From Proteromonas lacertae (lineage: Eukaryota), in assembly GCA_002245135.1 (NCBI GenBank), contig NGBS01001160.1:310001-374000 (forward strand): a stretch of 64,000 nt of DNA. The letters run 5' to 3'. Numbering within the stretch: position 1 is the first letter of the stretch; each line of letters starts with the position of its first letter. A program made the translations under genes and the position numbers. Below the pieces are notes generated by a model, which saw only the letters and a list, made by a program, of their open reading frames with translations, was not told the origin of the DNA and searched no databases. Shown here piece after piece: positions 1 through 64,000 of the stretch.

Positions 1-579
1 ATCACCTCCTCCAACTGTTATAACAACAACAAATGCTGCTACTACTACTACACCACCAATATTTGATGAAACAATAATGTATGAGAGAAAAGAAGAGATT
101 GAAGTTTACGAAGAAAATAATAAAGATAGTAGAATATATTCAATATATTATCAAGATGATAATACTATTGTTATTCCACCTATAAATAATCCACCAGCTA
201 CATTTTGTAGTAAAGATAGTTCATCTTCAGAGTCACATTATAAAAAACTAAAATCCTTGAAAATTCAATTTGATTGGCCTGATGGGCAAGTGCTGGATTA
301 TTTAATTGATGTTGAATTGTCAAATCCAATAATGACAAGAAGGTTCAGACATAAACATCATAATACTCCTTCAATCACTGATAATAACACTTTTGTATAT
401 CCAGATCCAACAAGAATGAAACAAGAGAAGAAAAATACGACAGAATATAGTTATTCATCAAATTATTTAAAGAAAGTAGATTATATACGAAAATTACAAG
501 TATAGAAACATATTTTATAATTCTATAGGATAAAACTCGTGATAAAGAAATCCATGGCAATAAATCGAATATTTCTTAG
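1..579 (+). CDS. 3' part of hypothetical protein (5'-truncated by window edge)
   Basis: Frame is open from position 2 through ORF 77..505. A 29-nt GT-AG intron (500-528) leads to TAG at 577-579. No recognisable domain. Confidence 0.55.
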
Positions 580-831
580 CAAATGTAAAGTAATCAACTA
601 TTTAGTGTCTGTTTTATTTATAATTATTTGTTTTTATTCATTCAGTCATTCAAAATAATAGATTAAAATCAATTTACGAGTTTAAGGCTTGAGGATTCAA
701 ACGTCATTCATAAAAAAACGGCTTTTGATCTTTCACATCAATCGAAGTTTATATATATAGTTTTACAATTTTTTTCTGTTAAATTAAACCTTATACTCCC
801 AATATCCTCAATTTTGCATCAATAAATACAA

Positions 832-1495
832 ATGTTTAAAAATCAATATCAATCTGGATTTTTATCAATCTTATATAGCATAGGGTATTGTTATTGTTAT
901 TAGTATATTCCATAGGAGCAAACCACTTCAAATTTGGGACAAACAAGTTAGAAATGGACATATAAAAAGAATAACTGATCAAGATATTAACTCCAGTGTT
1001 CTAGAAATATGCGGTACTAATGTTAGTACTTGTTTTATTACATGCCCTGCCAATCCAAACAAAACTTTAGGAATTAAACTACCTTTCCTTGTAATGATCA
1101 TTAAGAATGTATTTATTTATCGTTTAATTTATGTTTTTACATAGATGAAAAAATACTTTACTTTTGAAGTTCAAGTTTTGGATGATAAAAACGTAAGAAG
1201 AAGATTCAGAGCCTCAAATTACCAATCGACCACACGTGTCAAACCATTTATATGCACAATGCCAATGAGATTGGATGATGGATGGAATCAAATTCAATTT
1301 AATCTTTCTGATTTCACCCGTAGAGCTTATGGTACAAATTATATTGAAACATTGCGTGTACAAATCCATGCCAACTGCAGAATACGAAGAATTTACTTCT
1401 CTGATCGTCTTTATTCAGAGGAAGAATTACCAAATGAATTCAAATTATTTACTGCTGTAAAGAAACCTGATGATGCAACTGGAACAATGTCATAA
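832..1495 (+). CDS. CFAP20: CFAP20/BUG22 (cilia- and flagella-associated protein 20)
   Basis: Spliced product [29 protein letters not shown]...[37 protein letters not shown]...[18 protein letters not shown]. Introns at 885-915 and 1109-1144. Confidence 0.97.
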
Positions 1496-1643
1496 ACAAT
1501 ATAATATTAACACATACTATATTATTTTTTTAAATTTTGTATTAAACAAAACAAACAACAAATTCATATAGTATTTTGAAATTATTAGGTAATAATATGA
1601 GATAGTTTCGATGAAGCAATTAAGATTATAGAATAAGGGTGAT

Positions 1644-4600
1644 TTATATATCACTTTCATCATCTTCTACTTCTACTTCTTCCTCTTCTCCTTCACCTTC
1701 CTCAACTTCAACCTCTTCAACTTCAACTTCCTCACTTCAACTTCTTCCTCTTCTTCTTCTTCCTTCTTCTTCTTCTTCTTCTTCTTCACCTTCCTCAACT
1801 TCTACTTCCTCTTCTTCTTCTTCTTCTTCCTCACCTTCTTCTACTTCAACTTCCTCATATTCCTCTTCTTCACCTTCTTCACCTTCGCCTTCTTCCTTTT
1901 GTTGAATTGGTTGACGTTGTCCATCTTCTACACTATATTCAACATTAGGTTCATTATCATAACTAGTGACTTGAGTTGATTGTTTGCTCTTATTATTCCA
2001 ATTAGTTGTTGAATTCTCTGCTCTTAATGTTCCATCTTCACCTGTAGTTGTTACTGTTGTACTATATGTATTACCTCCTAATCGATCACCTTGAGTTGGT
2101 GCATATTCTTGCTCAGAATCATCTGAATCTTCTAATTGAGCATTTTCATCAGGTAATGGTGTATCAAAATTTTCAGTTAAATCAAATCCTTCTGCATTTT
2201 CTTCTTCATACACAGCACGTGGTGATTCACTATCACTTCTATGAGATGTATGTCTTAAGGATGATGTCATTGGTGATTGTCTTAAACCTCGACCGTTATT
2301 ATCGTATGATACTTGAGGTCTCTTTGGTAATTTTACACCAGCAGTATCTGATTCTTCATCTGAATCTAACATAGTTGCACCTAAATCTTCAGCACCTTCA
2401 TCATCTTCATCAGTATTACGATAATTTCTTTCGTTATCACTATCATCACTATCGAATTCATCATTAGTACTACGTTTCATCTTTAAGGTTGATCTTAATG
2501 GAGTTTTTGCTCTCATTGTTGCTGTTGTAGACATTCTCATTGAGGATGACATCTTTCTGGAAGATGATAAATCATCATTAGGTGCAGTTGTTGTTGAGGA
2601 TAATACTGGAGCTCTAGTTTGTAAGGTTTCTACTTCTTTATGTAATTCAGACTTTGTACTGTCTACTTGGTCAATCATATTAGATAATTCAATAGTATAT
2701 CTCATCAACATCTTTTGTCTTTCAACTGAATCAGCACTATTTTCACTACCACTTAACATTGATTGATATTTATCTTTTTCGCCAGCTACTAATTCTAAAG
2801 CTCTTGTCTTTTCAGCTAATTCTTTTCTAATTGGTCCACTTGGTCCTTCTAATATTTCTAATCTTTGAATATTGGTTAAGTTACCCATACATTGTTCTAA
2901 ATCTTCATATGTAGTTTGACAAGATACTACTTCAGTCTTTACACCATCTTTCAATGTTTGAATGCTTTCTTGACATCTTATTATCTTTTGTTTTAATTCT
3001 TCAATGGTCTCATCTTTAGCTTTAGTTTCTTGTTCCAATTGTTTTACTCTTTTATCAGCTTTAATGCATTCATTAGTCTTCATTTCTAATTGACCTTCTA
3101 ATTCATTTACTCTATCAGATAAGTTCATTATTTGTTCATCTAATTCACTAGTGTCTTGTTGTTGTTGTTGTTGTTCTTGATGATGTGGTGATCCTCCTAA
3201 CTTTGGTGTAGAAGTTGATCTTGTAGATGTTGCAGTTTGTTCTAATTTCGTAGTAGAAGTTGATCTAGTTGTACTATTAGGTGAAAAGTAACCATTATTA
3301 GATGGTGAAGTACCTGTATATATATTTTGACGTTGATGTAATAATGTATAGCATGATTCTAATTCCCTTCTTAATGATTCAATTGTAGCTTTATCACTTA
3401 CTATATTCTTCTTTGGTGGGACATGGTTGATTTCATATAAACCTTCAGCAAACTGTAATGTTTGACATGAATCATTTATACTAGTCATATCAGCTGTAAC
3501 ATTACACATAAATACTACACCATAATTACCAATCAAGGAGTTCTTTAACATTTGGGTTAATTTACTATCACGGAAAGGAACATGAGCACTCTTATTCTTT
3601 AAAGCTGTTATGACTTTTAATAAACTAGATACTGACTTATTAATAATAGAAGTTTCTCTTAATAATTTACCACTATCTTTAGCAGCTGCATTAGCGGATG
3701 TAGATGATTCTAAAGTAGCTACAGGTTGTGGACTCTTATCAAAACTACCTAAATCACCAATCACTAATTTACCTGTACTATAGATTGTACCTTTCTCATT
3801 TACTTTACTTACTGTGCACATTACAAAACAATGTGATTTTGTACTAAATTGATTCTCAGTGGTTGGTATTACAGCTCTGTTGTTATTTCCAGTTGCTAAA
3901 TATTCAGCTAATGTATTAGAATCTTTGATTTCATACTCTGGTAATCCTTTTAATACAGTTTCTTCATTAGAATCAGTTTGTATAGTGATTTTAGCTTTAT
4001 CATTACCAATCAAATCATATAATTCATCACTATATAATTCACACATACTGATTTTTACTACATATTCAGTTCTTTGTGGTTCAGTACGTTCTAATATATC
4101 ATTTATTAATCTATAAGTTAAACCAATATCTTCATTAGGTCCCATTAATGTATATGTCTTACCAGAAGAAGGATGACCAAAACCATAAATTGCATAATTA
4201 TATCCACTAATTACTGCATTACTGATAAATGTGCATCTATCATGTATATCTTGCTGGGTGGAATCTGGTCCAAAACAGTAATCAAAATGATAATCATCAC
4301 TTATTTGATATTTCTGATTTCTTACATTGATTGAATAACTGTCGAATGAATGTAATACTATATCATCATGATATTCAGGTTTTATTCTACAATAAACTAT
4401 CAAATTTCCTTCTTTCAATTGGATTTCTTGACATAATCTATTGTTTTCTTCTCTGCATTTCTCTAATTGTCTTTCATGATAGAAATTTAATCGAATTACT
4501 GCATCATTCACTTGGGCTAAAGTGTCTTGATAATTGTGTAATATTTCATTTACCATGTGTCTGAAGGTTTGATAGGTTTCGGATACACTTTCTCCGGTTT

Positions 4601-5243
4601 GTGGGTGAGATTGTAAGAACTCTTCGATAATTGGTTCACAGGCATTTAAGTTGTTTAAAGCAGCAACGAAACTTTTCTTGATTTCCCAAATGTTGTTATT
4701 TTCATCTTCTTCATATTCAGTAGATCTTGGTTCTAAGTTGATAGATGATGATTTGAAGAATGGCTCTGGTTTGGCTGTTGGTATAGCCTGAGATGATTCA
4801 AGATTGTCTTGTCTTTGTCTTCTAGAGGGGGAGGAAGTGACAGATGATCTTTTTGACTTTCTTGTTGAATCCAATTGTTCATCTTTTGTGGTCTCTACAG
4901 AATTTGATCTCTTTGGTGGGGATGTATTGGTACCTTCTTGGACAGTTTGGATTTTTTGGATGGGTTGTTGCTGATTGAAGACTGATGTACGGAAAGATCC
5001 TTGATTAATTTTATCTTCAATAATCTTCTTCAAACTGACGAAATTTTCACGAAGGTTGGTCACAAAATTATTATAACTTTCGATATTCACCTCAGCTATG
5101 GAATCTAACAATGATTCCTCCAACAATGTACTAGATTGCTTAAATAATTCTCCCAACTCTTGTGTGACAGGCTTAAATGCAGGATCGTTTATTGTATAAA
5201 CGTCCTCACCGTTTCCTTGGCTATTTCTGAATGAACCGTTCAT
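1644..5243 (-). CDS. Kinesin-like protein (kinesin-14-like central motor, coiled coil, acidic tail) with degenerate switch motifs
   Basis: GNLIVYCRIKP, FDYCF, P-loop GHPSSGKTYT, HVPFRDSKLTQML. Intronless. The E/V/G-rich tail continues past the ORF end, via frameshifts at ~1730-1765, to TAA at 1644-1646. Confidence 0.88.
1655..1900 (-). repeat. Low-complexity GAA/GAG/GTT repeat encoding acidic EEEVEVEEGE tail
   Basis: Repeated tcttcttct/tcaccttcctcaacttc units on the + strand. Confidence 0.85.
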
Positions 5244-5340
5244 CAAAATTCACAACAGCTCTTTTCAAAATAATTTCTAATGCTTCTAAAACGGCTATAA
5301 AAATCATTTTTGAAATTTCATACTTCCCTATTACAAAAAT

Positions 5341-6316
5341 ATGCAATTTCAGATTTCTAAGATTTTCAGTAGATCATTTGGAACCAATGTAACAATAGAT
5401 ATGATCAAGCATTTACGTAAAATAACAAATGCTCCGCTAATGGATTGTAAAAAAGCATTGATGGATGATGATGTAAATGGTGATTACGATAAGGCCATCA
5501 GTTGGCTGCATAAAAAGGGTATTGCTGCAGCATCAAAAAAAGATACAAGAGATGCATATGAAGGTGTGGTTATTTTAAGATGTAATAAAGAAAATGGAAT
5601 GTTATTAACAGTATTTTTATACCTTTATCTTCTCATAGATCAATTCAGAAACAGATTTTGTAGGGAAAAATCAATTGTTTTTAAATCTTTCAAATTCAAT
5701 TGCAGATATTGCTTTTCAATCCAAAGTTCAAACAACTGATGATTTATTATCACTAAAATTACCATCAGGTAATAAAATAATCGATGAAGTTAAAGATCTA
5801 TCATTCAAAGTAGGAGAAAAAATCCAAATTGATGATATTAAATACATCAATAAAACAAATGCAAATTACATCAGTGGTGCTGTTCATGGACAATTGCAGC
5901 CAAATATAGGTAAATATGGTGCTTTAATATCATTAAATATACAACCAATGAATGTAAAAGAGAATGACACAAATTTTGAAAAGGTTGTTCATGATTTATG
6001 TTTGCATATAATTGCTGCTTATCCTTTATTCATTTCTAAAGATAAAATACCTCAAGATTATTTAGAATCGAAGAGAAGCAATTTCTTATATGAATTATCA
6101 GAGAAAGACCAGAATGAAAAAGTAAAACAAATGGCTGTAAATAAGAAGATGGAACAAATGTTTAATGATATTTGTTTGATGAGTCAAAAACACTCTTTAG
6201 TTGCTAAAAACCCACTTGTTAGTAGTTATCTCAAGAAAGTTGGTAAGAAAATGAATAGTACAATTGATGTTGTCGATTTTCAAAGGGTTCAGATTGGTAA
6301 AAGAACTCATATTTAA
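5341..6316 (+). CDS. TSFM: Mitochondrial translation elongation factor Ts
   Basis: Presequence-like N-terminus, IKHLRKITNAPLMDCKKAL, and INSETDFV after removing the 28-nt intron 5611-5638. Confidence 0.93.
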
Positions 6317-6471
6317 TTTATTTATTAATTCTGTAAAATATTTTCTGAATTTGATATATTGTGTAGTTTGAAACATATGTTGAAAGTTCAACCTAATTCA
6401 AATATGCTAGCTATGAAATTATGTTGGATATAAATAATTTTACAGTAATAAAGACACAAATGTCTTAAAAA

Positions 6472-9400
6472 TTAAATTACACTTGATATAGCTTCATACA
6501 CATCCACCAGTGATAGATCATACTCATTATCTTCCTTATCTAACAAAATTATATAAATAGGAGTATCAAATACAAGAACTTTCTGGATTTCTATCATAGA
6601 AATACACATCCTTCAATATCTGCTTTAATAATCTGATTTCTCTCTCACTAAGTGTGATTTTTTCAACTTCATCAAATAAATTCTTCTCACTAATGATTTG
6701 ATCACTATTAATACAATATACAAACGTAATTTTATACATTACAACTTGTGTATTTCTACCTCGTAATATCATAGCACATTCATCAAAATCAGTGTTAATC
6801 AAGTGAGGTGTCATTAATTTCAATAGGGCTAAGGCTATTCTTATCAAATATGGTGCTCCTTCTACAACAAATCTATCCATTATTACACCACAAATTGAAA
6901 CGGGGAAACATTGGAGAAACATGGATTGTAACCAATTAAAAAGGAATATATCCACTTTAATGCCAATAGTCTAATAGTAACATAATAATATTACAATATA
7001 TAAAAATACATTAAAATGATTATGTAATTTCTTCAAATGACTACCAAATATAGAATCAAAAACATTATAATATTCTTGAATGAGATTCAACTTCAATGAA
7101 TAAAATGCTATAAAATGTTCACTAGCAAACAAGTTCGCCAAACATTGAAATACCAAGTAATTAGATGGAATATGCAATGTCAATAATGCACAAACATGGC
7201 ACATTCCTTGTACATAACCAATATCAGGTCTAAAATAAGTATAAGCTTCTAGAACTTCCTTTGTCCTAATATGAAGTGGTTGATTTTGTGCAAACAAATC
7301 CAAAGATTCGAATATTCTTTTCACATCTGTTGGTATTAATTGTATGGATTTTTCTTTATCAATATCATTGGGATCTAAATCTTCTTCTAATTCTCCTTCT
7401 TCTTGGCCTATATGTCGTATAAAAGTGTCCATTTGTGCTCTTGTTCTGTATAATACATAAGTATCTGGTGTTATCTTTAAATGATTACCAATTGCCTTTG
7501 GCCAGAATACTCTTCTTAAATCTTCAGGAATACCTGACTTTATGAATGGTAATAATGATGTTGTTTTTCTATTTAATATATATTACAGGTTGTTATACTT
7601 CACAGAAAACCAATCATTTGCTATAGATTGATACCATCTTCTAGTTTCTGGACATATTAAACACTTCCTTTGTAGATATTTTCTTCTTGCGATAATATCT
7701 TGATTAATTGGTGGTAGTGGATGATAAGTTGGAGCTGATACTATATTTATAATAAATAATATAAATAATACAATCAGGTTTAGCTTTTACAATAACAGAA
7801 AAATTCATTAAACAACAAATATCAATAATAGTCTGATCATTACATTTATATTTCTCTTTATCATATTGAATCAATGTTGGAACTAATAAAATATCAACTC
7901 CTGAACTCAATGGAAAACCTAAACAACCATTTGTATTACTTCCCCATGCATATAGATCATTGTTTTCACATAAAGCAATATTATGAAAACTACCACATTG
8001 TATTTTTACAATAGGATTTGATTTATAGATATGATCAGGGAAATAGACTTCTTGTGGTTTATAACTTAATGATTTATTCTTTCCTATTCCAAGTTGGCCA
8101 AATTCACAACTACCCCATGCATACAATTTCTTAGTAGTTGTTAAAGTTAAAATATGATTTTGACCAGCTGAAATTGATTGAACAATTCCTGGTAAACCAT
8201 AAATACGTGTAGGACTATACACATCTTGTAGGTTCTTTTGTCCACATTGTCCATCATTATTTCTACCAGTACAATAGACTACTCCATCACCATCCACAAA
8301 ACAACTGAAATCACCACCACATGTGAAGAGAATAAATGGATGTTCTATCTTCTTATTATTTATAACATTATTATTTTGTAATATAGTAGGAACACATCGA
8401 TCTGTATGATCTTTTAAACCTAATTGTCCATGGTTATTTCTTCCCCATACATATATATCATTCTTATTAGTTTTAACTATATTATGTGCATTACCACAAC
8501 TTATTGATATTATCTGTTTATCGATTAGTGCTACTACTAATTGTGGTATTGGATAGTCTTTATATTCACCAACACCAAGTCTGCCATTATTACCAATACC
8601 CCATGTATAACATTCACCAGTCTTTGTTAATACTAAACTATGTTCTAATCCACAACTTATTTGTGATATTAATATATGATCTAATGATCTTAATAACATA
8701 AAATATGGAATTATTACTGGCATATCTCTGCTACTACCTGGTACATCTTCCAAACCACTACAAATATCAGATAAACTACCCCAACTATAACTGAATAAAT
8801 CACCTTTATCTGTGAGAAATAATAAGAACTCTGAACCACCTTTTACACATATTGGATTTCGATCTGTTGGGAATTGTATATGTGAATAGGGTAATATATT
8901 ACTACCATCATTAAATGGTAATTTACCCCAGCCATAGAGATTGGTCATTTTATTCAATAGATTCTCTTCATCAAATATCATAGTGTATAACTTAGAAGAT
9001 CTCATACTATTCTTAGCTGCATTGATAAATGAATTATTATCATCATTTTCTTTAACATTTTCTTTCTCTTCTAATGATAATGGTGATGATGTTAATTGTT
9101 GTTGTTGCTGTAATTGTAGTGTAGAAGATGGAAGTAATTGTTGTTGTTGTTGTTGTTGTTGAAGAGGAGATTCTAATGATAAGACATCATTTGTATGATC
9201 AACTAATACAACATTATTATTTTCAGGATTTAATAATTCAAATGAATTGGGTAAAGGAACTAGTTGAGGAGATGATTGAAATGGTACAGTTGCAGATTGT
9301 GATCTTGGAGAAGTAAATGGTACAAAATGTCTTGGTGAATTACTGCTATGAAAAGACTTACGTGTATTGATTGGATTTGGTTTAATAGATGATTTTGGTA

Positions 9401-10363
9401 AGATATTTTCTAAATTTGAATTGAATTCTTTTTGTTTTTCACTGTAGTCTATTATCTCTTGCATTAAGTGTTCTAATTGTTCAAATGAAATTGAATTTGT
9501 TTTTGATTCTTCTTCTGATTTTTCTTCTTTTGCTACAAACATGTTTGAATTGTTTAATGGTTTATTTAAATAACATTGTGTGGTTGAATATAGAAATTCA
9601 CCAATTATTGATACTAATGATTGAACTAATGCAGGAAACATGTTATTTTGATGTTTTTCTTGTTCTTTAAATTGATCTTCAATCATTTGATCTATATTTT
9701 TAAGTGTTTCTCTGAAGATGTTCAAGCTTTTCATCAAGCCTATTTAGAATAATAACAATAAAACACAATACTCTGGATTATCTCCTTTACATATTTTCAT
9801 GCTATTCAATGCATCAACCTTTTCTTGAATTACTATACGTTTTTGAGTTAGCAGTTGTTGTATTTGATTTAAAAAAGGATTGAAAAGTATATCAACTTGA
9901 GGCAAAACGAAATGTTCATATTGTTCAACAAATGGTTTAAATACCATTTCTTGGAATGATGATGAAAACATGTTTAAAGACTCTAGAGAATGTTTTAATG
10001 TTGGATCAGAAGAAAGATTCATTTCTTCTGATTGTAGATGAATTATATCTATTAATTCACTTAAATTCTTCGACCATTCATAAGATAAAGCAAGAAATGA
10101 TTTTACATGATCTTGAAAGGAACTAACACGAGATTTTATTTTATTGAATGTATTCTTTGCTGTTTCCGGTGTTACTAAATTGTTTTTGATAGGCTACAAT
10201 AAAATCAGGAAAGAAATACAATAAGATCAGGAGACTTAGCTCTTAATAAATTGTCACAATAATCTTCGATCACTGCTCCATTTACTGGAAGAGCAACCCA
10301 ACCAGCATCTATAACTATTATAATAAACACTATACCATTATCGCCATTGGATAAAGAAGTCAT
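6472..10363 (-). CDS. Multi-domain Rab-GAP: N-terminal helical region + RCC1 repeats + C-terminal TBC domain
   Basis: ORFs 9744-10022, 7704-9737, 6971-7432 and 6566-6955 join through short GT-AG introns. RCC1 repeats (CGLEHSLVLT..YTWG..GRLG). TBC R-finger IPTDVKR and Q-finger YVQGM. Confidence 0.85.
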
Positions 10364-10617
10364 TTTAATAATGACACAAAAATGACATGTCAAAATGTCA
10401 GAATTACGAAAAAGTATAAGATCCATATTTTGTGCTACAAATAATACATTAAGAAAGATAAATGTACATTTAAAACATTGAAACAGATTTTGTTGAAGAA
10501 ATAAGAAACAATTAAAAAAATGATTAAAATTCACTATATAAATCCTCATAAAACATCTATTATCAAAATTTTAATGGTAATATGTATTAATAAATATTAA
10601 ATAAATAAAATTCTCTT

Positions 10618-10849
10618 CTACTTAGCTCCAACTCTTTTAACTCTTGACATTCTTTCATCATTCATTTTCACTATTAATGAAAACATATCTTTTCCTGAAT
10701 AACCATTTTGAAGCAACGTCAATACCTATAATCACAAAAATAAATTATACGGCTCTCTCCATAGATTCTGGCATTTCCAACCCACTTTTTTCCATTAAAC
10801 TAATATATTCGGCTATATAATGTAATGATAATATATATATACAGTCCAT
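10618..10849 (-). CDS. 58-aa three-exon microprotein, possibly MOZART (MZT1/MZT2)-like
   Basis: ATG at 10849, introns 10813-10842 (30 nt) and 10726-10750 (25 nt), TAG at 10618-10620. Product MDSEYISLMEKSGLEMPESMERAVLTLLQNGYSGKDMFSLIVKMNDERMSRVKRVGAK. Confidence 0.7.
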
Positions 10850-10917
10850 TTTTTTAAATTGTTTATTGACCTAAATCTGACATTACATTTGTCATTGTTT
10901 TTCTTTTCAATTATCTC

Positions 10918-13087
10918 ATGATCAAGGTGATTATATTGGTTTTAATTTTGTCCATTACTTTTTCAAGTGCAATTAATCCTGCATGGGATGATAATCAAAG
11001 GAAAGATGATATTGTTTATGGTATTTTATTAAATGTAATACATAGATCGATCAACCAATTGTAATGTACTTTCTGCAGATTACTGATATACATATTGTAA
11101 GGCCTGATGAAGGTAAACAAATATCTAATTTTAATACTTTCTTTGAGAAAGTATTGCCAGAAATAAACCCATTAATGGTTATATCTACAGGAGATTTGAC
11201 TAATGGAAAGAAACCTATGTTGCAGAGTATTTTTTAAATAATTTTCATAAATAGCTGGTCAAATTCTTGAAGAATGGGAAAATTATAGAAGCATCATTCA
11301 AAATCACGGATACTATAACGAATCATTCTGGTATGATGTAAAAGGCAATCATGACTGTGTAAGAACAGGAAAGAAAGATAATTTCTATGAATATTCAGTA
11401 ACAGGTTATTACAATCGTTCAAACATCTATGATTTCTATAGAAATACATCCAATGGTGTATATCATTTCATAGGTATTGATACAGCCAGTCCTAGATGTG
11501 GATCATTGTTTCTATCTTCGATGGGTCATATAACTAGAAAACAGTTGGATAAATTGGATTTACTATTAGATAAACCAGCTAATCATACATTTGTATATGG
11601 TCATCATCCTCAAGGTATGATTGATATGAATATATTGAGTTCAAATGGAGAATCAATGAGTGAAATATTAAAGAAACATAAAGTGTCAATATATATAATA
11701 GGACATTTACATAATGTAGTTGGTCCATTTATTGCTGTATGTATTATTGTTTTTATCATTGTTTAATAGTATCACAGAAAGTATTCGCCTTACTGGGAAA
11801 TGGAAATGAGAGATTTTAAACAATATGCACAGTATTACTTTATATAGCTTTATTTTGTGTTTAGTTTTCGTATTTATGGAATTGATAATGATCTTATATC
11901 TTATGTTGATACAAACGTTGAAGAGTTCTTATCAAAGCCAATAGTGTTGATATTAAATCCAAAAGTATATATATATATATAATATTATATAATTAAAATA
12001 GGATACTAAGTTTCAAAGTGAAGTTGAACCGCTTTATAGAATGAAATATTCAAATATCATTAGGTTTATTGTATTTGGACATTGGAATATTACTTCAATA
12101 TCAATGTATATATCTTTATTGTTATAATAATATTAAATAGTAATATTGATGGAAAGAACATATACCAATCAAGATCCTTTAAAGATGTTTTAACTGATAA
12201 TATTTATTCCATACCCTACAACTCTTCAACATATTCAGCAGGTGAACATACTTTGCAAATAGTAATAACTGTTAATGACACAAAATCATTTACATCTGAA
12301 AGGATATTTACATTGAGTGGTGATTCAAAATTGTTTTCTCCTTCTTTATCTACATTTGTGCTGACTTTTCCATTATCATCTCTCACATATTATTCATTTT
12401 GGATTGTGGTTATTTTTATGTGGTTAATGCTACCAGTGTTTTATTATATGAATTATCGCCTTACAAGTAAAAGAAATAAAACTTTCACTCCAAAAGTATC
12501 TTATAATTTTAATCATTTATTTATTATTATAGGAAATAATAGAGATAAGAAATTCAATACTAGTAGATTATTTTAATCCTCCAAAATTTATAATGAAATA
12601 TAATTATTTAAATGAATTGTGCAACTTTTTTACATATCGTATGATGTTGTTTTATAACTGTAAATGGAAATGTTACTATTATTACTTCGTAATTTGTTAT
12701 GTACCAATATTTCCAATAGTATTTCAACAGACTTTTACAACCGATATGTATTTATGGAGTGTTTGGGGTAGTATATTTGTAGTTCAAGGTCAGTTGATGA
12801 ATTCCTTAGATTCACACATTTTATATTGTATATTTATGATAGTATTTTGGTTTCCATCAGTTTTATATTTGTGTTTATTTAATAATTATCGTGATTTAAA
12901 AGAATTAACTTCATTACCATTAAAGATTTCATTGTGGATTGTTAAGGTAATTCTATTATTCTTTGTTGTAGTTGGTTCATTAATTTTAATGTTTATATTT
13001 ACAATTTCGCTATTCCCAGATTCATTATATTCTCCACTATTATATAATTCAATGTATGTATTACTTTGCATTATTATTTTAAAATAA
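10918..13087 (+). CDS. TMEM62-like secreted metallophosphoesterase with C-terminal multi-pass membrane region (paralog 1)
   Basis: Signal peptide, then FLQITDIH, STGDLT, DVKGNHD, YGHHP and GHLH metallophosphoesterase motifs across several short introns. Hydrophobic C-terminus. Confidence 0.85.
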
Positions 13088-13204
13088 ATAAAAATAAAAA
13101 GTATTTGTTATGTGTTTTAAGAATTTCAAAAACATATTCTTTCATTTATATTTTTCTTTCACATAAAAATAAAATCATTCATTAGAATAGAATATATTAA
13201 AAAA

Positions 13205-14596
13205 TTACAATTCACCTTTACTATGATCATCTGCTTTAGTCTTCTTATTTCTTTTATTCTCTTTAGGTTTGCCTTTCTGGATCTTTGTTTCTTTTTCTTT
13301 TGTTTTTTCATCTATTTTCTTATTAACTTTATCATTTTCAACTGGTTTTACTTCATTTTCCTTCTCCTTCTTATTAATATTATCTTCATTCTTCAATGGT
13401 CTTACTTTATTCTCTTTCTTCACTTCATCATCATCATTATTTTTTACTGGTTTTTCTACATTTTGCTTCTTATTAACTTCATTAATCTTTTTTGGTTTTT
13501 CTTCTTCTCCTTTCTTCACTTCATTTTCTTCATTATTCTTCTTTGACTTTCTTGGTACAGGTATCTTCTCCTTTACTTCATTACCATCAGTAGTAGAAGT
13601 AGCATTTACACTTATACTGGTAGTATTAGTTGTAGCTTTAATATCACTCTTATTAATAGTTGAAGTAGTATTTGTTGTTTTCTTACTATTTCTATTGATA
13701 TAAATATCTTTAACACTCCTTGTTACATTATCCATTATATTAGCAAAATCTTCAGTTAAATCTGTCAATCCACTCTCTACATTCACATATATATCTCTTC
13801 CTCTATAATATAAATCATTTCTAATTATTCTTGCACATTCTGTAGAATTTATATCTTCACGATTATAACAATTTTCCTATTAATAAAAATAACAATATTT
13901 AAATATATACTAAATAATCATAAGTTACTCTACTTAATATAATTGATAATATAATTGTAGTAATCCAAAACAAACTTAATAACTTGAATGGGAATTTTAT
14001 TATTTTTATTATGGTAGAACAACATGATTTTTTATGAGATTTGTGTTTTTTTGATTGTTTTTGATCCTGTTGTGATAATCTTCTGCCTTCCATTGAGTGT
14101 TCACGAATTTCTGATAGTGGAATACTTAGGTCATCTTGTAGGAAAGAAGCTTCATATGAATCATCTACTAAATCGCTGAGAACTTCATCATCATCTTCTT
14201 CTTCTGATTGTTCAGCATCTAAATCTATTACATCCGAATTATTTTCATCATTACCATAATCAGAGTCAGTTTCTTCATCTTCCTTGTTTATCTTCTTCGT
14301 TAGGAATCACTATTATAACTATATTTTGCTCCAGATGGTGTTGCAAAAGATGAGTCTTCTTCTGCAATTGTTACATTAGCCTTTAAGGTAGATTCTTTGT
14401 TTTCTTTCTTTTCTTCACGTGTGAATTTACTTTTCCTATAGGGCTGAATAATGACGTTTGGTGTTATAAAAGGATTGAAGTTAGAACTAAAGGCAGTTTG
14501 ATGTCTAACAGGATTTGGTTGACTATATGCAATTGGATGATCATTATAAATCTGATTTTCTTTTTTTGAAGAAGTTAAATCTTCTATTCTCTTCAT
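13205..14596 (-). CDS. Hypothetical single-pass membrane protein with charged C-terminus ending KGEL
   Basis: ORFs 14300-14683, 13899-14093 and 13205-13786 link via a 1-nt frameshift near 14302 and an intron near 13878-13910. TM segment LLSLFWITTIILSIIL. Start codon uncertain. Confidence 0.6.
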
Positions 14597-14789
14597 TGAT
14601 GAATAAAAATGACAGTTATTATTTTTACCTCCAAAAACAAGCAAAGCTTGAATGGTATTACATAGTAAATGACATTTTGACATTCATTTTTCTTTTCAAA
14701 AAATGAAGGTGATAAAGAGTTCAATTTGTGGTAATGGGTATGAAATTAATATAAAATATGAATAATATGAATATAGATTATGTAGAGAG

Positions 14790-16863
14790 ATGGTTTCAAA
14801 AGGCTTGAGTGATTTGAAAGTGTTAATAGGTAAAGAAATAGTAGAAAGTATGAAATGTGTATTGATTAATGGAAATGAAACATTTAAGAAATTATTAGAA
14901 GATGAAAAATTTGAAGGAGAGTTAGTTTTATATGAAGGTTGTAGTGTAGAAGGATTTATGGAGATAGAGAAGTATTATAGTGGTGGATATATGGAATTGG
15001 TAGATGAAAATGTGATGGATGTTTTATTAATGAGTATTTATTACAATGACAGTGAAATAATGATTAATTGTATAAAATACATAAAGAATCATTTAAGTGA
15101 TGAAATAATATTAAGAATCTTGGATTTATATGATTTATTTAATAAAGAAGAGATTGGTGAATTAATAAAGATAAGTGAAGAATATTTGAAAGAAAATGGA
15201 TATAAATTTTTAAATAATGGTATGAGTTATAGTTATTTTTATTAATATTAAAATAGAAAGATTGTTATGCGAATTGAGAATAGAAAATCTAGAGATAATT
15301 TTAGAAAGTAGAGACTTGATAATAAAAAATGAAAATTGGTTGTTAAATAGATTAATGGAATGGTATGAAAATGAAGAGAAGAAAATGCAGAAAGAAGAAG
15401 AAAAGAAAGAACTAAAAGTAAAATTTCATAGATTGCTGTTAAAATCAGTTCATATTGACAATTTAAAGATAAATGAGATAGAACCAGGAATATTAAATCA
15501 ACTAAAAATGATAGATATGAGTGATTATTTAAAGGAAATTGATAATAGAGTTGATTATATGAATTTGAATAGTGAAGAATTGGATGATAAAAGAATAGAA
15601 GAAACAGTATTGAAATACTGTAGAAATGAAGAAGAAATGATAAATAAAGAAGATTTAAGATTGCTGAACAATGAAAAGATAATATCAATATTATTGAAGA
15701 ATGAGAATATTAGAATGAAAGAAATTGGATTATTAATAGTGATAGATAGTGAAAAAGATTATAAGAGTATATATAATTATATTCTTTTCTTTATTAAGAA
15801 TAGTATCAAAAAGAATAAAAAGAAATATACTACTTCAATTGGTTAATCAATATACAGAAAAGAGAAATAATCGAATAATCAAATGTTTTTGTTTATTTGT
15901 AGATGATAAAGAATCAATGTATACTATAAAGCATCTATGCGGAAAAGAAGTATTATATGAATTGTTGAATTACGATTGTTATTTTTCAAATAAATCCAGA
16001 AAGTTATTGATGAAATGTATAAACAGATTAAATAAATATGAGGAAGAAGAGGAAGATGAGGAGGAAATAATAAAAACATTTGAGGGAAAAGAAATCACTG
16101 AGTTTTCATATCCACAATCATTTTATTGTTTTTGTATTTATGAAGAAATCTCAATAATTCCTTCATTTGATGGAGATAAATGTGAATTTTCAATAAATCC
16201 TTCTTTACTTGATGGAATATTGTTAGATAAAGAAAGTGGAATAATTCATGGAAAAGTAGATAAAGAAATAGAAAAGAGAGAATATGAAATAAGTTGTAAA
16301 AATAGTCAAAATATAAAGAAAATCAGAATATCTATAGAATTTGAAGAAGTTCAATTTACAGAATTAAACAAAAGTGATAAAATATCAATCTCAAATAATG
16401 GAAAAGTAATAACAAATACAAATACAATTTATGGTTATAATCATTGTTATTTGAATTTGAAAATGGAAAGTGGTGTTTATCATATCAGATACAAATTCTG
16501 TCAAAATAATTTTAGTTGTATTTATATAGGATTATCAACTAATAATACATATTCTGGTGATTGTATTTTTAATCAATCAACAACATGTAATTATTATGCA
16601 AGTGAAGGTAAAAGTCAAGATATTACTAAATATTGTCATATTGGAAGAGTTGTTACTGAAAATCCAAATTTTAATATTACCTGGTAATGGTTCAATTTAT
16701 GATGTGATTGTTGATATGAATAAGAGAGAATTTTGGATAAGTCATAATGATTCATCTTCCTATTTTACTTGTTAAAGATTTACCTTCTCCAATATATTCA
16801 TATGCTGTTCCATTTTGGCATAGTACTTCAATTGAGTTATTATCTGTAACTTATCAGAATTAA
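14790..16863 (+). CDS. BTB/BACK-like + putative Ig (He_PIG-like) + SPRY-like protein
   Basis: BTB/BACK-like N-terminus (YYSGGYMELVDENVMDVL..; LESRDLIIKNENWLL..LMEWY), Ig-like FSINPSLLDGILLDKESGIIHG, SPRY-like GSIYDVIVDMNKREFWISHN. Two short introns. Frameshifts near 16680 and 16770. Confidence 0.65.
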
Positions 16864-16972
16864 TTAATGATTGATATATTTGATATATATTCTTATTTTG
16901 AGGTTGTTTTTAGTGTTTTTATTTTTGATCAAACAAGCATTCAAGCTTTTTCGAAGATTTTGTTCTTCTAAC

Positions 16973-18170
16973 ATGAATCAGGATAATCAAAATAAAAATC
17001 AAGATAAATTTGAAATTGGTAAAAGAATTTATACTGAAGAGTATGGAGGATCTAAACAAAGTTGGCTTAATTTCTTTGTTGCAAAGATTACTTTGAATAT
17101 AGTGTGTGGGTGGTTTCATATAATATTTTTATTGTTTGTATTTTCATTCTACAGCAAGATAGTCTTAAGTATATTTATTGCTGTCTATTTTATTAGCATT
17201 ATTCATTATCTTGGTAGGATCAGTATTTGTTAAACCCAAACTGCATTGGGATGCATTTATTAATAGTTGGATGTTTAAAACTTGGAGAGAATACTTCAAT
17301 TTGTATTTTATAATTATTATTAAACTCTTTTAGCTCATATGTTTTGTTAGAAAAATTTCCAAAAGGTGAACATGTTTTATATGCTGAATTTCCACATGGA
17401 GCGTATGTTTATAGAATTATTTAACAAACATAGTATTCCTTTAAGCTTAATGGTAACTCAAAGTATTTATGATGATTTACATGATATTCCATCACTTATA
17501 TCTTTTTTAAAGAATTACCATTTATAATAATATTTTCATTAATTTCTCTTTTAAGGAACAACAACTAAAAGTGCATTAATGACTCCCGGTTGGAGACATT
17601 TCTTCTCATGGTTAGGTTGTGTAGAAGCTAAGAAAGATGTAATTATTGATGCTTGTAGAGACTATTCACCAGCTATTGTAGTAGGAGGAATAGCTGAGAT
17701 GTTTGAACCACAACATGATTCTGAAAGAATTATTATTAAAAATAGATATGTATATATATCTATAATACTTATTATTATTATTAGGGTTTTGTACAATGTG
17801 CAATATTAGCAGGAGTACCCATTGTTCCAGTATATCACTTTGGACAAACACAAATGTTTCAATTTGGACCTCATTTCTTGCAAGGTATATCTCGTAAGTT
17901 ACAAACATCTATTGGTATTCATCATAATAAATATGGATTACCATTCCCATCACAAGTTGAATTAATGCCTGTAATTGGTAAAAGAATTATGGTTAAAAAA
18001 GTATATAATATAAATATAGTAAATAATCATATTAGATGAGTAAGGATGATGAAGGATTTAGAGAATATGTTCAGGAAATACATAATCAAGTTGTAGAACA
18101 ATTACAGGAAATGTATGATAAATACAAGACTATATATGGTTGGGAGAATAAACCTCTTATCATTGAGTAA
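16973..18170 (+). CDS. DGAT2/MOGAT-family acyltransferase
   Basis: AEFPHG, TPGWRHFFSWLG, VVGGIAEMF, VPIVPVYHFG. Multiple short introns, including a non-canonical one at 17498-17554. Confidence 0.9.
17498..17554 (+). other. Putative U12-type intron, AT-AA termini (57 nt)
   Basis: ATATCTTTT 5' site and TTTTCATTAAT branch-like sequence ~11 nt before the end. Removal keeps the frame and the normal PH..TP spacing of DGAT2 proteins; read-through hits TAA. Confidence 0.7.
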
Positions 18171-18328
18171 ATAGAAAGTATTAGTTAAAATACTCTTATC
18201 TTAATTCTGTTTTTGTTAGATTTAAAACTATAAATACATATACACTTCATTAATAATAAGGATATTTTTAAAGTATTAATTTTTATATATTACAAAATCT
18301 AAAATGGTTTTGTTATGAGTATCCACTT

Positions 18329-20009
18329 CTAATGATATTTTGGAGGTGCTACAACATCTTCAATACCATCCAAAGTAGAATTTCTTCTACCTCTCCCTCC
18401 TGAACCAGCAAAAGGATCTAATGAATCAAATGTAGATGGTACTCGATGAGGTTTAACATTAACAGGAGCTGCTGGAGTAGTATTCATTCCAGGAGCAACC
18501 ATATGTGGAGCACCCATTCTTACAAAATTATCTAATGGATCATAACTATTACTAACACCGCCAGCTGCATTATTCATTGACATACTCATACCTCCACCAT
18601 TCATTGACATACCACCACCACTATATCCTTGATTCATTGACATTCCTTGATTATAACCACCCATATTCATTCCTTGATTCATATTCATAGCACCACTACC
18701 TGGATATCCTTGATTCATGTTCATATTCATATTCATATTCATATTCATACCACCTCCACTATATTGTTGATACATCAATCTCTCAGCATCCATACTCGAT
18801 TGTCTTCTTCTTCCTCCTTTCTTAGTCTGTTTCACCATTCCAGGCATACAATATACATTTAGACTATCATATCCATTGGATTGTTGCATCGTCTCTGTCT
18901 TTGGTTTTGGAGCCATTGACATATTCATACCACCACCATTATTAACCATATTTATTCCTGGATAACCTGGTATTAACACTGGATTAATATTATCAATAAG
19001 TGATTCTAATCCTTGTTGTAACTCTGATGACTGTAATCCTTTATCTGGTACATCACTTATCATATCCATTAAATCATTTACATCAGTCTGCGGCTTTTCT
19101 TCTTCAGTTGGTTGATCAGTAAAATCGAAATTCATTAAATCAACATCACCTCCACTTTCTTCTTCTGGTGCTGGTGGTATAGATTCTGTTTCATCTGCTA
19201 CACTTTCAGTTTCTGTGTCTGTATCATTATCACTCACTGGTGTATCAACTACAGATGGTGGAGCTAGTTTTTTTACAACGGGAGCTGTTCGTCTTTGCAC
19301 TGGTTTAACTGGAGCTGGTCTAACTGGTACTACTTGTTGTTGTTGTGCAGCTGCAGCTGCAGCTGCATCTGCATCTGCTTTGGCTTTACTGGCCCTGTTC
19401 TTTTTATGTTGTCTATTCCATAATATTCTTTGGCTTGGAGTCATATTTGGTGGAGGTCTATCTTCTTCATCTTCCTCTTCTGCTTGTTGTGCTGGTGGTC
19501 TATCATTAATTTTTATTCCATCTATTGTATTAACTACTTTGGCATGACCTGTAGGTGGTGGTTCCATCTTTGAAGGAATTGGAGCTTCAGGATTAAATGT
19601 TGGATCTACCCATTGCTTTCTTTCATATTTAGCACGAATGAATTTTTCCAATTCTTCCATTGTACTTTGGTCAGTTGGTCTATTGAAAGTTGCTGGTAGT
19701 TTTCTTTCCCAGTAAGAATTTGCTTTTACATTACCCCATTTTTGCATTGTTTTTACTTCCTTTGCTGTCCAGGAATCTAAAGTGGTTGATCTGACAAAAG
19801 AGATGTGTACTCCGAGTTTTCTGTGTATACCTGAACATTTAATACATATAAAAACTCCTAAATTACTTGAAGCCCATCGAGGTGCTATAATATAACATAT
19901 AAGACTTACATTTTGAGTGACAGTCAGCACATAACCTATTTCCTTCTTGTTTTAGCAAGTCTTGTAGAATTTTTTTGAATTTATCTTGCAATGCTTTATC
20001 CTTATTCAT
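18329..20009 (-). CDS. ArfGAP (SMAP/AGD5-like) with Met/Asn/Gly-rich C-terminus
   Basis: CADC (exon 1) + PRWASSNLGVFICIKCSGIHRKLGVHISFVRS...FIRAKYE. One short intron near 19886-19910. Confidence 0.93.
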
Positions 20010-20105
20010 ACTACACAGATATCTTATTAAATAAATTCTATTAGATCTGTCAAATTGACCTGATCTTTTGTCAAATGTGGTAATTAGAACCACTCTTTTT
20101 TTAAT

Positions 20106-21862
20106 ATGGCTAATATGCAGCCGCAACAGCCTTATCAGAACCCATTAATGATGCAAAATCAGTAACAATTCTTATATTTATAGTATAGGACTGCACCACG
20201 TCCAATACTTATACCTCAGACAATAAACCCAAATGTCCCTATAAACAATAATCCAAATTTATATTTCCCTGTTCCATCACCTCAAGAACCAATTTTAAGG
20301 GGCAAATACTTCAGAGATGGTAAACTCGCACAATGGAGTGGATTTGTATGTTTTTTAAGTTTATTTTCATAGTGGTCAATGTCACCAGATCCTAATGATG
20401 CATGTGAATTTAAATATATATCAAAATCAACACTTCCTCTACCAAATCCACTTTATACTTCAACGTATATGATATTTGAATAAATTTAATATAGAAGTAT
20501 GCCAAACGAACCAATCACCGGAAGATATAGTGGATACTTCTATATCAGAAACAATGGTTTAGAAAAAATAATAGAACCTCATTTGCATATAATCTTCACA
20601 TTATCACCAACGCAACCTGGTATATACATAGTAGAGGGCTATGGAACTAATCGTTTCGGTTATTTCGTACTAAATGGTAATTACTGTGTGAAAACATATG
20701 ATTTAATATGTATAAAGAAATATACTGTTAAGCCATCGAAGAATACTAATTCATTATCTGTGAAGAGTATAAGATCATTAATGTACAATAAGAAAACAAA
20801 TGGACCACGTTCAATACCAAAAGAGATAATAATAATAAATGACAGTAGTAATACTAAAATAACAACTTCTGTAACAAGTAATAATCAATTACCATCATCA
20901 TCACAATTACAACAAAAACAACAACAACCATCTCAAGCACAATTAATAGATAAAACAGCTATTCCATTAAATTTAAATCCATTAGCAAGTTATTATCCAC
21001 TATTAGAATCATTATTTAAAGATACATTTTCCACTCCATTCCTATATCCATCAGATCCTAAGATGAATAGCCCTACTCAAAGGCCAATGGATTTAACTAC
21101 AATCAAATATAAGTTTCATCATGGTAAATATAATACATCAGATGACTTTGCAAATGATATAAGATCAATATTCCGTAGTATTTGTTCAACGCCACATATC
21201 CATCAAGGAATGTATATAAATTGTTTTATAATTTATTTTATTTTTTTAATAATAGTTATTTAATGGCTGATACTCTTCTAAAAGAATTTGATAAATCATA
21301 TTCAAGGATCAAAGCATCAGAACAGTCATTACTATTAGCTCAAAAGCGTGCTGCTGAAGAACAATCTTTACCTTCACCTCTCTCTACAAACTCAATAACT
21401 TCATCAACTAGAACATCTAAAAGATTATCAAAGAAAAAAAAGATCAATATTTCTAGTATTGAGAATATTAATGAAAATGAAATTATCTATTATAATCCAA
21501 CTCCTTCAGATGATGAAATAATTGCATCTAATGATCTGATGGATGTTAGTACAAATAGATTGAATGCTTTAGATTGTTTAATGAGTAAGTCTTTTCCTAA
21601 TAAGAAAGATATAACAGATCAAGAGTATGAGAATTTAAAGAACGGTCTAAAGAAACTAACTAGACCAGAAGATAGATCTTTGGCTTATCAGTTGTTAATA
21701 GAAGACCCTTATTATGAAGATAAGCGTAATGAGCCAAATATTAAGTTTCAATTAAGAAATTTGGATATAACTACTTTGTTAGAATTACACGAATTTTTGA
21801 AAAATGTTTCAATGAGAAGTATTAATGTTCAACAGATCCGTAAGAAAAACGTCTCTATGTAG
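20106..21862 (+). CDS. BET-like protein: divergent bromodomain + extra-terminal (ET)-like domain
   Basis: PF..P..RPMDLTTIKYK..GKY....FANDIRSIF. C-terminal IKFQLRNLDITTLLELHEFL. Several ~27-45 nt introns. Confidence 0.72.
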
Positions 21863-21960
21863 TGTTGATAGTTTATTTTATTTGTTTTATATATGTTTTG
21901 ATTGTTTTACAATCCATTTTTCAAATAGTGTTTGACTACGGTTTGAGACAACGGATTGAA

Positions 21961-24861
21961 ATGTTTTATTTTTATCGATTTCTGGTTGTAATAATAGGAA
22001 TATCATCTGTATTTTCTGCTAACTGGGCAGAAATAAGTGGATCATATGGTCAAAACGTAGCAATTCCTGCCTCTAGTGTTTTCATGCCAAGATCAGGAAG
22101 TGCTGCTGTAGTAATTCCAAAAACACCTCGACCACCTGGAGATAGAAGTGATTCTGATGAATATTATGATAGAGTGTTTTTATTAGGTATATTTCTTATA
22201 ATATTTGTTTCTAGGTGGAGATACATATGATGAAACTACTCTTGAGGGTGATTACACTAATGATGTATTTTATACAAGAGGAAAACAATGGCACATTTAT
22301 CAAAGTCGAATTGAAAAGAATCAATGGGGAGAAAACATGCCAAAAATTGTATCATATGCCCAATGGAAATTGGTAAGTTCCAATAGTTATGTCACACTTG
22401 GATTATCATATGATGACTTAATATCTTGTTTTGCTGAAACTACCTTAGAAAGACCAGAAATACCACTAGGTAATTGTACAGCCACTAAACATATAAGAAG
22501 AACAGCAGCATGGTTACCAAGAAGAGATGGAACTGCTGTTTATTATAAAGATTATGTATATTTTTTTATTAGATTTATTTTGTATAGATATATCTAATGG
22601 GTGGAAGAGGCAGAGGAGGTGAAGACATGCCCAAAGGTTGGGAATATACCCACGGTGGCTTTTACAATGCAAATTTTGGTGATCATAAAATATGGAGAGA
22701 AGAAACACGATTATTGAATGATGTATGGAAGAGTAAAGATGGTAGACAGTGGGAATTAGTAACTCAAGGATGTCATGTAGTAACTAAAGACTTAGTATAT
22801 GGTCCAGGAGATAATACAACACAATGTATTACTAATAATCAATGTAAAGGTAATTCAGAATGTTTAACATTAAGTAATGGTAGTAGACAATGTGTATGTA
22901 AAATGTGGAGTAAAAGAGAAGGTATGTTTAGTATAGTTTATAATGATTATATTTGGGTATATGGTGGTATGACCCAAGTACAGAAACATGTCTGTGGTAA
23001 TAGAACGTGTGGTGGTGATTATAGGAAGTATATGAATGATATATGGAGATCAGATAATGGATATGAATGGGAATATATGGGAAATGCACCTTGGTTGCCT
23101 AGAGCTGGACATAGTGTGGTAATTCATAATGAATTATTGTATTTGATGGGTGGAATTACTGGTGATGATGAGTATAAATATTATATATATATATATATAT
23201 TGAATATATAGTGATGTTGATAATGATCATTTCTTAAATGATTTTTGGGTAAGTGAAAATGGTGTAAATTGGACTGAAATTATCACTCCTCATTCATATA
23301 CACCTCGAGCATATTTTGGTGCTGGTTCTACCTATGGTTTCTTGTATATTTATCATTATTAATAATATATTGATATTAGAGTATTAGCTGCAGGTCATAC
23401 TGATAATTTAAAGCCATTAAGAGATGCATGGGTATGGGATTCAGAAGATTGGGTTCAAGATTATGGTAATGATACTTTTGGTGAATATTATTTAGCTCCT
23501 TATGATGATATAGAAAGAATGCAATCATTGACTACTGAAGAGTATAAGTACTTACACAGTGAAGGAGTTAATACAATAGAACAATTGGCAAGAATATCAT
23601 TAGATAAAAGTAATATATTAATGGAGAAAATTCCTACAATTTGTGATGAAAAGACTAAAGCATATCGTATAGTAAAACAATGTTCATTAAATAAACAAAG
23701 TTATGATGGTGAATCAATGCAATATTGGGATGCTAAAGTAGTTACTGATGCTTATGTATCAGTCGATGATTATGATGTATATGAAAGACAGAAAAGAGAA
23801 AGATTAAGTTTTGAAATGAGTGATAATCAATGTCTATATCCTTTCATTATTATTATTAATATATATATTTAGTATATTCTTTAATTTTATCTTTTTTTTT
23901 TACAGTCACTGATGAAGAAAGAGATATGTATGGTTTATCACCAATTAATGATATTAAAACAGCACCAATAGATACAGTATGTAAATGGCAATTCTCATCA
24001 AGATCACATGTAGTTGGCGTTGTATTGAATGATGATTTATATGTAATTGCTGGATATAAAGGACATGGATTAGGTCCTTCCAATTCAGTGTGGTATAGAC
24101 GTATGTATTATTCTAATTAACATTTGTATAGAACATAAACCACCAAAAGGTCAGTTCACTAAAACACCTCGTAATAAACATGGTGACCATATATTCCAAT
24201 TCAAATGTGATGAAGATGCTTGTTTGTATGAATATAGAATGTGGAAAATGAAGAATGGAAAGTTTGATAAATATATAAGACAATGGACTGTTACTGTGTA
24301 TATATATAATATAATATATTTATAAATTAATTAATATATAGTGATACACTTGATTTTTCAGATTGGGATCTTGATCGAGGAGATTATCACTTTGAATTTA
24401 GAGCAATTGACGCTTCAGGTAATAAAGATACATGTCCAGATGATTGTATATTAGGAAGAACATATTATGAATGGACTTATGTACCTCCTTTCCCATGGTG
24501 GTGGATATTAGTAGCTTTAGCTATAGTTATAGTTTTACTAATGCTCTATTATTGTTACGTTAGATATAGACAAAGAAATGAAGCTTTACAAAGATATGCA
24601 TTAAGAAGATTAAAACCAAGATTTGAAAGGATGCAGAAAGAGAAAGGTGGAGATGCTTTGGATTGGGATGAATTTAGAGATACTGCAAAAGAGATTGCTG
24701 CAGAGAAGTTGGTTGATCCTGCTGTAGAAGAAAGAAGAGCAAATGCATTGTATGATGAACTAACTCCAGAAGAAATAGCAAGACGAAAACAGATGGAAGA
24801 AAGAGAAAGAATGGTAATAGCTAAAAATACACATCCAGTTTTACCTTTAAAAATAACATAA
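21961..24861 (+). CDS. Type I membrane protein with Kelch/galactose-oxidase-like repeats and a Cys-rich segment
   Basis: Signal peptide, repeats such as PRAGHSVVIHNELLYLMGG and NDVWKSKDGRQW, TM segment WWILVALAIVIVLLML, cytoplasmic tail. Many short introns. Confidence 0.8.
23836..23903 (+). other. Putative U12-type AT-AC intron (68 nt)
   Basis: Perfect ATATCCTTT 5' site, TTCTTTAAT branch-like sequence, ends TAC. Splicing gives CT|A (Leu) in frame with ORF 23926. Confidence 0.82.
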
Positions 24862-24969
24862 TATTATTTATTCTTTATATATGTAATATTTTTTATTTTC
24901 TCATAAACAGAAACAAATTTAATAATTAAAATTTTAAAGTCAAAATACTTTTTATTAAAAATATATATT

Positions 24970-27833
24970 CTATAATCTTCTTGCTGGAGAACTATTTGAC
25001 ATTCTACGAGGAAGATAATGTTCATTACTTATTAATGATAATTTGTAATTATAAGCTTCTTCTAAATCAAGAGCTTTCTGTAATCTGGCTTTAATAATAG
25101 GAACAATTGAAGCTAATAATGGTGTGATATTCTCATATGAAACAAGACGTTTGGGACATTCTAATTCACAGCATTTGTATAACTGACACAAATACATATA
25201 AATATCTTCCAATACACTTTTATTCTTGCTTTCTTCAGCTGTAGATCTTAATGAAGATAGAGATTTTGATTTGTATTGTTTAACCATAATATGATATGAT
25301 TTTAATAAATCTTCATACTTCTCTTGATAGTATTTAGTATTCTATCAACAATATAATAACAGAATAATATAATATAGTATATACCTCTTGTAATTCATTG
25401 ATATATTTTTCATCTTTTTTAATTTGAATCTTTAAATCTTCATTTTCATCAGTTACACTATTCAATTTTATCTTTTGAATTGTTGGACTTAGCGTTTTAC
25501 CAGTTTGATTAATACTACTCTTTGTTGTTGATCTTAATTGAGTTTTTAAATCATCATTTTCATCCTTTATTATTGATAATTGGTTTATTTTCTTGATCAA
25601 TTTTGAGAGTGTTACTTTCATTTCATCTTTCTCATGTGTAAACTCTTGAATTTGATTCTTCAAATTCTCATTCTCTTTCATTAATTCTTCTTTTTCTTTA
25701 CTATCTTTTACTATTTTACCTTTTTTCTCCATTGTATCATCATCATCATCATTATTTTCTTCTTCTTCTTCACCTTCATTCTCTGAAATGATTTGTTGTT
25801 GTTGTGGTGGTTCATCATTACTATTGCAGTATAATTCAATAACACCATTATATTTCAATTTCAAATCTTCATATTCAAGATGTAAACTGGCTAATTCATT
25901 CTTTAATTGATTATTCTCTTCCATTTTTACATCCAATAAATTACTCATTTTTTCATTTCTCTTTTGGAATAAAGATACTTTTTCCAATAACACTTCCATT
26001 TCACTATCTCTACTTTGTTTGAAGATTGGAGAACTTGTTTCTATTGCATGATTTAATCCACTATAATATCTTTGAAGTTTCTCTAATTCATCTTTAATAG
26101 TTGTATTTTCATTGCGAAGTGAAAGAATAATATTCTATATATATTAACAATTATTATTATACTTTATATTCTTTTTCTTCATAATCATAAATATTCTTTA
26201 ATCTCATATGTTCTTCACCCAATTTTTCATTTTTTTCTCTTTCATCTCTTAATTGTGTATAACACTTCTTCAATTCTTCGTTTAATGATAATATATTCAT
26301 CATCTCATCATGTTGTATATCTCCATTAAATCCATTTCCTTCTGGTGATGATTGAGTTGTTGTATTGGGAGATAATGTTAATAACTGTTGTTGTTCTAAC
26401 TGTTTAGGTTTAGGTTGGATTTGTTGTTGTTGCTGGATTTGTTGAAGTTGTTTCTAACAATTACAAATATATAATAATAATAATTGATACATTTAATTGA
26501 GTATTGATATTATGTAAATTAGTAATTGTTTGTTCTTTAATCAGCAATTGTGATGATATTTCATTAATTGTAGTTGTCAAATGTTTCTAAATCAATAAAT
26601 CAATAAAAATAACAAATACATTCTGTTGTTCTAAATCTTTAATATGACACTGATGAACACTTTCTTCTAATTGATTTTCATCTCGAGATAAATCACTTGT
26701 ATTGGTTGTAAAACTATTATCTTGTTGTAGTGACTGTATCTGAAACTCTAATTCAGCTTGAATATTCTATTATATATATATATATAATAATAATAATAAT
26801 ACTAGTAATTCAGATATCTTATTCTCATTTTGGTTATTCATTTCTTCCAATTCTTTTATTGTTTGATTTTTCTCTTCTATTATCTTCTATTTTATATATA
26901 TATATATAAATATAAATATAAATATATAAATATATACATCAGATTTAACATCTACATGTTGTTTCAATGTTATTACTTGTTCTTGCAATTCTCTTATTCG
27001 TATATTATCTTTAGCAATAATATCGGATATTTGTTGCTTTAATTTATCGATTTCAAGTTCATAATCGGATGATATTCTTTCTACCTTTGCTTCAAATTCT
27101 CTCTACAATAATTATAATATTTATATACTTGCACAGTTTGACGGTAATTGAATAAATCCGTTTCTGATACTTTTTGATTCATTGGTTGGTGATGATGTTC
27201 TAGAATAATCATGTAATGTTTTGTTTAGCCTTTGATTCTCAATTTCTAATGATTCATTTCTCTTTTGAAGTTCTTGTACTAATTACATAATAAAATGTGA
27301 TATAAATATACATTGTTTTTTGGTTTTGTTTAATTCCATTTTTAGATCCAAATTCTCAGCATGAAATATTTGCAACAACTTTGTTTGTGATTCTCTAGAA
27401 TGATATTCTACCATTTTCCAACACGGCTAATATTTATATATAAACTCGTTCAATATACGAGCACTAGATGAACTTTCAAATGATAATCTTCCTATAATAA
27501 ATAAAAAATTCAAACAATACTTGCTTGATCTTCACCTGGAGTAGTATTTACCTAATGTAATATGATATAATAATACCGATGGTCTTGCTTTTGTTTCTGA
27601 ACAACTTCTATTAATTGGCTTTGATAAACGAATATCTGAAGGTTTAATTGAAGGTGCTGCATAGCTGTTTAAAATAGCTACAGAATGATACATAAATATA
27701 ATATACACTCAGGAGAGTGGATTGTATTATCTAAATTAACAGCTCTCATTCTCAATTGATTAGCAAATATTTTATCATCCATAGTAACTGTTGCTAAATA
27801 ATCATATAGAAAAAAGATACATTGGTTATTCAT
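24970..27833 (-). CDS. Long coiled-coil protein, many short exons
   Basis: ATG at 27833 followed by about 13 GT-AG introns. E/K/Q/L-rich heptad exons include ORFs 25334-25999 and 24970-25287. Confidence 0.7.
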
Positions 27834-27901
27834 CAACAAAAACAAAAAAAAATAAGTGACTAAGTCAAAATGTCAATAAAAGGTATTAAAAATTAAAAAT
27901 G

Positions 27902-27974
27902 TGGTGGGGGCGGGGCTCGAACCCGCGACCTTTGGCTCATAAGACCAAAGCTCTACCGACTGAGCTACTCCACC
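27902..27974 (-). tRNA. tRNA-Ile(UAU), intronless
   Basis: GGTGGAGTAGCTCAGTCGGTAGAGC-TTTGGT-CTTATGA-GCCAAAGGTC-GCGGGTTCGAGCCCCGC-CCCCACCA folds as a cloverleaf with anticodon TAT. T-run terminator downstream. Confidence 0.95.
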
Positions 27975-28031
27975 TTCTAATCATTTTTTAAAAATTGCAT
28001 ATTTATAATATTCACTGAATAAAAGAAGAAT

Positions 28032-28923
28032 ATGGATCTTTCGCAATCAAAAGAAAACGATCATGTTAGAGATTGTATTGACAATATTGTGATGTGTACT
28101 AACCCTGTGCATATGAATAAAACTATTTCGTTCTTTGGAACAGCGAATTATAAACTTAGAGCATATTATCTACAGTTACATGATGAACCTCTGGTTGAGA
28201 TGAATGATCCTGATGATGATAAGTTTTTTATTGCTTGTCCATACAATCAAGAGAATAATAGTTTCCGTTCTCCTTGGTCTTGTAAATATTATCCAGAACA
28301 AGCTAAAGAATATTATATACCCCCAGCAAAAATAAGAGAAGAAGAGATTCAAGCAAATACTTTGTTTGAAAAGTATGTTAAGCAGTATTATGGTAATGCA
28401 ACATCATCTGTGTATTATTGGCTTTCAGGTGGATACAAGTTTCAAGCTGCTTTTTTAGTTCACAAAAGTATAGTTTTTAAGTCCATCATTGTATTATTAT
28501 ATAGAAACTGATTTAGGTTGTTGGGATTCTATTCATATATGTGAAAAACAAGCTGAAAAAGCAGGAAAAGAAAGTAGATATGAAGTATCTTCATCTGTTA
28601 TTCTCACAATTCGCAAAGACAATTTTGATTATAATATATACTATCATAAACATACTAAATCCAATTATCCAGTAGAAAAATCGACACTCTCTTGTTTAGG
28701 TGAAATGATCGAAATATCTGAGAATAATATACGTTCACAGATTGATGGCGTGTATTTCTCAAGAACTCATTCATTCTTAACAAAATTACACAAACAACCA
28801 AAGAAGAAGAAGATTCCAGTAGGTGGTGTTTCAATGTTTGGTATGATGGGAATGGGTGGTGGTGGTGGTGCACCAAATGGATTGGCGGAATTATTAGCTG
28901 CTAGAAGAAATAAGAATGGATAA
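28032..28923 (+). CDS. CAPZB: F-actin capping protein beta subunit
   Basis: FIACPYNQENNSFRSPWSCKYYP, YYGNATSSVYYW, WDSIH, LGEMIEISEN. One short intron near 28468-28504. Confidence 0.88.
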
Positions 28924-29056
28924 GAAAAAATGTAATTGTTTGTTGTTATTATTATCAAGAAATTTTATATACTTTTTAGATATATATACTCTAAATTGTG
29001 TTTTTTTGAATTGATCAATATAAACAAAATTAACATTCAAAAATAGAATATAACCA

Positions 29057-29655
29057 TTATATCAATTTAGGGAAATCAACTTTTTGACCATTTATTTGTA
29101 AACTTTGACCAGCTAAACTTCTTTTCACATTTGCTTCAAAACTACTCTTATCATTCAATAATTCCATTCCTGCTTCTCGATTCAATGGATCTTCAGGATT
29201 TGGTTCATAGAATAAAAATAATAAACCAAATACTACAGCATATAAGTCATTCACAGGATTCCACTCTTTTCGTAAGATATTTAAACATACATTACCTTGT
29301 AAATCGATATTCGGATGATAAACTTTTGTTTCACATATCACTTTTGGAGGGTCATAAGGGTAAGTTTCAGGAATTGTACAACTGAATTTATATCTACTAA
29401 TTAACACTTTAATTATACGTAGCTTTATTCCAAAGACCATTCTGGGGAGTTATATACATCATTAAACTCAAAGGATTCTCTTTGTTTGGCAGTTCAACTC
29501 GACCAAAATCAAGATGGTCAACAGTCGTTAAATCTATTTCAGTATATTATATCAAACACATTTATACCACTCATCACTCTACTAATTGCAGTTTTGGCTG
29601 TTGATCTCCCAGCATTTGCACCACGACCTCTTCCTTTAGATGCTGTTGTCCACAT
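29057..29655 (-). CDS. UBE2M: NEDD8-conjugating E2 (Ubc12/UBE2M)
   Basis: YPYDPPKVICETKVYHPNIDLQGNVCLNILRKEWNPV...LFYEPNPEDPLN. Basic N-terminal extension. Two short introns. Confidence 0.88.
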
Positions 29656-29849
29656 TATTATAATTTCAAAGAATTAATAAATAATATGCAAAAATAGAGA
29701 AGTTAATGTAAATTTAAAAAAATCAGATTAGAATTTCAAATCTGGTTTGATTAATTGTGAAACGAACAAATATTTAACAAATTAAAAATAGAACGAACTA
29801 GTTAACTTATGTTTTTATTTAAATATTGCTAATGACAAGAAGGCCAAAA

Positions 29850-30920
29850 TTACATATCACAATGATATTTAACTACATCTAATGATTTTTCACTGTATGA
29901 GTGTATTATTGGAGGAATACTTCCATCAATATTATAAATAGTATTATTCACTGGTACTGCGTAAGATTTAACATCGAAACGAACTTCAAGATGTAAAGTC
30001 CAAGCAACACCAAAGCCATTTAAACTAACATAAAGAGGAAGAGTTGAAAAATCATATAAATACAACATTAGATTAAATAATGCTTGATCAGTAGTTTTAA
30101 AATATCTTTTTAACATAAAATTAACCAGTTTATTATAAAAATATGTTATTTCTTTTTCACTACCATAGATTGCACCTCCATTTATCAATGCATTATCTAA
30201 ATATTTATATGCATATTTAAATCCATATAACCATACTATATCATAATACGAATTAGCCATTTTAAAGTTGTATGTTTGTTCTACTAAATATACTCCTTCT
30301 CCTATATTCCAATCAAAGGGATTTGCTTGGAAATAGATATCTCTCACATCACAACTTAGATAATATTTGTATTTATAACCATATATATTTAACCAAATGT
30401 TGATTAAATACAATCTTATAGTTGAGTATTTATTATAATAATCTCCCTCATTTATGTGTGATAGAATATAAGAAGAATTTACTGGATATTTGGTATTATT
30501 TTGAGAATAATAAGGAAATGATTTTGTTAAATTAACATATTCTATTGAATATTTTCTCAAAAAATGAAAACTTTCTTCTTTACTATTTTCATCAATTAAC
30601 AATAAAACATCTCCTTTATAATATCTTCTTAAACTCATTATAAAATATTCATATTTATCATATTCATATCCTAAAGCTACACCTATCACAATTGAATTGT
30701 AAATGGCATTATATTTCCTTTCTTCATATTCTAAATATTTTGCATGCATTTTGCTTTCATTTTCACTTTGAATATGGATTTTTACTTCATCTTGAGTAGG
30801 ATATTTTGGTATTGAAAATTTGTATGGCTTTATTATTTCATATTCTACATATTCGTACAAATAACATTCAACTGGATAAATTATATAGAAAAAAATCAAA
30901 TATACATAAATAAATTGCAT
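29850..30920 (-). CDS. Secreted/type II GT-A-like glycosyltransferase (paralog of 57604..58698)
   Basis: Intronless, hydrophobic N-terminus, FIMSLRRYYKGD, CDVRDIYFQANPF (DxxD), NGGAIYG, TDQALFN, IIHSY. Confidence 0.75.
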   Translation of the reverse strand: MQFIYVYLIFFYIIYPVECYLYEYVEYEIIKPYKFSIPKYPTQDEVKIHIQSENESKMHAKYLEYEERKYNAIYNSIVIGVALGYEYDKYEYFIMSLRRYYKGDVLLLIDENSKEESFHFLRKYSIEYVNLTKSFPYYSQNNTKYPVNSSYILSHINEGDYYNKYSTIRLYLINIWLNIYGYKYKYYLSCDVRDIYFQANPFDWNIGEGVYLVEQTYNFKMANSYYDIVWLYGFKYAYKYLDNALINGGAIYGSEKEITYFYNKLVNFMLKRYFKTTDQALFNLMLYLYDFSTLPLYVSLNGFGVAWTLHLEVRFDVKSYAVPVNNTIYNIDGSIPPIIHSYSEKSLDVVKYHCDM

Positions 30921-31002
30921 TTTTAATAATTTATGAAACGGGTATATTTTTAATCATTAGTTTAAAGCCACATATAAATATATTAAATTATTAACAGACA
31001 GA

Positions 31003-32031
31003 TTAATTCATAAAATCATTTACTCTCTTTATTATAAAGTCTGTAAAATTATTCATGTCATTAAAATTTTCAACCATTTTCTTTTTGTTACAAGTAATAT
31101 TAATATTAATTTTGAATTTCAAATAATAGTTCCCATTTTCATGTGACACAAATGCATAATTTATCAATTTCAAATATCCAGAGAATCTTTTATCAGGATG
31201 TTTTCCTGATATATATATGACAGGTGTATTCATCGATATACAGGGTAAAATCGTGTGTAAATTACTTGTTAAAACCAAAGTTGATTTTTCATATATTTTT
31301 AATAATCTATATGCTTCATTGAATCTATCATAATGAGCGGTAGAATGTTTGAAATTCTTATTTAAATACATTATTTCACTAAAGTTGTAATACTTTAATA
31401 CTCTTTCATTCAAAAAATCCCATATTACATTTCCATCAATACAATTATCACAATTAACAATACATAATATTGTATCATTGATTTTATTTGCATAGTTATG
31501 ATATGATAAGCCCAACGTAAGTGTTAGACATCCACTAAAATATGCTTTGATTCCTAACGATTTTAGATAATTCATTGTTGATATATCTCTACAACCTATT
31601 GGTTCATGTTTTCTTAAATACCATAATGAAGAGTTGAATTTTTTATGTTGATTATCAATATGATAAGAAATATATAAAGGCATAATTCTCTCGGATGGAA
31701 AATATGTAGAATTTTGTAGATTCCACCATGCATTCATTATCATTTTAACTGGAGGACCATTATAATATCTAATAAAATCTCTATCAATATATATAACTTG
31801 CTTTCTACCACAAAAATATAACGAAGCAATAGATTGTATATAATCACCTAAATTTACATAATCAAATCCAGAATAAACAGAATCATACTCTTCTGTTTTA
31901 TCATCTCCATATTTGTATATCATTATTCCACAATATTCTTTGTTACTATCGCTATAATAATTTTCCTTACACTCAATACACTTTAGAATGATGAGAAAAA
32001 TGAGAATAAATTTTGAATGAAACGGATTCAT
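31003..32031 (-). CDS. Polysaccharide pyruvyltransferase family protein
   Basis: Intronless. NLGDYIQSIA, EPIGCRDISTM, YFSGCLTLTL and VLTSNLHTILPCISMNTPV match bacterial PS_pyruv_trans-type motifs. Signal-like N-terminus. Confidence 0.88.
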   Translation of the reverse strand: MNPFHSKFILIFLIILKCIECKENYYSDSNKEYCGIMIYKYGDDKTEEYDSVYSGFDYVNLGDYIQSIASLYFCGRKQVIYIDRDFIRYYNGPPVKMIMNAWWNLQNSTYFPSERIMPLYISYHIDNQHKKFNSSLWYLRKHEPIGCRDISTMNYLKSLGIKAYFSGCLTLTLGLSYHNYANKINDTILCIVNCDNCIDGNVIWDFLNERVLKYYNFSEIMYLNKNFKHSTAHYDRFNEAYRLLKIYEKSTLVLTSNLHTILPCISMNTPVIYISGKHPDKRFSGYLKLINYAFVSHENGNYYLKFKININITCNKKKMVENFNDMNNFTDFIIKRVNDFMN

Positions 32032-32040
32032 TTTATTGTA

Positions 32041-33267
32041 AATTGGGATGGCAATTTCATTCTATTCACTTTTGTTTTGGTTGTTTATATTCAATTTTAC
32101 ATACTGTTATAATGTTGACATTCCTGACAAGATTATAATAACAGCTGACTCAAATGTGTTTAAAATGGTAGAAAACTTCTATAATGAAGTGATATTGAAG
32201 TTTAAAGTTCCAAATTTTAGTGTGATAGTATGGAATAATTCATCCTATGAATTTTATAAAAAACACAAAATTCCAGTCGAAAACTCTCCAATTCCTACAG
32301 ATGATACAACAGCATATATTTAGTCATATGAAAAAACGTTTGTGATTAAATCAAAATTACGGAATGAGATAATCTTATATTATTTAAAACAAAATTTAAC
32401 AATATTAAACATGGATTCTGATTTATTCTTCTATAGAAATCCTTTAGAATTACTAAACTATATAAATGTTGATGATGATATAGTTTATCAATGTGATAAT
32501 CCTCCTTTGTGTAATGAGATGTGTTATGGATTATTTTATGTAAAACCATCAAAACCATCAATTAAACTATTTGAAAGAACAATAAATCTGGGAAAGATAA
32601 GTCTGCTTACTATGATTTATTCAGAACAACGATTGATGAATTTATTACTGAAATATGGTAGAATTGCAAATTTGAAATATTCAACGTTTTCTAAAGATGT
32701 TTTCCCTCAAGGTAATGAATATTTTGATGGTTTAGGAGTATTTGTAGATGATAAAAATATTCGAAATGTGATTGGATTTCATAATCATCATATTGCTGGT
32801 AGTCATTCCAAAATCTATCGATTTAAAGGAATTGGGAGTATGGAAGAATGATGAGAATGAATATTATTCATCAAAAACAAGAAAATATATAAAATATTCA
32901 ACAATAATTAAATCAAATTATAAAAGTGATTATGAATTATTGATGATATATTTAATGAATTTAGGAAAAGAGTTAAATCGAACAATAATATTTCCTAGAT
33001 TTAGTCATAGTATAAATAATGAAAGATATATTACAAATTTTATAAATTTTTGGAATATGAAATACTTTGAAGAAAGATATGGATTAAACTATCGAGAGAA
33101 TATATCTTTTTTGTTGTTTAATATAAATAAATAGAATAGTTTAGTTAATATTTGAAAGTATTTCTATTGAATGAATTAGTTCCAAAAGAAGTGAAAGAGA
33201 ATGTGAAAGAAATTTGTGATGAAAATGTAGATGAAATGAAATTATTAAATTCGTATTCAGTTTTATC
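32041..33267 (+). repeat. Direct repeat copy 1 (~1.2 kb), near-identical to 42244..43471
   Basis: Long identical stretches from aattggg upstream of the ATG to tcagttttatc. Confidence 0.95.
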
Positions 33268-33367
33268 AATAAATTATGTTATAAGAACTATCTCTGTTGA
33301 AGTAGTAAATAATTATATACATTATCTGTTGAAAGACAATATTTGGCAATATAGTTATATTTTCTAA
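32048..33367 (+). CDS. Nucleotide-diphospho-sugar transferase (GT77-like), copy 1; interrupted
   Basis: LNMDSDLFFYRNP (DxD), CYGLFY, SEQ, FHNH, KIYRFKELGVW. In-frame TAG at 32321-32323 and frameshift near 32828. Putative AT-AA intron 33102-33157. Confidence 0.75.
33102..33157 (+). other. Putative U12-type intron, AT-AA termini (56 nt)
   Basis: ATATCTTTT...TTAGTTAAT...GAAA|GTA joins REN to VFLLNELVP. The intron contains an in-frame stop. Confidence 0.7.
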
Positions 33368-33530
33368 ATGTTGTAATTTGTTGAGATAAAAATTGGCAGA
33401 AGGTATTTCTATTTATTTTAATCAAATAATGTTATTTATTAATAGTTTTTCATTCAATTTATTGAATTATTCATTTTTAAAACATTCTGAAACGGATAAT
33501 TTTTATTATAATTTGGAACTTTTTGTTTTA

Positions 33531-34413
33531 ATGAATTGCTTTGTTTGTATTACTCTATTTATATTAGTACAAGCAACAGATATGTGGATTCCAAATCCTG
33601 TTAATTATAGTATTATAACAGAAGTAGAAGTTAAAGATAGAGGTTATGAAGAAGTAGAATTTCTAGTTAAACTTACCGACACTATTTATGAATATGATAA
33701 AGATTCTCGAAATTACCCGATAATATTAGATGTAGGAGCAAATATAGGAAATTTCACAATAGGAGTTGCACCATTATATTCAAATGCCAAAATCTATTCA
33801 TTTGAGCCATTCAAGTTAAGTTTAGACGTTCTTGTAGATAGAACTAGAGATTATGCAAATGTTGAAGTTGTAAATGAAGCTGTGAGTAATATAACCATAA
33901 TAAATCAACCATTTTATTCATTAACACATTGGACAACTCCTAAAAATACAATATCGTCCTTATTAGATAATCAACCAGGATTTCGAGTTAGTGATTATGC
34001 CAACCTAACCACCTTATCTGATTTTATGAATAGAAAAAGTATAAATAAATATGTTGTAATGAAATATAGATATATCAAAGATATTTTTCATAAAAATAGA
34101 CACAGAAGGTTATGATGGAACAATATTGGAAAACAGTATGAATTTATTCTATGAACATAAAATCAAATATTTATATTTCGAATATGGTAGTATGTGGCCA
34201 GTAGTAAATCCAAATATAAATGTTTTTAGTATTGTAAATGAACTAAAATCAGCTGGATATAATCTTTATTATGAAAGTAAGAATCATTTCATTCCTTTAT
34301 ATGATAAAGTATATTTTAATTATATGAACTATTGTAACATTCTTGCAATTTTAAGAGGTGAATCATTTGAAAGAAAAATGATGAATCGCTTATGTAAATT
34401 CTGTAAATATTGA
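33531..34413 (+). CDS. FkbM-family (Methyltransf_21) SAM methyltransferase, secreted/type II
   Basis: ILDVGANIG, IYSFEP, and FIKIDTEGYD after a 31-nt intron (34039-34069), then YLYFEYG. Hydrophobic N-terminus. Confidence 0.88.
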
Positions 34414-34659
34414 AGAATATGTTTATATAATGAAATATATTATTGTCCTATTGACTTTGTTGATGAAATTCTCTTTCTACCACAATATCATAATAATGAT
34501 CGAAATAATTTCTTTTTTACTTACACTCAACATCTTTCAGTAAGATGAAAAACTCGAAAATCTTCTGTTGTATTTGTTTACATTTGGTTTGAAGAATATT
34601 TTTTTAATTTTTGTCATTTACAGTAATTTACATCAAAAATCTATTTCTTTAATTCTTGA

Positions 34660-35571
34660 ATGAATAAGAGGATATATTATTTGAAAGATGTTATAAATCC
34701 TGATGAGGAGGTGAGGCAGTCAGCTACGAAGAAGCTAAGAAATTTTATGGAAGTTACTAGTAGTTATTCTAGCCAGAGAAGAAGTAATGAAGATACGTGA
34801 AGATATATCAAGTGAATTAGTGACTCTTACTAATAGTAGTGATTATTATAAAAATCTAGGGGCTCTATGTGCAATTAAGGCATTATTGGATTTTTGTGAT
34901 CATTCCAACATTATTCCATATGCTAATTATGTTAAAAATATAATACTAAATGGAAATTCAACAACAGATCATCACTCAATAAATGAGTTTGCATGTGATG
35001 TATTGGGAGAACTTTTAACCAAATTCAGTGAGAATTTAATCGATTTTACTAATGAATACACACTTTCATCAATTCGTGATTTGAAAGAAGCAACAACTAA
35101 GAAAAAGCAGTATAATTCATTATGGCTTTTAAAGACATTTATTCAAAATTGCCCTTCACTATTCTATAACCAATTACCTTCATTTTTAAACAACATAACT
35201 AAACCATTAACGGATAATAATTCAGATATAAGAATAACTGCAGGAAAAACACTTTCATGTGTGGAAAAGCTACTAATTGAAAGACCAATCACAATAGAGA
35301 TAGAGAATTATTTCCAAATTATATACGATTTAGGATTAAACTTCAGTAATATAGCTTCATCATTAGAAATGACACATTCTTCATTATTAATATGGAAATG
35401 TCAAATAGAAAATAAAATACCAATTGTTTATAATCACTATGATATAATGTGTGATAATATATTGAAATATGCAGGTCATGCTAATCCACTGGTAAGAGAA
35501 ACAATTGTAGAATTAATTCCGTATTTGGCTGAATTAAATCCTGATTTGTTTTTAACTTATTATGAATCATC

Positions 35572-35610
<39 letters not shown>

Positions 35611-38600
35611 TATGTATATTTGAATAGTATTAATTTAATTATGTTTTCATTAAAGTATTCTGTTGATCCTACACTGATTTATATTTCATTTGGTAAATTG
35701 CTATTATTATTACCTATGAAATTACAACAACCAATGATGATAGAAAGAAAACCAAATATAAATGTTATAATAAAGTTTTTACAACATATTAAATCTGCAA
35801 TAAAAGAACGAAAGTAATATATATTATTATCATTATTGTTATTTAGATCATATTTTGAAGGAGCATTACAAAGTCTAGAGTTATTCAGTAAATCACCAGT
35901 ATCATCACAATATATTCATACTTTTATACCATTAGTATATATATATTTATTTATTTATTATCTATAGTTTACTGAATTACCTTTATCTACTGAATTAATA
36001 TCAACTCTCTGTGTAATAAGTACTAATATTCCATCTATCAAGAAAAGTATTGAAATGTTATTAATTGAAAGATTATCTCGTGTATTAGTACCTATTGATA
36101 TGAATAATCATTCAAAAATTGGATTTTCATCAAATTCTAACACTCAGAATGATATTTCTATTTGTTTGCATACTTTAAAGACATTTCCATTTAGTGAACT
36201 TGATAATATATTATACATGCAGAAAATACAACAATATTTAATATATAATGATTGGAAAATACGAAAATCAGCAGCTTTAGCTATTATAAAGTTGTATATA
36301 ATAGATAAAAACAGTGATAATCCAAGTCAAGATTTGAAAACAATCATGTTTAATATAATAAAATATTTAATTCCATTAGCTTGTACTGATCCAGAAGGTG
36401 ATATTAAATATGTGTTATTAAAAGAGTTAAACAATCCAAAATTCTACAGTTACTTAGTGCAAAGAGAATATAATATTCCTTTATTCCAAACAATCCAAGA
36501 TGATGATTTAACCGTCAGATTATTAGGTTTACATATTATTGAGAAATTACTACCAATTAATCCATTATATATGATCATACATATAAGAAGGTTATTACAT
36601 CAATTATCTTCAGAAATCCAATGTAATATTCAAGGATTAGAAAAAGAAACAACTATAACATTATTAGGAGAAATTATAAAGTCTTGTTCTGCTTATGTTC
36701 ATCCTTATTGTCAACCAATTTATTATATAATGACGAAACAGTTGGAAATATCTGAAAGAGGACCAACAATTACTGTAATATTGAATGTATTGGAGAATAT
36801 ATTGAAGATTGGATATGTTAATATATCTGATACATTTGAAGGATTATTCAGTAAAGCGATTGATTGTTTAAGGAAACAAATATCCAATGAAACAAGTGCA
36901 GCTGCTTTGAGAGTGATTATACAGATTACAATTAAAGAAAAGTATTTATAATTATTGTATTATATAATATTGTATAGTTTTGTAATAAAACCATATTACG
37001 ATTATGAAGACTTCTATCCGTTGTTATTGACAATAGCAAAAAGTTCAAAATATGATTTAAAATTAAGAACATTAGCTGTTACAGTATTAGGTAAGTTAGG
37101 TTTATTAGATCCATACAAATATTCATTATTAGTTGATAAACAAACAACAGAATCAATAGAAATTGATTATTTATCTGCAATATCACCAGTAAAGAAAGAA
37201 GCAATTTATACTGAAGTGATTATAAAGAGTTTATTGAAGTTATTAAAAGACAATTCAGTTTGTTCACATCATCATGAAGTGTTACAATCGTTTAGATTGA
37301 TATTTACAACGATGCCAAAAAGGTATATATAATATATATATTATATATTTACATATTAATAGATGTGAATCTTATTGGAATATTATATTTCCAGCATTAA
37401 TAGAGTTTGGTAATACATGTTTAGAATCAACAAGACCTCAACTATTCCAACTGTTTAGACATTTATTCGTTACAGAACCTATTGTTTCTAGAAGTTATTT
37501 ATCTTCACTGTATGAATTATTCTTTAAATATTGGAATAATACTATCAAAGAATGTTGTGAGTGTATAGTTGATACTTATAAAGTGTTACATTGTGATTTA
37601 TCCATTCATGCAAATAGAATTATTCAGTTATTACAAGAAACTTTAGAAAGTGATAATTCTCCAAACAGAATCACTTCTATTGAGTTATTAAACCTTATTC
37701 ATCCATTGATAAAGACATTATACTCCATAAATTGTGTTGTTTTATTATCACCATTGAAATACATTGAGATGAATATTAATTCATTAAAACCACCCTATTT
37801 AATAGCTCATTTAGGAGTAGTGAATGAATTATGTGAATATGAAGGAGTTGAAAGACATGCTATTTATATAGTTGAAGTGTTACTTACAATAATTGAGAAA
37901 ACAACTTCTAATGAAGTGGTAAAACAGGTAATGGAGTGTTTTATGCAATTAATTTATAATTTGAAAGAGAAATTTTATCTTTTTATTGATTCTATTGACA
38001 GAATATTAAAAAGAAGAAATATAATATACAAACCATATTCAGATTTAGCTGAAACAGTAAAACGAAGAGAAGTTATAATAAAACCACAATTAGTTAAACC
38101 AATACCAAGTGATACAGTATCTAAAAAAGAAACAAAGAAACAGAATCATTTCTTAAATTATCAAAAGTTATATGATGCATGGGTTTGTACTAATAAAGCT
38201 ACACCAGTATAATATATATATATAATATTTTATTTATTTATTCATTTTATAGTCTGATTTTACACATTGGTTAAAGAATGTTCATATGACATTTCTCTCT
38301 GAAAGTCCACAGCCATTATTTCGTTTATGTAGAATCAGTTATTATCCATTTGCAAGAGATATGTTTTTTCTTACATTTGATGCATGTTGGGATCAGTTAG
38401 ATATTCCGCAGAAACAACAATTTAGAGAACAAATAAAGTATCTATTTAGCTGTTCAACTGTACCAAATGATGTATTGATAAATTTATTATCTTTATTGGA
38501 GTATTTTAATAGAACAGATAGGGTATATTACTTTCTATATATTACTCTATTATATAGCAATTATTAATTGAACAGCAAACTATTGTTGATAAAGCAATTC

Positions 38601-38714
38601 AAGCCAAATCAAATGAAAAAGCAGTGAAATGTGCAGAGCAGTTATTCTTAGAGAATCATAATAATGTTGATTCATTAATATTTTTATATAATCAATTGAA
38701 TTATACTGATTCTG

Positions 38715-38752
<38 letters not shown>

Positions 38753-41700
38753 GATTGTTATTATCTATTTATAGGTTGGTGTATTGACAATATTAAAGAA
38801 ATCAAAGACAGAAATCCCAGAAAATGGAAAATGGTATGAGAAATTAGGTAAATGGGATGAAGCTTTAGCAATATATGAAGAAAACCAATTAAAATCCGTT
38901 TTAGATTTATCTGATACATTTGGTAGAATCAGATGTTTAGGTAATAAAGGAGAATATGCAAGAATCATCGAATTAGCAACTCCATTAAGAAATAAGATTA
39001 ATAATTTAGATGATAAACTGAGAAATGAATGGGTTGATACTTTACCTTATATTGTAGAGAGTTATTTATCAACTAATAATTTAAGTGAAGTTGATTATTA
39101 TGCTTCACAATTGTCAGATACAAATGTATAGTTATTATTTATTTATTATTGATATATAGATACATGATTTATACATTAAAGCTAGAATATCATTGTTTAA
39201 TAATGATTTAGATAATTCATTACATTACATTCAATTAACTCGTGAAAAATTAAGTAACAATTTGATACTTTCCTTTGAGAATTACAGTAGACTATACAGA
39301 TCATTGGAAGTGTTAATAATAGTATCAGAATTAGAAGAAGTAATAAAGTTCAAAAGATTTGCACAACACCAAGAAACAGGTGGTTCAGAAGGAGAAATAA
39401 ATCCATTAGTAGAAGAAAAGAAAGAATTATTAAAGACAGTTTGGCATGAAAGATTTGAGCATTTACAACCAAATACTGATTTATATTTTACACTATTAAA
39501 TATTCGTAAAGATATTATATCATATGATGAAAATTTGGATGAATGGTTGAAGTTAGTTTCTTGTTCAATGAGAGAGAAAAAAGATGCAATTACTGAATCT
39601 GTATTACAATATTTAGGTATTGGTAGAATTGATGATGAAGTGTTACATCCTAAGATATTATATACATATTATAAGTATCAATATTCACATGGTAATCAAG
39701 ACGCAGCTTGTATGTATTTGAAGGAATTAATTGAAAGTATTGATGAAGTTGAATACCCTAAAACTAAAGTATATTTGTTAAATATTATTATTTATATAGA
39801 TATCTTGTATTCATCGATATGTAAAATGGCATTTTTCAAACATCTCTGTGAATAATATTGAAGAATTATTAAACATGTCACAAACAGCAATTACATTAGA
39901 TCCTTCCATTCGAAAGGCTTGGCATAGGCTTGCCTTATTGTATTATAAATGTTTAGATGGTGATATAATCAGAGAATTGATATTAGATAAAAGTCAAACT
40001 GTTAGTAGTGCTATTCAATGTTTTTGTACTGCATTAAATTTAAGTGGACAAAAGAAAGATGCTATTACATTTCAAGATTTATTGAGATTAATATCATTGT
40101 GGTTTAAATATGGCAATAAAAGGAAAGTCCAAGAAGCTTTATCAGAGAATATAAAGAAAGTTGCATTAGAATTATGGCTAAATGTAATACCACAGTTAAT
40201 AGCAAGAATGTATGTGAAACAATCAAAAATCTCCAAATTTTTAAACGTTTTATTAGAAAATATTGGTGAGAAATATCCACAAGCAATTATCTATCCAATG
40301 TATGTAAGTAATTCATTAAATAAAGATAAAGATGACACGGATAGACAATATATCATAGATAATGTCTTAGAAACTATAAAAACACATCATTCGCAGTTAT
40401 ATCAAGAAAGTTCATTAGTTTCAAAGGAATTAATTCGTATAGCTGTTGTTTGGGGCGATATGTTATTAAGCGATTTTGATAAAGCATTAGGATTTGCTAA
40501 AGTTGGTAATTATGATAATATGATCAATACTTTCACTATGTTCTTTGATGCAACTTCCTCTAAACCACCAGAAACTACAACAGAGGTGTTATTTATGAAG
40601 AAATATGGAGAAAATATTGAAGAAATAAAGAAATTGTTGAATAAATATAAGCTGAATAGATCCAATGAGAATTTAGAGTTATTAAGAGCAAAAGCTTTGA
40701 CATTACTTCGTGCTGTAAGAGATAGTGAGAAGTATAGTGAATTTAGTTTACAACAAGTTTCACCTAACTTAGCAGAAGCTCATGATTTAGAATTATTAAT
40801 CCCAGTCACTTATTGTGAAATAAAAGAAAAAATCAAAATCAAAAGATTCTATCCAACAATCACAGTGATAAATTCAAAACAAAAACCAAGGAAATTCTTA
40901 ATAGAAGGTGATAATGGTAAATCATATGTATTCTTATTGAAAGGAAATGATGATTTAAGACAAGATGAAAGAGTGATGCAAGCTTTAGGGTTGGTGAATG
41001 AAATAATAGATAATACACGTGATACAATGCATCAAGGATTATTAATCCAAAGATATTCATGTACACCTTTATCTGCATCAGTTGGTATAGTTGAATGGAT
41101 TCATAATACAGATACACTAAATACATTATTATCTGATTATAGAAATGCACATGGAAATGGTATTTATGTAGAAGCAAATCTATTCAAAGATAGTTGTCCA
41201 CATTATGATACTGCTCCAATTATACAATTACTAGAAGCATTTGAATTCTCTCAATCAAGGACTAATGGAATGGAATTAGCGAATATTTTATGGTTAAAAA
41301 GTGAGTCATCTGAAATATGGGTTGAAAAGAGATTATTATATGTAAAGAGTTTAGCTGTAATGAGTATGGTTGGATATTTAATGGGAATGGGAGATAGACA
41401 TTTATCTAATATTATGTTAGATAGAAGATCAGGTAGAATATGTCATATTGATTTTGGTGATTGTTTTGAAACAGCTAGTCATCGTGAAAGATTTCCAGAA
41501 AAAGTTCCATTCAGATTGACCAGAATGTTAGTAAATTCAATGGAAGTGAAAAGTGTAGAAGGTTCTTATCGACTAACATGTGAAAGAGTAATGAAAGTAT
41601 TGAGAGATGGTCAGAATGTTGAATCATTAATGGCTTTATTAGAAGCATTTGTATATGATCCATTGATTAATTGGAGATTAGTACAAGAACCTAGATATAG

Positions 41701-42141
41701 AAATGATTCAGGTAATAATGAAGATAATGAAAATGATGGTAATATAAGTGATAGAGATTCTTCATTAAGTAAAGATTCATTTGCGTTTCATGAATTCTTT
41801 AATAATCCAAGTGATACTAGTACAGGAAGTACATTGAGTTATAGTTCTTTAACTTCGAGAAATAGAAGAATGTCAGTATCAGCTGCAGTATATGATGTTG
41901 CTGATGAAAAACGTATATTATATATATATATGATTTATGTTTATTTTATTAGATCATTCGTTGAAAGAGATGGATCATCAAGCTATAAAAGTGTTGAGTA
42001 GAATTCATTCAAAGTTGACAGGAACTGATTTTCCAAATGCAGGTTTTAGATGTTCAGAAACAAGTGGATAGATTAATAGAGGAAGCAACATCTCCAGTTA
42101 ATTTATGTCAATCTTATATTGGATGGTGTCCATTCTGGTAG
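34660..42141 (+). CDS. TOR: Target of rapamycin kinase (HEAT-FAT-FRB-PIKK-FATC)
   Basis: [78 protein letters not shown]. About 10 short introns. Apparent 1-nt frameshifts near 34775 and 42045. Confidence 0.95.
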
Positions 42142-42243
42142 ATAATATAATGATATTTTAATTCATTTCCTTTCTTTTTGTCTTTATTATTTAAATTAGA
42201 AAAATATATTCGTTTTCATTGCAACGAATATAATATATTATAG

Positions 42244-43471
42244 AATTGGGATGACATTTTCATTCTATACTCTTTTGTTTTGGTTGTTTATATTTAATTT
42301 TACATACTGTTATAATGTTGACATTCCTGACAAGATTATAATAACAGCTGACTCAAATGTGTTTAAAATGGTAGAAAATTTCTATAATGAGGTGATATTG
42401 AAGTTTAAAGTTCCAAATTTTAGTGTAATAGTATGGAATAATTCATCATATGAGTTATATAAAAAACACAAAATTCCAGTCGAAAACTCTCCAATTCCTA
42501 CAGATGATATAACACCAACATATAATATTGATGATCCTAATCTAAATAGAAAGTTAAGACTTCGAAATGAGATAATCTTATATTATTTAAAACAAAATTT
42601 GACAATATTAAATATGGATTCTGATTTATTCTTCTATAGAAATCCTTTAGAATTACTAAACTATATAAATGTTGATGATGATATAGTATATCAATGTGAT
42701 AATCCTCCTTTGTGTAATGAGATGTGTTATGGATTATTTTATATAAAACCATCAAAACCATCAATCAAACTATTTGAAAGAACAATAAGATCTGGGAAAG
42801 ATAATTGCAGTTGTATGGTTTTATTCAGAACAACGATTGATGAATTTATTACTGAAATATGGTAGAATTGCAAATTTGAAATATTCAACGTTTTCTAAAG
42901 ATGTTTTCCCTCAAGGTAATGAATATTTTGATGGTTTAGGAGTATTTGTAGATGATAAAAATATTCGAAATGTGATTGGATTTCATAATCATCATACTGC
43001 TGGTAGTCATTCCAAAATCTATCGATTTAAAGAATTGGGAGTATGGAAGAATGATGAGAATGAATATTATTCTTCAAAAACAAGAAAATATATAAAATAT
43101 TCAACAATAATTAAATCAAATTATAAAAGTGATTATGAATTATTGATGATATATTTAATGAATTTAGGAAAAGAGTTAAATCGAACAATAATATTTCCTA
43201 GATTTAGTCATAGTATAAATAATGAAAGATATATTACAAATTTCTTAAATTTTTGGAATTTGAAATACTTTGAAGAAAGATATGGATTAAACTATCGAGA
43301 GAATATATCCTTTTTGTTGTTTAATATAAATAAATAGAATAGTTTAGTTAATATTTGAAAGTATTTCTATTGAATGAATTAGTTCCAAAAGAAGTGAAAG
43401 AGAATGTGAAAGAAATTTGTGATGAAAATGTAGATGAAAATGAAATTATTAAATTCGTATTCAGTTTTATC
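42244..43471 (+). repeat. Direct repeat copy 2
   Basis: Near-identical to 32041..33267. Confidence 0.95.
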
Positions 43472-43568
43472 TATAGATTGTATTCCAAAAGCTTTATCAA
43501 ATAAAACATTCAATGAATACAAACAATATTTTTATGAAGATTCATTTATTCAAGATAAATATGTATGA
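42251..43568 (+). CDS. Nucleotide-diphospho-sugar transferase (GT77-like), copy 2
   Basis: Near-identical to 32048..33367. Single-base frameshifts in T/A runs near 42820 and 43438. AT-AA intron 43305-43360. Confidence 0.78.
43305..43360 (+). other. Putative U12-type intron, AT-AA termini (56 nt)
   Basis: Perfect ATATCCTTT 5' site. Ends TTTGAAA before GTA TTT CTA. Confidence 0.75.
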
Positions 43569-43709
43569 TTTTATATAATATAGTAACCTAATTTATTATC
43601 ATTATTATTATTATTATTTGCTTATTCTCATCAAATCTTCTGTTAATTATCATATTAATAAAAATGTATATTTTCATTTTATGACATTGTCAATGTCAGA
43701 ATTATAAAA

Positions 43710-45733
43710 ATGAATATTTTGAAGTTTAGAAATGATTTTGTAAATGGATTGAGAGGTTATTCTATAATTTTAGTAATATTATTTCATTCTAACATAAAAG
43801 AATTTCATAATTGTTTTATTGGAGTAGATTTCACATTTTTAATATCAGGCTATTTATTAACAAAATCTTCATTATCAAATAAAGAGAATTTGAGAATATT
43901 TGATTTTTATCTAAAGAGATCACTTCGAATTTTGCCTTGTTATTGTATAGTATTATTTGTGATGGTTATGTATGAAATATATAAAGGAATAGTTGAATGG
44001 AGATATTTGAGTGAATATTTGTATAATAATATGTTTGTAAGTAATATTTATTTGAGTAAAGAAAAAGAAGATTATTTCATTTCAATTCATTCTTCTAATT
44101 TAATTCCATATTGGTCTTTATCAATCGAAATGCAATTTTATTTATTATTTCCATTGATATTATCCGTTAATAGAATGAATAATTATGTGTATATAATAAT
44201 GATAATGTTATTGCTATTCTTATCTTTGATGTATGAAATATATAATATTCATCAATATATTATTCTTTTTTAAGTCGATTATGGGAATTTATGTTAGGAA
44301 TAGTGGTGAGTGAATATAGAATGAAAAATGAAAAAGTGATAAATGTTGATATATTAACATTATTATTGATAATAATTCCCTTGTTAAATATAAAAATGAA
44401 TATAAGTATATATCGTTTAATAGAATTATTCATTTGTATGATAATGTTAAAATTTGGTGAAGAAAATAAAGAAGAAGAAGATGTTGAGAATGATAAAAGA
44501 AGAAGAAAGAGTATATTATTAGAGAATGAAATAATAAAATGGTTTGGAAAACATTCTTATATATTATACTTAATTCATTATCCAATTATTCAAAGTAAAT
44601 ACAATGTATATATAAAATTGTTATTGATGTTTGTGATAAGTATAATAATATATGAATTAATAGAGAATAAGATTGAGAAGCTGAAAATATCCAAGATAAA
44701 AAGATGGATGATAGTTATTCTTCCCTTATTACCTCAATTAATAATATATAATCGATTTAGAGAAAAGAATAATTCATTTTCATTATCCACATATAACAAT
44801 AACAATGACAATATATCCTATTTTGAATCTAATTGCAGTTCAATCTATCGATCAATACCACTCCATCTTCATTCACTAAACAAACCAATTAATTATTCAA
44901 ATATTATATTGTATGAATGTTATGTATTGAATTATGTTCTTATCTTAGAAACTTGTAACAATATGCCAATATATGATAATTCAAATGAATTAAACAATCG
45001 ACCAATAGCATATATCATTGGTGATTCATACAGTAAACAATGGATGGGAGTTGTTAAGAAATATTGTTATGAAAGAAATATCACTTTAATTCACACTAAT
45101 ATTCAAATAGAAAAGTTGAAGGAGCATTCAGTTGAAGATTTAATAATGAACAAGAAATTGTTATATGAATATCATTTTGATATGGTATTTATCGCATTTT
45201 CTACAAGATTACCATGTGCAATAAGTGGAAATGATTCAATGATGTTAATATTCAAAAAATTAATAAATATAATTAACACATTTGCAGATGAAATATTTGT
45301 ATTTCAAGGAATTCCATATAATCATGCACCAGGAAGTATTGAAATTGCTATTTGTCATACCTGTTTGTATGAAAGAAGAGAAACTTGTTATACAATACTA
45401 GGATATAATGCTAGTTATAATTCTCCATTTCCTTCACTTTCACTTCCAAATTATCATATAATAGATTTTTACAATCCTCAGTTGTGTTACAATAACATCT
45501 GTTCTTGTGTAATAAATAATAAGATGGTGTATGATCATTTATTTCACATAAATCCATTTATTTTGAGAATGTTTAATGATGAATTTAGTGATTATATGGA
45601 TAAAACAACAAAGAATAAATATAAAAAGATGAGAGAATATAATATGAAAGATAAAAAGGCATTATATACATATGGAGAATTATATCACCTTGATTGTATA
45701 GATGAGGAAGTATTGTATAATTTACAGTATTAG
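43710..45733 (+). CDS. AT3-SGNH O-acetyltransferase (OafA/OatA-like)
   Basis: NGLRGYSIILVILFH, GVDFTFLISGYL, FYLKRSLRILP, YWSLSIEMQFY, RLWEF, SYILYLIHYP. SGNH part has IGDSY and a late D..H. Intronless, one frameshift near 44255. Confidence 0.9.
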
Positions 45734-45812
45734 TAATAACCAATTAATGTTATTTTGTTATAATTTAACTACAAAAATATTAAATAAAATCAATTTTACA
45801 TAACTGACTATC

Positions 45813-47869
45813 TTAATAAATTCCATTTTTACTACTACTACTACAAATATGTAATACAAAATCTCTAATGAAACAATACCAATGCAATATTACAAATAAT
45901 GTCCAACTCGATGATAAGGTGGTTAAAAATCCATTCATAAAGAATTCTTTTGAAAAATAAGAAGTTAGAATCACACCAGCAAGAAGTAATATTTTTATTA
46001 ACACACCTAATTGGTAAATGTGACTATTCTTTTCTTGACTTTTTCTTTCCAATAAATACAATTGAGAGAAAAAGATAAAATAAAAATAGCTTTCCAACAA
46101 GAACAATGGATATTCCATTAATTTCCATAATGTACATTCCAATGATTGAGTAAAGTATTGATGTCTGTATGGATAGAACATACCAATTGGAAATGCAATT
46201 GAAAGATTATCATTATCATGATTTAATGTAGCTAATGGAATAAATGGTGGTAAAATAATAAAGAACCATTTGTAGAATATATACATTTTGTTGATGTTAA
46301 ATAATACTGTTCTATAAGTGTAAAACCTCATAAATTTATTCCATATTGGAATAATTCCAAACCATTCAGGTAAATGAAGTGTTTTTACATAATTAATTTC
46401 ATATAACACTTTATCTACTTCCTATAATAACAATAATATAGAATTATATGAAAAAATACATCGAATGTCATTTTCTTTGTTATTTTCTTCTTCTTTAGTA
46501 ACATATAATAAATCATATTAGGATATATAATAAACAATGAAACACAAACAGAATAGAGTAATATATATATTGAAAACATAAACCAAGGCCAACTAACTGA
46601 TTTGATCATTAACGTAATGATATTCTGTTTCCAATGATAATCATTATCTGTTCTCTCAATAATAAACTGTCTATCTTCAGTATAACAAGCTCTTTTAACA
46701 TTACATGAAACAATAGATATTTTATGAACTTTATTATCTTTATACAATGTTGCATTCCATTTAACTCTATAAAAAGTTGAATTATGTAATGTGACAAATT
46801 TAAACAATCCATTATCAATCTTAATAATTACTGATTCTAATTCTTCTAATGAAAATACATAAAATCTAATCTCATCACATATTGATTCATTCGTTCTTTT
46901 AAATGGAAAATAAGCATCAGTTGGATAAGCTAATTACACTAATTGGTGATGATAATACTTCAAATAAACTAAAATCAGTAAATGCAATTCTACCATTATC
47001 TACACCTACTATTCTTAATGCATTATTATACTTCCAATCAATAAGTTCCCATTCCCATTCAGGATAATTACCTCTATGAAAGAATAAATGCTTTCCCATT
47101 GTATCATGAATATGTCCACATAATAACAAATCAACTTTTTTATTATGATACAAATCTCTTAAATTCTCAGATTTATTCTCTGGTGATATTGTATTAATCA
47201 TTCCATCAGGATGATGAGTAAATAAGATAGTGAAATTAGATGGTCTATCTAATATATTACTCATTGATGTAAATCTATTATGATCTGAAGAACCATATAA
47301 ACAGAATGGTTTTATTGGACAATAATAAAGTGGACAGTCAAATCCGATAAATGTGTAATTTCTTAAAGGAGTTTTTACTCCCATTCCATATACTTCACCT
47401 CTTCCAAAGTGACCTGTTACTGAATGTCTGTGATAGTAACTTTCGTTGTGATTTTCTGTGGCTATCGCATCATGATTTCCTCGAACATCAAACCAATAAC
47501 TTTGGTTGTAGTAACCAAATTCTTCTAGAGCAGATCTATATAATTTCCACTCATCTTCTATTTGGACATCTATATGCATGAAAATATGAATTAAATACGA
47601 GGTCCATAATCATTACGACTGTGGCAAGAATCTCCTGTGTTAATCACAAATAGAGGATCAAGAACTGGAAGTACAATCTTCAAGAATGTTCTAAAATTTT
47701 CATATCTGGAGTTAATAGTTGGATCTTGGATGTGTAAATCGGTTATTTGAAGGAAATAGTAATTTTCATCTTGTACTACATTATAATTAATTCTTTGAAT
47801 CATACGCTCAAAATCATAGAATTTGGCATAAACTACTGCAGCAAATAAGATAAACAGCAAATAGTACAT
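45813..47869 (-). CDS. TMEM62-like metallophosphoesterase (paralog 2)
   Basis: FLQITDLH, NTGD, DVRGNHD, THHP, CGHIH. TM-rich C-terminus. Short introns and a frameshift near 46925. Confidence 0.85.
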
Positions 47870-47940
47870 CAGATTAAAAAATTTCTAGAAGGCTTGTTGA
47901 TGGTTTGATTCAAAAACATTTTGAACAAAAAGTATTATAA

Positions 47941-50005
47941 TTAATATAAGATATTTAATATTATATCCTTAACTACTAAATACCAAATAATGAACTGTGA
48001 AAGACTTAATCCTGAAGTGAAAAATGACAAAAATCCGTTTAATATAAAGTGTCTTTGGTGCATTAATTCCTTATATGGCTTATACAACAATACCAGCTTC
48101 AATATTTGTGAAATGATAAAGAATATATTTCGCTTATACATATATTCTAAATGATACATTCTACTGAAAAACACAATGTATATTATTCCTGGAAGGTAAA
48201 TAGACAAATAATTCAATGAGTTGGTTATATTTGTATCTAAATCTTGAACAAAGTAACTATATTTAAACGGATAAAATTGTCCAAATATTGGAATTGATAT
48301 AGAGAATATCTTTTTACCATAATTTAGAATTGTAAATGGAAAAACTGGTTGAAATAACACAAAAACAAATCTAAATAATCTATATCTTGGATTTACATTG
48401 AATAATATTGTTCGATAGAAGTAATAATATAATAATGAGGAGATGATAGGAATATTACTTAAGAACAAAGGTAAACTTAAAATCTTAATAAATGAAGTAT
48501 GATATAATATCAAATCAACTTTATCAAATTCCAAATCACTTTTTAATTCACCTCTGCTTAGTAATACATAATACATAATGTTAGGAATAATATAGGATAA
48601 TAATAAAACAACAAAATACACTTTCAAATATGTATTTCTTAGTTGATTTGGTGTTCCAATAAGTTTAGTAAATTGAATAGCTTTTCCTTGTGGGAAGTAG
48701 ATATTTTCATCATATGATAATGTAAATAATTGAGTATCATTATTACACTTATTATCAATATTACACGAGATTATAGATATAGAATGATTATAAATAGAAT
48801 GATTAATACTATGATAGTAATCATAGTTTATTACATATAAGGGACTTTCATTGTTTTTATTATTGTTATATTGTATTAACTCATTATCAATATAAATATC
48901 AATAGATTTAATAGGTTTCATTGAAAATAAGAAAAATCTTATTTCATTATAATCAACTGTATGATTTGTATGTCTAAATGGGAATAATGCATTAGGTGGT
49001 GATGTAATTATAGTGATTGGACATTCATATGTTTCATTAAAAGAAATATCTTTAAATCCAATTCTTCTTTGATCAATAGCAATTATACGATAACTATACA
49101 AACATATATGTAATTATTATACTGTTTAATAAAACCCCAATCTAATGCAGCTAAATCCCAATTTGGATATTTATCTTTATTGTAATACTATTCATTAATA
49201 AAAGAACATTAAAATATACAAATAAATTCTTTCCAATTGTATCATGAACATGTCCAGATAATACCAAATCAATTTCATTCTTATTTATAACATCTCTTAA
49301 ATCTTCACTTCTATTTTCAGGTGATAAAGGATTTAAAAACATTATAGGATGATGAGTTAACATGACTTTAAAATCAGCTTGCTTGTTACTTATTTCATCT
49401 AATAATACACATTTATTATGATCGCTAGAACCATAAATACATAATGGTTCGATTGAACACTTTGGAAATGTGGAGAAAAATGTTGAAAATGCATATTTTG
49501 ATGATGGAGTGGTTATATCAAAACCATACATGATTGATCTATTATACTTTCCACTGATTGAATATTTGTCGAAATAACTGTTGTATTCTAATTCAGTAGT
49601 ATATGTATCATGATTACCACGAACATCAAACCAGAATTCTGGATTTGTCAAGTTGTTATCTTCTAATCCATTTCGATATAATTGCCATTGTGATTCAAGC
49701 TGAATATCTATAGATAATTAGATACTATTTAAATACTTGGCTCATAATTATCTTTACTATCACAACTATCTCCTGTGTTAATAACAAACTTTGGATTAAT
49801 CTTTGGAACTACTTCGCTTAAGAATTTTCGCCAGTAATTGTCTTGCTTATCTCCTGATACGCCTCTCAAATGTATATCTGAAATGTGAATAAACCAAAAA
49901 GAATCATCTTCATCTATTCACAATAATGCAATTGACAATACTCTTTAGGTGATAGTAATCATGGCACAAACAGAATGAGAAAAAGAAAAGCAATATAAAA
50001 TTCAT
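47941..50005 (-). CDS. TMEM62-like metallophosphoesterase (paralog 3, tandem with paralog 2)
   Basis: ATG at 50005 with signal peptide, FIHISDIH, NTGD, DVRGNHD, THHP, SGHVH. TM-rich C-terminus. Confidence 0.85.
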
Positions 50006-50132
50006 TACAGAAGAAATAGAATATTCTTTAAATAATGAAACGGATATATGTGTTTTTTATATTTCACCCTTTATAACACAACCTAATATACTACAAAAGT
50101 GTATAGAAGATGTAATTATAACTTTGTATTCC

Positions 50133-51844
50133 CTAGTAACTAGACGATGACATAGATAACTGTTGATTTTGATTCAATTCTAAAACTCCAGAATTTGTAT
50201 TTATTTGATATATAGGTTGCACTACTTGACGATGATCATACTCTATATGTTTTGTCAATTTGTTTTTCCTATTGAACATTTTATTACAACCCTCAAAAGG
50301 ACATTTGTTTTTAAAATCACCTGTATGAATTCTTTGATGATCAAATACATTATCTTTTCTGGAAGCTGTATAATTACACCCAGGCATTGGACAATGATAA
50401 GGTTTTTCACCTGTATGAGTAAACATATGCTTCGTAAGTCTTGTCTTCTTAAAAGTAGCATAAACACAATTAGGATGTTGGCATTTATAAGGCATATCAA
50501 ATGTATGTAAACACATATGTTTTTGAAGTGCAGATTCACGAGATGTACAATATTCACATCCTTCATAAGTACATTTGAATCGTGCATTTGGATGAGCCAA
50601 CATCTTGATTTGTATTGGATGGAATTGTTGAATAGTTTGTGTTTGTTGTTGTTGTTGAGATGAATCACATTGCTGATCATTTAATAAAGCACTATTAATA
50701 ATAGCATGTGTAGTTGATATAATATCAGATGCAACAGCAGTCACTATAGCTGGAGGTAGCAATGGTTGTTCTTGACTATCAGATATCATTGTGTTATTAT
50801 TATTATTAGTATTGTTGTTGTTGCTGATGTTAGTATTATTTATAATTATTGGTGTAAGATTGTTATTCACAATTGCATTCTTATTTTTAGGTATATGAGT
50901 GTAAATATGAGTCATTAAATCATCTAATCTACTGGATCTATAACTACAACCTTCATAACTACAAACATAAGGTTTATCACCTGTATGTATTCTCATATGT
51001 CTTGTTAAATGCCATTTATTATCAGTTCCAAACTTACATCCTGGAAAATCACATTTATATAAATATTCTCCAGTATGTGTATGTATATGATTTATTAAAT
51101 CGTATTTCCTAAATGCACTATAATCGCAGCCTTCTATATGACACTTATAAGGTTTATCACCTGTATGTATTCTTTGGTGTTTTCTTAAATCATCTTGTCG
51201 ACTTGAACAATAAGTACAACCTTCGTAATTACAGACATATGGTTTATCACCTGTATGAATCCTTAAATGTCTAACAAATACTGATTTAATATGTGTAGAA
51301 TAAGTACAACCAGTGTGTGTACATCTGAAGACTTTATCTGTATGGGATGAACAATGGCCTTTGAATTTTGATGGTATAAATGTCTTATAATTACATCCTT
51401 CTACTTTACACACTAATTCTATTTGACCAGGATGTGTTAATAAGTGTTTATTCAAATCATCTTTTCTTGCTGATCGGTGGCTACAACCTGGATATGTACA
51501 AGCAAATGGCTTGTCTCCTGTATGAGTTCTATAATGACGATCTAAATGTTGTTTTTTATTTGTGCCATAGTGACATCCTGGTACTGTACATCTCAGTATT
51601 TTGTCGTTCACATGATGGTATACATGTGCTTCATATTCTTCTAGTCTATCATGACAAAATGAACAATTTGGTGTTCTACAAATAAAGTAGGAGGGACGGT
51701 GTGGAATTGCTAAATTTTGTGTGCCTTCCATACTAAGCAGAGGATTCATTGATTCTAAACCTGTTGAATAATGAATAGCCTTTATATCAATAGAAGCTAG
51801 TAGAATGAGTATATAAAAATACGTATACCGACTGTAGGTATCAT
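50133..51844 (-). CDS. C2H2 zinc-finger transcription factor (9 + 4 fingers)
   Basis: Thirteen CX4C..HX3-4H fingers with HTGDKPY linkers, split by an N/Q-rich linker. Probable short first exon from ATG 51844. Confidence 0.92.
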
Positions 51845-52157
51845 TATTATTCCGTTAAAACTAATGTAAGCTAATCTTTTGTTAATATTATCTAATTAAG
51901 CAGAAGTATAATTAATTTAATACCTAAAGTTTAAAGATGAAATATTTATTCTATTCCAACCAATATATCAACACTTGTCGAAATATAACCCCGAAAATAC
52001 TACAACCGAATTAATGAGAATTTCGGATTCAAGCCATTTTCATTCAAGCTTTTATAGATAACTTTTTAATTACACAACAAATGAGAGATTTTATGATTTG
52101 AATATATCTGTTTATTACCTTATTTTCAGAAAACAGTATAAATAAATATATTTTTAA

Positions 52158-54327
52158 TTATAATCTTCTATTAAAGGTTGCCATTATCTCTCTAGCAGCA
52201 TTATTTGCTTTTGGAAGAAGAGATACCAGCATATTCTTCACATTGTTTTCATCAAATTTAGTTTTTACAATAGCTATAGAAATATACATAATTATTTTAT
52301 ACTATCAGATAATATATTATGTACAAATGTAAACATATATTCCAGAGTTTTTTCAGATGGACACGCCATGCAATATGACTTAATCTTCTTTATTACAATC
52401 TCAACCAACTGATTAGTATCAGACGTTTTATCTTTTGGTAATGGTGCTAATACAGGAGATAATACTCTACCACCACCATTAGTAATATTCATCAAAACAC
52501 CCCAAGCATTTTCACAAAATTGATCACTTCCATTCAATAGACTGGATATAATAACATCAATACCTCCATTATGATATACTTCATCTCTACAGGAAGTCTC
52601 TTCATGTGTACAATATAGCAACGAAGTAATTGCAGCTTCTGCTACTTTTTTATCACTATTTTGAACTAGTTTCAGCAATATTGGAATACCACCTACTTTA
52701 CGTAGTTCTCTTTGATTGGATATATTCATAAATAGACTATTCCTTAATGCTATTATATAATTAATATGTTTTATATCCGTTATGGATAATTGTTTTACTA
52801 ATACACTAATACCACTACATTGTCTAAAATGGTCTTGATTTTCTGGAGTTTTTCTCAATAAATTACCAAGCAAAGCAGCAGCATAATTGGATAATTTCTC
52901 ATTATTATTAGTAATCAAAGATGTAATAACAGAAATACCACCAACTTGACCTATTTCTACACAATTTTCATTTACAAAATTTGTTATATTACAAAGTGTT
53001 CCTGTACAATATAATCTGAGTTTATTATATCTATTATCATTTGGTGGACTGGATGTAATATATCGTAAAAGAGTAGTGATTCCACCTGCTGTTCTAACTG
53101 CAATCTGATTAGCTTCTACTTTTTGAACTCCATTCATTAATATACCTGAGATTAATTCTGCTAATTTCAAATGTGATGGTGGAATTAGTGATGATGTAGT
53201 TGATAATACACTTTCTGTTAAAGATATTAATAATTGCACTAAGGTTTGAATTCCATTAATTTCACATAATCTATCTTGATTCTTTTGTTCTACTACTGAT
53301 TGTAACAACATTTTAGCAGATTCTTCTCTTACAATTTTATCAGGCCATCTTATGAAGGATAATAATCGGTTTATTCCATTCTGATGCATTACACACTGTC
53401 TTAAATATAAATTCATACATGGTCTACCATATAATGATTTCTCTTGTGAATCTGATGATGTTTTGGGTGATAAATGTGTTTGTGATGACAATGTTGAATC
53501 ATCCATTTGAACAAATTTTAACCACAGTAATCTATCAGCTTCTTCTGATGTTAATACTCTATACCATTCATGATTCACTGCTTCTAATTGACAGATTGAT
53601 TCTGGAGGTAAATAATCAGCAATTTTTATTCTAATAAAAGCAGGAAATACTTCAATTGGATTGATAAATGTAAAACGTTCATAACAATATTTACATACTC
53701 TTTGCATTCTAGAAGTTGTCCTTCCATATCCTAATTCAGTTAGTGGATGTCTATATGATGTACACTTTGAACAATGTAATTGACCACATCCTCGACAATG
53801 ATGCCTTCGATGAGTAAAAGTGAAGGGTTCTTCACATACTACACAGTGATCCATGTAATTATCTGGAACCCATAGCGGTGCTGGTATGTGTGTGTTTAAT
53901 GAAGCAGATGGATCTGTCCGATTTATTAATCTTAGAGAAGAAGCTTCCATTGGAGTTAGACAATGTCTCTATGAATAAATATTAATAAATTAATTATATA
54001 CCTCCATTACAAAATATGGATAGATTACTGCTCTTGAAGGAAAATCAAGATTTGATTTTTTCATCATCTCATCTTCATCTATTCTACTATTTTTAGATAC
54101 ACAACGATAGCACACTCGTACTGGATTTTCATAACCAAGGCTAGGTAAAGGTGAATAACAATTTGAACATTTTCTACATACAATCTAATTTTAATATATT
54201 AATAGTATACTTCACCACAATTTCTACAATGATGCCGCCGATTTAGGAACGTAAATGAAGTATTACACATACTACACTGCTGAGTGTCATTATCTTGTAT
54301 CCAAGTAGGAATTTGGATTATGTTCAT
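52158..54327 (-). CDS. Tandem FYVE-FYVE + F-box + armadillo-repeat protein
   Basis: Exon 1 [16 protein letters not shown], second [21 protein letters not shown]-box-like [31 protein letters not shown] repeats (GGIxxL). Three short introns. Confidence 0.85.
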
Positions 54328-54874
54328 GTATAAATAGCAATATATGGATTATTAAGTAATAAATGATAAATAGAAAGGAAGAAAAATAAACAGATTAAAA
54401 ATCTTAGAAAAGCTTGAGTATGTCAAATTTGTTACTTTACATTTGTCAGTAAATGTAATTTTGTTGTTATTCTTTCATTATAATCATTCAGTTATATAAC
54501 TGATTTAAACAGTTTTAGCTAATTATAAAACATTAATCTAACGTACATTTAATTACATATGCTTTTTTATTATTTAAATGACGATATATTTATCACTTTT
54601 CTTATCATTATTTTTCATGTAGTAAAATTACTAATAATATTCAATTTGTTGTTACAGCATCATTTTTATCTTAGTTATAAAGAGTTATTTTGCAAATATA
54701 TTTTTAGCTTAAATACCCATAGTATTCCGGAAAGTTGCATTTTGAGTAAGTGCTCAACTTTTGAACGCGGCACTTCTAGCCATTTTTAAGCTCTAATATT
54801 GAAATTTCATTGGCTTTTTTTAATTAAACTAAACTATTCTGAGAAGTATTTTATGTTTCTACTACATCATAGAT

Positions 54875-55508
54875 TTGTGCGCCGTTGTCATAAGTGGCCA
54901 TTTGTCAACCAGACACTTTTAAAACAAACTAAATGTATATTCTTACTTGTCTTGATGAAAAATTGTTACTTTTATACTTACTTTGTTATATGACCTACCT
55001 CTGCAGTATACTTTTTTGTTAATATAAATAGTTTGAATATTTGATGCCGTTTGTTTTCTAGAAATTTTTGAAGCAGAACTAAATGCATATTTAGCTAATA
55101 TAGACTGAAATACATTAGCTGAAATGATTAGAATGTAATAATTATTAAATCTTTCTATATAAAAAAGAAATGTAAAAAGTAGGCTTAAGTGAGGCTTGAT
55201 TATGTATTTTCTTTTTTCATTTTAAATGTCTTATGATCTACATTAAGTTGTTCTAATCATTTCAGCTAATGTATTTCAGTCTATATTAGCTAAATATGCA
55301 TTTATTCTGCTTCAAAAATTTCTAGAAAACAAACGGCTCAAATATTCAAACTATTTATATTAACAAAAAAGTATACTGCAGAGGTAGGTCATATAACAAA
55401 GTAAGTATAAAAGTAACAATTTTTCATCAAGACAAGTAAGAATATACATTTAGTTTGTTTTAAAAGTGTCTGGTAGACAAACGGCCAACTATGACAAACT
55501 GCGCACAA
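54875..55508. repeat. Long inverted repeat (arms 54875-55133 and 55251-55508, 117-nt spacer)
   Basis: The right arm is the reverse complement of the left. The core is perfect apart from two 1-nt bulges, and mismatches cluster in the outer ~35 nt. Confidence 0.97.
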
Positions 55509-56347
55509 CAATAGAAGATCATCAGGAACAATTTGATCATCTTAGGTACCAGTCTATTGTACATAATATCTGTACACTAGATCTCCAGTTTTTTCTATTC
55601 TAATCTCTCTATTTAGAGAGAATACTTGAAAACAAATAAAATAAACACAAGCCAGGTTTGAACATTTTTTCATGTTTTATAAAATTTGAGCACCTGCCTC
55701 CTATAGGAAGCTAGGTCTTATTTTTGTTAATTAATTAATAAACACTATTATTTTTTAAACTGTTTGACTTATTTACTATCTGAATAACTATCTTAAGCTC
55801 TATTTCAATCGTTTATCCCATAAAAACAATTTAACTAAATCATTAAGACATATTTATTTATAACTAACTGATAATTGAACCTTTTTCATAAAAAACAAAT
55901 CATTCAAGTAAATTTTGGCAATCTTGATATCTATTCGAGGAAGTCAACATATTTTACATCTCCATAGCTTCTACTATTGCTAAATTATCACCTTATTGAA
56001 CATAATTTACTTACATTTATTAAACTACTAGCCATTGGATAAGTTAAGAATTTAGAATTATCTACTTCTCGTTTTATAATCATGAATTTTGATAATTTGC
56101 TTACTAAATCATTTCTTATATCTACAACGAAGTTATCTCTATTGAATTGTAATTGATATACTTCTACTAATCTTTTCATATATTGTAAAACTACTTCTTT
56201 TATATTCAATTTACCTCTCATGATTTAGCTTTGAATATCTCAGCTTTTATAACCATTCTTTTACATCGATAGAAAATGTTTAAGTGAATAATGGAAGGCA
56301 CAATGAAAGGCACAAACAGTTCTTTATTCATCATCCAAATAAATTAA

Positions 56348-57555
56348 TTAACCTTTAAGATGATTTAAACTATATTCTAGGATAAATCCTATTTGTTTCA
56401 ATGACATTGTCATATTATCATTATTATGATTTTGAAAATAGGATATACATATCCATTATACAATGACCGATATAAAGTTGGCTTATTTTTAAACTTATAC
56501 TTATCATCATATCCTTCATCATATGTATTAGGATTAACATTATGAAATAATGAAAATAACAAGAAATGTTTATAATTTAATGAATAACTATAACACATAA
56601 AATCAGTTATAAAAAATGTTCCTATACATTCAATGATTAAACATTTTGATGATAAAATCCATATCATATTCGTTAAACCAGATCCATGAACACTTATTAT
56701 TATTTTAGATTTCATTATTGATTCAATTTGTTCTTTAGGGACTTTTATCTTCAAAATATATTTCATTGTAATTATATTTCATTGATTTGATCATTTCTTT
56801 TATCATCTCTAGATTCGTTATACTTCTGATTCTTCCTTTCACTTTTCGACTTATTATTGATATTAAATTTTCTTTTTCTTTTACATTTTCTTTATTTATT
56901 TTATGTATTTATCCTCATCTCGATATGTCGACCTTTATTATAATTACGAAATATTCCTACCAAATCACCAATTTGCACTTCGAATATAAATATGAACAGT
57001 TTTATAACATAATAAATGATTTTTGGATTTTCTTAATAGTTTAGATATTTCTGATTGAAATGATATCTTAAATGGTTTATTATAATTATTTATCATCATT
57101 TTCAACATCATATTATTATAGGGAATTGTAGATTGTGGATTAAAATCAGCCATTATAAGATGATTCATTGGAGGATATTTATTATCATTTTGAATATTAT
57201 ATAAAAACATATTATCCAAAAAATGAGATATCATTTGATTAACATGTGATGTTGTTAAATAAATTTCTTCATTTGAATATTCATAGGATGGATTTCCTAT
57301 CAGAAAATTCGGACCAAAAATAAATCTCCAATGATGATTATGTAAGTTATTTATTATTAAATTGTATTCATTCATTTCTTTTATTGACATTATTAATCTT
57401 CCCCAATAATCATCTTCTTTTCTTGTTATACAAATATTGTTAGCAGTTATCCAATAATTTCCAGATTCTTTTACCAAGTCTTCATGAAAATCAATTGAAC
57501 TATATTCACAGTATATATATTTAGAGAGAATGAGAAAAATCAATAAAATATTCAT
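56348..57555 (-). CDS. GT61/DUF563-like glycosyltransferase, frameshifted
   Basis: Signal peptide, HFLD, IISRK..R.ITN, FEDKSPKEQI, IISVHGSGLTNMIW, IIEC. At least three frameshifts (near 56970, 56738, 56435). Confidence 0.75.
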
Positions 57556-57603
57556 TTTAATCAAATCAAATCATGAAACGGATACATATTTAATTAAAAA
57601 GAA

Positions 57604-58698
57604 ATGTTAAATTTACGACTAATCTTTACATTATTTTTCATAACTTACTTAAAACCGCAAACTTCACTTTTTATTTTTAATTATTTGTTAGTTATATTGT
57701 TAAATGTAAAAAGAATAGAATGTAAAGAAATAGAAGTGTATGTTACTCCTCATAGGGAATTTAAGAAGTATGATGAAAAACTATATATTAGAAACAATAT
57801 ATCATATCTAAAATATGAATCTGATGAAATAAAATCAAAAGATTGTGTTGTGATATCTTTAGCTTATAGCTATACATATAAGGATATTAGCACATTTATT
57901 CTATCTCTTAGAAAGTATTATGAAGGTGACACTATTCTTTTCATAAAAGAAGAAGATTATTCTTCCTATTCTGAATATATTGATAAATATAAATTAGAAT
58001 TGATTAATATTACATATAATTCTCCATTTTATTCAAATAATAATTCGCTATACAAATTTAATCAATCAGAATTATCAGATATTCCACTTTATTCATACAA
58101 AAATTACTGGCCAACATTTCGTTGGTTCATTTTCGACAAATGGCTAAGTAAATATGGATATCTATATAAGTATTATTTAATTTGTGATGCAAGAGATGTA
58201 ATATTCCAAGACAATCCATTCAGATGGAATATTAGTGAAGGAATATATTTTGGTGAACAAACAAGAGGATTTGAAATTAGTCAAAATCAACCTAATACTG
58301 AATATATGTTTTATTACAAATATGGATATAAATATGTTGATAATCTATTATTAAATGCAGGAGTAATGTTTGGTAAAAGAAAGACAATAATTGATTTTTA
58401 TCAACAATTTACAGGTTTTTTAAGAGAAAGATATATAAATACAATTGATCAAGCAGCATTGAATTATTATCTATATTCATATGGATATAAACACTTTCCA
58501 GTGTATATATGTCAAAATGAAAATGGTCCAATTCGAACTTTGCATATAGATTTCATGCTAAATAAATCAAATGCTTATCCTAAAAGTGATAATTACATAT
58601 ACAATATAGATGGATCAAAACCTATGTTAATTCACCAATATGACAGAATGATTAATAAATATGAAGAATATATTAAATATCACACAAAAATAGTATAA
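57604..58698 (+). CDS. Secreted/type II GT-A-like glycosyltransferase (paralog of 29850..30920)
   Basis: Intronless. FILSLRKYYEGD, CDARDVIFQDNPF, NAGVMFG, IDQAALNY, LIHQYDR. Confidence 0.78.
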   Translation: MLNLRLIFTLFFITYLKPQTSLFIFNYLLVILLNVKRIECKEIEVYVTPHREFKKYDEKLYIRNNISYLKYESDEIKSKDCVVISLAYSYTYKDISTFILSLRKYYEGDTILFIKEEDYSSYSEYIDKYKLELINITYNSPFYSNNNSLYKFNQSELSDIPLYSYKNYWPTFRWFIFDKWLSKYGYLYKYYLICDARDVIFQDNPFRWNISEGIYFGEQTRGFEISQNQPNTEYMFYYKYGYKYVDNLLLNAGVMFGKRKTIIDFYQQFTGFLRERYINTIDQAALNYYLYSYGYKHFPVYICQNENGPIRTLHIDFMLNKSNAYPKSDNYIYNIDGSKPMLIHQYDRMINKYEEYIKYHTKIV

Positions 58699-58728
58699 TA
58701 GTAATTGTTATGTTTTTATTCTTGTTTA

Positions 58729-61700
58729 TTAAATGCATAAATATGCAATTATTAATAATTCTATAACAATTATCCCTATCATTATCACAGCAACTCCATT
58801 TGAGAAATATCTTACAGGAGATCTAATAAAATTAAGAAATGTCTGAAGTGTCTATAAACAAAAGAATATAACAAGAATAATAATACATTTGATTTTCTAC
58901 TAAATAATTCCATTTTAATCCAAAACAAATTTCTTATTTTACTCAATATTAAAATCATCCTATTTCCATATTGATTTTTACTATCTTCATTTTCTAATAA
59001 TTCATTCAAATATTTATTTGCCAATGAATAATCAATGCCAACACCATATCCATTACTATACATATAACTCAAACTATAAGCACTTTCCAAATTACCAAAT
59101 TTATAAGCATGTAAATACATTTCCAATGCTTTTTCATAATAACTATGTGTTATATTTGTTTGCTTATCAATGTATCCTTTGTAATAAAGATCTCCAAGTC
59201 TAACACAATTGATAATATTACCTTTAATACATGATCTGTTCAAATAACTTTCACTTAAATTGAATAACATTTCTTCATTATTAATCAAATTCTGATTGAT
59301 TATTAAGTACTTATTTGATAAAATAAATCCACTATTGTGAATTGAAACATCAAAACCAAGTTCACTACTTTCAATATAATGTAATAAACTACTTACATAA
59401 TCACCATCAATATATCTTTCAAATCCTCTTCTTATAATCTCAGATATTTTACTGTGATAATAAGCAGTCGATTTCAAAAATCTATACATAATGATGTAAA
59501 ACAAACACAATATACTTAAGTGAATTTTCAGCATTTCTTTTAAAAAATTTTCCTTTATACAACTGTTCTCCCATGACAAAACAACCTGAAAATGATTGAT
59601 ATTCTAATGCAGCTCTTAACATATAGTTATATGCTTTATCATAATCACATCTAGTTCCAACACAATTCAAATACATAAAACCAGCATTGTATAATGCTTC
59701 TCCACTATTATACTCCACAGCTTTTTCAAAATATTCAAGAGCTTTAGTGAAATTTTGTTCTACATCTTCTCCTTGATAATAAATATATCCCAAACCATTA
59801 AAAGCTCTTGTTAAATTCTATTAATCATATAAATATGTTTATACCTTCTTTGCAGCTTTGTTATAATATTCCATTCCAGCAGTTACATTCTTTTCTACTC
59901 CTTCTCCCTAAATGATAATAAATAATCTAAATACTTTAATTAATAATCCAGCTAAAGCTACTTCACCAACTCCATTTCCTAGATTTGCAGCTTGTCGATA
60001 ATAATTATAAGCAATATTCTGATTTCTAATTAAACCTCTATTCCCAAAATAATATAAATCACCTAAAGTCAACATTGAATCAACATCACCCTATTATTAT
60101 TATTATTATATTCACAATTATTTGTATATACATTTGTAGCTCTAAATTTATGATATTGAACATATTCATCATCTTCTCCTCTTTGACCTTTATCAATATC
60201 TTTCACTGTATCTTCAGTAATCAAATCTACCTCATTGCGAGGTTGTTCTCCAACTGTTTCAAAAAGATTTCTTGATTCTTTTGCTACTTCATAATAATAA
60301 AAGAGTGTAGTTTCAATAGCATTAGGTTTATTCTCATAATAATTTGCTAAATAAAGATAAGCTCCATTATATCCCTGTAATGCAGCATAGTAAATACTTC
60401 CAATATTTATTGGTATATTATCTATAAAACTATGGAAAATTAGTTATACACAAAACATATTTCAATTTAGTCAATAACCAAACTGATCTTCCATCTCCAT
60501 TATTTGCTGCTGTTTTAATCAATTTATATCCTCTTTCAATATCTGGTTTAACCCAATACGTTTCAGCTGATAATATATAAAAGAAATATATATATACATT
60601 TAATTCCACATTCTCCATATAATAATATTTCACCTAATAATCCAATTGCTGGAGTAAAATTGTATGAAACAAGACTTTCTAATTCACTCAATACATATTC
60701 TGGATCATTACAGGATTTATACTTTTCTTTGACTGTCTATTATATTACTATAATATTGAGTTTTATACATCAAATGATTCTATTTGCTTTGGTAATAATG
60801 ATGGTTCAACATTGAATTTGTTTGTACAAAGCTGTATGTTTGATAATTCATCAGAATGCTTAGATCTATCCAATCAAAATGTAAGAAATAAATACAATTC
60901 ATATTGGTAATTACAATTTATCATCGAATAAGATAATACACTATTATAAACATGAATATATCCAATATATCCAGTTATTCCTAACATATATGGACTTCCT
61001 CCAATCATCATTGGATCTCCATTTGGTATAACATTTGGTATTATGAAAGAAACATCTCTCTTTCCATTTACATAGCTTGTAATTAAATATGATGAATTGT
61101 TATTGTAAATATCAACAGTAAGAGTATAGTAATACCATTGATATGGTTCAAATATATAATTTGAATTACTTCCTGTATCATATGATTCATTATTTGTTAA
61201 TCTAATAATAGACTGCCATATATCTGGATAAATAAAGAATTCAGAAATTGTTCTATAGGTTGTACCATTACCTTTGTAGAACAATATCTTATAAATTGAA
61301 TCAGCTGGTTTATTCAAATACAACCAAAATGACATTGACCAACCATGATTATCCTATATATATTATTATAATCATCATAATAATACAGGAAAGGTAGTGT
61401 TTGGTAATGCTATATACTGATTTCCATTAAATGTAATTATACCTTCATTACTGTAAATCGATGGGTATGGACAAATTATATCTGATTTTGATGAATTATC
61501 AGATGATAGAATGTATTGATTTGCAGATGTGATAGTCAAAAGATTAGGTGATGTATAAACTACAAAGTATGATATAAATATATCAATATACTATAGGTAT
61601 TTGTGATATTTTGTAGAATAAAATCAATATAATATTGATTCTCATTCAATATTCTTATTTCTTTATATCCTTTCTTTGGTATAACATATCCTTGACAAAA

Positions 61701-62430
61701 AACTTCATTTTCATATTCCTTATAATATTTCTCTGTTATATTCACTACAGTAATATGTAAATTTTCACCACTTTTAAATGAAGAAACAACTTCATTATTT
61801 CCATTAAGGAATTGTATTTTCAAAGTATCATTATCATCCCATACTCCTATATAGTTTATAGCAAATGTTGGATTTAAATCAACAGTATTTTGAAGTGCTA
61901 ATCTGTTATCAATGTCACTCTTAGTGAATGTATCATAATGAGTAACATTACATTTGAAAGAAATAGTGATTATATCATAATCTGTTAAAGTTGTTTTTGA
62001 TCTAGTATTTTTTATGCTAATATCACCTATTTTTGCTTCTTTATTGGGAAAATCTTCATCACATGCAATTCCTGGATAGGAAGCAATAAGATTTTGATTA
62101 TCAGCTAAATCTAATAATGGAATATAATAATTTGTTTGATTTTCTAAATAATTACTGGGATATTAAGAATACTTATATCATGAATTCTAAAGAATGCTTT
62201 CTCAGTACATTCAACTGGAACTCTTAAATTCCATGATATATTCATCGCTTCATATGCATTAACTTTCAATGGATGAATTAATTGAATATTCAAACTAGTA
62301 CTGTTTGTTATATCTAAATTAGTGAAATCACTGTTTGAAAAAGTAATTTCATCGGCCTATTATGTTATAAATACATGAAGCATACTATACAACAAGCAAA
62401 TAAAAATAAAACAATTATAGAACAACACAT
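58729..62430 (-). CDS. Secreted/type I membrane protein with LamG/ConA-like domain and SEL1 repeats (SEL1L3-like architecture)
   Basis: Signal peptide at ATG 62430, LamG-like WSMSFWLY...YVNG...IGGSP, SEL1 repeats (GYIYYQGEDVEQNFTKALEYFEKA), C-terminal TM. Many short introns. Confidence 0.78.
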
Positions 62431-62489
62431 TTCAAAATTTTCGTTGAATGAAAATATATCCGTTTCTTAATAATTAAAAATCATTTTAA

Positions 62490-64000
62490 ATGGAGAGAAC
62501 AGAAAGATATAGTTATCCCAGTTTTGTCACTATTAAAAACAGCAAAGGTGTTTTACGACCTAATGAATATTATGTATTAATATGGGTTACTTTTGAAATA
62601 GCAAAGAGATGACTTGTCTTGCAACTATAAAGATTGTTCAGAATGTAAAAATTCACCAAATGAAATTGATGGATGTATATTATATGAATAATAGGTTTAT
62701 AGATTTTGATTCAACAAAGCCAATTTTGTTTTTAGATTCAGATTTCGTTTTATTTTATCATATTATTGAATCAATGAATGACTTATTTGTAAATTCTATA
62801 TTATTGACAAGTGTTATTACAGATTGTAGATATCGTTCTAGTTCAAGAGTATTAAAGTGTTTATGTGTGTATAATGTATAGTTATATAATAATCTAATGA
62901 ATGCAATTCATAATCCTAGCAGAGATTATTTCTTAGTTTTTGAAAATCAATATAATAACAAGATATATCATTTTTATTTTCTTATTTTTATTTCTTTTCT
63001 TTTAACTCAATTATTCAAGGAAATATGTTTTGGAAAAGATCCAATTGAATTGAGAAAACATCAATTTGAAACAGGAGTTGCTTGGTATATCAACCATATT
63101 CAAAAACAACTTCCAGAGATGAAATTCATTGTATTATCTATGAATGAAGATATTCACATTGATAATGCTATAAAATACAATGTATTAGTATTGATGATAG
63201 TATTTGAATAGATTGCAGAATATGTATCTACTTTTGTAAATATTCCAAAAGAAATAAAACAGTTGTATTTTATAAATGTTTGATATATTTGTTAAATAGA
63301 GCAGATGAAATAGTTTATGAAAGGAAATGTTACTTAGAATCATTACAGAATAAAGAACAAAATAAATATGAAGTAAAGGATGGTGAAGTCTATACTGGAA
63401 TTATAAATGTAAGTAAACATCATCCGATAGAAGCGATAGTGAAATTAGATAGAATGACAATGAATTTATCAGAAATATTGGTATTATTTTAAACTGTTAT
63501 TAAATAGATTCCAAATAGAGAAGCAAGATCAAATAGTATAAATGGTGATAGAGTAAAAGTGAAATTATATTCTAAAGAACATTGGAAATCAAAACATTCT
63601 AAAGTAATAATACCAACTGAACAAATATCAGTTGTTGATGAAGAGATTGAAAGAAGAATAAATGGAAGAGAAGATGTAATGTTAGAGAATAATCAGGATA
63701 TATTACCTACTGGATATGTTGTAGAAGTTACAAATACTGATAATAGAAGATCATATGTTTGTACAGTTGATTCATTTTCAATTACAAAGAAAGAGTATTT
63801 GATGTATGTTTTATTTATAGTTTTCTCGCTGTTCCAATGGATATAACAATACCGAAGATAAGAGTTATTTCAAGTAATGGTTCATTATTAATAGGTGAAA
63901 GAATTGTAGTAATAATCGATGAGTTTTTAGAAAATACATTTTATCCAATTGGTCATTTTACAAGAGTTTTAGGGAAGATAGGAGATTCATCAACAGAAAT
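62490..64000 (+). CDS. DIS3/RRP44-family exoribonuclease (DIS3L-like), 5' part
   Basis: EYY.RDD..C...C..C (CR3-like), PIN-like region, SINGDRVKV, PTGYVVEV, IPKIRV, YPIGHFTRVLGKIGD. Runs off the window. Confidence 0.82.
62965..63018 (+). other. Putative in-frame U12-type intron, AT-AA termini (54 nt)
   Basis: ATATCATTT 5' site, T-rich body, TTCTTTTAAC branch-like sequence 12 nt from the end. Removal deletes an implausible YHFYFLIFISFLLTQLF insert. Confidence 0.62.

Follow-up and report, generated by a model that had tools for sequence, protein, structure and literature searches.

Five short insertions in the coding sequences of the window (the whole 64,000-nucleotide stretch of DNA that was analysed) are best read, with a probability of about 0.7, as true A-type U12 introns of the Blastocystis kind, lying in a very AT-rich and probably related lineage, with signals mostly depleted of C and a 3' end in AA that is likely for two or three of the four independent loci. 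Three observations carry this reading: the donor motif, the interruption of the coding frame, and an AA end that alone gives a normal DGAT2 protein.

All five introns lie on the forward strand. They are found in a DGAT2/DAGAT-family gene (ATG 16973, stop 18170; intron 17498-17554, 57 nt, phase 0), a Kelch-repeat membrane protein gene (22084-24861; intron 23836-23903, 68 nt, phase 2), two GT77-like copies (about 32048-33367, intron 33102-33157, 56 nt, phase 0; about 42251-43568, the same intron at 43305-43360) and, as a candidate in phase 2 with the donor ATATCATT, the PIN region of a DIS3-like gene (ATG about 62490; 62965-63018 or a shorter form discussed below). The start ATATC[C/T/A]TTT and the ends given in a preliminary description of this DNA check out at all five coordinates, the last exon base is T in every case, and intron GC is 10-14% against 27% in the window. 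U12-type introns have the 5' splice site RTATCCTT and the branch point consensus TTCCTTAAY. The donor consensus is matched at 8/8 positions in two introns and at 7/8 in three; the Kelch gene and GT77 copy 2 have a perfect ATATCCTT donor, position +6 departs from consensus (T or A) in 3/5, and the C at +5 is kept in all five.

The motif alone is common, with 75 matches to RTATC[CTA]TT on the two strands of the window, and TATATCYTT is about twofold more frequent than in shuffled sequence (14 vs 7.4), a level attained in 2 of 100 shuffles. A gene finder given the minor donor used 6 of 167 sites with a score gain of 13.9, and five of these were the sites above; with 19 decoy donors of the same composition, the same gene finder made 0-2 uses each, 8 in total, with a gain of at most 1.8. 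Its sixth use of the minor donor, 58677-58734, was rejected as it extends across the stop codon that closes a gene. The 5' sites of all five introns are real, and their U12-type (A-type) identity is, as judged from sequence, well supported. Two GT-AG introns (12496-12532 and, on the minus strand, 27794-27820) start with GTATCTT; they cannot be assigned to a class because major introns here start with GTAT.

For the comparison with major introns we curated 79 GT-AG introns, dropping 18 of the finder's 95 calls for doubtful ends and adding two called by hand. These measure 25-58 nt; GTAT starts 79/95 finder calls and 76/79 curated introns, and TAG ends 77/79 of the latter, curation having inflated both shares. 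None of the five minor candidates begins with G or ends with TAG, and all five have C at +5, which only 4/79 majors have. All are A-type, with AC and AA ends, as in Blastocystis, and longer than the majors (54-68 nt vs a median of 33 nt; Mann-Whitney p=0.0006); the twofold difference first proposed comes down to about 1.7-fold, 2/79 majors reaching 56-58 nt. The TTAAY branch-like box is indeed present, 13, 20, 10, 10 and 14 nt before the ends (DGAT2, Kelch, the two GT77 copies, DIS3), but it carries little weight because it is common by chance: the core lies in range in 31% of random intron-like 56-mers and in 11/79 majors, and has 2-3 mismatches to the 9-mer consensus. The optimum branch-to-3' distance is 11-13 nt (PMC3584512); the Kelch distance is long, and the ends from which all five are measured were partly picked by the same criterion. 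Minor introns make up 4-5 of about 95 introns, so that the high density previously claimed is a hint at most (p=0.014 for four against the rate in Blastocystis sp. ST1), the window having been selected for this feature. The recent gain that was proposed along with it is conjectural. An Rfam search at the gathering score, covering the 64-kb window only, turned up a tRNA and nothing else and is uninformative on the minor snRNAs of the whole genome.

The 3' ends are less uniform than the 5' sites. In DGAT2, the insert if retained brings in-frame stops, and removal of 17498-17554 leaves 36 residues between two conserved motifs that are 36-43 residues apart in 13 homologues, six of them at exactly 36 (10 of 23 scanned matches, which lack one of the two anchor motifs, were left out), while preserving a Gly present in 11/13. 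Moving the cut to the following G disrupts the frame, no shifted upstream AT is on offer, and the GT-AG alternative 17463-17555 leaves 24 residues, that is, deletes 12. This intron is the best-supported AT-AA case, and the predicted protein makes that assignment a well-supported one; a word-based protein search with one DGAT2 exon returned nothing. In the Kelch gene the gene finder picked the AT-AC intron, and the GT-AG alternative 23832-23905 requires a GTCT donor, seen in 0/95 finder calls; on its sequence, this intron is AT-AC. The earlier statement that frame restoration requires the given ends (AT-AC in one intron, AT-AA in four) goes too far for the AT-AA introns: GT77 offers other in-frame ends, and at DIS3 the frame is open and another end is in frame.

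The GT77-like copies are near-identical over about 1.2 kb in pairwise alignment, and their introns differ by one base, the change that makes the donor of copy 2 perfect. They also differ by frame-breaking indels, single-base ones included, and neither is intact as assembled: copy 1 has one in-frame stop and one frameshift, and copy 2 has two frameshifts, with a Pfam PF03407 match (E=7.5e-10) in its N-terminal part. Being near-identical and broken, they count as one locus, and their agreement, once offered as an argument against sequencing error, is no independent proof. If the intron of copy 1 is retained, a stop follows 10 codons past the donor; downstream of the intron a single frame is open. 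In copy 1, nearby in-frame A-N ends lie at 33148 and 33151, in or adjoining the branch box, and at 33157; use of the AG at 33139 would run into a stop. The gene finder preferred an AT end, 6 nt before the one given here. No homologue suited to a test of the end was found in the ESM Atlas, which returned clusters without names besides a 15% Nucleotid_trans cluster, or with the C-terminal part against viral contigs. The end is likely AT-AA, given the frame, and probably so in copy 1.

In the DIS3-like gene, the frame 62882-63211 is open throughout the 54 nt, and the 3' end falls at 63018 (AT-AA, 54 nt) or at the in-frame 63006 (AT-AC, 42 nt), which the gene finder selected; the 12 nt at 63007-63018 (forward strand, GC 0.17) are intron in the first case and four codons in the second. 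Two anchors are separated by 16-21 residues in 39 distinct homologues; retention gives 32, outside this range, and the AT-AC, AT-AA and AT-AG models give 18, 14 and 13. The AT-AC end coincides with an intron position in 27/32 interrupted homologous loci (14 of 110 loci were unusable), and of the two ends it is the AT-AA one that a better branch box precedes, at 14 nt. Residue similarity over the disputed stretch (0.4 vs -0.2) does not discriminate, and profile scores differ by less than 1 bit. An AT-AT model of 60 nt had the top profile score by 1 bit, which was treated as noise; the profile was unable to rank 3' ends. The AT-AC end is the better match to the spacing in homologues and to the position of an ancient intron of the major type, with which the site may coincide; for the branch site the better match is the AT-AA end. 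A word-based protein search with one DIS3 exon returned nothing, PDB and Pfam searches with the PIN region nothing useful, and the ESM Atlas nothing credible.

The ends first described as mostly AT-AA, at four of five introns, thus shrink to a likely two or three of the four independent loci on this frame and homology evidence. For excision as such, the homologues lend indirect support at DGAT2 and DIS3. As had been described, each AA end lies one base before an AG. Counting against the AA ends, a G follows each one, so that AG competes one base on.

The class first described as distinct is already known. Blastocystis sp. ST1 has 346 U12 introns, longer than its majors of about 30 nt, and all four minor snRNAs (PMC5608401). 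According to its intron table, 336 begin with ATATCC, and among 150 whose ends we counted 95 have AC, 45 AG, 7 AA and 3 AT: AT-AG outnumbers AT-AA about sixfold, and AT-AA amounts to about 5%. Both sets are A-type only, longer than majors and variable at the last base. They differ in length (54-68 nt here, or 42 at DIS3, vs mostly 37-50 in ST1), in donor +6 T/A (3/5 vs 3/339), in the branch box (without CC and 10-20 nt from the end here, roughly 5-10 by eye in ST1), in the AT-AA share (2-3/4 vs about 5%) and in the majors, which here, unlike in ST1, almost always start with GTAT. If it holds, what is new with respect to ST1 is the greater length of the introns, their signals poor in C and a larger share of AA ends, with AT pressure as the likely cause. 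The A-type donor with an AA end is also known from animals and plants: in PMC10639083 (Fig. 6), AT-AA is the commonest non-canonical U12 subtype in both groups, where all non-canonical ends together form about 4% of minor introns, and Table 2 of PMC1557818 has 8 AT-AA among 66 non-canonical U12 cases. Physarum polycephalum, too, reportedly underwent an expansion of minor introns (cited in PMC10639083), with unusual density and altered signals; of such enrichment the present DNA, a single window, gives no more than a hint.

Some other features of the window resemble Blastocystis. Majors of about 33 nt are close to its majors of about 30 nt. The GC content of 27% fits none of the strains reported in the relevant part of PMC12129017, which have 21-23% and 39-55%. 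TTTGTT, a motif chosen post hoc, occurs within 60 nt past 12/26 stops (2.5 in shuffles, 3 antisense) and resembles the Blastocystis TGTTTGTT motif, although a full TGTTTGTT-like motif follows only 1/26 stops. The best named match of Ubc12 is a stramenopile (Platysulcus) among the matches listed (best 120 of 370); no named Blastocystis protein occurs among the matches listed for DGAT2 (24) and Ubc12 (best 120 of 370). No TOR relative was confirmed in metagenome contigs, and six single-exon proteins of the window are absent from the protein collection searched. The AT-rich lineage is probably Blastocystis-like or related to it.

How such introns would be removed can be outlined. Pairing of the donor ATATCYTT with U11 and then with U6atac would fix the 5' cut, and U12 would pair with the branch box TTAAY, which is rich in T. 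What would set the 3' cut is the A at the second-last position, about 10-20 nt past the branch A, the last base being read only loosely, as it is in ST1, which has all four bases there. Mutation pressure towards AT may have turned donor +6 from C to T or A, removed CC from the branch box and changed the final C to A, leaving the C at +5 (5/5).

Removal by the major spliceosome, through A-starting variants of major introns or through longer GT-AG introns, is very improbable indeed. GTAT is one base from ATAT and is the prevailing major start, DGAT2 and Kelch each offer an in-frame GT-AG alternative, and the DIS3 site may mark an ancient position of a major intron; against this stand the 12 residues of conserved spacing lost at DGAT2, the contrast in +5 C and TAG ends, and the longer class. 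Only slightly better placed, and still very unlikely, is an AT-AG end throughout, with one G dropped by the assembly at each AA/G junction or with a cut that precedes the motif by two bases in GT77 (33100-33158) and DIS3 (62963-63019). The G after all AA ends, the 45/150 AT-AG introns (about 30%) of ST1, the single-base indels between the GT77 copies and the shifted junctions, which are in frame, speak for it. It needs three or four separate G losses at junctions, however, and the gene finder called no frameshift in any gene besides the two GT77 copies; since, in addition, 824 runs of G or C (at least 2) keep the frame in 20.6 kb of unbroken frames, which were selected as unbroken, a dropped G is disfavoured. 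As to the shifted cut, DGAT2 has no shifted AT, the DIS3 version has the worst spacing and score (13 residues, -6.7), and 153 A-type introns of ST1 all begin exactly with ATATC, though retrieval by this very start left no room for shifted ones.

Ordinary Blastocystis-type minor introns with no enrichment of AT-AA are a more serious alternative, which we nonetheless consider rather unlikely: DIS3 would be AT-AC (42 nt), GT77 decayed with an unreadable end, and DGAT2 a lone AT-AA like the 5% or so in ST1. Spacing and intron-position homology in DIS3 point to 63006, neither GT77 copy is intact, a single AA among four loci is nothing unusual (p=0.15 at a rate of 4%), and the window was selected for this feature; yet the AA end is common to both GT77 copies with a single frame open downstream, two AA in four would have p=0.009 at that rate, and the DIS3 branch box suits AT-AA better. 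A bolder proposal, unlikely but somewhat less so, would make AT-AA the main minor-intron end in a Blastocystis-related lineage in which minor introns are 4-5% of all introns, the spliceosome cutting after AA despite the AG one base on, and some introns arising by major-to-minor conversion, eased by GTAT being one base from the minor donor, with the DIS3 intron, in an ancient position of the major type, as the example.

If AT-AA is not common here, the genome would join others of the Blastocystis kind that carry an intron class already known. If it is, such introns would be overlooked or wrongly annotated by gene finders and minor-intron surveys that expect AT-AC or GT-AG, and the genome would lend itself naturally to testing how the minor spliceosome chooses its 3' cut, with AA and AG one base apart. 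Conversion has been assumed to run only from minor to major (PMC10639083), an assumption that has been questioned (PMC11347168); a U12-type intron in an ancient position of the major type, as may be the case in the DIS3-like gene, would bear on this one-way view.

Five forward-strand introns had been described as a distinct minor-spliceosome class, mostly with AT-AA termini: those of a DGAT2 gene (17498-17554), a Kelch gene (23836-23903), two GT77 copies (33102-33157 and 43305-43360) and a DIS3-like gene (62965-63018). All five intervals indeed show a T followed by ATATC[C/T/A]TTT, AA ends in four and AC in one, and a GC content of 10-14% versus 27% for the window. As the donor motif is common on its own (75 matches of RTATC[CTA]TT in the window; TATATCYTT occurs 14 times, against 7.4 in shuffles), it was examined in gene context. 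After training on the window itself, a simple gene finder called 95 GT-AG or GC-AG introns; with the minor donor allowed, it picked all five sites plus one further site, which was rejected. The score gain was 13.9 with this donor and at most 1.8 with any of 19 same-composition decoys (0-2 uses each, 8 in total, including three within DIS3 at the candidate site), a comparison that serves as a check rather than a blind discovery, since the motif came from the preliminary description.

A curated set of 79 major introns (77 finder calls and two hand-called, leaving out 18 doubtful calls) has a median length of 33 nt (range 25-58), with GTAT starts in 76/79 and TAG ends in 77/79. The candidates are longer (four independent candidates versus majors, p=0.0006), by about 1.7-fold and not the twofold first described. 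GTAT also opens 79 of the 95 finder-called majors and only 8 of the 79 curated ones have G at +5, making this a rigid, non-textbook major donor that lies one base away from the minor one. Two GT-AG introns start with GTATCTT (12496-12532, forward, 37 nt; 27794-27820, reverse, 27 nt) and may belong either to a G-type minor class or to the ordinary majors.

The DGAT2 gene, identified by a Pfam DAGAT match, carries in-frame stops within the insert. The read-through protein gave 24 homologous matches, of which 23 were scanned and 13 contained both anchor motifs; in these, the anchors lie 36-43 residues apart and 11/13 have Gly at the junction column. The AT-AA model likewise gives 36 residues and a junction Gly. 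Among the other models, the GT-AG intron 17463-17555 reduces the spacing to 24 residues, a one-base shift replaces the Gly with Arg, a later AA end gives a spacing of 31, and ending at AG breaks the frame. Judged from these sequences, DGAT2 is a solid candidate for AT-AA, barring a base error. The candidate Kelch intron has a perfect donor and AT-AC ends, and was picked by the gene finder; its GT-AG rival needs a donor absent from 95/95 finder calls.

Agreement between the two GT77 copies had been taken to argue against sequencing error. The copies (32048-33367 and 42251-43568) are nearly identical but differ by indels that break the frame, and copy 1 also contains an in-frame stop; they therefore count as one locus, neither copy being intact as assembled, and would represent a recent duplicate that has decayed or was misassembled. 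The single-base indels fall at different places in the two copies, and divergence is abrupt beyond ~33270/43475. The frame meets a stop 10 codons past the donor, with a single open frame downstream; if the donor is kept, no in-frame A-N end beyond the branch box comes earlier than AA at 33157, whereas the gene finder prefers AT at 33151. Homologue searches for GT77 returned none.

Frame restoration was said to require AT-AA in four introns. GT77 contributes a single locus, and at the DIS3 site the reading frame stays open through all 54 nt, so no intron is demanded on that ground. The case for an intron in DIS3 comes from homologues. Among 110 loci gathered with a DIS3 motif (61 uninterrupted, 14 unusable, 32 distinct interrupted), 39 distinct uninterrupted homologues have 16-21 residues between anchors; retention would leave 32, which makes an intron necessary. 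Ending the intron as AT-AC at 63006 (42 nt) gives 18 residues, AT-AA at 63018 gives 14, and the shifted AT-AG (62963-63019) gives 13. Of the 32 interrupted loci, 27 have a phase-2 AG acceptor exactly at the end column of the AT-AC model; none of 19 recovered donors is U12-like. Against AT-AC, the best branch box overlaps its end and lies 14 nt upstream of the AA end, and neither profile nor residue scores discriminate between the 3' ends. We give AT-AA an even chance, rate AT-AC only slightly lower, and consider any other end improbable. Under AT-AC, a U12-type intron would occupy an ancient major-type position, by conversion and not insertion; with GTAT as the local major donor this is plausible, though it depends on one ambiguous site. 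The recent gain of minor introns proposed at first stays conjectural.

With the DIS3 end divided between AT-AA and AT-AC, AT-AA stands at 2-3 of 4 independent loci. PMC10639083 puts all non-canonical ends together at ~4% in animals and plants; at a 4% rate two AA ends in four loci have p=0.009 and three p=0.0002, and four minor introns in 95 have p=0.014 at the Blastocystis subtype 1 (ST1) rate, values that overstate the case since the window was chosen for the feature. An AG is available one base beyond the AA ends, and the assembly might have lost one G at each junction. This is unlikely, given that finder frameshift calls are confined to the GT77 copies and that 824 G or C runs (≥2) keep frame across 20.6 kb of long frames, themselves selected as unbroken.

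ST1 is credited in PMC5608401 with 346 U12 introns among ~35,400 and all four minor snRNAs. The intron table there lists 336 ATATCC, three ATATCT and no ATATCA starts; among 150 of the 336 ATATCC introns (rows 1-120 and 307-336, counted by eye) the ends are AC 95, AG 45, AA 7 and AT 3, and most are 37-50 nt. A longer A-type class (ATATC start) with variable last base, as found here, was thus already known, AT-AA making up ~5% of counted ATATCC introns there. AT-AG, at 45/150, is used often in ST1 (PMC5608401 supplementary file 32), although described as disfavoured in PMC3584512; ST1 branch sites lie, by eye in the same file, only ~5-10 nt from the 3' end. PMC10639083 counts 253 ST1 minor introns, 77% AT-AC, and raises the possibility that these introns were gained recently. 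The open-licence literature searched reported no species with mostly AT-AA ends, and the window's GC content has no match among the Blastocystis strains in the excerpted part of PMC12129017.

A Blastocystis-like stramenopile is a likely host, favoured by the size of the major introns, by TTTGTT downstream of stops and by the Ubc12 matches; the GC content, the scarcity of the fuller stop-linked motif and the lack of a named Blastocystis match speak against it. Among the matches listed, none is a named Blastocystis protein, and the best named match of Ubc12 is Platysulcus tardus (58%), behind matches at 83% and 68%. TTTGTT, a motif picked after viewing downstream sequences, lies within 60 nt past 12/26 stops (2.5 expected from shuffles); it resembles the Blastocystis polyadenylation motif, yet all called genes have a genomic stop, and the fuller Blastocystis-like motif follows just 1/26. 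The window also holds intron-poor glycan-related clusters (~29850-34413, 42251-49907 and 55954-58698; GT77-like, polysaccharide pyruvyl transferase, acyltransferase-3 with SGNH, GT61), three TMEM62-like metallophosphoesterase genes (one at 11064-13087), a reverse-strand tRNA gene (27902-27974; Rfam RF00005, 68 bits) and, by eye at ~54900-55500 where no gene is called, an imperfect direct repeat of ~440 nt with a short inverted copy.

The preliminary observation is partly confirmed and its interpretation partly supported; the donor motif, the frame interruption and the DGAT2 register are evident from the sequence. In minor introns at large, the donor is read by U11 and U6atac and the branch site by U12. 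Branch-to-3' distance matters in minor introns (PMC3584512). In the present introns the last base may be loosely read, and AT pressure could then have stripped dispensable C from donor +6, the branch box and the last base, with the C at donor +5 retained. That AT-AA dominates genome-wide in Proteromonas lacertae, with major-to-minor conversion, we put at roughly one chance in five.

Follow-up and report, generated by a model that had tools for sequence, protein, structure and literature searches.

Does this stretch contain a capsule or O-antigen locus of bacterial type in a eukaryotic genome, or a cluster of glycan enzymes assembled by the host itself? An earlier note proposed a laterally seeded toolkit analogous to bacterial capsule loci, possibly serving mimicry or immune evasion. 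The best reading of the present analysis is a group of secretory glycan enzyme genes evolving by birth and death and not a captured capsule locus. In a low-GC protist, likely a gut stramenopile, such a cluster probably builds and decorates surface or secreted glycans. It likely arose as long-expanded families duplicated locally, underwent gene conversion and decayed, while one gene is of likely bacterial descent (probability of about 0.6).

Layout and family assignment of the gene blocks

The window, i.e., the whole 64-kb stretch analyzed, contains eight glycan-enzyme genes in three blocks of four, two and two, flanked by intron-rich genes. All eight lie where the earlier note had placed them. 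They are given here with two context features.

29850..30920, minus strand: GT-A1, a GT-A-fold glycosyltransferase; intact, intronless, 356 amino acids, N-terminal signal, D-x-R-D motif
31003..32031, minus strand: polysaccharide pyruvyltransferase-family gene; intact, intronless, 342 amino acids, N-terminal signal
32048..33367, plus strand: GT77-like copy a; its ATG lies 16 nt from that of the head-to-head pyruvyltransferase gene; interrupted by a TAG (32321-32323) and by a one-base shift near 32828
33531..34413, plus strand: FkbM-family methyltransferase; intact, 283 amino acids, N-terminal signal, one 31-nt GT-AG intron (34039-34069)
34660..42141, plus strand: TOR kinase, a context gene separating blocks 1 and 2; 12 short GT-AG introns, frame unbroken over about 6.9 kb
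42251..43568, plus strand: GT77-like copy b; one-base shifts near 42789 and 43437
43710..45733, plus strand: AT3-SGNH O-acyltransferase; about 674 amino acids, one-base shift near 44245
54885..55497, no strand: nested inverted repeat beside block 3 (context); 160-nt arms 98% and 54-nt arms 100% identical
56348..57555, minus strand: GT61-family glycosyltransferase; about 403 amino acids, one-base shifts near 56965, 56905, 56730 and 56425
57604..58698, plus strand: GT-A2, paralogue of GT-A1 (36-40%); intact, intronless, head-to-head with the GT61 gene (48 nt between ATGs)

The grouping exceeds chance within the window, with a P of 0.003-0.005 for three or fewer runs of eight labelled genes among 32-36, a value that belongs to a window picked post hoc. 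As background, the frequency of these families was taken from published tallies for other genomes; were they to make up 10% of genes genome-wide, 6 of 32 would give a P of about 0.09. A hydrophobic N-terminal segment is found in seven of the eight proteins and AT3 is polytopic. Together with the family calls and the retained motifs, these signals support the proposed secretory-pathway glycan toolkit.

Most of the family calls of the earlier note are matched by profiles. The pyruvyltransferase matches PF04230 (6e-14, 53 bits against a cut-off of 25.3) and shows the motifs N-x-GDY-x-QS and CRD. The two GT77-like proteins match PF03407 (7e-13 and 8e-10; 49.5 and 39.6 bits against a cut-off of 22) with DSD as their DxD motif; "GT77-like" refers here to this profile. 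FkbM matches PF05050 (5e-5) and TIGR01444 (1.6e-8) and contains the SAM-binding motif D-x-G-A-N-x-G in an intact frame; its 5' exon alone reaches 35.1 bits against a cut-off of 37.7, and a plasmid search gave no match. AT3 matches PF01757 (3e-17), its SGNH domain PF19040 (0.0035), and the whole protein AT3-SGNH clusters of the ESM Atlas (0.95). The GT61 protein falls just short of the PF04577 cut-off (2e-5; 25.3 bits against 27 for one fragment) and contains the HGSGLTN motif.

Neither GT-A passes a Pfam cut-off, and PDB sequences give no match below an E of 0.12; these enzymes are assigned by fold. The structure model is confident (pLDDT 88) and matches GT-A folds, namely, GT6 (VIA Z 18.3, rmsd 3.4, 237 aligned) and LH3 (Z 18.1, rmsd 2.7, 210 aligned). 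The match to GT6, the family of ABO and alpha-Gal synthases that would suggest host mimicry, is tied with that to LH3, at a sequence identity of 9-15%. A DxD-type motif is present and D194 is invariant in 129 rows. The homologues form 27 clusters at the 50% level (E<=1e-30), and a metagenome scan found five distant loci, none of them from a relative of the host. Both window proteins fall into one 35-row clade (SH-aLRT of 100), in which 27 of 32 members have a hydrophobic N terminus, compared to 4 of 45 other homologues. GT-A1 has relatives at 75-77% and GT-A2 one of its own at 70%. By this tree, the two belong to a large lineage-specific clade.

Duplication, conversion and frame breaks

The two GT77-like genes are near-identical duplicates and not independent modules, with 94% identity over 1294 aligned columns. 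The pair differs by 13 synonymous and 8 nonsynonymous changes (pN/pS of 0.14, Fisher p of 1e-5). Identity is 27-30 of 30 per bin except in two internal patches and in the tails, which are still homologous (0 of 5000 shuffles). Judged from this pattern, the genes are gene-conversion mosaics under purifying selection, and the mosaic points to loops that likely determine specificity. Both copies contain the same putative intron:

33102..33157, plus strand: probable U12-type AT-AA intron in copy a, 56 nt
43305-43360, plus strand: probable U12 intron in copy b, common to both copies

At this place in copy a, none of 873 open joins is of the GT-AG type. The AT-AA intron has an ATATCCTTT-type donor and a TTCCTTAAY-like branch site pattern. 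Introns of the Kelch and DGAT genes show this pattern too, and the window's two further examples likewise yield open frames. A minor-spliceosome (U12) type is probable for the intron of the GT77-like genes.

Half of the genes have broken reading frames as sequenced, namely, both GT77-like genes, AT3-SGNH and GT61, with eight one-base shifts and one stop. The description of all eight as intron-free or single-intron thus holds for FkbM, which has the only ordinary intron, and for the intronless GT-A and pyruvyltransferase genes, but not for these four. Ordinary GT-AG introns were rejected as the cause of the breaks in AT3, GT61 and the GT77-like genes; for AT3, a one-base shift gives 153 bits, compared to 129 for a 44-nt intron. 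Phase variation was rejected since no break lies in a run of more than 2-5 bases. Blastocystis-type TGTTTGTT ends show no clear enrichment, with 10 sites against about 5-6 expected by hand estimate. Sequence error is slightly favored over real breakage for the indels, and the AT3 break may be such an error. The four may have died recently as gene copies, or they may be multicopy genes in which errors were left, and the broken half of the island may be non-functional.

This ambiguity bears on two opposite explanations. One takes all eight genes as intact and co-expressed, forming a coordinated system for a single pyruvylated, O-methylated and O-acetylated coat glycan, with the specificity patches of the GT77-like enzymes shuffled by gene conversion. 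Each of the eight indels is compatible with a short run that has gained or lost one base, and where the GT77-like paralogue fixes the position, in three cases, the run is extended. GT61 has no nonsense codon in its frames despite four shifts, and the low pN/pS of the GT77-like pair and the key residues retained by AT3 (R-X10-H, D39, RXXR, S112, SGNH Ser and His) point the same way. The ATG-to-ATG gaps of the two island pairs are short compared to 97-489 nt in the three other head-to-head pairs, and pyruvyltransferase and AT3-type SGNH, each single-copy in Proteromonas by published counts (PMC12129017, PMC5608401), lie within 12 kb of each other. This explanation is nevertheless doubtful: the TAG of copy a is a substitution, the TOR gene between the blocks is unbroken, and the pyruvyltransferase lacks the arginine that binds phosphoenolpyruvate (PEP).

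The opposite explanation sees a site at which intron-poor glycan duplicates land and die without joint function. It fits the nonsense codon and the concentration of about ten unexplained shifts, eight of which fall within 9.8 kb of glycan genes and the other two, out of 41.5 kb, in a BTB gene of another expanded family. The inverted repeat adjoining block 3, possibly a foldback element (an Rfam search at the palindrome gave no match), suits it as well. Such a graveyard is, however, improbable considering that GT-A1, pyruvyltransferase, FkbM and GT-A2 have unbroken frames, and that for three of these, other samples contain relatives (60-77%) that are intact as well. In addition, the GT77-like pair shows an excess of indels relative to nonsynonymous changes (3 versus 8), unlike neutral decay. 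Birth and death within a cluster that probably still makes glycans is preferred over both.

Origin of the island genes

Among the island genes, only the pyruvyltransferase has tree support for bacterial origin. Its clade with rows P0001 and P0002 (100/100) is nested in a group of 31 rows (99/95). Of these rows, 14 are named, and all 14 are bacteria, for the most part gut MAGs to judge from the titles. Viral homologues (n=24) occupy their own side of the tree (97/89). The branch is long (0.72) and is placed within the group as a whole, not beside an exact sister; the placement suggests that the gene was likely taken from bacteria. For the GT-A clade and for AT3-SGNH, lateral seeding is plausible.

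Lateral seeding is unsupported for the GT77-like, GT61 and FkbM genes because these families occur in free-living Cafeteria, with four FkbM and two AT3 copies alongside GT61 and GT77-like genes in the published counts (PMC12129017, PMC5608401). It is further unsupported because the GT77-like genes hold the probable U12 intron and GC3 equals that of the host (0.14-0.20 in the glycan genes, 0.12-0.22 in others). The origin of these three families was judged from such counts and one Atlas query, in which a viral cluster ranked best (0.94), followed by haptophyte PF03407 clusters (0.93).

The same counts give 7-38 GT61 and 3-20 GT77-like copies across all ten genomes. FkbM, AT3 and pyruvyltransferase number 70, 6 and 1 in Proteromonas, compared to 0 in eight Blastocystis genomes, and the family profile of the window is nearer to Proteromonas. 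As described for these genera, every genome has several copies of GT61 and of nucleotide-diphospho-sugar transferases, introns are short and include the U12 type, and bacterial gene transfer is documented (PMC12129017, PMC5608401). No mention of clustering or function of FkbM, AT3 or pyruvyltransferase was found in the available text of either paper, and a literature search, with subscription papers outside its scope, found none describing such a cluster. A single-protein genome scan gave no matches. In a tree containing neither Blastocystis nor Proteromonas sequences, the TOR kinase joins oomycetes (SH-aLRT of 99) on a very long branch (2.5); its homologue search shows no close relative, with about 38-43% identity for nearly all among the 120 matches listed. 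From this tree and the family profile, a gut stramenopile host is likely.

Capture of a whole bacterial operon or giant-virus glyco-cluster, split afterwards, would explain enzyme classes that are also those of capsule loci in bacteria and of Megavirinae clusters, the paucity of introns, and the GT8, GT2, GT1, Stealth or rhamnose-pathway neighbors or fusions at five of the eight nearest bacterial loci examined. This is highly improbable and already largely refuted. Homologues of the other island genes are absent from all 80 bacterial and all 27 viral loci around pyruvyltransferase genes, each covering up to 5 kb per side. The viral pyruvyltransferases branch apart, and viral GT-As are only 19-30% identical. 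The probable U12 intron, the host-like GC3, the mixed strands and the splitting of the island by TOR and other host genes also disagree with capture. No flippase (Wzx), polymerase (Wzy), ABC exporter or sugar-synthesis gene occurs among the 50 window ORFs scanned, and the capsule analogy thus fails with regard to unit transfer and, within the window, to export and sugar synthesis.

Predicted chemistry and related systems

The enzymes of the cluster likely decorate surface glycans, as far as can be read from their sequences. The GT-A, GT77-like and GT61 enzymes would work in the Golgi lumen, with nucleotide sugars as donors. Using imported PEP, the pyruvyltransferase would modify a terminal hexose as a cap, like fission-yeast Pvg1p, and FkbM would O-methylate with SAM. 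AT3 would take acetyl from acetyl-CoA on the cytosolic side and hand it through the membrane to its own SGNH domain. The head-to-head pairs may share promoters.

Pvg1p of Schizosaccharomyces pombe, a Golgi protein, is likewise a eukaryotic member of PF04230 and has a membrane segment at its N terminus; by this likeness, the window enzyme would use luminal PEP and give surface glycans a negative charge (PMC6801904). Contrary to Pvg1p, it is clustered with other glycan genes and has Asn in place of the Arg of R-L-H. It belongs to a different bacterial subfamily, the alignment having no PDB match at an E of 0.1. In the R-L/I-H motif, the His is kept and the Arg is replaced by Asn in the window gene and in 18 of 18 close relatives, whereas the PEP-binding Arg is conserved in most of the comparison set (77 of 80 bacterial loci with names, and 113 of 118 among the other homologues). 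Its equivalence to R337 of Pvg1p is derived from the motif. Pyruvylation activity is uncertain because this residue is missing. According to the same source, pyruvylated glycans are recorded in few eukaryotes, namely, yeast, algae, a sponge and a sea hare (PMC6801904).

A more ambitious proposal combines a working, co-regulated cluster, a pyruvylated, O-acetylated and O-methylated coat resembling a bacterial capsule, a pyruvyltransferase of a gut-bacterial clade with the Arg-to-Asn exchange, and gene conversion in the GT77-like pair that spares or swaps loops beside the DxD and EQ motifs, amounting to glycan-level antigenic variation. It is considered quite unlikely.

AT3 shares the two-domain layout of Salmonella OafA and OafB and, besides the residues named above, an E325-like position (PMC7448272). 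The window protein differs from these in being eukaryotic, in having NC for the GG motif, in the catalytic Asp lying one place earlier (D-x3-H instead of DxxH, with GDS and His present) and in its frame break. It is about 35-39% identical to bacterial AT3 domains, and eukaryotic AT3-SGNH proteins are already known, e.g., a nematode cluster in the ESM Atlas.

Trypanosomatid UDP-glycosyltransferases likewise form a lineage-specific, surface-decorating expansion in host-associated protists, spread via arrays, transposition and recombination (PMC5853035). They represent one family, compared to six here including non-sugar decorating enzymes, and no telomere is seen in the window. Megavirinae clusters also combine glycosyltransferases with pyruvyl-, methyl- and acetyltransferases for a surface glycan but are viral and include nucleotide-sugar synthesis (PMC10117803), and the window homologues branch apart from viral ones. 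Most of the bacterial-looking island genes are old stramenopile families, and half are broken as sequenced, which calls for caution. Blastocystis is known to have a carbohydrate surface coat (PMC6115916). Little is known of coat chemistry and biosynthesis in gut stramenopiles, and the intact pyruvyltransferase, FkbM and GT-A genes are concrete candidates for assays.

Composition and setting of the glycan cluster

The earlier note described eight genes of glycan families in three blocks; all eight are located, and the family assignments are kept, that of GT61 as probable. The genes are best read as a cluster shaped by gene birth and death, whose enzymes would work in the Golgi lumen and likely modify surface or secreted glycans, and in which support for a gain from bacteria exists for one gene (probability about 0.6). 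Seven of the genes encode a hydrophobic N-terminus, and the AT3-SGNH protein (AT3) is polytopic. Two head-to-head pairs show ATG-ATG gaps of 16 and 48 nt, and gaps of 97, 106, and 489 nt separate three other pairs. In this window, chosen post hoc, the occurrence of three or fewer runs of glycan genes among 32 to 36 genes has a P of 0.003 to 0.005. The presence of six independent families among 32 genes, likewise subject to post hoc choice, has a P of 2e-6 to 4e-5 at a background of 1.2 to 2%, a rough estimate derived from published counts, and a P of 0.09 if the background is 10%. A fully working, coordinated coat system is considered unlikely.

InterPro counts in Table S5 of PMC12129017 give 105 BTB, 70 FkbM, 6 AT3, 1 AT3-type SGNH, and 1 pyruvyltransferase for P. 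lacertae, compared to 0 to 1 BTB and none of the other four families in eight Blastocystis genomes. On these counts the window appears to come from an organism of Proteromonas type or an unsampled relative, and the host is probably a gut stramenopile. The same table gives 4 FkbM, 7 GT61, 3 GT77-like, 2 AT3, and no pyruvyltransferase entries for the free-living Cafeteria. Expansions of surface glycosyltransferases within single lineages are already known, as is the transfer of bacterial genes to gut stramenopiles. The literature covered holds no account of the pyruvyltransferase clade, of its change from Arg to Asn, or of the GT77 mosaic; lists of transfers published for Blastocystis may bear on whether these are new.

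Origins of the pyruvyltransferase and other families

The closest relatives of the pyruvyltransferase form two clusters at 60 to 61%, followed by matches at 29 to 48%. An 81-row tree, built from 32 of 80 bacterial loci, 24 of the 120 protein matches listed, and 24 of 27 viral loci, places the resulting three-sequence clade inside a group (99/95) with 14 named members, every one bacterial and most of them MAGs from the gut (Clostridia, Gastranaerophilales, Enterousia, and Akkermansia). The clade has a long branch and no resolved sister; the 24 viral rows group separately, and a tree without them agrees on the placement. The window enzyme and 18/18 close relatives carry Asn for the Arg of the R-L/I-H motif, a modeled phosphoenolpyruvate (PEP) contact in Pvg1p, the Golgi pyruvyltransferase of Schizosaccharomyces pombe; this Arg is kept in 77/80 named loci. 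The tree supports a probable bacterial acquisition of the pyruvyltransferase.

The earlier note also likened the cluster to a capsule/O-antigen locus, a likeness that holds for the chemistry only; the cluster does not pass tests of membership in such a locus. Other glycan genes lie nearby or are fused at five of the eight nearest bacterial pyruvyltransferase loci examined, and no homologue of another island gene occurs in the 80 bacterial or 27 viral loci; a captured operon appears very improbable.

The nearest clostridial pyruvyltransferases (locus L004:4869-5885 and proteins P0004, P0009, and P0013-P0015) have signal-like N-termini, and L004 and a further locus, L002, adjoin GT8 genes in genomes of 0.8 to 1.0 Mb. 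Four AT-rich pyruvyltransferases (P0011, P0016, P0017, and P0018), three of them with long hydrophobic N-termini, lie among small-genome Clostridia (100/99) and possibly mark a further transfer event, with a different gut eukaryote as recipient. Six contigs with a close pyruvyltransferase relative (P0123-P0133) measure 4,600 to 4,609 bases, block 1 being 4.56 kb, and may be a repeat-bounded orthologous island.

The two GT-A proteins, GT-A1 and GT-A2, share 36 to 40% identity, and each has its own relative at 70 to 77%. The 27 GT-A clusters found at E<=1e-30 together form one signal-bearing clade. Signals are mostly absent from remoter homologues, and of three checked by name one is labeled archaeal, on which grounds an ancient transfer is possible. 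The GT-A1 model (pLDDT 88, pTM 0.87, from a 129-row alignment) is equally close to GT6 and to the LH3 glycosyltransferase domain in structural alignment (Z about 18, 11 to 15% identity), following a Foldseek comparison, which supports assignment to GT-A but to no particular specificity. The GT6 match was rejected as a sign of blood-group mimicry, since the LH3 domain matches equally well.

AT3 retains most residues essential in OafA and shows 35 to 39% identity with bacterial AT3 domains. Eukaryotic AT3-SGNH versions exist (PMC2824669) and were also recovered here by cluster comparison. The GC3 of the glycan genes is host-like.

Frame breaks and the GT77 pair

The glycan genes had been described as intron-free or single-intron. 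This stands for GT-A1, GT-A2, and the pyruvyltransferase, each one open frame, and for FkbM, with one typical 31-nt intron, but not for the four broken genes: GT77a (a TAG and one shift), GT77b (two shifts), AT3 (one), and GT61 (four). A 44-nt GT-AG intron in AT3 was rejected; it would delete a conserved loop and scores 129 bits, versus 153 for the frameshift reading, which is preferred against 6/6 bacterial homologues. Outside the glycan genes the parser skipped three places: one marks the boundary between genes, one lies ahead of an ATG, and one is an intron that had escaped it. The only such breaks found outside the glycan genes lie in one gene, where the parse had masked them:

14766-16860, plus strand, BTB-domain gene; two shifts of one base each are probable at its 3' end, near 16680 and 16770

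The glycan genes, 19% of coding DNA, thus hold 8 of about 10 shifts (P of 1e-5 for 8/9; about 5e-5 for 8/10, a hand estimate), and all shifts fall in expanded families. Residual sequence errors in multicopy genes fit these breaks: the indels extend base runs, the GT61 frames contain no nonsense codon, and non-synonymous changes are too few in the GT77 pair. Real decay also fits, with the TAG in GT77a and a clean TOR gene between the blocks on its side; a functionless graveyard is held to be quite improbable.

GT77a and GT77b lie 10.2 kb apart, flanking FkbM and TOR, and are identical in 1216/1294 aligned columns. Across five collinear blocks, 13 of their differences are synonymous and 8 non-synonymous, a pN/pS of 0.14. 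Identity dips to 14/30 near 32320 and 22/30 near 32590, and the 30-residue tails resemble each other distantly but are homologous (0/5000 shuffles). The simplest reading is that of two old paralogues homogenized by gene conversion, with patches left unconverted or imported. One divergent patch precedes the DxD motif and the other immediately precedes the EQ motif; in GT-A enzymes, these parts of the protein influence specificity.

No GT-AG join (0/873 open joins) spans the break common to both genes; in each, an AT-AA intron of 56 nt, probably of U12 type by its donor, would span it. Two further probable U12-type introns, each with an open joined frame, show the same pattern, with AT-AA ends in two of the three distinct cases:

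17498-17554, plus strand, AT-AA intron of 57 nt in the DGAT gene
23836-23903, plus strand, AT-AC intron of 68 nt in the Kelch gene

Introns of the U12 type are on record for Blastocystis (PMC5608401). The AT-AA intron would argue for a long residence of GT77 in a eukaryote.

Neighboring genes

The window is eukaryotic, with a GC content of ∼0.21 to 0.37 per kb. A parse that allowed for splicing, covering 21 spans outside the glycan genes (41.5 kb of coding DNA), called 61 short GT-AG introns, mostly of 25 to 58 nt. Its other genes include CFAP20, kinesin, mitochondrial EF-Ts, BTB, DGAT, TOR, three TMEM62-like genes, and Sel1. None of the 120 matches listed for TOR is closely related to it; its grouping with oomycetes (SH-aLRT 99, branch 2.5), the only named stramenopiles in a 52-row tree, is weak evidence of affinity. 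Further features are as follows:

11251-13087, plus strand, TMEM62-like calcineurin-type phosphoesterase gene
45813-47869, minus strand, TMEM62-like calcineurin-type phosphoesterase gene
47941-49717, minus strand, TMEM62-like calcineurin-type phosphoesterase gene
27901-27974, minus strand, tRNA-Ile(TAT) gene
52292-53968, minus strand, FYVE-F-box-like-Armadillo gene
about 54050-54280, minus strand, second FYVE-like segment, upstream of the preceding gene
55988-56224, minus strand, short unexplained open reading frame after the inverted repeat

Two TMEM62-like genes stand in tandem directly after block 2, and a luminal phosphoesterase of this type could share the secretory pathway of the glycan enzymes. 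A nested inverted repeat of ∼610 bp (54885-55497) with short terminal inverted ends adjoins block 3; it has no match in an Rfam search and is possibly a foldback or MITE-like element.
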